This document shows positions 1-64,000 of a stretch of DNA of 64,000 bases, one piece after another (position 1 is the first letter of the stretch; the number at the start of each line of letters is the position of its first letter). The notes beneath the pieces were generated by a model. That model saw only the letters and a list, made by a program, of their open reading frames with translations. It did not search any database and was not told the DNA's origin. This DNA comes from Callorhinchus milii (lineage: Eukaryota): NCBI RefSeq assembly GCF_018977255.1, contig NW_024704742.1, positions 26,166,001 through 26,230,000 of the forward strand. The letters run 5' to 3'. The translations under genes and the position numbers were made by a program.

Positions 1-951
1 TCGTCATTTTAGGACTTGTATCTTGCGGCATTTAAATAAATTTGTCAGCAATTCACACAATTTCGGACGCACATCAGAAGTCACGATTAGTGCAGCAGCT
101 TCCAGTTTATGCACATCTAATTCAGGGCGACCCCCATTACAATGCGGTGTCTTAGATCCAAAAAATCAATCACTACTTTACTACCACAAACAAAAACAGC
201 CACTGGTCCTCAGGTTACCGATGACATCACTCATGCAGCAAGCTGGCCGTTCAGCTGCCACCAATCTTAGGGAGTGTTTCTAGCACTGGAAATCCTCCTG
301 AGAGCAGTCAGGGCTGACCAGCTGTCTTCCTAAACACTGCAAGAGTGCACATGAAGCAGGCCATTCCACATCTAAAGCTGATGTACACAACACTTCCAAT
401 AACTCCAGGTCCACGGGACATCTGAATTCTAAGCAAACACATGCTGCAGCGAGACGCTGAGTAACAGGGTCGCCCTGTATATTATGTGGAGTAGGGAAGT
501 TTGATTTGTGTTCGTTGATGTGAAGGGTGAGAGTGGCAGAATGAATTAAATCAGCATCAACATCCAGCAGTAGCAAATCTGATATCGTATGAAGCTTGGT
601 TACATTTTGGGAGGAAAATCTTTGAAGGAGAAAAAATCTGGGAGGATCCCAACCTCTGTTCCTTGTGTCCCACTCGCCCTCACACTCCCATACTTGTATT
701 TAAATCCCTATGCGTCCACGTTCCATTCCCCACACTGCCATTAGTTTATCTCCCAATCCTTCTCTCTCATCCACAGGCACATAGAACCTCACAACACAGC
801 CCTCCTCAATGAGACTTTAATCCAGGATCCCATCTGCTTGCTCTCGAGTTCCAGCAAATAAAATCCCTCCTTTGGTTGTTTTAACACAGGCCCTCAATAA
901 AGACAGAGGGTTATTCCCCACTGAATTAAAGGAAGTCGTGTGATACATTAC

Positions 952-1013
952 CTCACTATCCATCATTTGGAATATGTCCTTATATGCCATATAGACTTGG
1001 AAAGAATTGATAC
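952..1013 (-). CDS. CRMP1: CRMP1 exon 5 ((G)INSFQVYMAYKDIFQMMDSE); gene continues beyond window start
   Basis: 62 nt, ACAG acceptor, GTAATG donor; NSFQVYMAYKD is CRMP1-type. Confidence 0.95.
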
Positions 1014-2432
1014 CTGTTTGAAACAAAGAAAATACATTTATCAGAGATTGCAATACAATATATCAACTGTTTAATTTTGTATCAATCACCAAATCATGGT
1101 ACTTAATTATGGAGATATTTTCATAAACCTGAATAACATTATTTTAGAATTAAACTCTGGAGGAAGAGCACTTCAAGTTCTGGCTGACAATGGTCTAGGA
1201 CCTGGCTCATTGGCAGGACCTGTTGCATTTGACACCCAACAACTGTAGATTTGAAGTCCCTGTGAACTTCCTGGTGACACAACACAGCTCAGCATAAAAT
1301 GCATGACAGCATTGCCACAGTCTTCCTGCCTACAGCTCGAATACCCACCCCTACCTATTGAGCAATGGTTCCACCAGTTGGAGGTGCGAAACTTAAGCAG
1401 CAGCTCTCTGCAATCCATTCAAGATGGACCCAAACCTTGGATAAATGAGGGTATGTTCACAAACCGAGAGCTTTTGCTATCCCAATAATAAAATCTAATG
1501 AACATAAGTAAGCTCAGCAGCAGAAAAATATATTGTGTAGACATTTGGTTGTTTTAAATCTTTTTTTTAATGACCTGCTCTGTGTCAATTGTTTTCTCTC
1601 AGAAAGACTATGTGGCAGCATTAAAATAAAGTACATTCCCAGTGAATGAACTACCCTCCAAACAAATACAATACAATTTCACTTATATTGTGCCTTTCAC
1701 ATCAGTGAGATGTTTCAAGTTGTTTTACACTGCTGGTGAGCCATCCAAGCCGGGGACAGGGATAGATGGGAGCCCAAGAGAGTGGGAGGGGAAAGATGTC
1801 GGAAAGCATGGTCAAAGAGGTCAAGTCTTGAGGCAGGATTAAACCACAGTGCTTGGACTAATGTGGTGAACAAACAACACAGGATTAAACAACTTTGACA
1901 ATTGTTTTTAAATCAGTTCATATAGTCCTGGCTCGATTTAATAGGTAATTGAATCATGGAACCAAGCATTGCTCATTATACAATTAGGAATTAGCCATAA
2001 TACAAGGGTTACACTATGGATAAGGTGTTACAACGTGATAAGGCACTATATTAAATGCAAGTATTATTTATTATCATTATTCTAGTGGTTGCAATTGCAA
2101 GTTCAATCTTCAGTAAAGTAACGTGTAAAAAATAAGTGTTTAGGTAAATAGCAAATTATGCTTCTCAAATGCTTCAAGATGCAGCACATATTACATTTCG
2201 GCTGTAACAATACAACCTACATGTTACCTTTACATTATTCCTATCCATCAAGCCAGGGCCAGCCAGCAAGTTGCATGACTGCCAAAACACTTGAGTTTTT
2301 AATAGAACCATTGGATTAAGTACGGAAATCCAATGATGGTTTCTAGAACTCCCAAACCGTTCCAGATAATTACCTTCCCTTTCCATTCCCCCTCCCCAAA
2401 AGAGATTTAATTGAAAAAATAAGTTTATTGAC

Positions 2433-2597
2433 CTTTTTCTTGAACCAAGACCTCCAGCTCTTCTTTGATTCCTTCGTTCCACTGAGGGATGTCCACATGC
2501 AGCGAGTAGTCACAGCATGATCGGTTATCAGCTGCTTCATGCCATTTTTCAAAAGCTGTCAACAAACTACTGTCCCTTTCTGGCACAACATGATCAA
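2433..2597 (-). CDS. CRMP1: CRMP1 exon 4 ([55 protein letters not shown](G))
   Basis: 165 nt, TTCCAG acceptor, GTCAAT donor, phase 1/1; [11 protein letters not shown] motif of CRMPs. Confidence 0.95.
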
Positions 2598-2800
2598 CTG
2601 GAAGCAACGCATTTTAAAAGATAAGTCACAAGGCTGTAAAATTCAGAAACACATGCAGCAAATATTTTCCATCTCAACTAATTTATCTGTCATAGAGCAT
2701 TAGCATGCATCAGCGGGTTTCAGAACAGAGGATGTCCCTTTCAGTATCATGCATTAATCAACATCTGCTCAACTGAAAAGAGGAAAGGTACGTCTCTTAC

Positions 2801-2985
2801 TTATCATTGTGCTTCCGCCTGCCAAGGCTGCCTTTGTTCCTTGAAAGAAGTCATCCACACTAGTCGTGTTCAGGTAGGGCTTTAGCAGACACGTGTTTGC
2901 ATCGATCCCTCCGGGGATAACCATCCTGCCGTTTGCCTCAATAGTTTTCACACCTCCAGGAACAGTCAGGTTATCTCCAACTTGT
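2801..2985 (-). CDS. CRMP1: CRMP1 exon 3 ([61 protein letters not shown])
   Basis: 185 nt, CCAG acceptor and GTAAGA donor, phases 2/1 fit neighbours; ID.NT.L.KP is the CRMP1-type form of the dihydropyrimidinase HxH motif. Confidence 0.96.
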
Positions 2986-5799
2986 CTGGAGGGACAACAA
3001 AAGGTTCAACTGTTTTACAAATAAATTCCAATACAAAAGATATCTCAGTGATAGAGATAGCTCAGGGTTTTTATATCGACAAATGATACCACCTTTTGAT
3101 ATAAAACATACAGTTGACATAATGTCCAGTGTGTTGGTTGCAGCAGTTTAAAAGAGCCACACCCTTTTTTTTCCCCAACTTGAATTGATCACCCAGAGGG
3201 ATAAGCGCTCCTGGACACAACCTTGCATGAAGGGCGCTAATATAATTGCAAGTTGTTGTTGTGATATTTGTCAGGTGGAGAAGATGCTTTATAGAGCCAT
3301 TGGCCATGCTTCATCCCAACACAAAACACTTCATCACCTTGCCCTGTGACAAACCTGATATAGAATAGTTTATAATAATAATCCTTGCATTTGATATACT
3401 TAAATATAAAGGGTTGATATGTTAGTTGTTTTTTTAAACTCTGGCTCATTTGTGCTCTGTACATCTCCTATAGAAATACAGACCCAAGTGGGAATCAGCC
3501 CAGACCACCACAGCTTGGCATGTGTGGGGTCCTCCGACGGTGTGATGTGATTTATGAGCTACAGTCAACTAGCAACAATGCAGTTGGGTGAAGCTAATGA
3601 AGGCTGGAGCACAGTTCAATCATTCACCCCAACCAGTAACTAGCACATTATTGGAATCCGGGCAAGCTCTCTTGCCTTCAGAAGCTATGCTCGCTTGCTA
3701 CACCTCCGTTAGCCTGCAAATTATGACATGAGAACATCTCAGCATTGTCAATCTCCCACACAGTAGATCTGACTAGTACGACAGATAGTTTAAAACATTT
3801 TCACGTGGGTCATCGGGTCAAAAATACTTTATTGAATGTCAGACCACAATAATTCATCTGTTAATGATAGATATCATTGGTAAAAATCACATAAAGAGAT
3901 ACATATAATTTGCATGCAAAAATATAATCTCTGGTATATCTGTCATTTTCTTCCACTTTATTAGACCGTGAAATTTATTGCAAAGTTAATAGTTTATTAT
4001 TGGCTAATAAAAGTAAAGGGTAAATAATGTTGTTATTACCATTGTACCCTACATATATAGTCACAAACAAACCCTAGTCATGGTATAGATTTTACAAAAC
4101 TAAACAAAAATACAAATATACCTGCCACCACCAAAAAACAGCACAAACATTTAAAAAATGAAAATAATTTGCTTTGCAAAATTCATTTCAGTTTCACTGT
4201 CAGTTTCACAGAAATGTACTGGGAACCTGCAGCAGTTCTTCAAAACTTAAGCTTTTTTCTCTTCATGAACAGCTGAGTAATACCAACGTCCAAGTATTGT
4301 TCAAATCATTGAACAACTTGGTTGTAACTCAAATCGATGACAGTAGGCATGAAGAGATTGGTTCATTTAAGTCAGTTTATATTCCTTTCAAGCCTCAGAT
4401 TGTGGCCTGCATTTCAGAAAGTGGGGATTGGTTGTTTCTGTGGACTTCTCTAATGTACTATACACCACAGCTCCCTCCATGCTGGCTGGAGAACATGCCT
4501 GCTGCTCTTCTGCATCTTTGACAGAAGCCTGTCCATTCAAAATTCTGTCGCTGAAACAGACCATCAGCTCCTGGTTGTCAGGGGAAAATGCCATTGTTTT
4601 GAGCACTAGGAGTTGGTAGAGGAGAGGTTGGGGGAAAGGAAACGGTTCCAATCACCAGGGAAACGGTAGACAATTTGTAAGGTACTGGCTCAGTAGAGGT
4701 GAATAAGTCTCCCTGAGAAAAGTAAATGCCACAGAATCCTCATGTTCATCATCCATCAGTTGTTGGGGACATTCAATACGGTTCACAAATCAGCACATGG
4801 AAAGTGCGGTGACTGGGATCACTAATATGCCTGTTAGCAACAAGGTGACTCCACAATTTTGCAAGGAAGTGCAAACCACCATTAGTTTGTGTTATGCCCC
4901 ACTTATATAGATAGTCACATACACAGTCACTCAACTTGTTGACAAAAAACAAATATCCTTTCTCTTGATTCTAGCACGAAGGCCGACAGGTCTAGAGAAA
5001 GGATTTGAGTGGTTCGCTGTGGAAATATTATGTCAAAATAGAGTATCTGCTGTTCCTCTTTTCTGGAAACAGGGCAAATAGTGTTTTCTCAAACCAGCAA
5101 ATCTTAAATACGGCTTCTTTCAGAAGTCAGGAGTAAAACGTACATAGAAGAATGACCACATTCCCCACCCACCAACCTAGTACATCCAGCAAATGTGAAC
5201 TGGTAGCCTGTTTATATTGCAAATTCGAATTTTTTTGTTCAGAGAAAGACTTTTCAATAGGGGAATTTACTGGTAGTTCCACCTTCTCCATGTGCAGCAA
5301 TGGGTTCTCAAGAGTATATGTGGGGAAACAGTCTCCACCAACTGCAGAGGAAGATCAGATAAGCAATCTTTACCTCAGACATAACTAACTTTTGTCTAAG
5401 AGAGAGAGACACTTATGGCTAAAGAATGCAATTGCTGAAAATAAAGTTTCACTTATTTGATGTCCGAGCTGCCACGTTGGTTCCCTTCCATGGTACAATG
5501 TTAAATATTTACACCAACGTTTATCAACCATAAAATCAGCACTGGTCTTAAAGCAGTCTAAGCGATGGAAATTATAACACGCAAACTAATGGTGGTTTGA
5601 AACCCACCCATGGAGGTTTTTACACTGACAATATTGATTTCTTAATGTCTTATAAAGGCCTGTGAAATTTGACTAGGAATGCCACTAATATAATGTCGGT
5701 ATTTTTGGTCCAGCATTTCAGTTAACACACCACCACAACAAGAAAGTGCAAAGAAAGTTTGTGTTATATCCCACATATATAGATAGTCACATACACAGT

Positions 5800-6010
5800 T
5801 TGCTGAGCAGAGTGAGAGGACAGGCCGACATTGTGTTAAGAGGTCACAGAGGTACGAAGGAGCAAAGCCGGGGAGGGCTTTGAAGACGAGAACAAGGATT
5901 TTGAACTCTATCCTGTGGGGCATGTGGAACCAGGCGAGCGTGGAGGCGATAGGTTCACGGAGCCTGGTCTGGGAGAGTATACAAGCTGGGGAAGCAGAAC
6001 GAGTCATGGT
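5800..6010 (-). mobile_element. L2 fragment
   Basis: RIEFKILVLVFKAL.GFAPSYLCDLL. Confidence 0.8.
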
Positions 6011-6549
6011 ACACAGTACTCTGTCTTTCAGTACTGTTTTAGAGATATGATTATGGTGCAAAATAATTATTCATTATATTTTCCATCCCACAAACCAATA
6101 TTCTTCTTACCTTTGCCGAAACCTTTGGTCCAAAGTTGAATGGCCAATTCACACAAGAAATGGTTTAAGAAATTATCGCTAATTTTATCCCTAATGTTGC
6201 ATTTGCAATTCATGGGCCCAAATGCTAAGTCTCTGTGTGTCTCTCAAATGCATCTCTTTTCTCTGAACACCCTGCTTGCTTAAAAGCAAGCTTTGCATCT
6301 TCTGCAAATATAGAAATTACACTTTTAATATCTTGGCCAAGATCCCTTATAAACTCAGAATTAAGCTACAGAAGTTCTCATGATGAACCTAGGATTCTCT
6401 GCAGCTCACTGTTGCTAGTCACTGTCATTACTATTGGTCACAACTCTTTGTGTCAATTTCTTAAACCATACCATCCACCCAACCTTGTGCCAATTTCTTA
6501 TTGTTTCCTCCTTTGTATTAAGAACTTTCATTACAGCCACAAATCTCTT

Positions 6550-6825
6550 GATGGCGTTTTGTTTTTGGTGTGTCGGGTGTCTGACACATATGGGAACCTA
6601 TCACCGTGCTTAAGGTTATCCAAACCAAACTGAGAATTCCATGCACCCACCTACACATGGAAATCCCAGAGATAGATTGTAAGAATGGAATGCACACTCT
6701 CTCCCTGGAGGGATGCATCCTATCCACCCAATTCCGGAAAGTATTAGGTGAAGGTTGGAAAGAGTCAAGGCTTGGGGACCCCAGAGTGTGTGTTGGGGTA
6801 CTACTGGAGTCTCACCAGCTGTACC
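6550..6825 (+). repeat. Unclassified dispersed repeat (other copies at 14160-14565, 28452-28620 with 29625-29880 on minus, 30170-30280, 43040-43385, 50980-51090)
   Basis: Shared TGCTTAAG...GAGAATTCCATG...CATGGAAAT...GGTTGGCAAGAGCCAAGGCTTGGGGACCCCAGA...GGGTACTGCTGGAGTCTAACCA. Confidence 0.75.
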
Positions 6826-7313
6826 CAATGCACACTTGATGGTGTTAGTCCATTGGAAGTTCAGAAGATATTAAACTACTAAGACTATTCACCTGTGATT
6901 CCAATAGAGACAAGCAACAGACACGAAGGGTTTAAATGCACTTGTCCCAGAGATCTTATCCAAGACCTGATCCTATTTATTTTTGTAATGTAACACTGAG
7001 TCATGATACAAACATAACAAACATTATGTTCTACCCATGCACTGCTCTTTGATGGAGCAGTTACATTTTACCGCAAAAAGGTTACTTTTTATTAATAAGT
7101 TTATTAATTAATAATACCACAAAAAGTAATCTTATTGCTAGGTTTTCAATATAGATGTTATATGATTCATATCCCTTACCTTTAACCAGAAATCCCATGA
7201 CATATATTATTCATAATATTAGGCTTAAGTCTGACTCATTACTATTTAAACGTTTTTGTTGTCCCATCGCTAAACCAATATACAGCACATATATGCTTGT
7301 CAAAAATACTTAC

Positions 7314-7402
7314 TTGATGATTCCATCTTCCAGGTAAATATCAGCATAACAGGACTGGTCATCATTGATGATCCTCCCACCTTTAATTAGGATCCTGTCA
7401 CT
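7314..7402 (-). CDS. CRMP1: CRMP1 exon 2 ([29 protein letters not shown](K))
   Basis: 89 nt, TTTTTAG acceptor and GTAAGT donor; peptide matches the CRMP SDRLLIKGG..NDDQS..AD.Y.EDG segment; not in the ORF track. Confidence 0.96.
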
Positions 7403-7789
7403 CTAAAAAGAAAATACATCAAACATATGAGTGAACAACAAGAAAAGCACATTCATTCAGCAGCTAAATATCCAGAATCACAGGAGTCAAAAGATAATAT
7501 CTATGATCTGAAAATTATGATCGTTTTCCTCCAGGAAGAGCTAAGCCACAAATAACTATGTTAACTTCCTGTATAGTGACTCCTGTCAGTAATCGCAGAT
7601 GCGTCAGACTGACTTTTACTTTGTGGATATAAAGTGACTTAATTGTCCTAACCGCTTTCAACCTCTCTGATTTTCTTCCCTCCTCACCTGCAAGTGTGGT
7701 CTCATGCTGGAGGGCAGTTCTGTATCTATTCGTCTGTTCCAACCTGATCTCTAGACATGTCACAAGTCTAGCGGTCTAGAGTGACCCAA

Positions 7790-8035
7790 CATCAGAGGTC
7801 GCGCTTTCAGCCACTATGCCCCGAAACTCTGGAACACTCTCTCTCAATCTCTCCGCCATGCCCCCTCTCGCCCCCTTTTCAGGTCCTGCCTAAAAACCTT
7901 CCTCTTCGACCGTGCTTACAGACACCTCCCCGCCACCAGCTCGGAGTCAGGCCCCGCCGCTGTTAAGCGCTCTGAGACTCTACCCTGCGTGGAGGGCGCT
8001 ATATAAGTACAAGTTGTTGTTGTTGCTGTTGTTGT
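7790..8035 (+). mobile_element. L2 3' end
   Basis: AAGCGCTCTGAGAC...GGCGCTATATAAGTACAAG(TTG)n. Confidence 0.8.
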
Positions 8036-9979
8036 CACACTATGGAATTAGGTAGCTCCAGAGGGGAAGTTATCACCAGCGAGGATTAAACAGGCCAACT
8101 GGCCTTTTATGCTCTATTCCAAAATTTTAGCACTGACTCAGCTTAAAGTAACCAATTCAGCACAAACCCCAGATCGAGTTTCAGGTTTCCCTGTTCTCTG
8201 TGGCTCAGTTCTACACAAATATCTCCAAAGGGTTCAATGCTCTCTATTGCCAAGCAAACCTGTCTTTACACTCCAGGTCTGCAGTGTGTTTTGAATGCTT
8301 GAATTAGTCTAACACCTCTAACCACTGCCACCTCTCCTTTTTGTAATAATTAACATACGCACTGTGAATTCTGACCTCCAAGGTGGTTTGAGCTTGGAAC
8401 TGCATTACCTCCTCATTCTCTGGAATGTACTTGGAGGCAGTACTGTATAAACTAGCCTGGATTTCCCCTCCGGAGACCGGTTTCTCATTACCGTAACAGA
8501 ATGGTCCTACGGTTCAATAAACACAAAATCACTTGTAAAATTGCTGAGCAGGAGAAGAGGTGGCTCCCAGACCATACTATGAAACAAGGTCACCTCACTG
8601 AGTTTGGAGATTTGAGTGCGGATTTGACTGCTAACCTAGGTCAGTATGAACCTGTTTAACAAGTTGCTAGACAGTCCACCAAACAGCATGAATTACCTTT
8701 CAACTTTCTGTTCTTATAAAATGGGCATCTTGTAAATCCTTCAAAATCTGAGTGCAGTGGGGGAGGACATGATAGTATCCATTATCATAATGTGAGAAGG
8801 AACCCAGAAAAAGATTCTTGCCGAAAAGTACAGATAATTTGTGTCATTTTTCTAGAACCAATGTTAATCCTACACTCAAATGTGCAAAGTGCTTCATTGG
8901 ATAACAGATTTGTTACGTTGAGCATGGGGGAGGGGGGTGGGGAAGAAACTGTGATATAAAAAAGATTTAACCGTATAAGTCAACCACTTTCCCCCAACAG
9001 TAGCTTTATGATATAAACAGTTCACCAATAAGTGAACGCTTCCTGACTGCTAGTGAGGCATTGCTGTGAGCAAGTTGACTTCTACCTTTGCCTACAAAAT
9101 ATACATTCACTACACTTTACAATAAGTCCTGTGAACCACTTTGAGAAAATAGGATAATACCTAATCCTAATTTAATTCTGAAACATGCTTAATACTATCT
9201 GAACCACAAAACTATTTGCATGAAATATGAACATTTCTTTATAATAATAACCCTTATATTTAGTATAGTGATTTTTTTTATGTCTGGAAGATATCTGAAA
9301 ACGCTTCACTGGATTTACTTTAACACTATGTCTGTATTCCAACACACATTTCACACTCTTGTTAGAAACCAACTTTGCTAAATTACTATATATGATTTTT
9401 TAAAAAAGATTGTATTCTGAACTCTTAAAATAAAAAACAGGCCTATCATTTACTGCTAAATATCTACAGCAACACACAATTACACTGCAGAATTTGATGT
9501 AATCATAAGATTGAACAAGGTTCAGAGTTCTTGAGAATCATATTTGTAAAATAGTTCAGATTACTAAAATCACAAGTGCCTTTCACATCGGGAAGACATC
9601 TCAAAATGCTGGGAGCCCAATCTTGGGGCGGAGAGAGTTAAAGAAGGTAGAATACTAAGCTCAAAATTTAAATGATATTTTGTTGGTGCTTTAGAACCAA
9701 ACTTTCCATTACTGAGTTCTCAGCTTCGATGTAATCATAACCAAGTCCTTTGGTGGGGACAATGGAGGGCCTTTGTAGAAGGGAGAATAATAACTAAGCA
9801 TGAACTGGATTAGAAGATAGCAATAAAAAATTATAGATCAAATTGATTAAGTTGCCTGTAGCATTAGAATAGTTAATAAAGAATTAAAACTATGTCAGGA
9901 ACCCACATCACATATCCTGTACCTTAATAGCTGTGTTACTCTTATGAATTCTCCAGATTTACCAAGATAGTAGAACGAG

Positions 9980-10220
9980 AGGCCACAGTTTATAGAACTG
10001 CAAAGGGCAATTTCAGGACAGACAACAGGAAGAATTTCTTTACCCAGAAGATAATTAATGATTGGAACCAGGAATGGTGCCAAGAAAGGTGGTTGAAGCC
10101 AGGACCTTGAACTCATTTAAAAAGCAGCTTGATGCTGTGAAGGGAGGAGAGTAGGGTGGGTGATCTGGAAACATAAAATCAGATGGACCGAAGGATTTCT
10201 TAATCCATACTTGCGATCTT
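9980..10220 (+). mobile_element. CR1-like 3' end
   Basis: GGCAATTTCAGGACAGACAACAGGAAGAATTTCTTTACCCAG. Confidence 0.65.
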
Positions 10221-10493
10221 ATGATCGGTTTGTTTTAACACTGGAGTTTACTGAATGGACAAATATACAATAAAGTGTCTCACCCACTCCCTCCAAGACA
10301 AAAATCGCATTCATTATATGCCATGACATCAGCAGACAATCATTTTGCATAAATATAGGAATGGCATCAGATCTATGTACTCAAGTGAGATCTTTGAGTT
10401 TGTTGTGAGTTACACTATTACACAACATATACTACTATAATGGGCACCTTTAAAAGGTACCAATGTGTAGTGCCTGGCGCAGTGGTAATGCTC

Positions 10494-10802
10494 TCCTATA
10501 GCTCAGTAGTTAGAGCACTCGCCTCACAAGCGAGAGACCTGGGTTTGATTCCCGGCAGGCAAAACCTTGGGCAAGTTTCCTTACTCCACATGCTTGATAA
10601 TAATCCCCCAAGAAAAAAAAAACAAAAATAATTTGGTCACTTCAATCCACGACTGTTTGTGGGACACTGCTGTGCACAATTGGCTGCTTCGTTTCGCCCA
10701 AACATCCAGTCAATTCACTTTACAGTATATTCTGTGAACAGTTTTGAGACTTCTAGAAGACATGAAAAGTGTTTATATCAAATTCAAGAATTATTATTAT
10801 TA
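10494..10802 (+). mobile_element. tRNA-derived SINE with L2-type tail
   Basis: A box TAGCTCAGTAG, degenerate B box GGTTTGATTCC, (TTA)n tail. Confidence 0.85.
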
Positions 10803-10910
10803 CTCTCGCCTCTTGAGTCAGAAGGTTGTGGGTTCAAGCCCCATGTGGGCCCATGGAATCATATAGTCTAAGCTGATACTCCAATTCAATGCTGGGGTGT
10901 GTGGCATTGC

Positions 10911-11182
10911 GGAGTCCTGTAGCTCAGTGGTTAGAGCACTCGATTTGCAAGTGAGAGACCTGAGTTCAATTCCAGGCAGAGGGCGAAACCTTGGGCAAGT
11001 TTCCTTACTCCAAACGCCTAATAATAATCCCTCCAAAAATAAAACAATAATAAATTGGTCATTTTCAATCTACGACTGTTTGTGAGACATTGCTGTGCGC
11101 AATTGGTCTGTGAAGCGCTTTGGGACGTCTAGAAGACGTGAAAAGCGCTATATCAAATGCAAGGATTATTATTATTATTATT
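10911..11182 (+). mobile_element. tRNA-derived SINE with L2-type tail (internally deleted)
   Basis: GGAGTCCTGTAGCTCAGTGGTTAGAGCAC head; AAGCGCTATATCAAATGCAAGG(ATT)n tail. Confidence 0.9.
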
Positions 11183-11829
11183 GAAGGTGCCGTCCTTCAG
11201 ATGAGACGTTAAACTGAGGTTCCGTCTGCTCATTCAAGTGGACATTAAAGATCCTAAGGCACTATTCGAAAAGAAAAGGGCGTTTCTTCTGGTGTCCTGG
11301 CCAACAATCACCAAATAAAAATTTGTCACCCCCTCCATGGCTGTTCGTGGACATTGCTATGTGCAAACTGGCTGCCAAGTTTCACCCACAAAAATATACA
11401 GTCAATCCACTTTACAGTATATCCTGCAAAGCGCTTTGAGACGTCTCGAAAATGTGATAAGATGCGATTAAAAATGCAAAGATTATGATTATTATTATAT
11501 AATAGTGGGATGCCAATCTTACACCAGAAAATTCTCAAGTAATAATAAATATAAACCCATTGGATATTCAAAGTCAAGAACTTTTTTTTATTATTTGTGT
11601 CACTTTTTCACACTGATAGCCCAACTTCCTGGCCCAAATGCCATCATTCACCATTCTCTTGCTGATAGGTCCCAAGTGATCCGCTCTAAGCTTCTGCTAA
11701 TTCTGCAATGAAGCTTTCAAATCCCTCCACTCTTCGCCCTCCCTGCCTCTTTCCTCTTCTCCAGCCCATTCTCCCGCCTCCTCCCTCCACTCTACAATGT
11801 AGGCCTGCTGCATATCCCTTGTCCCCTCC

Positions 11830-12148
11830 AGCCAAGTTTCCTTACTCCACACGCCTAATAATAATCCCTCCAAAACAAAGCAATAATAAATTGGGTCATT
11901 TTCAATCCACGACTGTTTGTGGGGCACTGCTGTGCGCAATTGGCTGCCGCGTTCGCCCACAAATATACAGTCAATTCACCTTACAGTGTGTTCTGTGAAG
12001 CGCTTTGGGATGTGCTCCCGACATGAAAAGCGCTATATCAAATGCAAGGATTATTATTATTATTATTATTATTCTGTGAAGTGCTTTGAGAAGTCGAAAA
12101 GACGTGAAAAGTGCTGTATCAAATGCAAGGATTATTATTATTATTATT
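11830..12148 (+). mobile_element. 5'-truncated tRNA-SINE with duplicated tail
   Basis: Body matches the other copies; TGTGAAG..GCTTTG...AAATGCAAGG(ATT)n occurs twice. Confidence 0.85.
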
Positions 12149-12689
12149 CCGCCAATGGCAGCTGAGCAGTCACAATGTCCCCGCTCTCTGGAACTCTCCC
12201 AAAATCCCTTAGCTTTTCTCCCTCCCTTCGCTGTTTTTAAAACCTTTCTAAAATTCAACCTCTTTGATCATGTCTTCAGTCACCTACAGCAACTAATTTT
12301 CACCCTGCTCAGGTTTGCACACCATCTCTGTAAAGCACTTTGAGACATCACTCTACTGAAAAGCAATATATTGTTGTTGAATGCTAGGTGACTTAAAAAT
12401 GTCCCAGAATCAATCCTTCTCTAATCCTTCTTGCCTTTGCACCAAGTAATAGAGATACTTTGAGCCTCCAAACTGCTTTTCCTTCATGTCTCGGCCAAGA
12501 TTGAAAACTTACACCATGCATATGAGTGCACACACAGATTCTTTCTGTCCTCAGCATTGAAAAGCCTACTGTTGAGGGAACATTATTTTCTTGGGAAGAC
12601 AGCAAACTCCCTGCCCACCCCCCAACCAAACAAAATGCTAAAACAGCAATAAGAAAATGTCAATGTTTACTTGAGGTGGCTTGAGTGAT

Positions 12690-12920
12690 GTCATAAGATC
12701 GCATTATCATGAGGGGTTTGGATGAAGAATTTGGCTAGAACACCCACCCTACTGTCCTCCCATTACAGCCCTTAAGCTATTTTAAACATGTCCTGCATCC
12801 TGGTTTCAACCACCCTTCCTGGTAACCTGTTCCTGTTGATAATTACTCTTGGGGTAAAGAAATACCGTCTGGGGTCTATCCTGAAATTGCCCTCTGCAAC
12901 TCTAAACCTCCTGCTCTCTT
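12690..12920 (-). mobile_element. CR1-like 3' end
   Basis: F..D.RRYFFT.RVI...NRLP..VVE; similar to the plus-strand copy at 9980-10220. Confidence 0.7.
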
Positions 12921-13179
12921 GTTCCTCTGACTCGGTGCATCCAAAAGTGATGGCAGACACACCCGCAATTGTTGTATCTTTATACAACAGTCACACATTG
13001 TGTACAGTATCCTGAGCAAAAAAAACCCTGTTCTTGAAATAAAAATCTTGGTTGATTATTTTTGACATGTTTTCAGCGCAGCTATCGGTTATTCCCTTGA
13101 ACACTCCTGGCAGAGCGATGTTGTCATTCAATGACAAATTAGCTTTCATTCAGCCTACTTCCCACACCTACATTCATAA

Positions 13180-13720
13180 ACAACAACAACAACTACTTGC
13201 ATTTATACAACAACTTGGATTTATATAGCGCCCTCCACACCGGATGGCGTCTCAGAGCGCTTCACAGTAACGGATCCCGGGCTGAGCCAGGGGGAGGGAG
13301 AGGAAGGTGACCAAAGGTGCGGTCGAAAAGAAAGGTCTTCAGCAGTGACCTGAAAATAGGAAGAGAGGAGGCGAGGCGAAGGGAGCGAGGAAGGAAGCTC
13401 CAGAGCCTCAGGGTGTAGTGGCTGAAGGCACGGCTGCCGATGGTGGAGTGGAGGATTCGGGGGACAAGGAGGAGGCCAGACCCGGTGGAGCGAAGGCAAC
13501 TATTGTGAGGAGAGAGGAGGTCAGAGAGGTAGGGGGGGCTGCAGAAGAGTGGAGGGATTTGCTTCATGTGGGGTAGCATTCCGGAGTGCTTGACAGTAGC
13601 AGAGTCTGACAAGTCAGGGGTCTTCAGGCGGGATTTGAAGATGGGAAGTGAGGGGACAAGACAGAGGGATTGAAGGCTAGGGTTCCAGAGTTTTGGGGCT
13701 AAATGACTGAAATGCCTTTT
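13180..13720 (-). mobile_element. L2 3' fragments
   Basis: LRSTGSGLLLVPR...GSRAFSH; (CAA)n tail at about 13180. Confidence 0.85.
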
Positions 13721-15149
13721 ATGAGTAATCTCAATGTATGTGATTGTAGTAGTATTGCTCAATACCACTCCCAGTCTGAAGGAATTCCAACTTGAATGAG
13801 CATTACTAAATTAGGGCGAATCCAATTAAAATTTCAATCAATTCAAAATGAATCAATCAATCTGTTAGGAAGCAAACACAGGTAAAATAATGAGCTCAAG
13901 GTCACTCAGAGCATTTGTTCATAGACATTTAAAGCACAAAAAGAGGCCATTCCTTCTGCATTAGCTCTCATAGCAAGATTTTCATTTAATTCCACTGCTC
14001 ACCTTATCCCATTACCCCTTCAAGTCTTTCTCTTTCATGTATCTGTCCACTTCCCTCTTGAAACCCAAATTTGACTCTGCTTTGGCCCGTCTTACTTGGC
14101 AGCATATTCCACATCCCTGTGCTACCAGTTTGGCTTTGGTCTTCAACAAATGCAGGATCCCATCACCATGCTTAAACAAGACTGAGAATTCCATATCTGT
14201 ATTCCACGTACACACAGAAACTTCCCTGTGTCTGGAAATTGTGTGTGCAATCTGTCTCCTTAGAGGGACTCACTCTGCTTACCTAATTACAGAAAGTATT
14301 AGATGCAGGTTGGCGAGAGCCAAGGTTTGGACCCTGTAGACCGGGTGTTATTAGTTTAACCAACTAAAACTGCATGGCTTGGAATTGAGAGCATTGTTTG
14401 GCAAGCTCCTCACTACTTGTCCAGCGAGAGCCACTCTATCCATTAGGGCTTTGGCTTGCAGGCTTAACAGGAGCTGAGTGAGAAGAATCTCATTGATCCA
14501 CCTGTCACTCCAAATCCTGCCAATGAGCTAGGTGAGCTGTGCTGTCATCCGTGATGCCCAGGAGTACTGTGTACTGTGGACCTGCCTGGCTCAGGAAATG
14601 GATTACTGGGACTGCCACAGAGGATTGGCTTGATTCTAATATTTCACTGCCCAAACACGTCACCATGGAATCAACTCAGCCTTAAAAAGACTGCTTTCCT
14701 CCCCCAACCCCAAGAGAATAGTCAGTAGTTGTCACATTTCCATTCTACCACCTGGGCTTTTTCCATCCACAGGAAAAAAACATTCCCTCCTTCCCCCTCC
14801 CCCCAAACAGCACATAAATTATGATGTCCTGTAGACTATTTATAAACTCAGTCTGTACCTATTGGTTTTCAAATGAACACTTTGTCAATACGTTTTTGAA
14901 GCTGTTAATTGGCACATCATCAGCAGCTTTCGTGGTGAATCTGTTCCACATTGTTGGTGCCAGGGGCATTCTAATCTCTATGCCCTGCAATTCTGCTGAA
15001 ATCTAGTCAGTGTTACATATAGCAGCTTTGGTGATGTGCAGTGATAAATGGGGAAAGGTGAAACATAAAACTGACTGGATTCCACCCTAAGTGAATATTC
15101 TGCTTATACCCACTATATATATATATATATACATATATATATCATAATC

Positions 15150-15510
15150 ATTCCTACATTTGATATAATGCCTTATCATGTCAAAACATCTCAAATCACT
15201 TCATAGAATTTCCTGTAAAATATAGTGACTGTGCTTCAGTAGGCGAATGAGCAGGCGATTTGCATACATCAATGTCCCACAGCCATGAAATGAATGATTG
15301 TTTTTTAACCTGGAGGACATGGGATCTTTAACGTTCACCTGAACAGATTGAAGTTAATATCTTGGTTTAATGTCTTATTCAAAGGATGGGACCCCAATTT
15401 TGAGGTGGAGTGTCAGCTCTATACTGTGAGTTCAAAGTCTCAATGTGGGGCTTGAAACCACAATTTTCTAACTCTCAGATGAGAGCACTACCAACTCAAT
15501 TCGGCTGACA
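15150..15510 (-). mobile_element. Degraded DeuSINE-like element
   Basis: Reverse match to the 49815 copy. Confidence 0.65.
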
Positions 15511-15689
15511 CTTGATATCGCCTATACTCTATGTGCCTCATCATATAAAGTCCTGAAATTTTACCCATCCCCCACTTTCATTTTTCTAACAAGTTCTACT
15601 TTGTGAGCTGAATGGGTGTGTGTAGAAGTTTGCCTGCGTGTCGGTCAATGTTTGCTGACAAAAATAGTCACTATGCATGAAGGTAATTA

Positions 15690-15991
15690 GTAATAAAATA
15701 ATCCTTGCATTTGATATAGCGCTTTTCACTTCTTCTAGACATCTCAAAGCACTTCACAGAATATAATGTAAAGTGAATTGACTATATTTGTGGGTGAAAC
15801 GCGGCAACCAATTGCGCACAGCAGTGTCCCACAAACAGTCATGGATTGAGTGACCAAATTATTATTTTTTTTGAGGGATTATTATCAGGCGTGTGGAGTA
15901 AGGAAACTTGTCCACTGTTTTGCCCTGCTGGGAATCCAACCCAGGTCTCTCGCTTGTGAGGCGAGTGCTCTAACCACTGAGCTAGGACTCC
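15690..15991 (-). mobile_element. tRNA-derived SINE
   Basis: Reverse complement of the family head and tail. Confidence 0.85.
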
Positions 15992-18249
15992 ATGTGTCAA
16001 GCATTTTGAAGCATTCCAACCAAATAAGATACTACAATAATGCAACTTTCTTTCTTCTCAAAACATGGAGCTCGAAAGCTACAAAAAACATTTTATCCCA
16101 CAAGCCCATTTTGTTTTAAAATTTAAGATTGCACAGTATTGTGGAAAGCTCTTGAATTCTGTTAGCCAGTTTCTTTTCATGAACTGCAGAAAATCAGCTT
16201 CCAAATTAAGATCGAATTTACGAGTTTTCCATAATTTTAAGACACAATGGTCTGGCCAACTAAGACTGGGCGGAATTTCAATCCTCAAATCTCCAAATCA
16301 TCTTCATTGCTGTTAACACCATGTCATGTAAGGACACATAGAGCCAACAAAGATGAGAGACTTTCATCAAACCCAGCCTCCTGTAAAAGAGCAGTGCACT
16401 AACCCACTGGGCCTCTCTGCCATGAACAAAAAAAAACTCTGGACATCTAATGTGCATTAGTATTATGGGGAAAAAAATGCACTAACCTTTATCACTTCTA
16501 TTTTCACCCTAGCCTGCATTTGCTTTGCGTCGCTTTGTGAATCACTTCAAATTCATTCAGAAATTTTCTTAAGTTTAGTAATGAATTTACAAAAACTACG
16601 ACTTAAAATACCTAATCATTATTGGTCTAGATGCGAGCAAAATGAAAGCATTAACATTCCAATCTAGTGTGATGGTTAGAAAGTTGCTTTGTAGTCAAAC
16701 GTATTTCAAAGCCAAATGGAAAAACCTCAGTGCGAATAGTGTGTAAAAAGTGCAATAGGAATATAAAGTGCATCTCTTCCAGGAAACCCACCACCTCACG
16801 AGAAATCTGATCCCAGATGATCTCCCAACATATGCCTAAGAGCAACATAGCTAGTAATTTGAACAAGGAATCTACATGACATTAAAACCGTGACCTCAGG
16901 CTCTCGGCATTTAATACTTCTAAATATTTTATACACTTGTAGCTGCAGCTTTTTATTAACAATTACGTTATTTGACCATAAACAAAATCTGAGCAGTTGA
17001 TAACCGCTGCCAATGTCTATTATGCAATTGACTATCATGATACGGTAACTGTAGAGTGATGCACTCAATATTTATCAGGAGGCTGTCATGAAACCAATAT
17101 TTTGAGTTGCAAAGTATGCTCACAGGGAATTAAGGCGTTAGTTTTCCTTCCCCCACTCCCTCCCCACTGGATTGCTGGCTTCAATGTTGAAGTACTTCAC
17201 TGTGCTTTCAGATCAGGGAGTTTGTAGCTTTGACTTATTTGGGGTTTTAATTTGGTCAGTTTCCTGCACCACTTAAATCACAATCATAAATTGGTTATTA
17301 ATTGGCAGATTAGCTGTGAATTTTGATTTGTGTATGCAAATCTAATTTATTATTCATCAATTCAATACTAAATCAGATCACTAGCTACCAAAGGGATTGT
17401 TAACTCATCTATCCATCATGAGATGCAAAACCTGTTAACAAAGTACCACTGGAGTCGCACACAAAATGCTATCCGATCCTCTTTCAGATACTGATCTTGA
17501 GCAATCTGTCTCCTATCTCTAACAGTATTTGACAACATTGCCATTAATTTGCAGTGATATGTGGAAAAGGAGCGTAAATGGGATTTAATTAAATGAATGG
17601 AATGCTCTTTCAAAGAGCCAGGGCAGACACAATGCGCTGAACAGCCTTCTTTAGGGCTATACATTTCTATAATTCTATAGAGTAACCAAGAGGGTATCTT
17701 AAAAGGCACAGATTCTGATGTTCATATAGTGATGCTCATATTGTGTTAATCCAACATTATTTTTTCTTATAAATCATATAACTCTGAGCCACTATTCGTA
17801 AATCCCATTGTGATCAGCCACTTTTTCAACCCCAATAAATTTGTCAACTTGCATTGACTGTTGTTCTCCAAGTAAAGTCAGCAGTTAAAGTATGCTAGTA
17901 ATACCACACAAACAGCAATGGGGTGAATGACAAATTCATTTGAATGAGGAAGGAACACTGTCCAGGCCATGAAATTGTTAACATGTGTCGAAACAGGCAG
18001 ACTAGACTTTGATTTAATATGTACTCTGAAGAACACTTCCATTAGTTACCACATGCAAGTACAATTGCAAGATTCAGGTGATATACAGTTGCTCTTCCAG
18101 TTTATGCTATTTTCAAAATCTCTGCCAGTTGGTTTATATCTTTGTGATGTGCTGTAACCTATTAATAATTCTGGCTTACTCCTCCATTGGAGCTAACTAC
18201 TCTAATCCAAATTCCCTGCTCCCCATACTAATGTTACATTATAAAGAAC

Positions 18250-20545
18250 CCTTCACAAACTCCTCCAATCGGGTTTCCGCAATGACCTCCCGCAATGACC
18301 TATCCTCCTCGGGCACTCTTCTCCACAGCTTCCTCTCCTCCATTCTCACTTCCCTTGCTCCCATCTCTACCTGAACGGTCTCCTATTCACGTAAGTCACC
18401 ATGGTACATCAGCCACCTCCGCTCCCTTGGAGCACAGGTGCATGCCGCTAAACAAACCTGGTTTAAAATCAAACTTAACGTTCCATCGGCAGATCTGGCT
18501 GGACCTTATCAAATCTTACCACTCTGCCCTCGCCTCCGTTAAATCATTGTTCTACTCCAAGACAATCTTGGAGGCAAAGGACAAATCCAGGCTCCTCTTC
18601 TCCGTCACCAACCGGCTCCTCCTCCCACCCTCTCATGCCTCACCTCAAATGCCAACTACGAGGCATTGCTAGATGTGACCACATCACTCCCACCCTCGCT
18701 CGCCTCCACTGGCTCCCCATTCCCCCAGAGAATCAAATTCAAAATCCTCATCCTCACCTGCAAGGCCATTCACGGCCTTGCACCCTCGTACCTCTCCGAC
18801 CTACTATCCCCCACGTACCTGCCCGTACCCTCCGTTCCTCTGGCTCCGGTCTGCTCCACATCCCCCGCCCCATCCGCCCTACCAGCGGTGGCCGGGCTTT
18901 CAGCCTCTCAACCCCAAGGCTCTGGAACTCCATCCCCCAGAAGCCTTGCTTCCTCCCTTTCCTCCTTCAAGGCCAATCTCAAGACCTTTCTCTTCAGCCG
19001 TGCCTTCAGCTCCCCTCTTGACTCTCTACCCCCTCCTCGCTCCCTCCCTTCCCTCCTCTCACCCTGACCATTTCCCCCCTACTCGGGTCCCGACCCAACT
19101 GTCCAGGGCCTTTGGACGTCCTCCCGACATGAAAGGCGCTCTATAAATGCAATCTTGTTGTTGTTGTTGTTATTCCTCGAATCCAAAGTCGAGGGGATCT
19201 GCTCAGCTGCCTCTGCCATTCCGTCTGCTATACCTCCCCATCTCCCCCTCCCACCACAGCACCTACCCTTCCCTCCCTCCACACCTTTGAACCTGTCTCC
19301 CACTCCTATCTCACCACGACTATAACCCACATGAAACTGACCACCTGCTCCCTCGACCCCATCCCTACCCCTCTCCTTACCTCCCAGCTCCACCTCCCTG
19401 TCCCTCTACTCACAGACATCATAAACCTCTCCCTGTCTACTGATACTGTTCCCACCCCATTAAAAACCGCCATCATCACTTCTATTCTAAGAAAAAACCC
19501 TCCCTGGCCCCATCTCTACTCTCAAACTACCACCCCATCTCCAAACTCCCTTTCCTCTTCAAGGTCCTGGAATGAGTTGTTGCTTCCCAGCTTCGCTCCT
19601 TCCTCTCCCACCACTCCCTTCACAAACCCCTCCAATCGGGTTTCCGTGCCACCCAAAGCACAAAAACAGCTCTGGTCAATATTCTGTCCATCTGCGACCA
19701 GGGCTCCCTCTGCCTCCTCATCCTCCTTGACCTCTCTGCTGCTTTCGACACTATCAACCACTCTATCCTCATTCACCGCCTCTCCTCTCACCTCAACCTT
19801 CACGACGCTGTCCTTGACTGGTTCAGATCATACCTCTCACACAGCCTCCACTTCATCTCCACAAACGGTTTCTTCTCTTGCCCTCGCACCATCTTGTGCG
19901 GCATTCCTCAGGGCTCTGTCCTTGATCCCCTCCTCTTCAATGTCTATATGCTCCCTCTTGGTAACATCATCCGCAGTATGCGGATGACACCCAACTCTAT
20001 CCATGTATGCGGATGACACCCAACTCTATCTCTCTGCCTCCATCCTTGACTCCAGGAGGGGACCAAGTACAGAGCCCCGAGGAACGCCGCACAAAGTTAA
20101 CAGAATGTCTGTCGGACATCAAGTTCTGGATGAGAGCTAATTTTCTTCAGTTGAACGTCACCAAGACTGAAACTCTCCTGATTGGCTCCCGTCAGCACCT
20201 CTACCTCAGGCGCTGACAGCATCACCATCCATGGTTGCACACTCCACCTTACTAAGCCAGTCTGGAACTTTGGCGTCTTGTTTGACCCTCAAATATCCTT
20301 TCTATCTCACATCTGTGCCATGACCCGCTCTGCCTTCCCCCACCTCTGCAATATCACTCAGCTCTGCCACCGTCTCATACCGCAGGCCGCCAAAACCATT
20401 ATACACGTTTCATTACATCGAGGAAGGACTCAGAGGGCTGCGGCCTGCTTCTAATCCCCGGCCTCGCTCGCCCCACTATTGGCAGATAGACGGACCTTCT
20501 GCCTCTCTGCCCCCACCCTCTGGAACTCCATCCCACAATCTCTCT
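18250..20545 (+). mobile_element. Decayed L2-clade LINE ORF2 (RT region) with a nested younger L2 3' fragment
   Basis: Frame-broken motifs TTCSLDPIPT, LLDLSAAFDT, GIPQGSVL.P.LF, YADDTQLY, W...NFLQLN..KTE. Confidence 0.9.
18670..19172 (+). mobile_element. Nested L2 3' fragment ending in (TTG)n
   Basis: HITPTLARLHWLP..RIKFKIL...LAPSYLSDLL followed by AAAGGCGCTCTATAAATGCAA(TTG)n. Confidence 0.9.
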
Positions 20546-22088
20546 GGAATCCCAGTTATAAAGCATTCAGTCTTCATGTGAACACTTAAACTATCAATTG
20601 TCCAGTCTAATCCTGAACCTCAATAAACTTTTAGCCATTTCCATTTTGTCACAGGTACTCGAATATTCCAGATTTTCAAACCATATTTGCATCTACTTTA
20701 ATTTTAACATTAAATGGCTAAATGCAACATCAGTTCCTGTCAATCCAATACATTATTGCGTGTCGCAAAGGGCTGAGGAGACAATTATCTTTATGTGTGA
20801 TCTAGATTTAATCTAGGTCACTGATTTCAAATGCTATCACAGAAAGGAATTCTCAATCACCATCATTGAGGAGAATTCTATACTTTATATAGGCACCTTG
20901 TTATATATAGGTACATAAACACCAGCATTGCAATTACTGTGGGCAATTGATTTATGTTTTCTGATGGGAACGATATTTGCAAGCATTGCTTTAACAATCA
21001 GGTCGAAATAATCCAATACGTGGATGAATTTCGCATGGAAATCGTGCGAGCTGGTTTACCCCAATGGCCTGTGTTGAGATTATTGCTATTCATTTCTATG
21101 AATAGAATCACTGGGTGTTTATCCTGGCCATGGCGTTTTTTTTTTTGCAGCTTTCGATCATTTCTGCCTCCCATCGAAATGCATCAGCCCCTCCCAATCG
21201 TAAAAAAAAAAATGCAGCTTTCTGCAACGAAACGACCTTGTTTTATTGTGGATTTGGGAAACACAGGGATGCTGATGCGAGAACAATAACCTGAATAACA
21301 CAATTCGCCTTTTGTCCTTCATCTGTCAATGCATCTCCCCATTCGCCTCCTTTGCATCAAAAGAGGTTTCCCTGCAGGGTCTGGGGAGGGGAACCCAAAT
21401 AAACCATGGAACCCAATTTAAAAAAACAACAGCAAATGAATTGCAGGTCATTTGGGATAAACGATCGATTATTGTGCATCGTTTTATTGTGTGTTTGTTG
21501 ACCCGTTGATATAATGGGAGCAGCCCAGTCCCACCCCCCCCCCCCCCCCCACCCCCACCCTGGATTCTGTCTGGAAGCAGCATTTCATTTCCATTTCATC
21601 ACCATTGGGTTAACAGATGCCCCTATTTATCGCAATAGCAAATGCCCCTCCACACCGGGATCGGTGCTTTTTGTTTCTTTTTTTATATATATATGTAATT
21701 TTTTTAAAAAAAAAATGATGCCCACGGTAGGAATTTGAACCTATTTTGCACGAAAGAAAATGCAGATGCAGATCGATCGATTATCTTTAAAACTAGAGCC
21801 ATCGCCCCCACCCCCCCCCCCCCCCCCTATGCCTCCCTTCCTGTCTCATCTGCCTGACTCCACAGACGGCCATGGCTGCAGAGCTACTCCCCAGACCATT
21901 CTGCACACCTCCCCTCTCGTCCTTCTCTCTCTCTCTCTCCCCTTTTCTCTCTCTGTCTGTGTGTGTGTGTGTGTGTGTCTTTCTCTTTCGATGCAGTGGG
22001 GATCAATCGCTGGACAAAACAACCACTGCTTTCTTTTTTTATTCTCCCCCCACAAAGATCTGACCTCTCCAAAAACATGCACATTTCA

Positions 22089-22552
22089 TCACACACACAC
22101 AGACAAACACACACACAGACAGACACACACACACACACAGACACACACACACAGAGACACACACACACAGACACACACACAGAGACAGACACACACACAG
22201 ACACACACACACAGAGACACACACCACACAGAGACACACCACACAGAGACACACACACAGAGACACACACACACAGAGACACACACACACACAGACACAC
22301 ACACAGACACACACACACAGAGACACACACCACACAGAGACACACCACACAGAGACACACACACAGAGACACACAGACACACACACACAGAGACACACAC
22401 CACACAGAGACACACCACACAGAGACACACACATCACACAGAGACACACACACACACAGATCACAGAGACACACACACAGAGACACACACACAGACACAC
22501 ACACCACACAGAGACACACACACAGAGACACACAGAGACACACCACACACAC
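22089..22552. repeat. Compound (CA)n/(GA)n microsatellite just inside the intron after exon 1B
   Basis: ACACACAGAG-type units throughout. Confidence 0.95.
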
Positions 22553-22590
22553 AGGGAGCGCGTCGCTTCTCCACAGAGAAAGGATCTTAC

Positions 22591-22635
22591 CGAGATGCGG
22601 GCTCTGTCCTTCTCGCCTTGGTGTTGGTAGGACAT
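22591..22635 (-). CDS. CRMP1: CRMP1 short-isoform first coding exon (1B), [15 protein letters not shown]
   Basis: MSYQ start typical of short CRMP isoforms (MSYQGKK...IT); 45 nt then phase-0 donor TCG|GTAAGA, in frame with exon 2. Confidence 0.85.
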
Positions 22636-23699
22636 GTTTGCTGTGATTTTAGTGTCAAGAGCAGAGGCTGAGGTCGGGTTTCCAGCTCTACACTGGCTGG
22701 ACGGCCGTTACCTTTGAAGTATGCCCGATTTTTTTTAACCCCCCCCCAAAAAAAAACCCCACAAATATTTATTGCTGAATTTGCTGAATTGGGTGGAGGT
22801 GTGAGAGAGTGAGTGAGTGAGAGTGAGAGAGAGAGAGAGAGAAGTGAGTGAATGAGAGTGAGAGGGGCTGTTAACAGAAGGATGTGTGAGTCTGCAGCCG
22901 TCTGGACAGAGTTGGGAGCACAGCTCCTTCTAGAGGCCAAACAGCTTTATATATTTTTATTTCCCCCCCCACCCCCCAAAAAAAATGTTCTCCTAAAATC
23001 CTGTTACCTCAGGAAGCACTTTCCATTCACCCAGACAGTTATCCCTGAGGTTACGAAATGCACCAGCACCGCCCCCCCCCCCCAGTTTGACTCAAAAAGG
23101 GGCGATCAAGGGGCATATTTGTTTCATTTCCAACATGATTCCAGAGATGAACCCCCCCTCTCCCCCCCACAGGACCACAGAACTGGGTTGAGGCTGATGA
23201 AACTCGAGAAACGTGTCAAAAATGATGGATAAAACACAGTACCTAACCACTGAGTTACTGCTTTACAGTGCAATGAGGTCATTGCACAAGGTGCTCAGAT
23301 AAAAAAGCATCAGTTGTTTTTAATCTACTAAGTCATATATATATATATATATAATATACATACATTATTATAATTACTTTGTTCCCTGCGCTGTTATTTG
23401 AAAATAATAATTATAATATCCAAATGAATATCCTTTTGTATACGAAACCATCGGTGCAAAGATATGGATTTTATAAAAAAAACACTCCCTCTCATTTAAA
23501 AAAAAACGCCAGGAGCTGGATGCAGAGAACGAAAAAACTTGAGAGGAAGAATAGAGACAAGTTGCAGACTGATACTGCTTTATAGGGAGGGGTGGGGGGG
23601 CAGTAGATGAAAAATGGTAGCTGTACAGGTGATCTATGCAGCAGAGCAGGAGCCTTGTTCAGAGTGCTGTGTCTGTCTGCCTTCAACAGTTTGCTGTCT

Positions 23700-24715
23700 G
23701 GCTGCCTTGAACAGTGTGCTGTGTGAACAGTGTGCTGTGTGAACAGTGTGCTGTGTGAACAGTGTGCTGTGTGAACAGTGTGCTGTGCCTGACTGCCTTG
23801 AACCGTGTGCTGTGTTGTGTGAACAGTGTGCTGTGTTGTATGAACAGTGTGCTGTGTTGTGTGAACAGTGTGCTGTGCCTGACTGCCTTGAACAGTGTGC
23901 TGTGTTGTGTGAACAGTGTGCTGTGTCTGACTGCCTTGAACAGTGTGCTGTGCCTGACTGCCTTGAACAGTGTGCTGTGTTGTATGAACAGTGTGCTGTG
24001 CCTGACTGCCTTGAACAGTGTGCTGTGTTGTGTGAACAGTGTGCTGTGCCTGACTGCCTTGAACAGTGTGCTGTGTTGTGTGAACAGTGTGCTGTGTCTG
24101 ACTGCCTTGAACAGTGTGCTGTGTCTGACTGCCTTGAACAGTGTGCTGTGTTGTATGAACAGTGTGCTGTGTTGTATGAATAGTGTGCTGTGTCTGACTG
24201 CCTTGAACAGTGTGCTGTGCCTGACTGCCTTGAACAGTGTGCTGTGTTGTGTGAACAGTGTGCTGTGCCTGACTGCCTTGAACAGTGTGCTGTGTTGTGT
24301 GAACAGTGTGCTGTGTCTGACTGCCTTGAACAGTGTACTGTGTGAACAGTGCGCTGCGGTGTGTGAACAGTGCGCTGCGGTGTGTGAACAGTGCGCTGCG
24401 GTGTGTGAACAGTGCGCTGTGGTGTGTGAACAGTGCGCTGTGGTGTGTAAACAGTGCGCTGTGGTGTGTGAACAGTGCGCTGTGGTGTGTGAACAGTGCG
24501 CTGTGGTGTGTGAACAGTGCGCTGAGGTGTGTGAACAGTGCGCTGTGGTGTGTGAACAGTGCGCTGCGGTGTGTGAACAGTGCGCTGCGGTGTGTGAACA
24601 GTGCGCTGTGGTGTGTGAACAGTGCGCTGCGGTGTGTGAACAGTGCGCTGCGGTGTGTGAACAGTGCGCTGCGGTGTGTGAACAGTGCGCTGTGGTGTGT
24701 GAACAGTGCGCTGTG
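23700..24715. repeat. Minisatellite with core GAACAGTG(T/C)GCTG; 16, 21 and 27 bp units in two sub-arrays
   Basis: Units read directly: GAACAGTGTGCTGTGT, GAACAGTGTGCTGTGTTGTGT, GAACAGTGTGCTGTGCCTGACTGCCTT, then GAACAGTGCGCTG(C/T)GGTGTGT. Confidence 0.95.
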
Positions 24716-25019
24716 TCTGACTGCTGTGTTGAACCCAAGTGAGACTGACTGACTGACCGACTGACTGCGGCAGCGGCTGTTTGGGTGACAATTTTAAAAC
24801 CCACAGCAGCAGCTCCTGCGCAGCTCATCTCATCTCAGCTCCAATACAGTTCAGGGCCGAACAAAAGAACAGGTCCACATGAAAGTAGCGCATTGACAAC
24901 TAGAGAATGAGCCTTCACCCCCTCCCCACAGCCTCTTTGTGCTCCTTTTAATGATAAATCCTCCTCCCCCTCCCCCACGGTGAGGCTGAAATGCGACATG
25001 AATTGTGCGCACTTACAGC

Positions 25020-25275
25020 CACACTCATATACACATACACTACATATACACATATATATACACAGACATGTAGCTAAACGATCACACATATACTATATAT
25101 ACATACACACACACATACACAAACATATATATGCACACACATACATACACAAACATATATGCATATGCACACACACACATACATATATATATATCTATTG
25201 TGCACAGAAACATATATAAACACAAATGCAAATTCACACACACACACATACATATATATATACACACACACGCAG
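25020..25275. repeat. Degenerate (CA)/(TA) microsatellite
   Basis: ACACATACATATAT units. Confidence 0.85.
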
Positions 25276-25424
25276 ACAGACGCGCACTGCTGTTGAAACA
25301 AGTTTTTTTTTCTTTTGGAAGTGTTGTTACAGTTTGCCCCACGAATCATAATCCGAAAGATACACTTTTTTTAAATATTTTTTTTAAAAAGAATAAAAAG
25401 ATAATAAGGGGTGTGTGTGTGTGT

Positions 25425-25955
25425 GTGGGGGGGTGGGGTGATGGGGAGGTTGTTGGGTGGGGTGGGGGGGGTGGGTGGTGAGGTTGTTGGGTGGGGTGGG
25501 GGGTGGATGGGGAGGTTGTTGAGTGGGGTGGGGGTGGGAGGTTGTTGAGTGGGGGTGATGGGGAGGTTGTGGGGTGGGGGGTGGATGGAGGATGGGGAGG
25601 TTGTGGGTGGGGGGTGGATGGGGAGGTTGTGGGGTGGGGGGTGGATGGGGAGGTTGTGGGGTGGGGGGTGGATGGGGAGTTGTGGGAGGGGTGGATGGGG
25701 AGGTTGTGGGGTGAGGGGGTGGATGGAGGATGGGGAGGTTGTGGGGGGGGGGTGGATGGGGAGGTTGTTGAGTGGGGGGGGGTGGATGGTGGATGGGGAG
25801 GTTGTGGGGTGGGGGGGTGGGGAGGTTGTTGAGTGGGGTGGGGGGTGGGGTAGTGGGGAGGTTGTTGGGTGAGGGGGTGGATGGTGGATGGTGAGGTTGT
25901 TGAGTGGGGTGAGGGGGTGGATGGAGGATGGGGAGGTTGTGGGGTGGGGGTGAGG
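25425..25955 (+). repeat. G-rich tandem repeat (about 27 bp unit GGATGGGGAGGTTGTGGGGTGGGGGGT), G-quadruplex-prone
   Basis: Repeated runs of 4-8 G with short spacers. Confidence 0.9.
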
Positions 25956-25969
25956 TTATTGAGTGAGAA

Positions 25970-26480
25970 GCGAGCGCCTGTGTGCCCCCCCCACCCCACC
26001 CCTTGACGCCATTACCTTGCCCGGCGCCCAGCCCGGGGGCAGCCCCTTGCCCGAGGCGGGCCTGATCTCCAGGGGGGCCCTCTCCTCCCTCTCGCTGGGG
26101 GAGCTGACCACCGAGCCCGAGACCTCGCTGGCGTCGCTGGCGCTCTCGCTCAGTCCGTCTGACTCCGGGGACAGGGGGTCCCGAGGAGTGCCGCCCCTCC
26201 TCCCGGGCCCGGAGCTGCGCCGACCCGCGCTGCAGGCGTCGAAGTCGATGGTCTTACTCTCGTAGGCGCCCTCCACCGTACAGAACATACCGCCGCGCTT
26301 CTGCCGCGGGGTCTGGGCCGCGCCGCCCGGTCTGGCCAGGTACACCGGCAGCTCGGCAGCCCCGGCACAGCGGCTCCTGCTCTCCGACATCGGAAATTTT
26401 TTTCTCCCCCCCGAGGGCGCACACAGAAGAAGTCGTCGTCGTCGTCGTCTCCTGACGCAGACACAGACAGACACGCAGAC
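25970..26480. promoter_or_regulatory. CpG island over CRMP1 exon 1A
   Basis: Very high GC and dense CpG compared with the CpG-depleted rest of the window. Confidence 0.8.
26016..26390 (-). CDS. CRMP1: CRMP1 long-isoform first coding exon (1A), 125 codons
   Basis: ATG at 26390 gives [52 protein letters not shown]...[20 protein letters not shown]...PGK, matching the CRMP1 long N-terminus motifs [15 protein letters not shown] and VEGAYExKTIDFDA; ends at phase-0 donor AAG|GTAATG; 375 nt; CpG-rich. Confidence 0.93.
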
Positions 26481-27290
26481 AGACAGAGAGGGAGACACAG
26501 AGAGAGAGAGACACAGAGAGAGAGAGACACAGAGAGACACACAGAGAGAGACAGACACAGAGAGAGACACAGAGAGAGAGAGACACAGAGAGAGACACAC
26601 AGAGAGAGACACACAGAGAGAGAGACACAGAGAGAGAGAGACACAGAGAGAGACAGAGAGAGAGAGACACAGAGAGAGAGACAGAGAGAGAGACAGACAC
26701 AGAGAGAGACAGAGAGAGAGAGACACAGAGAGAGACACAGAGACACAGAGAGAGACAGAGAGAGAGAGACACAGAGAGAGACACCGAGAGAGACACACAC
26801 AGAGAGAGACACACACAGAGAGAGACACAGACAGAGACACAGAGAGAGAGACAGAGAGAAAGAGACACAGAGAGAGACAGACACAGAGAGAGACAGACAC
26901 AGAGAGAGACAGAGAGAGAGAGACACAGAGAGAGACACAGAGACACACAGAGAGAGACAGAGACAGAGACACAAGAGAGAGACACAGAGAGACACACAGA
27001 GAGACACACACAGACAGAGAGACAGAGAGAGACACACACAGAGAGACAGACACAGAGAGAGAGAAACACCGAGAGAGACAGAGAGAGAGAGACACAGAGA
27101 GAGACGCACAGAGAGAGACACAGAGACACAGAGAGAGAGACAGAGACACAAGAGAGAGACACAGAGAGAGACACAGAGAGACACAGAGACACAGAGAGAG
27201 AGACAGAGACACAAGAGAGAGACACACAGAGAGACACACACAGACAGAGAGAGAGAGAGAGAGACACACAGAGAGAGACACAGAGAGAGA
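26455..27290. repeat. Long compound (GA)n/(CA)n microsatellite just upstream of the exon 1A ATG
   Basis: About 830 bp of GAGAGACACA-type units. Confidence 0.95.
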
Positions 27291-27696
27291 TAAGGCTACA
27301 AAAGCGGATCGAATCCACTCCAACTCAACTCAAGTCTATTCTCTCCCCCTCCCCTTTTTCTTTCTTTCTTTCTTTCTCTCTCTCTCTCTCTGTCGGTCTC
27401 ACTCACTCACTCACTTTCTCCCCCTCACACACACACACACACACACAAACACAGGGAGCTGATGGATCTGAGCCAAGATCTGTCCAGTCAATGAATGGGC
27501 TGATGGCTGGAGAATTGGTGCACATCAACTGACACGGAAGCGATAGAGTCTGCACGTTACATACATTTCGCACACACACACACACACAAAAAAAAGTATC
27601 CCTCGTTGGATGCAATGGGCTGAGGCTGTCTGACTTGACTTCAGTTCCTCCCTTAGAGGAGGAGCGTTGCAATGAATTATTAGCGGGAGGGTGAGC

Positions 27697-27948
27697 CAGG
27701 GAGGGAGTGGAGGGAGGGGAGGGGGGGAGGGAGGGGAGGGAGGGGAGGGGTGGGAGGGAGGGAGGGGAGGGGTGGGAGGGAGGGAGGGAGGGGAGGGGAG
27801 GGGAGGGGAGGGGAGGGAGGGAGGGAGGGGAGGGGAGCGGGGGGGGGAGGGAGGGAGGGAGGGAGGGAGGGGAGGGGTGGGAGGGAGGGGAGGGGAGGGG
27901 GAGGGAGGGAGGGAGGGAGGGGAGGGAGGGAGGGAGGGGAGGGAGGGA
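27697..27948 (+). repeat. (GGGA)n polypurine tract
   Basis: About 250 bp almost entirely G/A. Confidence 0.95.
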
Positions 27949-28120
27949 GTGGACCTGCTGAAAGCATCTCGACTGAAACGATCAGTCAAAGCCCACCCTG
28001 GGAAGCTGCCCCCGGTTGATCTGACTTTAGCTCATGATGAGCTGTCCTTTCAGCACCTCCTCGTCCAAAAACATTGGCACACAACACACACCCACACACA
28101 CACACAACACGCCAGCTTCA

Positions 28121-28451
28121 TAATAATAATAATAATAATAATAATCCTTGCATTTGATATAGCGCTTTTCACGTCGGGAGGACGTCCCAAAGCGCTTCGC
28201 AGGACGCACTGTAAAGCGAATCGACTGTATGTTTGTGGGCGAAGGCGGCAGCCAATTGCGCACAGCAATGTCCCACAAACAGTCGTAGATTGAAAATGAC
28301 CAATTTATTGTTGTTTTGGGTTTTTGGAGGGATATTATTAGGCTCTGTGTGGAGTAAGGAAACTTGCCCAAGGTTTCGCCCTCTGCCTGGAATTGAACTC
28401 AGGTCTCTCACTTGCAAAGCGAATGCTCCAACCACTGAGCTACAGGACTCC
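28121..28451 (-). mobile_element. tRNA-derived SINE, young short subfamily
   Basis: Nearly identical to the 56490-56810 copy. Confidence 0.9.
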
Positions 28452-28622
28452 TGTCATGGCTGATGACAGCACAAGCCACCCTGGCTCAAGGGCAGACCAG
28501 TCAGTAGGGGGCAGGGAGTCATCCCACTCGGCTCCTCTTAACCCCGCAAGCACAAGCCCTAAATGAGTAAGAAGGTGGTCCTAGCTGGACAAGTAGCGGA
28601 AAAAGCTGGCCGGTGATACAGT

Positions 28623-28990
28623 GGAGTCCTGTAGCTCGGTGGTTAGAGCACTCGTCTCGCAAGCGAGAGACCTGGGTTCGATTTCCGGCAGGGAGAAATG
28701 TTGGGCAAGGTTGCTTACTCCACACGCGCCTCTGTTTACCTCACAGTAAGTAGGAACCCGGTTGTTAATCGATGGCGGATCGCTTTTCTGGGGGGTAATA
28801 AATCCTTAAAAAACAAAATTGGTCACTTTAATCCACTACTATTTGTGGGACACTGCTGTGTATAATTGGCTGCCATGTTTCGCTCACAAAATATACAGTC
28901 AATTCACTTTACAGTATAGTGTGTGAAGCGCTTTGAGATGTCTTGAACACTTGATAAGGCGTTATATCAAATGGAAGGATTATTATTATT
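28623..28990 (+). mobile_element. tRNA-derived SINE, long subfamily
   Basis: B box GGTTCGATTTCC; extra internal segment GCCTCTGTTTACC...GATCGCTTTTC. Confidence 0.9.
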
Positions 28991-29622
28991 CCCTGGGTTC
29001 TCCCTCAGACTCACCGAACCTGTGCTCACCTGAGGTGTCCAGTGCGACTCCCAGCTGTCCTTCCTCCCCCACATCTGGTCCCTGACCAGGACTGCCTTTG
29101 TCCACCTCCGCCACATTGCCCACCTCCGACTGTACCTTACCCCGAATGCAGCCGAAATCCTCGTGCATGCGTTTGTCACCTCCTGCTTGGAATACTCCAA
29201 TGCACTTGTCACCGGTCTCCCCAGCTCTACCTTTCAAAAGATCCTGCTCATTCAAAACACTGCTGCCCACATACTGACCCGGACCAAACTCCGTACCCAC
29301 ATCTCACCAGTTCTGGCCAGGCTCCACTGGTTCCCCATCACCGAACGGATCGACTTCAAGATCCTCACACTCAAATCCCTTCACTCCCTGGCACCTCACT
29401 ACCTCTCCTCACTCCTCACTCCCCAATCCACCACCCGGCGCCTCTGCTCGACCATCACTGGCCTCCTGCTCGTCCCTCGTACCCTCTGCCTCACCATCAG
29501 AGGCCTTGCTTTCAAGCCACTACACTACAAAACACTGGAACGCTCTCCCTCAATCCCTCCACCAGGCTCCGTCACTGTGTAAGTACTCTGAGATGCTAAT
29601 CTGCATGTCAAGTTGTGTTATT
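28991..29622 (+). mobile_element. L2 3' ORF2 fragment
   Basis: HAFVTS.L.YSN.L..GLP...IQN.AA..LT...HISPVLARLHW. Confidence 0.88.
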
Positions 29623-30754
29623 ATTATCAATGGCAAGCTATGCAGTTTTAGCTGGTTAGACTCCAGCAGTACCCCCAACGCACAGTCTGGGGTCCCCAAG
29701 CCTTGGCTCTTGCCAACTCTCCAGGGAGAGAGTGCGCATTCTATTCCAATAATCCATCTCCGGGATTTCCATATATAGGTAAAATGCATGGAACTCGCAG
29801 TTTTGTTCAGATAGTCTTAAGCATAGGTTTCCGCATGTGTCAAACACCCGGCTGACTAAAAAACTCCCATTACAAAACACTGACACGCATGTCAGGCAGA
29901 TTTAAATTAGGGTCAGTGGACTTTTCCTCTCTCCCTTGAGGTATAATTCTTGCAACTTTTGATCAACTTATTTGAAAGTTTTTTTGGTAAAAGGCATTTC
30001 TTACTTGTAAATATGATTTTAAATGGCTGCCGTATTTCACCCACAAAACACAGTTAATCCACTTTACAGTATGTCCTGTGAAGCGCTTTGAGATGTCTCG
30101 ACGCTGTGATAAAGTGCTATATGAAATGCAAGTATTATTATTATCACATAAATAGAAGCTATATGTGCCCTTTTTGTTTTGTCAGATAAGTGTCGCATGT
30201 GAAAATCATCCCTATGCTTAAGAGTGTCCAAACCAAACAGAGTTCCATGCATCTCATCTATGCATGGAAATTTCAGCTAATAAAATAGAAATTCAAAGAA
30301 TTGTTCCTGAATAGGGGAACTCGTCACATATATTGTTAAAAGAATTAACAAGGCAAAATTGTCATGGCTTTATGCGGCCAAAAATATGTTACAATTGATT
30401 TCCCTTTTGAAAAAGGTTAAGTGAAACCCTTTAGCCTAAACTACCAAAACAAGGTTGCATCTTAGTGACAGAAAATGAATGCTGAATGCCCAACAAATTG
30501 AAATAAATCCTGACCCTGTCTAAAAACACTGACCTCTATCCTTAAATTTGCTTTGGCACCTTTCATGTCAGGAGGACAGCCCAAAATGCTTCACAGGATT
30601 TACTGTGACGTGACTAGAATTGTTAGTGAAGGAGGCAGCCCGATTTCTGCACAGGAATGTCCAACAGTGTCTAACAGGAAGGTTAATTATCATGTCTCAT
30701 GTTACCCCAAATATTCATTGTTGTTATTAGTTGTAAAGTTTTTACTTATCTCTT

Positions 30755-31150
30755 ACCTCAGAGTCAAAAGACAGTGGGTTTGAACTCATATAGTCTAGAC
30801 TGATACAATACAAAAATACATTTGTACAACGCCTTTCACATCGAGAGGACAATGATACTTTCATACAGTGCTGGGAGAGCACTGCATTGTTGGAGGAGTC
30901 GTCCTTTGAATGAGATTTTAATCTAAGGTCCCATACGACTGTTCAAGTGGATGTTAAAGATCCCACTATTGAAAAAGAGAAGGGAGTTTCTTCCAGTCAC
31001 TCACTCCATGGCTGTTTATGGGACATTGCTGTCACACAACTGGCTGCCATGTTTCGCTCACAAAATACAGTCAAAAACCACTTTACAGTAAATCCTGTGC
31101 AGCGTTTTGAGATATCTCGATGACGTGAAAGGCACTACATCAAACGTAAG
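30755..31150 (+). mobile_element. Degraded DeuSINE-like element
   Basis: Matches the 49815 copy (GTCCTTTGAATGAGATTT...GTTCAAGTGGATGTTAAAGATCCC). Confidence 0.7.
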
Positions 31151-31239
31151 GTTTATACCATTAGCGTAGGCCAGAATCCTTCCTCCTTTGCAGTGGCTTC
31201 CTTTTTTGCCATAAATCCAACTCACAGCTCATTCCTGGA

Positions 31240-31800
31240 CTTCGGAAATGGGCTGGAGGATCACCAGGAGTTCAGAACCACAGTGGATACCCGTTTGCAC
31301 GCAGGTCTTATACACTACAAGGTTGACTGCATTGGGACCTTGTTGTCCTTGAAGAGAGACGAGCATAACCAGAGTGCCCTACTCTGCAGAATTCTTTACA
31401 ATGTCTAATAACTCTTAAAGAAATTATGATATATTTTGTTAGAGAATAAGATAGCTTCATGACTTTTTGGTCACCCTATACTTATAAGAATCATCAATTG
31501 GGACTGATGCCCTTTGTACCTTCCAGTCAATACACTCAATTTTTTTTCCTGAGCTGTGCAGAGCCATGATTCCGCACTTGGGGGCAACCAAAATCATGTC
31601 GCACTGGGTGGCCCAGTGTTCAACACAGTGAGTGCAGCGCATAAGATCTCCAGCTGAGTCCACATTAGCACAAAATCATCCGCAAACAGAAATCCCATAA
31701 TCCTGTCGGAAAGGCCTGGAACAGATACATCAAGTCCACCCCCACTCAATACATCGAATAGGGTGGGATGACAATGGGCAGCCTCCCATACATGTTTACA
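31240..31800 (-). mobile_element. Decayed non-LTR RT fragment of a clade other than the local L2/CR1
   Basis: With frameshifts: GCPLS.PTLFD...VSVPGLSDRIMGFLFADDFVL..DSAGDL....VEHWA..CDM....KCGIM...VPIDDSYKY...VYKTCV....CGSELL. Confidence 0.7.
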
Positions 31801-31914
31801 CATATACAAATCATGTTGTGGTGCTCACTCACTTGGCATTTCAGAGGATGGAATCAATAGGCCAAACAGAAGTGAAATCCTAAACAAAATCTGGGAACTA
31901 AATCGCAACAAGGA

Positions 31915-34900
31915 AAGCGATTCCATTTCATTTTAATATAAAATGCATACATTATACAATATACAAATGTATCGAAATCATTTACATGTGACCAGCATAT
32001 AAAAATAACCTTACAATTTTATTAACAAGTAAATCAACAAGTTTAAGTAACTTTTTCCACGTTATTTGATAAACATCTTATAAATGTGTGATGTACAGCC
32101 ATTTAGTAAACATTGGTAACTACAATACGTGTATTTAATAATCTGTACATTGGAAATCTGGTGACAGACTTCTCTTACACTTCTATTGTTTAATAAAGTG
32201 CACATCTAAACTCTACTCCATTATGTTTCCTCCTTTTTTGCAAGGCATTTGCAGACTAAGAAAAAATGTTCACCACCGAGCCTTATAGAGAAACTCTATA
32301 ACAATCGATGATATCTAACTCAAGAAGATTTTGCTCTGGAGAGACAAAACCAAACCATTTTGGCTTGTGCAGAAACTAGTATTGGTATATTTGCTTCCTC
32401 TCTGCCCCCATAAGGCACTAAAGGATTTATAAAGTGTCAGAAACAAATTTAAAACCTAGTTGAATTGTGTGTGTAAGGATACCTGTTTTTGTCCCATTGG
32501 AAAAGAAATGAAGAAAAGATGTGGGTATTGTTTCTTGTAGGCTGGTATTTATGTAAATGGATTAAAGTTTAGATCTGCTGTTTGTCACAAGGCCACAGTA
32601 CAATATCAACGACTCATGCACTGCAGTTTTTTTTAAATCAACAAACATTACAAAGTTTCAGAAGAAAGGGAGTGCAAAGGGACTCTTCAATTGGATCCAT
32701 TTCCTCATTTGAGCAAAATTACTATGTCTCATGCAACAAAAAAAATCACTGAATGCTCTTGGATTATCCACAATATTGTTCAGTGAAAGCTCAAAGTTAC
32801 TGGCAAATTTATTTGTGAAATCAAATCACCCCCATCTACTTTACTAGTGATTAAATAGTACAGAGCATAACGCATATGCATCAACATTAACAGTGTTTAA
32901 CAGTATCGGCAGAAAGGGAATTGTGTCAATTGAGGGAAAACATCTGGTCTAAACCATTAGAGGCTCCTAATGTTAGTAGTACCACAACAAGAACCAAGCG
33001 AATCAAGGGACTGGGATGATATCAAATATTTCCAAGTTTAATAATTCACAGATTTTGGTATCGAGTACCTCGGAGAAGACGGAAGGAATAATGTTCTAAT
33101 ATTTTTAGGTAAGACTTTCACACTCAAGTAAGACCCACCAGTATTGGAGGCTTTACCCTCCAACCTTTACAGGATTGATAAATGCAGTAGCAACTAAAGG
33201 ACTGACCCCGTTGTGACCAATTCTCATTGTTTTGTGGGAAGCAAATTTCTGTCAAGAACAAATTTAGGAAGAATTACACTCCCACGACACCTCAAAAGTT
33301 GTCAGTGCAGTCTCTTTCTTTCTTCAAAAATAAATTCAAAGTATTTATTTTTCTTCTTCAGGTGCAATAGACAATGAAAAGTGCAAACAAGTAGTCTCAT
33401 CCTGTACACATGATATACAAATATAGAACAAAGAATAAATAAGCACTATTGCCTCCTGAATGAAGTCCTGAGATACACTTCAAAAGAAGTGAAATGTTAA
33501 ACAAATCTGCTTAGTGATAACTGCGCTAAGTTATTATTTTATTTTAAAAAAAGGCCCTTGACGTCAGTCACGCAGAAGACTAGTATCAGGATAGAGAGAT
33601 GTAAAGTAGCCCTGTGTCTCCTCTGCATGTACTGGCTTATTAAGTTCCGCACACATGCAACTATGATGAATGGTGTTTCGTGAATGAATTCAAGAGAAAG
33701 TCCCTTTGTTTGCTGTTTATCTGAGTCACAAATCAACATCCAAGACAATATTCTCACACATATAACCTATATTTGAATTCCCAATTTTTTTTTACAATTG
33801 ATGAACTGAATGCTGAGTTCCATTATTTCTGAGGAAATAAATGTTGTGCTGTTCTGTATCTATCTGCCTTGAGAAGACACAGACTAATGGCACCGCTGTA
33901 CAGCGCCACAAGCTCTGGTGAGAATTGCGATCCAGATTTTTTAGGTTTTCATTTTAGTTGCTAATAGTTACTTGTGCTGAGTTAAAGCTTTTTTCTGACC
34001 AAACATGGAAGAGAGCGCATAAAGAACATTGGATACAAACTTCAAAGACCTAGTAGAAAGGTCCCGGATATTGGCAAGGAATACAAAGCAGGAACCAAGA
34101 GGAAGGTAACATGAGAATTAAACACATATACCTTGTAACAAATTAAAGGCAAAGATTAATTCAAGGCTGTGGTTTTGCTGGGTGTTAGCACCAAATGGAA
34201 TTGGAGGATAAACTTCATTTGCAGATATTCTTAACCTGTATTCATAGAGCACGACCGTTTATTGTTCTAGCAGAGTTGTGGCTTTAACCAGCAGCATTGT
34301 ACATTTAGATCTTCTGCACAGCAAGCTTGCCCTTTCAATCAACCTACAAATATTTTCAGAAATAAAGAAAAGTACACAAGAAACCCAATTCAGTCTTCAC
34401 GTTACAACATTTAGGATACATCTTTACATATGTGTATATATCTATATATAGCTACATGTAATGACTCAGGATGGTAGATTAACATGCATTTATGCTGCTG
34501 AATCAATCATGACTTGCATTTATATAGCACTTTATAAGCAAAAGAACATTTTAAAGTACATGCCTTGTTGCATTATATGATCATAGGCACATAAGGAGTT
34601 ATCAAGAGTTCTCGTAGCTTTAACAAGTTGCATTGTACATTTAGATCGTCAGGATAGCAAGTATGTCCTTTTAATGTTTCAATTCTGCAAATATTTTCAG
34701 AGTCAGAAGATAATGGAAAGGGCCGTTTCAATGCCCGTCATGGTAAGTTGACACACAGTGCATTATGAGATATGGTGGGTGTCATCTCTAGTCATCATAC
34801 CAGAGATTTCAGTGTTGCACCACTTAAACAGATACTTGTGCAGTGGGGCTCAACGAAGATTGCACAACTAAATCAGCTGGTTCTACATAAATGACTTTTG

Positions 34901-35035
34901 TATTAAATCAAACCATTGCGTGCATACATTTTGCACAAAAATTGTAATATAGCTCAGGAAAGTAATTTTACCACATGAGTGAATTAACATATTACGATTT
35001 TAGATGAGAGTGATCAGACCTCAGCCTCACCTCTT
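31915..35035 (-). other. Probable 3' UTR of the RIMBP-like gene
   Basis: Nearly free of SINE/LINE copies, AT-rich, ends in minus-strand poly(A) hexamers. Confidence 0.5.
31932..32023 (-). terminator. Candidate polyadenylation signals (AATAAA at 32023-32018, ATTAAA at 31937-31932)
   Basis: Hexamers on minus strand; GT/T-rich tract (TTTCCTTGTTGCG...TTTTGTTT) downstream of the ATTAAA. Confidence 0.45.
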
Positions 35036-35149
35036 TCACACACGTTTCAGCAGCAGGCGTCTATTCACATTTTGATTGTGGAGATGTTCAGAGCAGCTGG
35101 AAATATTGGGTATCCCATGATGTCCTGGAGATGAACCCACTGACTTTGT
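35036..35149 (-). CDS. RIMBP-like probable terminal coding exon (TKSVGSSPGHHGIPNISSCSEHLHNQNVNRRLLLKRV*)
   Basis: Strong acceptor TTTTTCTCTTCCAG, phase 0, 37 codons then TGA at 35038-35036; followed by about 3 kb of repeat-poor AT-rich sequence; no homology support for the peptide. Confidence 0.6.
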   Translation of the reverse strand, partial: TKSVGSSPGHHGIPNISSCSEHLHNQNVNRRLLLKRV

Positions 35150-35599
35150 CTGGAAGAGAAAAATAATTTACCCAAAACCACGTCTATTAATTATTATTAT
35201 TAATAATAAGAATCCGTGCATTTGATATAGCACCTTATCAAGTTGTCAAGACACCTCAAAGTGTTTCACAGGATTTTGCTGTAATGTGTAGTGTGTTTGC
35301 GGTGACAAAAGTGGCAGCCAATTTGTTCATAGCAATGTCAAGTGCTCCGGGACACTACCCTGTGCGAAGGGGGCTATATAAATGCAAGTTGTTGCTGTCG
35401 TTGTCTCACAAACAGCTATCAAGCCATGGGGATTATTGGCCAGGACACCAGGAGAAACTTTTTTTGAATAGTGCTGCAGGAAATTTAAATCTACCTGAAC
35501 AAGCAGATGAGAACTCAGTTTAATGTCTCATCTGAAGGAAGGCAGCTCCAACAATGCAGTGCATCCCCAGGAGATTTGTGCAGCACCGAAAGACATTAT

Positions 35600-36720
35600 G
35601 AGGAAGCCAGTTACTGGGGAGGTTCAAACAGACTGGAAGCAGGTTAATGTGGCTCCTATATTCAAGAAAGTGACAGAACCATACCAGGATACTATATACC
35701 CATTATCCTGACCTCATTAATTGGAAAACAAATGGAGTCAATTATCAGAATAAAAAAGGAATTTGACTATATAACAATAATCTACTAAATGACCACCAAA
35801 ATGGTTTCAGAAGAGATAGATTTTGTTTGACCAATCTCAATTTTTGAGAAGGTAACAATCCAAACTGACTATAAGAAGCCACCAGTTACAGTATAACTAG
35901 ACTTCTAAGAGGTTATCAAGCATACGGCATGGACATAGATTTGAAATTGGCTCAAAGGAAGAAAATGGGGTTGTTAGGGAAGGTGGCCTCAGATGGCTAT
36001 ATTGGGACATCTCTTTTTTCTTCTATACCTTAATATGCAGACTCAATCCAAGGTAGCTAAATTTGCAGACAACACCAAGTTGGGATAACTGTGAAATCAA
36101 AGGAGGCAGCAAAGATCTTAGAGAGGAAGATCTCATTAAGATTATGCATATGTTGATTGGCAAATACGTTCAATGCAGATAAATGACTGCGTTTGCTTAC
36201 AAAATACACAGTCATTATATTATATATAACATTATATCCTGTGAAGCACTTTGGGGCATCCTCCCAGCCTAAAATTATCTCAAATTATTTATTAATAAAA
36301 TGAAAGGCAATGAATATAGGAATTAAGAATAGGAGGCACATATACTCCATAGATGGCATAGAGATCATAGAACCATGGATGCTGAAAGATATCTAGGGGT
36401 GATAGTTGACTCTAGGGTGTTAGTTGACTCTAGAGGTGTTCACCATGGCAAAACTTGTTAAAGTGGGAGGCACCAATAAGCACAGCAAAGAGGATGCTGA
36501 GCTATAGTACCAAATTAGTTGAGTTCAGATCCCTAGAAGTCATATTTAAGATGTAGAGAGCTCTAAGCAACTGCACCTAGAATAATGAGTACAGTTGTGG
36601 TTGCCATGACATAAGGGAGCTGTTCAGGCCCAAGATGCCATGCAGAGGAGAGGAAGAAGGATGATCTCCAGTATTAGAGGAATGAGCTGTGAACAGCATT
36701 TAGACAAGCCAGTGTCATTT
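35600..36720 (+). mobile_element. Heavily decayed CR1-like LINE RT region
   Basis: DWKQVNVAPIFKK, GF....CLTNL, KFADNTKL, KDLGV, LEY..Q.W remnants. Confidence 0.75.
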
Positions 36721-38054
36721 CAGAGGAGGATTTATTGCTTCGAGCTATTTTTTGTAAAAAAAAATGTTTTGACGGTATCATGCCTGACTTAGAATGTTTT
36801 TTCCTCCAATAAATGCAGAGCCCAAATCACCAAGGAAACTGCACCAAAATAAAACATCTCCTCAGTTTGAGATTTAGGAGGAAGAAGATAATTAATCTGA
36901 CAACTACTGGATTACTTGTTTGTACAATTAACAGTCTGTTGCTATTAAATTGTCTTATCTGTGCATTTCCTCTGGATGAACCAGGAATAGTATTTTTCCT
37001 ACCCATTTCACGGATTTTGTTTGCAGCTGTCACACTGAAGCTCTCACTGCACAAATGAATGAAGGAAAAGCTCTGAACATCCTGTTGCAGTTTTCTGCAC
37101 AGCACATCTCTGTCCTGTCAGAGAGCATTTGCAAAACAAGCACTATACAGTCCATCAGTGTAAGATGCTATATATGAATAACTAGAAATATGATGGGATT
37201 ACAGAACATTCCTTAATCTGCAGAAATCATGATGTCAACTAAGATATTTTCATCTCATTATGGATATACAATGGCATTCCAGTTGAATTTAAAACTGCAG
37301 ATCAGTTCTGGAATTCTGTCATCAGTGTTTCTAGAGCTGTGCTTTGAAATGTCTTCCCAACATGAAAGGTGCTATGTAAATGTTAATTGTATTGTATTGC
37401 GTTCAAAACGATGGTAGAAAATGTCTCGTAATGAACTTGTTGTATTTGGCTTAAAGATGAACAGGTCAATTTGTGTTCCTATCAAGAAAAAGAAATTGTG
37501 TTCTTGCAATGACTTGTAAAGAGTCATATTTTGTCATTAGTTTGCATCCCTCTAATGCGCCTCCTCCTACCCCACTTTTAAAACCCGCCTTTAGATCTAT
37601 ATTTTGGAATGAGCGAGCTACTCATCCCCCCACCCTTCTCAACCATGTCCCCCCTCCCCCCCACCTCCCCCCACCCATCAATCTCGTACAGACCCCCCCC
37701 ACCCTCCATCAATCTCATCTCTAGTCTCCACCCTTTTCATGCTCGACCTCAGGCCTCTTCCTCACCTCTTCAGTCCCATATCCATTCCAACACCTTTTTC
37801 AGTTCCGTTCTCTCTTCCTTCACCCTCCTCAGGCCCATCTTATCCATTTCCTCAGCCCCATTCCCCTCCACCAACCTTCGGCTCCCAGTCAGATCTGTTA
37901 AGTTCTTTGAGATGTAAATGTAAATTGTTGTCTTTGCTGATCAGGGATTATTGGTCTGAATTAGCGCAAGGGTTTGATTCTTACCAGTTGTGTTGCCATA
38001 AATACATTCAGTACATTCAAATATACAATCAATTTGAATTTGGGAATTTCAGTT

Positions 38055-38580
38055 GTAACAACAACAAATTACATTGTATAATGCCTTTGTATAACGTCAG
38101 GAGATGGTCCCAAGGCGCTGGACAGTCAGAGATTTGGACCTGAGTAGGGCGTTGGGATCAGGGTGGGTGTGGAGGGCAGGGAGGGTAGGGGTGCCCTACC
38201 CTCCCTGCTCTCCATATACACACCCCCGAGGATCTTGAGACATTCTTTGAAGGAGGCAAAGGAGGAAGCAAGATGAAGGGATTGTGGGGTGGAATTCTAA
38301 AGGGCGGGGGCAGAGAGGCTGAAGACCCGACCCCTGATAGTGGGATGGGCCGGGCGGGGGATGTGGAACAGGAAACAATCGAACCAGATCAAACAAACCA
38401 TGGAAACAGATGGTGGTGGAAGTGGTGGTGGGGGGGGAGGCAGAGCCAACATTACTTTCCTGTCAATATTCTTTGGAAATATTCCCCCTGCTTGGGTCCT
38501 GACCCAACTGTGCAGCGCCTTGGGACGTCCTCCTGACGTGAAAGGCGCTTTATAAATGGAATCTTCTTGTTGTTGTTGTT
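38055..38580. mobile_element. Rearranged L2 3' ends in opposite orientations
   Basis: Minus-strand tail at 38055-38200 and plus-strand tail at 38490-38580. Confidence 0.7.
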
Positions 38581-40073
38581 GAAACGGACATCTCTGCTGA
38601 ATTGATGTAGGAAGATTGATCTGATGCAAAGAATTAAGGAGATGCTCCCCAGACCTCCACTGATTATCTCGCGTAATACATCCACACCATAATCTTCCTC
38701 AAAACACAAATTGAGGTGAGGCACAACTTTTCAAAATAAAACATTGGGTCTATTTGTGGGATTGCTTTATATTTTCCAGTACCCATGAGTACCTCACTCC
38801 AAACCAGGGGAACTCAACTCAAAAATAATCTATTTCCCAGAGCAGAGTACCTCTGGTTCAATGGGAATTCTAACAGGATTCCTTGTTACCTTTTCTCCAC
38901 ACTCAAGCACTTCTGTAGCAGTCACTGGTGAGTGCTGAATAGTGGGTACTTGATGTTTTGCCTGCTTGCCAAAGGTTCTAAGGTCACTTGAAGCACCCTG
39001 ACTGCTGACCAGCCTGAGACCAGCTAACATACTATGCACCAGAGATTACAACTGAAGCACCACTTGATCTGTGTGATTCAGTTCCACACCTCAAAATGTT
39101 TGAACCTACTGAGCCTCAGGGAGAAGTCAGTTGAAAAGGCTCAGGATGGAAAACAACTTACAAAAGCAATATCTAACCGTTAAACCAGTTTCAGGATCAA
39201 CACATAAATAGCGAATTCACACCTGCATTCTGAACTCTTCTTTATTTCTTCTACACATAAATTAACGCCAAAAAAGTAAAATCAAGTGCTGGGTACATGT
39301 TGATGAGAGTTCAGTCTGTTTCAGGAACTACAATCTGTCAACCTCAATCTGAACTAGGGCACTGCACCACACAATAAGGTGGAGTCTCTGCTGACATTGA
39401 TCTTAGGGTTAATAGCAAAATCTTTGTAGGATTCCTACTTGCAGTCCTCACTCTCCGCTTGACCTCCAGTGAAAGTCATGACAGGTTCCCATTATTAATG
39501 ACATTATTCATCATTATACTAAGAGTTATCTTAAACTTGAAAATGAAAACACACCATTGATGCTAATGTTGGAGAATGGAACATGTAACCACTCCCTGAG
39601 GAAATCGTGTACCTTTAAACTGAATTAATAGCAACGCAATATAATGGGTACATTCTAATGGGGTCATTTACTCAGCACCTTTAAATCAAAGTATAAATTT
39701 GGATTTGAGGCAATAATCTTCTTTTCCAAATTTGCTAATAGGGTTTGAGAGTATTATGAGCTCCTCTACAATGGATTGTGTTTGCAGGAATACTTAATTG
39801 TCCTGAAATGGTTAGTTCCCTCTCTCCCCAGAAACCAGAGCAATCTTAACTGCACTATCTGTAATGGAAAATAGCACGTGCATATTGTTACAGATGTGCA
39901 GCAGAAAAATTGTCTAAGTTACAGGAAAGCATCCATATAACCTAGGGTGAAACACTTTCTCCATCTCGAACAAAAGTGGTGCTCTTCATGGTGTAAATAT
40001 TGGACAAAGCAAAACAATCGCATGATCTTGTATAAAACACAAAAGATATTTGACAAATCACAAAGACACTTAC

Positions 40074-40157
40074 CACTTTTTGCTTTAATGTTTTTGGCAA
40101 TCCAATGTTGACTTCTTCAAGAAAGCTGACTGGTGCAAGACCTCGCCTCCCATTGAC
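40074..40157 (-). CDS. RIMBP-like exon, end of SH3-b (VNGRRGLAPVSFLEEVNIGLPKTLKQKV)
   Basis: 84 nt, TTTGCAG acceptor, GTG|GTAAGT donor; NG..GL.P..FLEEV matches the last RIMBP SH3. Confidence 0.88.
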
Positions 40158-40184
40158 CTGCAAATAAAGATATAATTATTAATA

Positions 40185-40520
40185 AAAATAATGCTTGTAT
40201 TTTTATACAGTGCCTTATGTCATCAAAATGTCTCAAAGCAATTTACAAGATTTACAGTAAAGTGCAGTGACTGTGCATTGTGGAGGCAAATGCAGCAGCC
40301 AATTTGTGCACAACAATGTCCCACAAACAGCCATGAAGTAAATGACCATTTTGGGGGGATTGTTGGCCAAGATATCAGGAGAAACTACCTTTTTTTTAAT
40401 AGTGCCATGGGATGTTTAACACCTAAACAGGTAGAATTTTAATATCAGTTTAATATCTCATCCGAAGTACAGCACCTCTGACAATGCAGTGCTCTCCCAA
40501 CTCTCTATTGGAGTATTGGA
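40185..40520 (-). mobile_element. Degraded DeuSINE-like element
   Basis: Reverse match to Deu core and tail. Confidence 0.65.
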
Positions 40521-43500
40521 ATACATTTATTCATCACACCAGGAAGTAAAAGGTATCAGTAACTTTTTTTCTATACATCACTGGGAATAGTAGTCATATA
40601 ATGTTAAACTTTTGCTCTTTACATAAAAAAACTGTGAAGTGCTTTGCGATGTTTTGACAAAATAAGACCCTATAACAAATACAAATGACTATGCTCCTTG
40701 GCCGGTGCGGGGAGCTAAACGGGATCTCCTTAGCGCTGAGCTGACTCCAAAGTGACACAGTTGGCAACAGAATGTTGGAATCGAGTCAACCCTCTGTGGT
40801 GGTCTGTCATCCAGGTGGATCCACATTACAGCGCTCTCTGGGCAGTGCTGATAACCAGCCAGCCTGGTTCATCAGCAGTACTTGAAAAAGCAGTGCGGTT
40901 TACTGGGCCTAGGGATTCTTGCCACTTGGCTCCTATGAACCCTGTAAGCTAAAGCACTAAAGGGTAGGCTGCAGAAGAAAATCCAGCTCACATAAATTAT
41001 TTTGGATGATATAATTAATTACATAAATAGATGTTAACTGACGAAAATTAGCACAGTTGTGTCATGGATTAAGAAGGTTTAAGATGGGTTAAAACTACAA
41101 CCTCAACTGGATATAGGAAAGGACACCCAGTGTGTGTTACTGTTCTGTAGCCTGAGGGGAACAGAAGCAGTTCTTTTACAATGTTGGAGCTCAGTGCATT
41201 TCCCAGCCAAACGTTTCCAGCCAATGCTAAGCATGAACAAAGCCATCTTTGTACCATAAGTATAATAAAGAGAGTCAAACTGCACTGGTAATGCTTTACA
41301 CCATCTTCAATTAAATAGCCAGCCAATTCTCTGATGGAAAACATGCTGGGCTCAAACCCTCTCTCGAAGACTTTACAAAAAGACAGACTTCAAAAAAAGA
41401 CAAACTGTACAAATAGAAACTGTATAAAAGAACTGGAAAACATCCAGTAACATCAGAAAAGCTGAATGAAAAAAAACATAACACTCATTTAAAACGAATC
41501 TCCAAATAGGCCTGCTTATTTGATCCTGGGTCGATTTTGTTTCCCCCACTGTCCATCCTTATTAATCTTTATTGATTGCAAACTCCCAATAGATCTCCCA
41601 GTACGTTAGATGGATAATTGATTTCACCGCTGATTAATAGTACTTTACAGCAACAATAATTTCTATCTATATAATGAGGTACTTTGCTTGCATTTGAAAT
41701 GAAGGTTGGGTTGCTGAGGTAAGGAGATTGTGCAGGCCCTGAATGAAACTATTATCCTCCCACTCCTGCACACATCTGTCACCAACATATTTAAACTATT
41801 GCAAATGCACTGTGCTTGGCACAGGAAATTACAGCTTCATCTACAACCTTTTCTTTACTCTTTTAAAGGGTTGCATCAAAACAGACGCAGGCTCTCACTT
41901 GCAATTTCAGCTTCTAATGTGTTGAATAGAAATTACCCGAATGTGCAGGAGTCAGACACCAACAGTGCTCCAGAAGTTAACGACTATGAAGCCATATGAA
42001 GACATTTTATTTCTGGCTCGGAGATGGCAGCTTTTAACTGCCAATTAGCAGGAGAGCTGCTTTAACCAAAGTATTCAGAGTAAAGCCACTAACTAGCGAA
42101 TGAAAAAGTTTATTATATTCATATTGTGACATTCACATTGGGAGACATCTTAAAGCACTTAACAAAAATGATCTTAAAATGTATGCCCCACAGTGATCAA
42201 CTCAAGACCGGTGGAACTAGTTTCTCCCTATTTATCATAGCAAAACTTTGCTGCAACTTCCTTCAAAAAATAATAATAAATTGGTCACTCAATCCATAAC
42301 TGTTTGTGGGACACTGCTGTGTGCAATTGGCTGCCGTGTTTTGCCCACAAAGTATACAGTCAATTCACTGTACAGTATTTTCTGTGAAGTGCTTTGAGAC
42401 GTCTCGAACATGTGATAAGGTTCTATATCCAATGCAAGAATTATTATTATTAACTTGCTATTTGCATCTTATTGATAAGACAATGTGTAGATCTGTTTGA
42501 GGCCATCTTTCTCCCACTATTAAAAGAGGATGCTTTCAAATAGAACAGTGAATAACAGGAAAATGGATTTTGATACCTTGCCTTGTAAGTAGACCGTTTT
42601 TTAAATTTGGCTGTCAGAATTTCCACAGCAACAACTTGTCACAGCTCAGTCCTGTAAGTGTTGCCATGGTAATTATGATTGCTCATCCGAAAATATGCTA
42701 ATAATATACACTGGATAAATCTTTGCGATCAATATCCTCCTGCTGCTTAGGCAGTGTCAGAATTAGCAATCTAATGTTAATTCAAATAGCCAACGGGCTA
42801 ATCACTTTGGAAATAAACTGAACAAATTAACTCACGTAATTTCTGCTGGAGAGGCACATGTTTTTGGGTGGGAACTATAACATTCACTTGGTAATCATTT
42901 CAACATTAGGATTGGTTATAGGTTTGTTACAGACATAATGAAGTTGAAAAAGAGCTGGTTGAGCAGCATAACTGACACCTTGAAATGGAAAAATGCCTCA
43001 AGACAACAGGTGCATCTCTTACAAAGTGCCTCTTTGTACATCAGTCAGAGTTCCACATGTGTATGCTGCCTGCACATGGAAATTCCTGTGTCTGAAATGG
43101 AATACACAATGTTTCCCCAGAGAAATTCACCCTGCTTACCTAATTGCAAAGAGTGTTAGGTGCAGGTTGGCAAGAACCAAGGCTTGGGGTCCCCAGAGTG
43201 TTTAGTGTGGTACTGCTGGAATCTAACCAACTAAAACCGCATAGCTCGCCATTGAAAGCACTACCTGGCAAACTTCCCGCTGCTTGTCCAGCTAGGACCA
43301 CCCAAGTGGCTTTGGCCATGAGGGCTTTGGCCTGCAGGGTTAACAGGAGCTAATGGGAAGAGTCCCTGCTCCCAATGACTGGTCTGCAACCGGTAATGAA
43401 TTAGTTCATCTACAAGGAAACCCTGCTTCCCTTCCTCTCCCCCCCCCCCCCCCCAGGGACATGATCATGGACCCCTTGTGAGAAAAGAAATGATATTCAT

Positions 43501-44209
43501 CACAGCACATTGCTGGTGTTGAATTATTTGTTTTAAACACTTGCAACTTGCTTTGAATCTTTTTTTAAATGACTTTTAATTTATCGTCCAAAGAAAATCA
43601 AAAACTCATATTGCTTTATATTCGTTAACTGCACTCAGCTTTCTCACCTGGGAGTTAATAAACCTGAAGAAAACACATAAACCAGCACTGAAGATTGCTT
43701 TATGGGGAATAGAGCAAAGAGAGGAACTTAATCCTTATCAGGTTAACATCAGTAAATTTGATCATGTTAACGACCTATCTATATAACAAATTGATGTAGC
43801 AACTAGACATGTCAGGATATATAACAGTTGAAATTTGGTTTGCTGGGTGTGTTATTGATTCGGCGCTGTTCAACCTACAGACCAAAACCCCACTATAACA
43901 CAGCAATTGCGGTTTATAAAATGTCAGAATGTATTGTAGTGCGGCCCTGGGAAACACTTCTGGGGATATCAAAATAATCATAATTATAATAATCTTTGTA
44001 CTTGATATAGCACTTTTTATGTCATTGAGATAAAATAATAAGATCACTGCTGACATCACCGAACTCCACTGAGCAGCACATTGTCCACAGGAAACTGGCC
44101 AGTCAGTGCCAGAAGCAGGAAGGCTACTGCATCTCAGTGTTTCCATGATATATATATGAAACTGCAGTATAACGCGGTCAGACTTTTTAAAACATGATCA
44201 ACTGCTTAC

Positions 44210-44344
44210 CTCGGCCTCACAGAAACCATCTCTCCTTTGCTTTCCAAATGTCCAAACAATGTCCCCTTCTTTAAAGGCTAGTTCCTGACTAGGATGGATA
44301 TTGGGACTGTCTTGCAACGGGTGATAGTCATAAATTGCAAGGAA
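44210..44344 (-). CDS. RIMBP-like exon, SH3-b (FLAIYDYHPLQDSPNIHPSQELAFKEGDIVWTFGKQRRDGFCEAE)
   Basis: 135 nt, CTTTTCTAG acceptor, GAG|GTAAGC donor; ALYDY.P...SPN....EL.F..GD....DGF pattern typical of RIMBP SH3 domains; not in the ORF track. Confidence 0.9.
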
Positions 44345-47300
44345 CTAGAAAAGATAAACGGAAACAAAATACTCAGAATCAATACTAATTATCATGTGAT
44401 GTTATGGTTGTGGAGGTGTTGAGTATTTTAGAATATTTTCTGGATCACTAGCCAGACCTGGATATGGTTATTACATTTGTACATCATTGACAGTGGAATA
44501 TACAATAGCTTCCAAAAGCATATAAAGTACTTGTGCTTTGCAGGGCATATTGCAGATGAATCATAGGTTAAGTGTCCTAGCCTCTCACTAGACAAGTCAT
44601 TAACAGTTGCATTATTTTACATATTGGAGCATTTTAAGACTTTAGTAATTCCCTCAAGGTTTTCAAGATTTGCTCAGAGACCCTGAACAGATCTTGAAAA
44701 CCGTTGAAGATGTTACTTTAATATCTATAATAGGAATCTGAGCTGAGTTACAACAGATCGGCCTTGACACATCTTGGACTCACTAGTTAGGGTTCCTTTT
44801 GTGATTTAGACCTCGCTATTGCAATTGTCTTATTCACAAGGTTCCACCTCAAAGCTTTGGATTCAACCTTTCTAGATACGGCAATAATTGCATTGCTATT
44901 TGCTGTCTTCTAACTGTTTGTTTACACACATAATGTGGATTCCTTCATGTGCCCACTGGGCTGAAAGCAAAAACATATACTTCGAACAGGCGGTCAAAGT
45001 CAGGGCTCCACGAAGCAGCACCATTCATTGAATTATTTGAAAGTGTGAGGAGAAGGCACGACAGAGCAGTGGATAGAGTTGCAGTTTGTGTTCTAGGAGC
45101 TTGCTGGTTTGAATGCCAGTAGGTGCTGAGATTGCAGGTCTCAGCCAGTGCTGCAATAGGAGGTAAAATCAGCCCCAACCTTCCCAGGGGAGTGAGGGAG
45201 GGGGTCCTACTACTGGTCCCTCTTCAGAACCCTCTACTAGTTGTGTGTTTTGTGTAGTAGAGGTGAGAGAGGTCACTCTCTGCTGTGAAGCCCTGTACAG
45301 TTGAGTGGCCTGCTGACACTCACTGGCGTGGCTCACCTGTGAACACCAGTCACTTGGGCGGAGCGCAGGAGGGCAACCATGACCTGTGGAAATGCACCAA
45401 AGCAGGTCAGACCGGCATCAGAAAGGCATTTACAAGTGGGAAGGGAATTAGAAAAATAATTGGACACATTTATTTTAGATAAAAAAAGAAAACAATGGTA
45501 ATCTAAGAAGCAGGCAATATAGACAAGGAACAGCCAAACACTTATCTAGGGCAACTATTTCTAGGACATGCCTCTTATTCTACAGTTCTCCTTCAACATT
45601 AATAGATGTCAGTTTGATATATATATATATATTCAGCAACTCAGCCTGAATTAATAACGAGGCTGATCAGCTGAGTCAAGCTCTGTGATACGCAGCCTCC
45701 ATTCCTCAGGTTAGTCGATGTTCAGTAAGAGGCTGAAACCCCTTGGGTAGGTTATTATAACTAATTAAGAAATAGGAAGTAAAGCCAGTATCCTGCAGCT
45801 CAATGAGTTGGAAGTGTAATGCACAGTGCGATCAGCCTGTCAAGTATGGCCATTAAGAAGAACGTATTATAGGAATGGGGGAGGGGAAGAGCAGGTCGAG
45901 GTCTCTGTCTAACACCCAGAGACCATTCAGTTTGATAAATATCATAACGTTGCTCATTTCAACATCACAATTTTCACCACTTTTGTTTCTGTTCTTGTGG
46001 ACAAACTAATTTCATTTTTATACCATTTTAAATTAAGCCGCATTGGCAAGTTGCACAGTCTGCTCTGAGACCCTACCCCTGAGTGGAAGGCGTTAGCTAC
46101 ATAAGTGCAAGTCGTTGTTGTTGCTCTCCACTGTGTTGCACAGTCTGCTTTATGTTTGAAAGTGTGGCAGTAGAACAATCCGAGGACATCAGCAGCAACA
46201 ACAAATTACATTACATTTTACATCAGCACAAAACTCAGTGCTCTGTGTCAATCTGTACTGCAGGTAGTGAAAGATATTACTTGAAGGTTACAATGAACCA
46301 TGAAACTCCGTCTGTTGGAACCATTTTCAGAAACAAAAAGTAATTTATTTACCTGCTCTGTTCATGTGAATGAATCAACTTTGTTTTAAAGACCATTTAT
46401 TTCTAAGTTTCAAAGAGCAGTATGAAGATACGGCTGAATCCTTGCTCCCAAAACACCCCAAATATCAACCGAGTGTGACTGTCAATCATCCTCGCTTGTT
46501 CAGGTTAAAAAAGATTAACTCTTCAATTATCAATATGGATCACCGTGGCAAAAATCACATGACTTTCCCCAAGGGAGATAGCTCGGCCACAAACACCAGC
46601 ATAAAAAGGAATAAAAACACAAATGCAGGACATCTACAGCAGGTCAGTTTACAGCACAGAAAGGAGCCACTCAGGCAGATGTGTCAATGCAGTTGCTAGC
46701 TGACTTCCTAACTGGAGCGATTTGCTCTCATCCTTGTTCACCCCTCGCCCCTCTATTTCCTTGTAACCTTTAAAAGGGGGCATAATCTTACAAGGGGACA
46801 TAATTACAATCGTACAAGGGGCCATAATCTTAAAATAAGAGCTTGGCCATTTAAGGAGTGGAATCAGAAAGCATGTGTTCATGCAAAGGGTAGTAGAGAT
46901 CTGGAACTCTCTTCCCCAAGACTGAGGTGAATAGATTTCTTTTTAGGTCACGGTATCAAGGGATATGGGGCGGGTAATTGAAGTTGAGTTACAAATCAGC
47001 CATAATCTTATAGAATGGTGGGACAGTCTCGAGAGGCTGAATGGCTTATCCCTGTTCCACAAACTGTTTTTCTTCAACAGTCATTTATGGTGAGGCTTTC
47101 CACATTGTAAGAACCCACTGTCACAATGCACTTTTTCAGTCCCATTATGTTAGTTGTGCTGAAGAGGACCATGGAACCATATAAATTTATAGCACAGAAG
47201 AAGGCCATTTGGCCCATCGCATCTGTGCTGGTTCTTTGAAAAGCACTATTAAGGTGTAGAGACTTAATAGGTTTCAGTCTGATGAACCTCGATCAACACT

Positions 47301-47455
47301 CATGAAATTTCTCAACAAAATAAAATGATTCTGGTAAAATACAGAGTGTCAAAAGGTGGGTATAGTGGAACTTATTAAGTTGATTTGCAAAGAGTTTTTG
47401 GCAATTAGGTGCACCATTTCCAAGAGTTGTAATGGTTAGCAACATAAGAGCATAA

Positions 47456-47765
47456 GAGTCCCGTAGCTCAGTGGTTAGAGCGCTTGCTTTGCACGCAAGA
47501 GACCTGGGTTCGATTTCCACAGGGTGAAACCTTGGCAAGTTTCCTTACTCCATGTGCCTGATAATAATCCCTCAAGAAAAAATAAACAATAATAAATTGG
47601 TCACTTCAATCCATGACTGTTTGTGGGACACTGTTGTGCGCAATTGGCTGCCGCATTTCGCCCACAAATATAGTCAATTCACTTTACAGTCTATTCTGCA
47701 AAGTGCTTTGAGACGTCTAGAAGATGTGGAAAGCGCTATATCGAATGCAATAATTATTATTATTC
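47456..47765 (+). mobile_element. tRNA-derived SINE
   Basis: A/B boxes and family tail. Confidence 0.88.
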
Positions 47766-47864
47766 TAATTCACCTTCCACCTTCCTGGTGGTTGTATGTC
47801 CCGAACGACCTATGTACTACATCCCATAATGTTATTTCCTAAAAGAAAACTATGTAACTTCCTG

Positions 47865-48548
47865 CTTCAACCCCTTCCCCACATCCGGTCCCTGACCAGA
47901 CCGCCTTCATCCACCTCTGCCACATTGCTCACCTACGACCGTACCTTACCCCAAATGCAGCAGAAACCCTTGTGCAAGCATTTGTCACCATCCACCTGGA
48001 TTACCCAAACGCACTCCTTGCCGGTCTTCCCAGCTCCACTATTCAAAAAATCCAGCTCATTCAGAATTCTGCTACCCGCATACTTACCTGGACCAAACTC
48101 TGTACCCCGATCTCACCAGTTCTGGCCAGTCTCCACTGGCTCCCCATCACCAAACCGATGGACTTCAAGATCCTCACTCTCGTGTTCAAATCCTTTCACT
48201 CCCTGGCACCTGCCTACCTCTCTGACTTCCTCACTGCCCAATCCACCACAAAGCACCCCCGCTCGACTGGCACCGGCCTCCTGCTTGTCCTTCGCGACCT
48301 CCAACAGAAGTCACACATTCAGCCACTAAGCCCCAAAACACTGGAACACTTGCCCTCAATCCCTCTGCATTGCCCCCTCTCCTTTTTCAAGTCCTCTCCC
48401 CTTTTTCAAGTCCCCCCTGAAAACCTTCCTTTTCGACCGTGCTTACGGTCATCTCCCCCCTCCCCGGCTCAGAGTCAGGCTCCACCACTGTTAAGCGCTC
48501 TGAGATGCTACCCTGCGTGGAGGGCACTATATAAGTGAAGCTTTTGTT
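47865..48548 (+). mobile_element. L2 3' fragment
   Basis: AFVT..LDY.NALLAGLP...IQNSA.R.LT; L2 tail. Confidence 0.88.
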
Positions 48549-49814
48549 GTCTCCCTAGGGAGCCTGTTCCACAGGAATTTACACCCCTGCAATCGCAAGT
48601 TGTGTCCTCTGGTTTTACTATTCTGGCCTAGTTGAAACAGCCAGTCATGATCTACATTGTCTAGACCCATTAGAATCTTAAAAACAGCAATCATATTACC
48701 TCTCAATCTTCTCAACAGTATTAACAATTTGAAACAGATTTCTCCCTATAATACACCATATTGCAAGAGTGTGCTGGCCCAAATTCTGCCACTGCAAATC
48801 ATGTCCCACCTGGTCTCTGTGGAAATAACAAACTTGCATCCAGCTAAGCTCCCACTGTTATGTCTTGCACTATTGCACATGTAAACAATATTTCCAAACT
48901 TTATACTCTTAATAATCAGGTTAGGTGCACTGGGGTTTACAATATATCCCAGCAAACTTTAAAACTCTCCCTATTTACACTGTCTACATCTTGTACCAGA
49001 GTAAAGAATGCTTAGGTTCTGTAACTGACACCTGAAGCCTCCATCTAATGACTGTGGAAAATCAGCTTTCAGATTAAGGCTGTATATAAAAATGTTCTAA
49101 AATTCTGCCCAATCTTGAATGTAAATTTTAAAACAATGGCTAAGGCTGGGACACCTCCCCTTCCCCTCTCCATCACCTGGTGTCCAACCTGTTCTTGTCA
49201 AGTGCTTCGAGACATTACCCTGTGCAAAGGGCACTATGCAAATGAAAGTTTTTGTTGCTGTTTTTGTAGCTCTGATCAGTAATAAATCACATCTTTTTAT
49301 ATCTGAACAAGTAATAGAGCGTGTGCTTGAAACATGGCACTGTTGCAGTTACAAAAATTCTATAAAACAAAAAGAACTTGTAAAGCCCCTATCAAAACAA
49401 CTTACATTTATATGGCAGCTTTCACACAAAGAGCACTTATAGTCCTATGATGGGTAAAGGTCTTCAAGCTCTTAACAGTAATTACTAGTATATACAGTGA
49501 CGTTTTTTGTGAATAATTCTGTAGCCATTTTACTCACAGCAAAGTTCTCAGACCTGAGGTGAATGCCTACTTATTTTAGTGACAAGCACACCAGGAGAAA
49601 CTCCCTTAGAGATGCTCTATAAATCCTAGTAACTAATTTAGGTTGACTTACCATTCTTGCTTTAGGATTACGTGTCGACAAGAAGGAGCAATCCTGAGAT
49701 GATTTGATTTCCTAAATTGAAAAAAGGAAATAAAGTAATTATAATCCTTGATTTGGTAAAGCAGCTTTCATGTTGGAAGGATGCCTCAAGGCACTTCACA
49801 GGACACAACAGTGT

Positions 49815-50235
49815 GTCAGCTGGACTTAGTTGGTAGCACTCTCGCCTCTGAGTCAGAAGGTTGTGGGTTCAAACCCCACATCGCGACATGAACTCACATA
49901 GTCTAGGATGCTAAGATGACACTCAACACAATGCAGTGCTGAGGGTGTATTGCATTGTCGGAGATGCTGATCTTCAGATGAGATGTTAAACTGAGGCCCA
50001 GTTTGCCTGTTCAGGTGGATGTTAAAGCTCCTATTCGAAAAGAGAAGGAAGTTTCTCCCAGTGTTCTGGCCAACAGTCCCCCATATAAAATTGGCCATTT
50101 TTTTCATGAATGTTTGCAGGCCATTGTTGTGGGCAACCGGCTGCAGCATTCACCTACAAATATACAGTTATACACTTCACAATAAATATCATGAAACGCA
50201 TTGGGACACCAAATGCAACGATTATTATTATTATG
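49815..50235 (+). mobile_element. DeuSINE-like element, near full length
   Basis: tRNA-like head GTTGGTAGCACTCTCGCCTCTGAGTCAGAAGGTTGTGGGTTCAAACCCC, Deu-like core, (ATT)n tail. Confidence 0.75.
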
Positions 50236-50629
50236 ATTATTTATACAGTAAAGTGTAGTATAGTGTATTTTATAGACAAATGCAGGAACCAATTTGCAGA
50301 CAGCAATGTCTCATAAATATTCTTGAAGTGAATAACCAATTTTATTTAGGGGATTAGTGGCTAGGGCACTGGAAGAAACTCTCTTCTCATTTTGAATAGT
50401 GTCATAAAATCTTTATCATCCACTTTAATGTCTTTTGTCTCATCAGCAATATAACACTCACTCAGCAATGCTCTGAAATGTAAGCCTAGACCATGATTTC
50501 AAAGTTCCAATGCGGGACTTGAACCCGCAAGCTTCTTACTCATAATAGATATGCCATTTCATTCGACATACAACAGCAACAAAATTACATTTGTATTGCA
50601 CTTTTCATGTCAGGAGGACATGTAACCCC

Positions 50630-50960
50630 CTACCAACCTCCACTCGGTGGGCTCCAGCCTGCTTCATGTCCCCCGCATCACCCGCCCCACCATTGGCGGG
50701 CGGGCCTTCTGCCACTCTGTCCCCACCTTCTAAAACTTCATCCTGCAGTCCCTCCACCTTGCCCCCTCCCTTGCCTCCTTCAAGATCCATCTCAAGACCC
50801 TTCTCTTCAACTGTGTGTTTTCGGTTACCCTCCTTCCCCCCCCTGCCCTCCACCCTCCCTGATCCCGACCCCCAGCTCGGGTCCGAAACACTGATTGTCC
50901 AGCACCTTGGGACATCCTCCCGATGTGAAAGGCGCTATACAAATGTAGTTTTGTTGTTTT
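50630..50960 (+). mobile_element. L2 3' end
   Basis: GGCGGGCCTTC...TTGGGACATCCTCCCGATGTGAAAGGCGCTATAC tail. Confidence 0.75.
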
Positions 50961-51541
50961 TGTTAAAATCATGTCATTGAGAGCACTCTGGCAAGTTTCC
51001 CACTGCTTGTTCAGATAGGACCACCCTATCCATTTAGGGATTTGCCTTGTAGGGTTAACAGGAGCTGAGTAGGAGAAATCCTTGCTCCAAGCATGGTTTC
51101 TGTAAAGATGATACAAACATTCTTGTGTATTTGAAGCATAAAAAGCCTTTTGAAATATAAAAGTGAAAATTGCAACCTGTCGAGGGTTGATTAACATTGG
51201 TGGTAATTATCACATTGTTGATCAATGCAGTTAAAGAGGCCAATGACTAAAGACTGGTTGAATGTGTAAGCCCTGCACCCCACCCCCACTCACATTCCAG
51301 CACATGGTTGGGCCTGATACCAGCCCACATCACAGCAATAAGTTTCTTCTTTCTTTTGTCACATTGCACACATCTGGTAAAATGGCGGGTGAGATAACTT
51401 ACCACCAACATTGTCCCTTTATTCCTTTAGCAACCAGCTGGTCGTATTAAATAATTCACTTAACTAGCTCCCTCAGGCATTTTTAATGAAGAAGCAAATG
51501 TTTCAATAGAAAGCCAAGCACAGGCTGCAAAAGATACATAC

Positions 51542-51730
51542 CTGAAATTTCTCAGAGCAGTCACTGGGGTGACTGGCTGGTGAAAGACAGGACAGTTCAG
51601 ACAAAGCCTTCTTTTGTGGTTGGCAGTTCTGAAAGAGGACAGTAACCTTCCCAGACACCAGACCATTGGTTCCGACTGTCTGAACACTGACTTGAAATGG
51701 TACAGTCAGGTCAAGATCTTCCAGCACAGT
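51542..51730 (-). CDS. RIMBP-like exon, FN3 C-half and linker (TVLEDLDLTVPFQVSVQTVGTNGLVSGKVTVLFQ...SEKFQ)
   Basis: 189 nt, AACAG acceptor, CAG|GTATGT donor, phase 0/0; L..L....(Y/F).VSVQ....G..S FN3 strand F/G pattern. Confidence 0.83.
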
Positions 51731-52929
51731 CTGTTATTAACACATGGAAGAAAACAGATCACAGAATTGATGGATGAAACAGAATATGGAATAAACAATA
51801 ACTTACATTTTTATTGTACCCCTTCACGCGTGGATTGGATTGCTTCAAAACATATCGAAGCATCATTGAGGGAGCACTGGGCTGTATTTTTCTTGCCAGG
51901 ATTGATGACCTTGGTGCTAAGGCAACACAAATCCTTGACCGTCCATCAACCAATCTGGTCTGTATCTGCAGCAGTGATTCAGCATTCACTTGTCAAGATT
52001 AAATGGCTGGGTCCCTTGACACTGATTTCATTACTCAAATGAAAAGATAATGCAGATGGGGTTGGGAAAGTAATTGGCAAACCCAAATGCATGTCATTTT
52101 CCCATAAAAGGAGATGTCATGGCAAGACGTGATCGATATCCTGTAACAATTTACCCTGGAAAAAAATGAAAACCTGACTGTGTGGTTTGATGTTCAGAGC
52201 TCGACAATATATCCACATGGTCAGAACCACAGATCAAACATCCAAAACAGAAAGGAATCTTACCCGTCACATTAAACTATTACAGATCATCAAACCTCTT
52301 CAATGATTAAAATGAAGTGAATAATAACATGAAATGCACAAGGTGAAAAGGTCGGCATGTGCAGTGATAATTACTGTACAGGCTCCTGTTGATGTCCCAG
52401 TGCCCTGGGGGGAAACACTGCCCGTGCTTTTTTGGGAGCGTTTGCTTCTGAATTCCCTTTGCTGGTGCTGTAGTCCTTCTTTGAGAGAATAGCACCTTTG
52501 AACCTGCCACCAAGGTGGAGCACAGCAGTTCAGGGAATTCCAGTTAAACTCAATCTTAAAAGTGACAATTGTCACATCACATTCTGTATTTTAACCCAAT
52601 GAAGACCATCATCGTGGTTTAGCTACACTTTAGTAAAATCTTCTGTAAATATTCAAGGCAGGAATTAATTTGCCTTTTACCCTGCTCACTTGCTTCAAAG
52701 ACATCAAGCTTATTGAGCCCTAGTCTCTAATTAAATTTGCGTGCTAACCTAACAAAGGGATATATGAAAAGAAGTTTAATCACATCCCTATGGGAGATGC
52801 AGGAAACTCATCTTGTAGCTTACAAGATCACAGCATTAATAAATTAATCACAGCTACCGGAGCTTGGATACTCTTTAGCAAGAAGCAGAACTATACTTTG
52901 TTTGTTATAATGCTTATATTTTCTGCAGG

Positions 52930-53330
52930 ACACTGGGGATCATCTTCATTGCTCTCTACACTGATTCCAGGGCCTTGGCGGCTCCCTTATGTCGAGCCAC
53001 CAGAACTACAGGCACTACACAAGATGTGGCCTGACCACAGCACTATACAGCTTGAGTACGACATTTGGGGATCTGAACTCAACTGATTTAGCAATGTAGT
53101 GCAGCATTCTGTTTGCCTCATTTATTGCTGTCTCACACTGTTTTGACATGGTGAGCGATGAATCAATTAATACCCCTATATCTCTTTCAGCTTCCCCCTT
53201 GGCAAGTTCTATCCCATACATGGAGTACACATTTTTAATTCCTATCTGTAGTGCCTTGCAGTTATCTGTATTGAACTTTGATCAGTCATCAGTCCATGTG
53301 CATACTTTACCAAGCTCTCTGTATCAATCT
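52930..53330 (-). mobile_element. CR1-like fragment
   Basis: ERDIGVLIDSSLTMSKQC..A..ANRML.YI......LYSAVVRPHL. Confidence 0.8.
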
Positions 53331-53834
53331 GCCTGATGCGGCCTGATGTATTAGATAATATATTATTAAAAATCAGTAATAAAGAACAAAAGTACTTTCA
53401 TTATTATAGTGTCTGAAATATCTGCAAGCGTGTCACAGATAATCATTGCCAAGTTTAGTGATTCTTTTTGTAGGGAAATGCAGCAATCATTTTGCCTAAA
53501 CAGCCATGAAGCATATGATAAATTAATCTGGAGGATTATTGGCTATAACACAGGGAGAAACTATTTTCTTTTTAAAGATTACAGAATCTTTAACATTCAT
53601 CTTTAACATTCACTGTGGTTTAGGGTCTCATCCAAGAGATGACAGATCTAACACTGCAGAGCTCTCCCAGCACTGTACTGGAGCATTAACCCACACTATG
53701 AGTTCAAGACTCGTTGTGGGGCTCGAACCAACAACATTTTGACCCAGAGATGAGAGTGAGCCAGGCTGACAATGAACACTGTTGTTGTCAACATTGTATC
53801 AAACAGAATAAAAATGAATGACAAAGCTCAGGTA

Positions 53835-54535
53835 ATAAATCTAGGAGTCCAGTTCGACCCCCAACTGTCCTTCCTCCCCCACATCTGGTCCCTGACCAGC
53901 AACCCTTTCTTCCACCTCCGCCACATTGCCCGCCTCCGACCGTACCTTACCCCAAATGCAGGCGAAGCCCTCGTGCATGCGATTGTCCACTCCTGCTTGG
54001 ATTACTCCAATGCACTTCTCATCGGTCTCCCCAGCTCCATTATTTACAAGATCCAGATCATTCAAAACTCTGCCGCCCACATACTGATTCCTGACCAAAC
54101 TCCGTATCCACATCTCACCAGTTCTGGCCAGGCTCCACACTGCTCCCCATCACCGAATGGATCGACTTCAAGATCCTCATACTTGTGTTCAAATCCCTTC
54201 ACCCCTGGCACCTCCCTACCTCTCCTCACTCCACCACCCGGCACCTCCGCTCGACTGGCTCCGGCCTCCTTCTCGTCCCTCGCATCAGCCCCACCATTGA
54301 GGTCATGCTTTCAGCCACTACTCTCCAAAACTCTGGAACATTTTCCCTCAATCCCTCTGCCTTGCCCCCCCCCTCCCCTTTTTCAAGGCCCACCTGAAGG
54401 CTTTCCTGTTCGACTGTGCTTACTGCCATCTCCCCCACTCCCACCCCTCGGCTCGGAGTCAGGCTCCGCCATTGTTAAGCGCTCTGAGATGCTACCCTGC
54501 ATGGAGGGTGCTATATAAGTGCAAGTTGTTGTTGT
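53835..54535 (+). mobile_element. L2 3' fragment
   Basis: NLGVQFDPQLSF..HI...LDYSNALL.GLP; (TTG)n tail. Confidence 0.88.
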
Positions 54536-55079
54536 AAATAATCCTTACATTTGATAGCGTCTAATGCTTATTTTATATAAAACCCTTTTATTATAGTTGC
54601 ATTTCTATTTTATATCAAGGTTGCTTTTGAAATGTTCCCTTTTTGCTCTACTTCTAGGAATTTACTCTGATTTTTTCCAATTGTTTATATTTTTGCAGAA
54701 ATCCATCACCATGCTTAAGAGTTTCCAAAACAGACTGAGAATTCGAGATATATATGCCGCCTACACATGCAAATGCTCTTATTTTTAACAACCCAACCTT
54801 CCCCTGAAATTTTAATGACTGCTGCTCAGGCAACTAGAACTTACAGATTTACTGAGCCATATGCTGTATCATTGAATATTTTAACACAGGGGTTAAGATT
54901 CCAAAAGACAGGACTTTCAAAAACAATTTTCTCATCATTTAATAGAATTACAAAGAATGGACAACATTCTAACCTCTTATAAACTAAAGATGTTTTGGGG
55001 AGAATCTACGAAATTAAACTTTGAGTCTAATCAAAAGAGAATATTTTCTCAAAGAGTGTTATGTACTTTAATTCCTTAC

Positions 55080-55133
55080 CTTTGTGCAATCTGATCCCAT
55101 CACCGACTTGTGAAATTCGCCATCAATGAATAT
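55080..55133 (-). CDS. RIMBP-like small exon, FN3 middle (IFIDGEFHKSVMGSDCTK)
   Basis: 54 nt, TTGTTAG acceptor, AAG|GTAAGG donor, phase 0/0; continues GYR|IFIDG. Confidence 0.82.
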
Positions 55134-55630
55134 CTAACAAGTAAAATAAATTGAGTAAAAAAGATAATCCTTGCATTTGGTGCAGTACCTTTATCAGATC
55201 TTCCAGAGAATACAATAGAAATTTACAGAAACATCTAAGATCTTAATATTTGTACTGGTATCACTATCTAATCTATCTTCTGGAGGTTTATCTAGAGGTT
55301 TACCCAGAGGTGTGACCCCATCACCCCCACCTCGCCTGACTCCACTGGCTCCCCATCACTCAGAGGATCAAGTTCAAAATTCCTGTCCTCACCTTCAAGA
55401 CACTCACTTTCTTGCCCCCTTCTACCTCTCCAACCTGCTAACCCCTTATCAACCTGTCTGAACAACATGATAAGGCGCTATATCGAATTTAAGGATTATT
55501 ATTAATGTCTCTTTTTTTGTAAATGAGTATATGTTAGATAATACTATGAAACAGATTATTGTTTACATTAAAGCTAAAAAATTCCATGTTCAGTTGGTCG
55601 CAAACTGTTAGTCACCAGTCTATAACATAC

Positions 55631-55761
55631 CCTATAGCCTTGGACAGACGTATGATTGCTGGATCCCTTTTCATCCGTACCAGGCTTCTCCCAGTTAACC
55701 ACCAGGTTGCTCTGGCCGACTGGTTTTATAATCCGGACTGAGACAACTGGTGCAGGGGGCT
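55631..55761 (-). CDS. RIMBP-like exon, FN3 N-half (EPPAPVVSVRIIKPVGQSNLVVNWEKPGTDEKGSSNHTSVQGYR)
   Basis: 131 nt, TTTCTCCAG acceptor, AGG|GTATGT donor, phase 1/0; FN3 pattern P.AP...V.W..P....V.GY. Confidence 0.86.
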
Positions 55762-56489
55762 CTGGAGAAAGGAACACAATAATTAATGTAAATTATAAAT
55801 AAGGCAAAAAGCATTCAAAAGGACAGAAATGTCCCTGTGCTCATTTATCTTGCAGATGTCAGGGAAATAGCTCTGAATTGTTTGTCTCTGGAGACAAACA
55901 GGAGTTTGGTTTGCATTAAGCAACTATGTTTATGGGATTTGTTATGTGAGGTGACCAACCCACACTTATCTAAAGTAAGCCCTTTGCCCTACTTTTGTAA
56001 GGAGCCCAGTGAAAAAAAAGTGAGGGTCTATTACTAAATGTTTCTTGCCCTGGCCTGTTGTAGCATACCGTTACACAAGGATTACTGATCGTATTAAACC
56101 CAGAATCCACGACAATGCATTACCAGCTCATTTTATTCCGCCTGCCACTATATTTTATCGGCCACCCTTAAGTATTCATTACTTTAAGCCAATTTTGATC
56201 ACAGACTGGAATTGAAGATTTGCTTAAGGCTACAGCATTTATTTATAACCACAAATCTTACAGTTTAAGAAACAGCATTTTGGGTTAGTCCGTGTCAGAA
56301 TTAAGAGATTCATTGATGGGTGGATAAAATGATCACGGTTTTAACAACATGTAGAAAGAGGACATTTGCTCAGGAAATCAATGTGGTCTATCTGATAGTC
56401 AATGCTGAAAAGTATTAGACAATTATCATGACGCTCTAACATTTTTGTGACCTAAATAGAAGTTAACCCCAAACTGAAAAGATTAACTG

Positions 56490-56810
56490 GGAGTCCTGTA
56501 GCTCAGCGGTTAGAGCACTCGCTTTGCAAGTGAGAGACCGGAGTTTAATTCCAGGCAGAGGGCGAAACCTTGGGCAAGTTTCCTTACTCCACACAGAGCC
56601 TAATAATAATCCCTCCAAAAAACCAAAAACAATAATAAATTGGTCATTTTCAATCTACGACTGTTTGTGGGACATTGCTGTGCGCAATTGGCTGCCGCGT
56701 TCGCCCACAAATATACAGTCAATTCACTTTACGGTGTGTTCTGTGAAGCGCTTTGGGACGTCCTCCCAACGTGAAAAGCGCTATATCAAATGCAAGGATT
56801 ATTATTATTA
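56490..56810 (+). mobile_element. tRNA-derived SINE, young short subfamily
   Basis: GGAGTCCTGTAGCTCAGCGG head to (ATT)n tail. Confidence 0.9.
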
Positions 56811-57394
56811 AAATGGCAGAGATCGGATTGCACAGGCCCAGAAAAGACATATACCATAAAGACCCATAGATGTAAGCTGTATCCCTTTAGCCATACACCC
56901 CAAGATCTGATGAATAAGAGATTAAATGATGTTCTTTATTTGAAGATTTCTGAGTTTCTTTCCTCAATTTACTTATTAATATAAATGAGTGCTCAATTAA
57001 AAATTACTCTTTAATAACAAGTGACTATTGTGCTCATGTTCTTCACCTTTATGCACATAATATCAACTTGCTAACACTTTGATGAAAGTTCTGCTGGATT
57101 TGATAAGTGCTGGTAAGTATTAAAACTATTTTGCTCTGAGCTGTGCTGGAACATCTGTTTTATCAGATAATCCCAAACCTCCGTCTCCCTGAAAATTAGT
57201 TTTCACTCGACATTGATTTGAAAGCATTTACTTTCTGAGATGGGGATGATTACACTGCCAGGTTACTGAGCAACCGTTACATATGACAATTAAAGACATC
57301 TTTTTTATATAGCCAGGGAGAACCTAGATGAAGGGCCAAGGCCCATAGTACAGGACATCACCAAGGGTAGAAATATAGTGCTTAACTTTGTAAC

Positions 57395-57765
57395 ATTTCA
57401 AAGCACTTCACAGGGAATTGCTGTAAATTGTGTTTTGGTATGTTATGGCAGCAGCCAATTTGCCCACAACAATGTGCCACAGATAATTATTAAGTGAATG
57501 ACCATCTGAAGGATTGTTGACCAGGACACTGGGAAAAACTTCTCTTTTTGAATAGTATCATGGGATTTTTAACAATCACCGAAACAGATGGCTAGGATCT
57601 CAAGTATACTGAGATTTCATCTGAAGAACATCTCCTCTAACATTGTAATGCTCCTCCAGCACTGGAATATCAGCCTAGACCATGAACTCAATGTCCCCAT
57701 GTGGGGCTTGAACCCACAACCTTTGGAGCCAGAAGTGAAAGTGCTACCAACTAAGCCAATTGGCA
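57395..57765 (-). mobile_element. Degraded DeuSINE-like element
   Basis: Reverse match including head GGGGCTTGAACCCACAACC. Confidence 0.65.
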
Positions 57766-58349
57766 CATCTAGAAACAGTCTGATATTGTGTTGCGAGTTT
57801 GCAAAGAAATGAAGAAAAAAATATTTGATTAAAAAGGCTGGCCACCGTTGGATAGACCACTACTTTTCAATCAGTTCAACCTAAGGACAATTTTTTCTGA
57901 CATTCCAGCTCTACATCCCTCAAAATGATGATGATGATGAGTGACAGACTGCTTTTTCTTTTGCAATGCCCTCAGGTACAAAATAATTTATGTGTTTATC
58001 CTCTCAAGAAATGTTACTTTTAAAATGTGTTCAAAGTTACTGTAAAATCGCTTTCGTCAAAAAAAAAGTTTGGAGAGGTTTTGCTTTTTAACTGGGCATA
58101 CTGGCCTCAACAGGTATGTATTAATGGACCAGCATAGAGGGATTTGTGGCTACTTTCTGCACTTCCTCTCTGACATCTTTATATGCACTGATTATTGGCT
58201 ACTGAGTATGTTGCAGGATAACGTACTGTCTCTGACCATCACCTGTCCTAGTATCTCATGCTAAAGTTCTCTCAAATTATTTTACTGACAACTGAGGTAT
58301 TTCAGCTCTAGCACCTGCATTAAGATACCATTTAAAGCAATAATATAAA

Positions 58350-58765
58350 AATAATGATCCTTACATTTGATATAGCGCCTTTCACATTGGAAGTCTAAAG
58401 AGCTTCACACGATTTACTGTAAAATGTAGTGAACGTATTTTTTGTAGGTGAATGCGGCAGCCAATTCACACACAGCAGTGTCCCACAAATAGCCATAAAG
58501 TGAATGACCATTTGTAATTGGGGGATTGTTGGCTCAGGCACCACAGTGGAGAAACTCTCTTCGCTTTTTGAATACTGCCATGAGATCTTTAACCTCCACC
58601 TAAACAGGCAGACAGGACCTCGGTTTAACTTCTTTTCTGAAGAAAGACACTTCAGACAATGCAGGGATTTGTTGCTGAAGTATCAAAGAATATTTCAGTT
58701 TCAAAGATCTGGTGTGAACCCACAACTTTCTGCCTCAGAGACAAGAGTGCTACCAAATGAACCAG
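58350..58765 (-). mobile_element. Degraded DeuSINE-like element
   Basis: Reverse match to head, core and tail. Confidence 0.7.
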
Positions 58766-59089
58766 ACTTTTGGCTCAGGACTTCAATTGTCGAATATTGA
58801 ATCGTGATATGTTTTGACAACATGATTACGTGCTATCAAAATGTTTCATTATTTTATCTAACTGACCAGGGACAAACTGACTAAAGCTTTAACAGATGTA
58901 ATTGTGTCACATAGTGTAGGACAATATTAAAATAAGAGAGCACAGACAAAAAGCTGTTGTTTTGAAAGTTAATCATTGTAATTGTGATTATCAAGTTACT
59001 GCGTTGAGAAAAAAGACATTTAGAAGAAAGAAATCACCATCTTTGTTTACAATTATATCTGACAAATATCATTGGAATTGTTAATTTAC

Positions 59090-59492
59090 CTTGTGCCATT
59101 GTTGGTCCTCTTACTCCCTGCATAGCAGTTGCTGCTGTCCACCGTTCATGGTCTTCTCTGAGATTTAGTGTCAACATATCTGATAGATTGCATCCTGCTG
59201 CTATTAGTTGGCATGTCTCACTAGTATTTCCCCCGGATCCCTGTGTGCTTTTTGGGTCATCCGCACCACAGTCTCCTGAGCAACACTGAGCAGGGTCAGC
59301 AGACTGGAGTGAGTGGTGTTGCTCCTGCTTCTCTCCTGCAGTTTGCCAGCGAGTCTCACTAATTGAACATTCCAGTTCATTGTGTAGCCTTGATACCAAA
59401 GGGCGCTGCACATGTTCTTGATTTGGTGAGGAAATAGACACTGAACTGGGATCCATTGCTGAGAATGACCCAGTGGTCACAGAAGGGGTTAC
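59090..59492 (-). CDS. RIMBP-like exon, Ser/Thr/Gln-rich linker ([17 protein letters not shown]...GVRGPTMAQ)
   Basis: 403 nt open frame, CTCTCTACAG acceptor, G|GTAAAT donor; phase 0/1 fits both neighbours. Confidence 0.78.
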
Positions 59493-59542
59493 CTGTAGAG
59501 AGAAGAATGAATTGGGTGAAGTTTGCAATCTTTTTAAGCATT

Positions 59543-59816
59543 TTAATAATCCTTGCATTTGATATAGGACCTTATCATGTCTTCGAGACGTCTCAAAGCG
59601 CTTCACAGAATGTATTGTAAAGTGAATTGAGTGCATATTTTGTGGGCGAAACGTGGCAGCCAATTGCGTACAGCAGTGTTCCACAAACAGTTGTGGATTG
59701 AGTGACCAATTTATTATTATTATATTTGTTTGAACGAATTATTACCCCCGGAAAAGCGATCCCCCAATTGACTAACAACCGAGGCAAGTGCTCCAACCAC
59801 TCAGCTACAGGACTCC
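59543..59816 (-). mobile_element. tRNA-derived SINE (internally deleted long subfamily)
   Basis: Family head and tail on minus strand. Confidence 0.85.
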
Positions 59817-61074
59817 ACCAATTTTGTTGCTTAACACCAGCGAGTGGTTAAAAAAAGTCACAAGTATTACCCCATTTTTCTTAAGGCAACTAAAAAGAAA
59901 GTTTCCAAAAGCTCTTTAACAAGGTGTTAGATAAAATAAATAAGCATTATAGGTAAGTAATAAATAATCCTAGCATTTGATATCAACCTTTCACGTTGGG
60001 AGGACATCTCAAAGCACTTCACAGAATTTATTGAAAAGTTTAGTGACTGTAAATGTAAATGTAGATGAAATCAGCAGTCAATTTGAACACAGCGATATCC
60101 CACAAAGAGACATGGAATGAGTGACCAATTTTATTTGGGGAATTGTTGGCCATGACACCAGAAGAAAACACCTTTCTCTTTTCAAGTAAAGATCTGGAAT
60201 CTTTTGTAACATCCATCTGATAGACAGCTAGATTATTATGTATCTAGAGACAATGTAATGATGTCCATATTGACTATAATTGTCTATAATATTAGAATCA
60301 TCCATTTATTCAGTTGGGTCTGACATTTCAGCGAGGCCATTTGAGAATATGGAAAGTGATCCTATTTTAAAACATTGTAATGACGTTTCTTCAGCAAGGA
60401 ATGGAGCGTTTAGGGGAATACTGCAATTTCAAAATGTTTAAAGACGGCCCAGGGTGTGAAACGCCTCCTGATTCTTTACAATGGTTGTCCCAAAGATTTC
60501 AACAGCTGGTAGTTGTTTTTGATTGCAGTGGTTTAGTGCAGCTTCTTGGGATTCCATACTCAAAGACTGCCTCTGAGTTGGGAACAGTAGTTGGGGGCAT
60601 TAAGCAGAAATCCAAGATTGTGAAAAGCAGTGATGTATTTAAGAGAAAATTTGATGTATACATGAGGGAGAAAGGAATAGATTTGGGGAACAGGAGTGAT
60701 TGAGGGGAGTGGGGAATATAAATCCAGGCACAGACTAGTTGGGTAGAATGGCTTGTTTCTTTAACGTATGATTCCATGTGTTTCACAAATATTGCAAATG
60801 TAGCACTCGAATCCCTAAAATCCAGCTCCCAGAACCTCCATTGTTGGGGTGGGGGGGTGGGGGAGTTACATCTGCCGACACTCCTTAGATGTCCTTAGAC
60901 AGATGGAAGAAAAGGATTGTTCAACATATAATTAATTGTCACATTGAATTTGTTATGAAACATTACATTTTTCAACTTTTTAAAACAAAAGTGATATGTT
61001 TATTATTTTTTAATCAAAGTAAGCCGATTTCACATGCAATAGTTTGAGCAGATTTTAGTTATGGTGTAGTTTAC

Positions 61075-61317
61075 CTGGTAGTTACTGCTATGTCCCTGCT
61101 GAAGCTGTTGGTAGAACGCTAGGATCCTTTCTGGGCTACTCAGCTGTGCATTCAGAGTAGACTTGCTCTGAGGTGTGTGTGCACGATGGACATCATCTGC
61201 CTCATCCAGAAAGCTGGCTGGAACCAGCCCCAATACCGCATTCACTTCAGCGTGGTACAATCCATGGCTATCTGGGAACCCGGTGACTCGGACCACATCT
61301 CCAACAGAGAGAGGCAA
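61075..61317 (-). CDS. RIMBP-like exon, rest of SH3-a (LPLSVGDVVRVTGFPDSHGLYHAEVNAVLGLVPASFLDE...SSNYQ)
   Basis: 243 nt, TATCAG acceptor, CAG|GTAAAC donor, phase 0/0; SH3 GLVP..F motif. Confidence 0.87.
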
Positions 61318-62890
61318 CTGATAAAACAATACAACAAGGAACAAAACTGCAATATCAAAGCATGTTCAATGTTAGAAACAAGTTTCATCAAAGGAAACCA
61401 TCTGTACGTTCACCTTATTATTCTGTAAGGTGGCCAAGGGCTTTCTTCATCGAATATTGATGAAGACCCTGTGGGCCTAGCACACCAGTGCTCCAATGCA
61501 CCTTGCAATTGAGAGATAGGACGAGGGTTCCCAATACAGTGAGTAAATGGTCCAGCTCTAGTAAGACAACAATAAGTAGACTCATCCCAAGCCACTCTCA
61601 TGCACTTTCCACAGCACTGACAAGTGGTCTGGCATCAAATGACTGCCCATCCGATGGGCTAGGGGTGATGAACAGTAGAGAAAAATGGAAAGGGACAGAA
61701 CAACAAGTCTCCTAACATTTTATAAACACTGAATTAAATCATCTCAAATTAATCATAGACAAATGTATTGCATGGTGTGACAGCAGAAAATGTGAAATCT
61801 GGATATATAGAAAATTCTTTGCTAATCCTCTTTGATGACCTTTCACATCAGCGTAGGAGTCAAGACTATTCCCGCCCATTATTCAACTCAATCTGAATCA
61901 GTGGCACCTGAGCCCTGGTTATGATCAATTTTCCATAATTCTGTTGCAATCTTCAATTTTAAGACAAAATGGTTCTACGAGCTAAGACTGGGTGGAATTG
62001 CAGGCTTTGGGTTTAATCATGCACATCAGTCAGGTCTAAAGGGATTCACTCACAACTCGCCAACCTGATTTAATTTAATTTAATTGTCAGAGAGAACACC
62101 ATCAGTATCTGGGCTGGATTTCAATCCAAATCTCAGGAGGGTAAGGCCAGCCATTTAGAGATTGCATCTCTCAGCCCTCTGAGTATAGAAACATTTCAAA
62201 AATATTACAAGATAAACCTGTAATAGGTCAGCCACCTGTGTTTCACAAGTGTTACTGCATGGATTAGATCGAATGACAGTGACAAAGAATAAAGGTCAGA
62301 GGGCTGAATTCACTCATGGTTTTAAGACTAGTAATCTAGAATTTAAGGTATGCAGAGTTTTGAAATTTCATATATTTAGACACAATTTGGAAGCTATTTT
62401 TCTACAGTTGGAACAGTAGAAAAGCAGTTTTCTACAAAACGCACAGCCACCGCACATTACAGTAAATCATTTGAAGTGTTTTTAGATGTCCTCCCAAAGG
62501 AAAAGGTGCTACATCAAATGCAAGGATTATTATTAATAATCTATTAAGAGTGAATTTAAGAATATTCCAAAATGTTGCACGATCTTAAGCTTTAAGACAA
62601 TGGTCTTTTCAGGCCCTGGTTGTTTGCACACTGACAAACTCTGCTCTCTAGACAGAATTTGTCACACAATAACATGCTTTCCCAACCATTGGTATCAACC
62701 AGAACAATGACTAGTAGTATCACTGGTTAGCTCAGTTGGTAAACGCATCACTAATATAAAACCAAGCCACACAGATCCTTAGCAGTGCTCTGAGATGCTA
62801 TCTTGTGTGAATGGTGCTATATAAAAGCAAGCTGTTGTTGTTGTTGAGCATCCCAGATTTAATCCCCATTCTATGAAGGACAGGACTAAC

Positions 62891-63232
62891 ATAATAATAA
62901 TCCTTGCATTTGATATAGTGCCTTATTATGCCTTCGAGACGACTCAAAGCCTTTCGCAGAATATACTGTAAAGTGAATTAACTGTATATTTTATGGGCGA
63001 AACACGGCAGCCAATTGCGCACAGCAGTGTCCCACAAAACCTTGTGGATTGAGTGATCAAAATTTTTTTAAGGGACTATTACCACGGAAAAGCGATCCAC
63101 CAATCATACTGCTAGGTAAACAGAGGTGTGTGGAGTAAGAAAGCTTTCCCAACGTTTCGCTTTGCCTGGGAATCGAACCCAGATCCTCTCGCTTGCTAGG
63201 CGAATGTGCTAACCACTATGCGAAAGGATTCC
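62891..63232 (-). mobile_element. tRNA-derived SINE, long subfamily
   Basis: B box GGTTCGATTCCC and family tail on minus strand. Confidence 0.85.
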
Positions 63233-63257
63233 ACTTCAACTTCAAAAGATCACTCAC

Positions 63258-63400
63258 AGCAGGCAGGACTGTGTGGGGCATGTTCTCAGAAGGGTGGTAG
63301 TCAGCATTGGCTACACATGACCTGTAGATTAAAGATGGACTGGAATCCACAATGTTTCCCCTTTGACTGGAAAGAGAGTCCAGAAGACCAGGATGCAAAC
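63258..63400 (-). CDS. RIMBP-like gene, first exon visible in window; start of SH3-a (LHPGLLDSLSSQRGNIVDSSPSLIYRSCVANADYHPSENMPHTVLPA)
   Basis: 143 nt, TTTTAG acceptor (phase 1), GCT|GTGAGT donor (phase 0); CVANADYHP joins LPLSVGD of the next exon, resembling RIMBP SH3-1 (CVARYSYNP...ELPLTAG). Confidence 0.78.
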
Positions 63401-64000
63401 CTAAAATTAAACAGGTCATCAATTTTTGAAATATACACCAAGTGAAAAATGCAAGATATGATAATTATCATCAAATCACCAATACTAATAGGCAATAATT
63501 GTCACAAGGATACAGAAATGCAGTCATTTTTCCCCACTCTCTGAAACTCCATCCCAGAATCCCTCCAACTGTCCTTTCAGTTACCTTTCTCTACCCTCAG
63601 CTCAGGCTCTCCATTAGCTGTGTGAAACCCTTTGAGGTATCCTCCCGACGTGAACATATACATTTATTGTTCTTGTTCTTATAAATCTGTCATTAATAGC
63701 AACTTTTGGACTGAACACTTTCTTTTCCACATCATTTGTAGGATAGCTTCACATTCCCACGCTTTCAGAATTTTTAATACATTTTTTTTCATCTAAAGCC
63801 ATTTTTCCTGGCCCAGTGCAGCATTTGAACTTTTAAAATGAATGTGTAAATTCTTTTTGAGACTGTACATGGGTGAAATAAGTTTGAATCGTTATGTTCT
63901 TAGCCCCACTATAAAATAAACTGAAAGATCAGTAAAAAGCCTGAGGAAGAAACCCTTCTCCCTACGTTTTGTGGGTGCTCAGGCCCAAATTTGTCATTAA

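Follow-up and report, generated by a model that had tools for sequence, protein, structure and literature searches.

A Callorhinchus milii C4orf50 orthologue with an SH3-FN3-SH3 tail, the probable tail end of an ancestral JAKMIP gene

A 64,000-nucleotide stretch of Callorhinchus milii DNA (contig NW_024704742.1, positions 26,166,001 to 26,230,000; hereafter the window, with position 1 as its first letter) contains a gene next to CRMP1 that encodes an SH3-FN3-SH3 module resembling that of RIM-binding proteins (RIMBPs). This raises the question of its counterpart in human, where we take the gene order to be EVC – CRMP1 – C4orf50 – JAKMIP1 – WFS1, with CRMP1, C4orf50 and JAKMIP1 co-oriented. An earlier note on this DNA offered two answers: C4orf50 descends from a RIMBP-like gene that lost its SH3/FN3 C-terminus in mammals, or a separate RIMBP-like gene was lost from this slot. 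We find that the window contains the ten 3'-most exons of the C. milii C4orf50 orthologue, and propose, with a probability of roughly 0.85, that this gene is the tail end of an ancestral eumetazoan JAKMIP gene whose locus was split in vertebrates and whose tail was eroded. The interpretation we favour is that JAKMIP1 and C4orf50 each represent half of a single ancestral gene.

The gene comprises ten minus-strand exons, from 63400 to 35036, which are flanked by canonical AG/GT sites and join into a single in-frame open frame of 517 codons. Eight of the ten match shark orthologues (tblastn, E ≤ 1e-3), and exon-exact splice joins are present in RNA-type contigs; the RNA nature of these contigs is a guess, and only exon-exact joins were used as evidence of splicing. 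Exon A (63258..63400) encodes the end of the linker following the DUF4527 core and the first half of the first SH3 domain, SH3a (tblastn to shark orthologues, E 7e-12; AG/GT). An exon beyond the window splices into exon A at 63400, and contigs extend 314 nt (contig X5 record 29) and ~3.8 kb on its 5' side. Exon B (61075..61317; Pfam; RNA-type contig) encodes the second half of SH3a and the SPxRI helix, which is the last part of Pfam DUF4527; contig X1 record 7 splices it to exon C. It matches SH3_2 (E 4e-4) and PF15030 (E 7.9e-6; its 25.9 bits fall short of the 29-bit cut-off, and most of the domain lies outside the window). Exon C (59090..59492; tblastn to Heptranchias, E 1.5e-19; RNA-type contig) is a low-complexity linker, a region with low pLDDT in the model of the bowfin orthologue. 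The FN3 domain (Ig_RIMBP2) is distributed over exon D (first part, 55631..55761; PF25523 E 2.4e-8; a contig piece stops at 55631), the 54-nt exon E (middle part, 55080..55133; sharing 17 of 18 residues with sawshark; AG/GT) and exon F (last part and spacer, 51542..51730; tblastn E 1e-16; contigs X2 record 8 and X5 record 23). The 60-nt spacer exon G (49652..49711) was first spotted via a gap in the contigs: two of them leave 59–60 nt between F and H, and exon G, the best in-frame AG..GT candidate, is assigned to this gap by its length; it is probably skippable. Another spacer-exon candidate, near 45382, was discarded as it is 47 nt long and out of phase. The second SH3 domain, SH3b, is encoded by exon H (first part, 44210..44344; tblastn E 1e-22; contigs) and exon I (last part, 40074..40157; tblastn E 4.5e-9; AG/GT). 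Exon J (35036..35149; tblastn E 1.7e-9 to the Heptranchias C-terminus; splice sites) is the last coding exon and carries the stop codon (35038-35036). A putative 3' UTR on the same strand (31915..35035), with a predicted end, contains the signals AATAAA (32023) and ATTAAA (31937), and length accounting for contig X1 record 7 indicates coverage to ~32,680.

CRMP1 lies downstream, also on the minus strand, which bears out the co-orientation given in the earlier note. Its long-isoform first coding exon (26016..26390, minus strand), presumably exon 1A, has its ATG at 26390 and a donor after 26016. For two further minus-strand exons the top PDB match is CRMP1 by a narrow margin: CRMP4 is a close second at 7313..7402, and at 2799..2987 the values are E 1.1e-26 for CRMP1 and 7e-26 for CRMP4. 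In alignments, three residues agree with CRMP1 against CRMP4. A motif search found no first exon of the short isoform. The ~5.5 kb spacing proposed earlier between the gene end and CRMP1 exon 1A holds when counted from 31915, a position 17 nt beyond ATTAAA (31937-31932) and 5,525 nt from the long-isoform ATG, so that the figure depends on a putative poly(A) site; between the stop codon and this ATG the distance is 8,646 nt.

Exon B has four database matches, including a sawshark "C4orf50-like" protein (67% identity). Three of the four exceed the Pfam cut-off for DUF4527, and the closest full-length orthologues score 101–189 bits for PF15030. SH3 and Ig_RIMBP2 domains are present in proteins from skate and gar that bear the name "C4orf50 homolog", and relatives from shark, gar and sturgeon contain DUF4527 and SH3-FN3-SH3 in one chain. 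A 50-row tree, with rows including gorilla, possum and gharial, follows the species tree with no deep duplication: the window groups with elasmobranchs (97/91), ray-finned fish form a group (97/94), as do tetrapods including gorilla (100/99), and all belong to one clade (100/99). Only the SPxRI columns are common to the window and the placental rows, which are linked via intermediate rows. C4orf50 orthologues are 1,800–2,970 aa long, with a long rod that we infer to be a coiled coil, and with the order DUF4527 core – SH3a – SPxRI helix – linker – FN3 – SH3b. Gene models fuse a C4orf50-type protein to CRMP1 in sturgeon, and C4orf50 to JAKMIP1 in turtle, hamster, sheep and squirrel. The C. milii gene resembles C4orf50/Gm1043 (PF15030) in its putative DUF4527 tail with the SPxRI helix, its place in one orthologous clade and its adjacency to CRMP1, but it has an intact SH3a and continues for ~390 residues (linker, FN3, SH3b), features that placentals lack. 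Names and Pfam tags in databases already implied that the shark proteins are orthologous to C4orf50.

How, then, is the family related to RIMBPs? In common with RIMBP2, TSPOAP1, RIMBP3 and fly RBP, it has RIMBP-type SH3 domains with an SPN insert and an Ig_RIMBP2 FN3 domain, and RIMBP2 and fly RIM-BP domains are its closest solved structures: domains of the bowfin orthologue match 2csi (E 6e-12) and 2csp (E 4e-5) in the PDB, and Foldseek aligned the bowfin model, in which the domain folds are confident, with 4z88 (rmsd 0.9). RIMBPs contain three SH3 domains together with two to three FN3 domains (PMC7565545), whereas the window and full-length C4orf50 orthologues encode two SH3 domains and one FN3; neither a second FN3 nor RIMB1_N was reported in the 4 + 1 fish proteins scanned. 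The C4orf50 family also differs from RIMBPs in its DUF4527 core, in the replacement of ligand-binding acidic residues and in forming a separate clade. A domain tree of 220 columns places RIMBPs apart from C4orf50 plus amphioxus (100/100), and an AU test rejects the grouping of C4orf50 with putative vertebrate RIMBPs (p=2.4e-5). In these analyses the C4orf50 family was already set apart from RIMBPs before the bilaterian radiation. A JAKMIP N-terminal profile detects 10 of 60 RIMBPs, in each case at the N-terminus; since long RIMBPs carry the JAKMIP N-terminus, the JAKMIP and RIMBP families are probably sisters. The sea urchin "Rimbpb" was considered a divergent Rimbp duplicate and excluded from the tree in Coppola et al. 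2020 (PMC7565545); by eye, its supplement sequence fits the rows for the echinoderm giants at FN3 and SH3b. The main text of that paper mentions neither JAKMIP nor C4orf50.

In all 22 family rows, SH3b has Arg at a site that is Asp in 19 of 19 RIMBPs, and the RT-loop Asp is kept in none of the 22. At the RT-loop and n-Src sites, the nine vertebrate rows uniformly have His and Arg, where each of the 19 RIMBPs has Asp at both. The RT-loop Asp of fly RIM-BP, placed on the SH3b alignment by our own column mapping, is described as binding a ligand Arg (PMC4536467). With two acidic positions changed, SH3b is predicted not to bind RIM or calcium-channel PxxP ligands in the manner of RIMBPs.

Invertebrate relatives of C4orf50 start with a complete JAKMIP, the protein type known in vertebrates as JAKMIP1/2/3 (Marlin-1, NECC1, NECC2). 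Passages of PMC2685396 and PMC12732012 present the vertebrate JAKMIPs as coiled-coil proteins of ~73 kDa upward and make no mention of SH3 or FN3 domains. The invertebrate proteins are all predicted gene models: in 10 of 13 taxa (7 phyla), at least one isoform has both a JAKMIP N-terminus and an SH3-FN3-SH3 tail, and the models of the other three taxa miss the JAKMIP part. Giants with a JAKMIP head and a C4orf50-type tail measure 2,500–4,400 aa. JAKMIP_CC3 was above cut-off in 9 of 16 scanned proteins, each also containing Ig_RIMBP2 and SH3. A DUF4527-core profile gave 44–60 bits in nine of 16 invertebrate proteins, 20–23 in three and no match in four, including a coral protein with an unexpected tree position; in controls, the best score was 4 bits among 35 RIMBPs, with no matches in 16 reversed decoys. 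The tail module of the long invertebrate JAKMIPs falls in the same clade as the C4orf50 orthologues, with the DUF4527 core upstream where detected; they differ in having JAKMIP_CC3, which is absent from full-length chondrichthyan orthologues and from the C4orf50 family, distinguishing the latter from JAKMIP1/2/3. Hamster JAKMIP1 residues 31-799 align with residues 31-803 of an amphioxus protein (E 4e-95), and the N-terminal block of C4orf50 aligns to amphioxus residues 816-939 (25 bits), a weak match that also occurs in other places, probably due to a repeated motif; the two matches adjoin, in order. The amphioxus "JAKMIP3" is sister to vertebrate C4orf50 in the domain tree (97/94). Most of the rod fails to align from vertebrates to invertebrates, with matches from only 7 of 18 blocks, four of them at the C-terminal end. 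We propose that the ancestral eumetazoan JAKMIP gene would have encoded JAKMIP head, rod and SH3-FN3-SH3 in one chain, that in jawed vertebrates the locus would have become JAKMIP1 followed by C4orf50, and that the C4orf50 tail would then have been eroded stepwise until it was absent in placentals.

A fourth vertebrate RIMBP paralogue beside C4orf50, lost in mammals, would agree with the nearest solved structures and with the name "RIMB2" given to the bowfin orthologue. The presence of DUF4527 and SH3-FN3-SH3 on one chain in sharks, sturgeon and gar, the AU test, and the single FN3 with no RIMB1_N reported in the fish proteins scanned make this explanation, in essence the second answer of the earlier note, extremely improbable. 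The idea that C4orf50 itself descends from a RIMBP-like gene is retained in so far as the orthologue has the SH3-FN3-SH3 tail, and is revised as to the ancestor, which would be the C-terminal half of an invertebrate-type JAKMIP giant, from a sister family of RIMBP. We also consider it unlikely that JAKMIP and a C4orf50-like gene have been separate neighbours throughout, with the giants as annotation joins. Vertebrate predictors do fuse JAKMIP, C4orf50 and CRMP1 neighbours, the giants are all predicted, and three of the 13 taxa have models without the JAKMIP part; however, the join is seen repeatedly, in 7 phyla, in models by different submitters and often in several isoforms, the amphioxus matches abut in order, and a single chain with the same head-to-tail layout is found in long RIMBPs.

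It is possible, if doubtful, that fission was incomplete, such that JAKMIP1 and C4orf50 form one transcription unit, with C4orf50 as an internal-promoter isoform and a full-length in-frame protein in some tissues. NCBI labels C4orf50-type proteins from two turtles, one bat and two fish as JAKMIP1 isoforms, which suggests shared exons; fused JAKMIP1-C4orf50 models account for 1/55 and 4/120 among the proteins listed; and at invertebrate loci full-length isoforms are annotated next to internal-start ones, with tail-less isoforms also known in invertebrate annotation. The top co-expressed transcript of human C4orf50 is described as JAKMIP1 (r=0.642), with an exocytosis signature (PMC13657826), although this co-expression may reflect overlapping annotation. 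On the other hand, JAKMIP_CC3 was found in none of five scanned "JAKMIP1 isoform" proteins, the listed chondrichthyan proteins all lack PF16034, and no match to JAKMIP1 occurs within the first 780 aa of the Heptranchias isoform. Tetrapod and shark C4orf50 proteins have a common start segment of their own, and the fused vertebrate models may be prediction joins.

The split of one ancestral gene into JAKMIP1 and C4orf50 leaves the fate of the tail, which was tallied on annotated proteins rather than genomes (birds and amphibians with 2 rows each). That the SH3/FN3 C-terminus was lost in mammals is correct for placentals, with neither domain in any of 118 placental-set proteins, but not as the timing of the loss: FN3 is kept in marsupial proteins (6/6), the last SH3 is already absent from sampled tetrapods, and percomorph fish lost both SH3s separately. 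In turtles and crocodilians the first SH3 is still present and decaying. Placental C4orf50 stops at a median of 29 residues past the SPxRI start (≤40 in 53 of 55). Profile-profile comparison for an SH3 relic gave a probability of 98.5 in crocodilians (two of six reptile rows passed extraction), 2.4 in birds, 0.2 in marsupials and 0.3 in placentals; the last two values demonstrate no mammalian relic, and faint in-register residues are only suggestive of an SH3 trace. The annotated sequences indicate that the tail was eroded in several steps rather than in one mammalian event.

The JAKMIP1 N-terminus is reported to bind microtubules and kinesin-1 (PMC2685396). We tentatively suggest that the ancestral protein could have tethered microtubules or kinesin-1, through its JAKMIP head, to secretory or Golgi-derived cargo at its FN3/SH3 end, with C4orf50 as the cargo-side half co-expressed with JAKMIP1. 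More speculatively, JAKMIP and RIMBP might constitute one superfamily of microtubule-to-release-site tethers with a common N-terminal head and an SH3/FN3 tail; JAKMIP1-C4orf50 would be the only vertebrate copy with both halves, and neurons or neuroendocrine cells of some vertebrates, possibly humans among them, might still make a giant in-frame isoform from this locus or a complex of JAKMIP1 with C4orf50.

On the proposed history, the origin of the human orphan gene C4orf50 and the fate of its domains become traceable, the gene acquires a testable partner in the microtubule- and kinesin-binding neuronal protein JAKMIP1, and the JAKMIPs, vertebrate-only in the cited literature, are recast as truncated heirs of a ~4,000-residue protein. 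Animals would have a second RIMBP-like family, with an altered SH3 pocket, that was overlooked by a phylogenetic survey (PMC7565545). The long N-terminus of TSPOAP1 and RIMBP3 is predicted to be a microtubule-binding head of the JAKMIP type; this would be in keeping with the role at microtubules that has been reported for RIMBP3 in sperm (PMC7565545).

The minus strand of the window carries ten coding exons, A to J, all with AG/GT sites: A (63400-63258), B (61317-61075), C (59492-59090), D (55761-55631), E (55133-55080), F (51730-51542), G (49711-49652), H (44344-44210), I (40157-40074) and J (35149-35036). Joined, they give 517 codons with one stop. Among 43 reading frames scanned, exon B matches DUF4527 (E 7.9e-6, below the cut-off) and SH3, and exon D matches Ig_RIMBP2; the FN3 domain is encoded by exons D, E and F. 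Splicing was judged from exon-exact joins in contigs of the sequencing runs X1, X2 and X5, which are only presumed to be RNA: the junction of exons B and C is exact in a 7,738-nt X1 contig, and exons F and H are joined in X2 and X5 contigs across a 59-60 nt insert, which by its length fits the 60-nt spacer exon G. Since the X1 contig holds 3,968 nt 5' of exon B, about 3.8 kb of transcript would lie upstream of the window. A segment equivalent to exon G is absent from a Heptranchias isoform, and the exon is therefore probably alternatively spliced.

CRMP1 follows on the same strand, in agreement with the earlier note. The gene end proposed there (31915) is consistent with a distal poly(A) signal that lies 5,525 nt from the ATG of CRMP1; the X1 contig, however, extends only to ~32,680 by length accounting. 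A motif search of the 18.6 kb CRMP1 intron (7403-26015) did not find the short-isoform first exon, which may be divergent. Around the first coding exon of CRMP1 (25350-28000), the DNA is GC- and CpG-rich, with long low-complexity blocks on both sides that give long spurious reading frames. Very high-copy interspersed repeats, probably SINE-like, occupy 47400-48100, 56050-57400, 59370-60040 and 62690-63360 (summed contig depth up to ~3e5), and reverse-transcriptase-like fragments occur in several introns.

Four proteins among 72 candidates were retrieved with exon B: a sawshark 'C4orf50-like' protein (67%), two from sturgeons and one from bowfin. The sawshark DUF4527 region as query recovered 55 proteins, from sharks to hamster, and a hamster query 140 (best 120 of 140 listed). 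In a 50-row tree, where placental and bird rows fill <40% of columns, chondrichthyans, tetrapods and ray-finned fish form one clade (100/99), a deep duplication is absent, and the window sequence groups with sharks and rays as their sister (97/91), a position that points to a holocephalan. Gene models are fused to CRMP1 in sturgeon and to JAKMIP1 in turtle, hamster, sheep and squirrel, so that both neighbours are seen beside C4orf50 in other species. We conclude that the window gene is almost certainly the orthologue of C4orf50 and still has a complete SH3-FN3-SH3 tail (SH3a, FN3, SH3b). Some shark and gar proteins are already named 'C4orf50 homolog' in databases, with SH3 and FN3 tagged.

Profiles from 18 fish orthologues, with isoforms counted as rows, give the following tallies for the DUF4527 core, SH3a, FN3 and SH3b, respectively: chondrichthyans 16/16, 16/16, 15/16 and 14/16; non-teleost and basal teleost fish 15/16, 16/16, 15/16 and 14/16; named percomorphs 20/20, 0/20, 19/20 and 0/20; amphibians 1/2, 0/2, 2/2 and 0/2; turtles and crocodilians 10/10, 4/10 (with an additional weak SH3a in gharial), 9/10 and 0/10; birds 2/2, 0/2, 0/2 and 0/2; and marsupials 6/6, 0/6, 6/6 and 0/6. 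In the placental set, which includes some unnamed rows, these profiles find the core in 110/118 and SH3 or FN3 in 0/118. FN3 is the longest-retained part of the tail. Vertebrate SH3a has lost the Trp-site aromatic in 9/9 rows and the Glu in 8/9, which fits its early decay. Both anchor motifs are present in 55 rows of the placental set; 53 of these have their C-terminus within 40 residues of the SPxRI helix and 43 have Val at the position of the window's exon-B GT donor; we infer that the placental end arose by read-through of this donor into a stop. A Chinese sturgeon model (P0003, Acipenser sinensis) has two tandem copies of the core, which probably reflect a duplication made during assembly or annotation.

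Genes are known to split and to lose domains. With the bowfin tail as query, all 1.84 billion representatives were scanned and 565 matched; the best 150 of 565 include, beside RIMBPs, proteins of 2,000-4,300 aa with a single FN3 and SH3 at the C-terminus, from coral, amphioxus ('JAKMIP3'), hemichordates, echinoderms, molluscs, a brachiopod and an annelid. All these giants are predicted proteins. JAKMIP_CC3 exceeds the Pfam cut-off in 9/16 scanned, and a JAKMIP1 profile shows the JAKMIP head in one chain with the tail in 10/13 invertebrate taxa, the head being absent from the models of Antedon, Diadema and Bulinus. In 12/16 invertebrate proteins (9 strong, 3 weak) the core precedes the tail; the same profile search gave zero signal in 35 RIMBPs and 16 decoys. 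The amphioxus protein matches JAKMIP1 at residues 31-803 and, weakly, the C4orf50 N-block at 816-939, followed by the core (3261-3313), SPxRI (3429), FN3 (3648) and SH3 (3779). Head-less internal-start isoforms are also annotated at starfish, scallop and abalone loci, and tail-less isoforms at the latter two, so the pieces for a split pre-existed. Three points count against a JAKMIP-C4orf50 ancestry: the greater part of the rod cannot be aligned, the coral row is misplaced in the domain tree described below, and all giants are predictions. The rod is a putative coiled coil, as suggested by source names and weak Pfam matches. We nevertheless consider it likely (roughly 0.85) that C4orf50 represents the C-terminal half of a giant JAKMIP protein that was ancestrally one chain.

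Several features vary among these proteins. SH3a is present in molluscs, brachiopod, annelid, coral and fish and absent from amphioxus, hemichordate and echinoderm giants (P0216, P0243, P0267, P0275, P0282, P0302), a patchiness that implies repeated independent losses. An LxxLExSExxL-type motif occurs in the rod 1-3 times in 6/6 C4orf50 proteins and 2-15 times in 9/10 invertebrate giants, with 0/6 in RIMBPs and none in reversed controls. In unnamed short proteins and the coral giant (together P0190, P0194, P0196 and P0187), a C4orf50-type FN3 is accompanied by three to five SH3 domains, an arrangement that may be the non-bilaterian form. A mosquito JAKMIP_CC3 protein is mentioned in the available text of PMC13043729.

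The earlier note had offered two readings: C4orf50 descends from a RIMBP-like gene that lost its SH3/FN3 part in mammals, or a RIMBP-like gene was lost from this position. The second is not supported. Descent with loss is borne out by the orthology tree and the placental tally, but the loss was stepwise, and a RIMBP proper as ancestor is contradicted by a tree of SH3a, FN3 and SH3b (41 rows, 220 columns), in which amphioxus is the sister of C4orf50 (97/94) and 19 RIMBP rows stand separate (100/100), with the coral row misplaced. Forcing C4orf50 with 10 putative vertebrate RIMBP rows, a group picked after the tree was known and with only 2/10 rows named, costs 58 log units (p-AU 2.4e-5). Our results indicate instead a JAKMIP-derived ancestry, which had not been suspected. 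Among the matches listed, in a full-text search mostly outside subscription journals, no paper deals with the domains of C4orf50, a fusion of JAKMIP with C4orf50 or homology between JAKMIP and RIMBP. The FN3 N-half (exons within 51542-55761 and aligned relatives) is nearer the last RIMBP FN3 (29% vs 21.5%) and the C-half nearer the first (28.6% vs 21%), as if the single FN3 were older than the RIMBP FN3 duplications. In the accessible part of a Rimbp survey (PMC7565545), the vertebrate classes are Rimbp2 and Rimbp3 only and a sea urchin 'Rimbpb' is set aside; judged by eye, the latter belongs to the C4orf50/giant-JAKMIP tail family, and the supplement could hold further members.

In an AlphaFold model of the bowfin tail, SH3a, FN3 and SH3b are confident, the linkers between them are disordered and the SPxRI helix is of low confidence; the nearest solved domains are those of RIMBP2 and fly RIM-BP. 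In fly RIM-BP, the RT-loop Asp forms a salt bridge with the ligand Arg (PMC4536467, available text). SH3b retains the groove Glu and Phe, whereas, by our own count of the corresponding columns, His, Tyr, Asn or Val replaces this Asp and Arg replaces the n-Src Asp in 22/22 rows, and a ligand class different from the RIM-BP type is therefore predicted. JAKMIP1 binds microtubules and kinesin-1 through its N-terminus (PMC2685396 and PMC12732012, parts available), which suggests that the ancestral giant most likely linked microtubules to secretory cargo as a long tether, with C4orf50 as its cargo-side half; we put this forward tentatively. In the accessible part of PMC13657826, human C4orf50 in tumours co-varies most with JAKMIP1, and also with exocytosis genes.

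A JAKMIP N-terminal profile, whose matches may be affected by coiled-coil bias, hits 10/60 RIMBP-type proteins (31-109 bits; two named TSPOAP1), always beginning within the first 49 residues (P0206 and P0212 included), and 0/60 reversed decoys and 0/20 C4orf50 proteins. With this shared N-terminus in long RIMBPs, the JAKMIP-C4orf50 and RIMBP families appear to be sisters with a common head and tail, and the JAKMIP-like N-terminus of long RIMBP/TSPOAP1 proteins may account for the reported microtubule role of RIMBP3.

Follow-up and report, generated by a model that had tools for sequence, protein, structure and literature searches.

A probable C4orf50 (DUF4527) orthologue in Callorhinchus milii, with a RIM-BP-like SH3-FN3-SH3 module at its C-terminus

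The SH3 domains of RIM-binding proteins (RIM-BPs: RIMBP2, TSPOAP1/RIMBP1, RIMBP3 and Drosophila RBP) hook RIM, Ca2+ channels and JIP1/Aplip1; in RIM and the voltage-gated Ca2+ channels, the sites bound are PxxP motifs. The FN3 domains of RIM-BPs stand side by side between SH3-I and SH3-II. The layout of RIM-BPs, as given in the available part of PMC7565545, comprises three SH3 and two to three FN3 domains. C4orf50, on the other side of the present comparison, is called "poorly characterized" in the accessible text of PMC13657826.

We analysed a window of 64,000 nucleotides of C. milii DNA, in which positions are counted from the first letter. A preliminary description had placed there an unrecognised, reduced RIM-BP paralogue of about 497 aa. 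Our results point to another identity: with a probability of about 0.9, region 35036..63400 (minus strand) holds the tail-end exons, transcribed and spliced, of the C. milii C4orf50 orthologue (Pfam DUF4527), a gene of about 51 kb.

Exons and transcripts in the window

The nine minus-strand segments initially described (143, 243, 403, 131, 54, 189, 135, 84 and 114 nt) are all present at these lengths, with an AG acceptor on 9/9 and a GT donor on the first eight, the ninth closing with TGA. With the reading frame set at the third base of the first exon, they form one open frame of 497 codons plus stop (Table 1). Open segments of such lengths between AG and GT are common by chance in this region (38 candidates of 143 nt and 126 of 54 nt), so that homology and RNA, not splice signals, single out the exons. 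tblastn with three homologues gives matches to eight of the nine exons, and the last one aligns with the C-termini of the ray and bowfin proteins. Spliced contigs from runs of two studies contain the junctions; those of X2, X3 and X4 join exons at the predicted borders, and the contigs are identical to the exons with 0-1 other letters. One contig, X2 rec 8 (2,024 nt), joins seven exons, parts of which are repeated by X3 and X4 contigs; the X1 rec 7 contig is 7,738 nt long. Runs X1-X4 were taken as RNA by guess, and the spliced contigs would be hard to explain otherwise. No RNA match covers the last coding exon (114 nt).

The earlier gene model holds for its nine exons, but it missed a tenth one, and its first exon is internal. 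Three contigs (X2 rec 8, X3 rec 11 and X4 rec 18) have 59-60 unplaced letters where the 189-nt exon should meet the 135-nt exon, best explained by a 60-nt exon at the inferred position given in Table 1. This segment was chosen by eye, unscored, from the 12 open AG..GT 60-mers of the intron: its pyrimidine tract looked better than those of the others, and its donor is GTAAGT. Its end lines up with the "..K..M" found just ahead of the SH3 in homologues. With it, the window contains 10 coding exons encoding 517 aa, spread over the 3' 28 kb of the gene.

That these exons are a decaying, non-functional remnant (a pseudogene) or a processed copy could be suspected from the poor conservation of the 403-nt linker exon and from the failure to find an annotated protein of the C. 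milii gene. We give this explanation next to no chance: an open frame runs through 10 canonically spliced exons, identity of the domain exons to those of fishes diverged hundreds of millions of years ago is still 55-79%, and the spliced contigs match the exons almost letter for letter. As introns are present, the locus is not a processed copy.

Table 1. Coding exons of the C4orf50 orthologue in the window, in order of transcription, and exons of the downstream neighbour.
Feature	Position	Strand	Content and evidence
Exon 143 nt, internal, phase 1	63258..63400	-	End of DUF4527 region and first half of N-terminal SH3; AG/GT; tblastn to P0001, P0002; SH3 profile 3-23, E 2.3e-4; joined to next exon in X2 rec 8, X3 rec 17
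Exon 243 nt	61075..61317	-	Second half of N-terminal SH3 and conserved short "SPERI.." helix motif; SH3_2 E 7.2e-4; DUF4527 E 9.9e-5 (below cut-off); joined on both sides in X1 rec 7, X2 rec 8
Exon 403 nt	59090..59492	-	Poorly conserved linker, predicted disordered; tblastn 37.5% to P0001; in X1 rec 7, X2 rec 8, X4 rec 24
Exon 131 nt	55631..55761	-	First part of single FN3 (Ig_RIMBP2); PF25523 E 5.9e-7, 29.9 bits (cut-off 27); FN3 profile 3-48, E 1.3e-13; in X2 rec 8
Micro-exon 54 nt	55080..55133	-	Middle of FN3; 17/18 residues as in P0001; FN3 profile 47-65; exactly 54 unplaced letters between neighbours in X2 rec 8
Exon 189 nt	51542..51730	-	End of FN3 and start of linker; FN3 profile 65-99, E 3.8e-8; tblastn; in X2 rec 8, X3 rec 11, X4 rec 18
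Exon 60 nt (inferred placement)	49652..49711	-	Linker just before C-terminal SH3; unplaced letters of X2 rec 8, X3 rec 11, X4 rec 18
Exon 135 nt	44210..44344	-	First two thirds of C-terminal SH3; SH3 profile 6-51, E 9.1e-22; 72-79% identity to sturgeon, bowfin; in X2 rec 8, X3 rec 11, X4 rec 18
Exon 84 nt	40074..40157	-	End of C-terminal SH3; SH3 profile 48-67, E 6.7e-5; tblastn; 72 further letters on this side in X2 rec 8, outside its aligned stretch
Last coding exon 114 nt, including TGA (35036-35038)	35036..35149	-	Short tail; AG acceptor, in-frame stop; aligns with ray and bowfin C-termini
CRMP1 exons, downstream neighbour	7402-7313, 2987-2799, 1011-928	-	tblastn with CRMP1 part of chimeric sturgeon model P0002, 64-90% identity

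Family membership, full length and neighbourhood of the gene

When searched with the 243-nt exon, the closest relative is a sawshark "C4orf50-like" protein (67% identity); other relatives are two sturgeon models and a bowfin "RIMB2, partial", the latter sharing its SH3-FN3-SH3 and its C-terminal ending with the C. milii gene. The family is far from being unrecognised: gar, sea turtle and opossum each have a representative named "C4orf50 homolog". Pfam DUF4527 (PF15030) is found in homologues at 68-397 bits, and at 101-397 bits in the relatives and representatives just named. Just the last ~50 positions of this profile fall within the window, where the 243-nt exon alone reaches 22.3 bits versus a Pfam cut-off of 29; family membership is therefore based on homologues and synteny. 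Among proteins of up to 2000 aa, nothing is closer than 67% (243-nt exon) or 46% (large upstream exon), so that no annotated product of the C. milii gene itself was seen. The gene is single copy, as 14/14 matches of homologue P0001 in the own genome fall in one C1 locus.

The 143-nt exon is internal, with an AG acceptor, and X2 rec 8 runs 590 nt further 5', without a match in 63403-64000. When the own genome was searched, residues 1-1349 of P0001 matched ten more minus-strand pieces at C1:26231001-26252414, 1-22 kb past the window end, with the composition of a coiled coil (EKQLR fraction 0.49-0.57, few P or G). The first exon of the gene opens with a Met directly after an in-frame stop codon, and this start is conserved in the sawshark protein. 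Because the first exon in the window is internal and upstream exons lie beyond it, the product of ~497 aa initially proposed is only partial: it is the C-terminal third or so of the full protein, ~1,350 N-terminal coiled-coil residues being encoded further upstream. The complete protein would consist of a ~1,350-aa N-terminal coiled-coil rod, the conserved DUF4527 core, a divergent SH3, a ~170-aa disordered linker with one short conserved helix, a single RIMBP2-type FN3, a second, well-conserved RIM-BP-type SH3 and a short tail.

In the C. milii genome, JAKMIP1 (C1:26347207-26256385), C4orf50 (C1:26252414-26201036) and CRMP1 (window 7402-928) follow one another in this order on the minus strand, in agreement with the position directly upstream of CRMP1 initially reported. 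About 4 kb separate the last JAKMIP1 exon from the C4orf50 start codon that follows it, and about 9 kb the end of C4orf50 from CRMP1 further downstream; the chimeric sturgeon model P0002, used to locate CRMP1, contains amidohydrolase domains. The human gene order is presumably also JAKMIP1-C4orf50-CRMP1.

This arrangement raises the possibility that in C. milii, as in invertebrates, a single long JAKMIP1 transcription unit has these exons as its 3' end. JAKMIP1 lies on the same strand, its last coding exon ending ~4 kb upstream, invertebrate homologues are single proteins with both parts, some turtle entries of the C4orf50 family bear the name JAKMIP1, and both genes are co-expressed in human tumours (r = 0.642, in the accessible text of PMC13657826). 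Such a unit is nevertheless improbable, as the JAKMIP1 match extends to residue 909 of 909 and runs across a stop, and C4orf50 has its own start, kept in sawshark. Furthermore, the turtle "JAKMIP1" entries do not contain JAKMIP_CC3 (PF16034), which is present in 0/11 vertebrate C4orf50-family members scanned. This domain is found at three loci in the own genome and, in C. milii, sits in the separate upstream gene JAKMIP1. C4orf50 is a real gene in C. milii, with a long coiled coil and a terminal RIM-BP-like SH3-FN3-SH3, from a family already catalogued in other vertebrates.

Relationship of the SH3 and FN3 domains to RIM-BPs

The RIM-BP-type signatures initially noticed are well founded. Pfam Ig_RIMBP2 (PF25523) is detected above cut-off in the window exons, together with SH3, and a sequence comparison with solved structures puts six RIM-BP SH3 or FN3 chains at the top, from 2csi (6.4e-12) down to 2csp (3.9e-5). 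In the AlphaFold model of the bowfin homologue, three domains are predicted at pLDDT 89-98, with 2csp, 6q9m, 4z88, 2csi and 4z8a as best fold matches; in the folded homologue, the equivalent of the linker encoded by the 403-nt exon is below pLDDT 50. In the N-terminal SH3, the first Tyr of the ALYDY motif is lost, and PxxP binding may be absent.

The SH3 - single FN3 - SH3 layout is also confirmed in the window. Profile searches across the full set of 3,151 stop-to-stop pieces gave no further SH3 beyond four SH3 half-exons (next E 3.2) and no second FN3, three exons covering positions 3-99 of the FN3 profile once (next match E 3.1); no exon restoring the canonical RIM-BP layout is therefore hidden in the introns within the window. 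Nor was an additional SH3 found in the full-length vertebrate homologues scanned. Many annotated orthologues (opossum, alligator, turtle, several teleosts, sawshark) stop after the FN3, so the second SH3 is not universal.

Trees were obtained from alignments of 71-104 columns by "quick" searches. In that of the FN3 domains, the window sequence groups with sawshark and devil ray (98, starred), inside 25 vertebrate C4orf50 rows that need one change. The FN3 and the C-terminal SH3 of the window fall outside the RIM-BP FN3 clades (99 and 100, both starred) and the SH3-1 and SH3-2 clades (99 and 100, both starred), the C-terminal SH3 of C4orf50 forming its own clade (99, starred). The N-terminal SH3 of C4orf50, with long branches, falls close to RIM-BP SH3-3 within a set of 34 rows (96, starred). 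SH3 and FN3 of C4orf50 group with giant invertebrate proteins, apart from RIM-BPs, and the gene is not a RIMBP2 or TSPOAP1 orthologue.

These results bear on the origin proposed in the preliminary description, i.e., a lineage-restricted paralogue of ~497 aa, derived from a canonical RIM-BP that would have lost two FN3 and one SH3. In its favour, the solved structures most similar in sequence to the SH3 and FN3 domains are those of RIM-BPs, only one FN3 and two SH3 are present, and a near-identical annotated protein was not found. We consider it very improbable, since the family is already annotated as C4orf50 in several vertebrates, the protein extends ~1,350 aa upstream, the same module is found from coral to amphioxus, and the domains are placed outside the RIM-BP clades mentioned above. 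As the trees place its domains outside the RIM-BP clades and no FN3 or SH3 exon is hidden in the window, the C4orf50 family is, judging from sequence comparison, an old sister family of RIM-BPs and not a reduced, lineage-restricted paralogue.

Invertebrate homologues, proposed function and comparison with known systems

The same C-terminal module is present in coral, molluscs, an annelid, a brachiopod, hemichordates, echinoderms, Ciona and amphioxus, which contradicts a lineage-restricted scaffold. Invertebrate homologues from six phyla have a near full-length JAKMIP part at their N-terminus (residues 23-830 of the amphioxus protein match 16-824 of JAKMIP1, E 5e-67), so that a single ancestral gene may have given rise to JAKMIP1 and C4orf50 as its two halves. 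We lean slightly towards the following scenario: one ancestral metazoan gene, encoding a giant coiled coil with the JAKMIP part N-terminal and a RIM-BP-like SH3-FN3-SH3 C-terminal, would have split in the vertebrate stem into JAKMIP1 and C4orf50. The halves, still head-to-tail and here 4 kb apart, would still cooperate, linking JAKMIP1 microtubule/kinesin-based transport to RIM-BP-type SH3 ligands in regulated secretion. In the literature on C4orf50, also combined with RIM or JAKMIP, we found no published statement of a common origin of JAKMIP1 and C4orf50 or of a kinship of C4orf50 with RIM-BPs.

By analogy with RIM-BPs, C4orf50 could be a scaffold built on a coiled coil, with SH3 domains at its C-terminal end that capture proline-rich partners (PxxP). 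It would probably serve vesicle transport or regulated secretion jointly with JAKMIP1, the adjacent gene that was likely once its N-terminal half. In human tumours, observational data in the accessible text of PMC13657826 show JAKMIP1 as the strongest co-expressed transcript of C4orf50, together with co-expression of UNC13A, SYT4 and SCG3 and an enrichment in regulated exocytosis.

Compared with known systems, the C. milii gene is closest to vertebrate C4orf50, to which best matches and names assign it, with the same DUF4527 core, SH3 and Ig_RIMBP2 domain and the same neighbours (CRMP1 in the chimeric sturgeon model, JAKMIP1 two locus tags off in moray eel). C. milii, ray, gar, bowfin, sturgeon and paddlefish keep the second SH3, whereas the opossum, alligator, turtle and several teleost models are without it. 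C4orf50 shares with RIM-BPs the SH3 motifs A.YDY, SPN, DGF instead of WW, and GL.P..FLEE, a RIMBP2-type FN3, and the best PDB matches by sequence and fold (2csi, 2csq, 1wie, 2csp, 4z88, 4z8a, 6q9m, 2ege). It differs from them by its two SH3 and one FN3 (versus the layout in the available part of PMC7565545), by an FN3 and SH3 merely ~30-40 aa apart, by its long N-terminal coiled coil and DUF4527 core, and by its chromosomal neighbourhood.

The giant invertebrate proteins (amphioxus "JAKMIP3", 3,890 aa; abalone "CEP250-like", 4,296 aa; scallop, Owenia, Lingula, Saccoglossus and Stylophora) combine an N-terminal JAKMIP_CC3 with a C-terminal SH3-FN3-SH3. Their C-terminal FN3 and SH3 are 30-42% identical to those of C4orf50, the SH3 that follows their FN3 clusters with its vertebrate counterpart (support 86 for 33 rows), and some have weak DUF4527 core matches; however, they carry in front the JAKMIP part, which in C. 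milii is the separate upstream gene. JAKMIP1, finally, is the immediate same-strand upstream neighbour of C4orf50 and is joined to a C4orf50-type module in invertebrate proteins, but it has its own stop, and no sequence of the C. milii C4orf50 gene matches JAKMIP_CC3.

Orthology to C4orf50

The minus-strand gene lying at 63400..35036 in C. milii is simply an orthologue of the catalogued gene C4orf50, one that seems to lack annotation. The preliminary description had taken it for an unrecognised, possibly lineage-restricted scaffold, a claim that this orthology removes; relatives with the same SH3-FN3-SH3 order are moreover found from coral to amphioxus. When single exons are compared with Pfam, exon 2 gives a match below cut-off to DUF4527, the family of C4orf50, together with SH3_2 (Table), and no match is obtained for 4 of the 7 exons scanned. 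Database searches with exon 2 identify as relatives a sawshark 'uncharacterized protein C4orf50-like' (P0001, 1,795 aa), a pair of models from sturgeon, of which one is fused to CRMP1, and a bowfin 'RIMB2 protein, partial' (481 aa). With the bowfin protein as query, a full HMMER search collects 565 representatives at E <= 0.001, including 89 at <= 1e-30. Among the 30 representatives whose names were looked up, 'C4orf50 homolog' is the name given in gar, loggerhead turtle and opossum. Ray, paddlefish and teleost relatives bear the names of coiled-coil look-alikes (golgin-, CENP-E-, restin- or myosin-like), and proteins of canonical RIM-binding protein (RIM-BP) layout are named RIMS-binding protein 2-like (nemertean) or TSPOAP1 (caecilian).

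Identity of the spliced model is 56% with the sawshark protein (399 aa aligned), 49% with that of devil ray (505 aa aligned) and 47% with that of paddlefish. No near-identical annotated protein is present among database proteins of 143-2000 aa or 628-2000 aa, the closest proteins up to 2000 aa reaching 67% (exon 2) and 46% (largest upstream exon). Annotation of the nearest annotated relative may omit the gene or list it solely as a longer product. For JAKMIP1, a close relative in the database shows 94% identity (72-97% per exon).

Two further observations concern the database models. The sturgeon model P0002 (1,838 aa, 'Dihydropyrimidinase-related protein 1') is a chimera, in which the C4orf50-like exons, as far as the second SH3, run on into CRMP1 exon 2; the gene order is the same as here, and the model is evidence that automatic annotation can fuse neighbours. 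The second SH3 is missing from models of alligator, turtle, opossum, several acanthomorph teleosts and sawshark, all ending soon after the FN3 (P0017, P0019, P0024, P0192, P0022, P0025, P0043, P0001); either the domain is being lost or the 3' ends are alternative ones. In one turtle isoform (P0019) the last part of the FN3 is left out and an apparent second half of the second SH3 is included.

Exon structure and extent of the gene

The exons were sought in a minus-strand scan of 35036-63400 for open segments bounded by AG and GT. All nine previously described exons, with lengths as given, are located, with AG acceptors in 9/9 and GT donors in 8/8 internal positions, and when joined they give 1,496 nt, read as 497 codons from the third base followed by TGA, in agreement with the single stop-free frame first described. 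Splice signals alone prove nothing, because chance readily yields open AG..GT segments of such lengths, the same interval containing 38 that are 143 nt long and 126 that are 54 nt long; at the level of sequence, it is homology that singles out the exons of the gene. Indeed, tblastn with the sawshark, sturgeon and bowfin proteins matches 8/9 exons (37-94% identity), and the last exon can be aligned with the ray and bowfin C-termini.

Spliced contigs from four sequencing runs (X1 to X4) were compared with 44101-64000 (19.9 kb), an interval that leaves the last two exons outside. The RNA nature of these runs is guessed, none being recorded as RNA, and the spliced contigs are what counts. Record 8 of X2 (2,024 nt) aligns in six blocks (Table), parts of this structure recur in records 11 and 17 of X3 and 18, 20 and 24 of X4, and record 7 of X1, also among the spliced contigs, is 7,738 nt long. 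Within this interval, contig borders coincide with the previously described exon borders, within 1-4 ambiguous letters. The 54 unplaced contig letters between 51730 and 55631 have the size of the 54-nt micro-exon. Between 44344 and 51541, 59-60 letters are unplaced in three contigs from two studies, and the transcript therefore contains one more exon, so that the nine-exon structure is right in all its members and incomplete by one exon of 60 nt. Among 12 open 60-nt AG..GT candidates, one has the best pyrimidine tract (by eye, no scoring) and a GTAAGT donor, and its product can be aligned with the homologues' linker ahead of the second SH3. We infer that this candidate is the missed exon; with it, the window codes for 517 aa.

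The gene extends beyond the window. Its first exon in the window is preceded by an acceptor and begins in phase 1, and X2 record 8 continues 590 nt further 5', none of these letters being placed in 63403-64000. In the C. milii assembly (0.99 Gb), in which the window is C1:26166001-26230000, ten more pieces matching sawshark residues 1-1349 lie beyond the window end, upstream on the same strand. E, K, Q, L and R make up a fraction of 0.49-0.57 of their residues, and P and G are scarce, a composition such as is found in coiled coils. The first of them is an open frame with a Met directly after a stop, similar to the sawshark N-terminus. The gene thus spans about 51 kb, of which the preliminary description saw the last 28 kb, and the size of about 497 aa proposed there is too small.

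Features of the gene and its surroundings (positions without prefix are those of the window; C1 is the own-genome sequence that holds it)
Feature	Position	Strand	Remark
First exon in window	63400-63258	-	
Exon 2	61075-61317	-	DUF4527, E 9.9e-5, below cut-off; SH3_2
FN3 exon	55631-55761	-	Ig_RIMBP2, 29.9 bits, above cut-off
Putative 60-nt exon	49711-49652	-	
SH3 exon	44210-44344	-	Pfam SH3
Last exon but one	40157-40074	-	
Last exon	35149-35036	-	TGA at 35038-35036
X2 record 8, blocks	44208-44344, 51541-51730, 55631-55761, 59090-59488, 61071-61317, 63258-63402		0-1 other letters
Ten upstream pieces	C1:26231001-26252414	-	
JAKMIP1	C1:26256385-26347207	-	loci L010, L015, L018
JAKMIP1 residues 1-47	C1:26347067-26347207	-	
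JAKMIP1 residues 825-909	C1:26256385-26256639	-	
Long open frame, GC-rich region	25956-27329	-	probable CRMP1 first exon
SINE-like intronic repeats	47421-48084, 56053-57380, 59373-60036, 62693-63356		in contigs of X1-X4
Simple and minisatellite cluster	22090-27949		
(CA)n	22090-22553		
21-nt unit x43	23747-24715		
G-rich 27-nt unit	25430-25955		
(AG)n	26477-27290		about 800 nt
(AGGG)n	27698-27949		

On the other side, about 9 kb downstream of the stop codon, the long open frame of the GC-rich region holds a stretch that seems to resemble the conserved N-terminus of long CRMP isoforms, and it is probably an alternative CRMP1 first exon. The strong GC and AT skews of the window are due to the repeat cluster. 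The intronic SINE-like repeats, whose loose ends have a tRNA-derived look, create long proline-rich plus-strand frames and are hugely abundant in the contigs (summed word depth up to about 3e5). The listed contig 'joints' are all repeat-to-repeat, with sides of 18-31 letters, are caused by these elements and were left unused.

Likeness to JAKMIP in invertebrate relatives

Proteins of 2,500-4,400 aa carrying (SH3-)FN3-SH3 at their extreme C-terminus are widespread, both in deuterostomes (amphioxus, two hemichordates, starfish, sea urchin, crinoid) and elsewhere (scallop, abalone, octopod, snail, annelid, brachiopod, coral), and Ciona has a shorter form. Pfam finds JAKMIP_CC3 near the N-terminus in 9/22 non-vertebrate relatives scanned (8/9, 0/8 and 1/5 in successive batches), namely in amphioxus, Saccoglossus, Glandiceps, scallop, abalone, Argonauta, Owenia, Lingula and Stylophora, which contradicts its presence in all of them. 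By the same scan it is absent from three echinoderms (longest isoforms included), the snail, Ciona, three unnamed proteins and the shorter Lingula and scallop models, as well as from all 11 vertebrate family members scanned. The likeness extends beyond one domain. By BLASTP, residues 23-830 of the amphioxus protein align with 16-824 of the 909 of JAKMIP1 (E 5e-67), 14-617 of abalone with 13-604, 18-773 of Saccoglossus with 12-721 and 42-711 of coral with 14-696, and the C-termini of the same four proteins can be aligned with C4orf50.

In C. milii, JAKMIP1 lies immediately upstream of the gene, head-to-tail on the same strand, its last coding exon ending about 4 kb before the Met exon (C1:26252414). 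The JAKMIP paralogues on two other sequences of the genome (C7 and C13) have no C4orf50-like neighbour among the matches, as all 14 own-genome matches are on C1. That the invertebrate giants are annotation chimeras is a real risk, since the sturgeon model P0002 is itself such a chimera, with CRMP1; their recurrence in six phyla and through several annotation pipelines speaks against it. The simplest reading is an ancestral JAKMIP-SH3-FN3-SH3 gene that underwent fission in the vertebrate stem. We consider this link the one result worth pursuing.

Kinship with RIM-binding proteins and proposed function

The RIMBP-type SH3 signatures first described are real. By sequence, the best solved relatives of the bowfin homologue are the RIMBP2 SH3 (2csi, 6.4e-12; 2csq; 1wie), followed by fly RBP SH3-II and SH3-III (4z88, 4z8a) and the RIMBP2 FN3 (2csp, 3.9e-5), its N-terminal SH3 matching KIAA1666 (2ege, 0.007). 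In an AlphaFold model based on 37 aligned rows, three domains are predicted with confidence (pLDDT 89-98), along with a short helix and linkers that are disordered; the best fold matches are 2csp, 6q9m and 4z88 (TM 0.88-0.93), then 2csi and 4z8a.

The SH3-FN3-SH3 layout is borne out as well. When the window is cut into its 3,151 stop-to-stop pieces and each is compared with FN3 and SH3 profiles, only the seven known domain exons match, and they amount to one FN3 and two SH3, each covered exactly once (next matches at E > 3). No hidden FN3 or SH3 exon is found on either strand across the window, and a canonical RIM-BP with overlooked exons is thereby ruled out. An ordinary RIMBP2 or TSPOAP1 orthologue is ruled out by chromosomal position and by domain trees, which are quick searches on 71-104 columns with names looked up for 2/18 of the RIM-BP proteins used. 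In the FN3 tree (83 domains; asterisks mark starred support), the window, sawshark and ray domains group together (98*), 25 vertebrate C4orf50 rows need one change, and two RIM-BP FN3 sets form clades of their own (99*, 100*). In the SH3 tree (123 domains), the family's C-terminal SH3 is a clade (99*) and joins the invertebrate post-FN3 SH3 (33 rows, support 86), RIM-BP SH3-1 and SH3-2 stand apart as two clades (99*, 100*), and the divergent N-terminal SH3 adjoins RIM-BP SH3-3 on long branches (starred set, 34 rows, 96*). Judged by layout and trees, the gene is not a RIM-BP but belongs to a metazoan-wide sister family. RIM-BP-like domains and distinctness from RIMBP2/TSPOAP1 are what stands of the initial interpretation, novelty, size and lineage restriction being wrong.

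The gene is expressed, and its product is a long coiled-coil protein that bears two SH3 and one FN3. The coiled coil would form a dimer that serves as a rod or a tether. In the C-terminal SH3 the ligand-binding motifs are still those of RIM-BPs (A.YDY, DGF, GL.P..FLEE), and PxxP ligands are therefore its expected partners, in the manner of RIM-BP SH3-II and SH3-III. Having lost the first Tyr of ALYDY, the N-terminal SH3 may bind differently or not at all. C4orf50 is called poorly characterized in a study of TCGA breast tumours, in which JAKMIP1 is the transcript most strongly co-expressed with it (r = 0.642), followed by UNC13A, SYT4 and SCG3 among others, and in which regulated and Ca2+-dependent exocytosis is enriched (PMC13657826). 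Beyond this observational co-expression, we found no functional hint in the literature.

The RIM-BP kinship of C4orf50 has left database traces (Pfam Ig_RIMBP2 matches, the bowfin name 'RIMB2'); we found no statement of it in print, the literature pairing C4orf50 with 'rim...' being gene lists by title. The lasting value of the analysis is a working hypothesis for a gene with none in print, namely that C4orf50 combines a long coiled coil with an SH3-FN3-SH3 module of RIM-BP type and is physically joined to JAKMIP in invertebrates. It opens direct experiments on SH3 ligands, on association with JAKMIP1 and on roles in neuronal or neuroendocrine secretion. The published phylogeny recognises Rimbp2 and Rimbp3/Tspoap1 classes and sets 'divergent' sequences aside in a supplementary table (PMC7565545). 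RIM-BPs have three SH3 and two to three FN3 according to the same paper, whereas the gene studied here has two SH3 and one FN3, and the C4orf50 family would add a further branch to this two-class picture of RIM-BP-related genes (PMC7565545).
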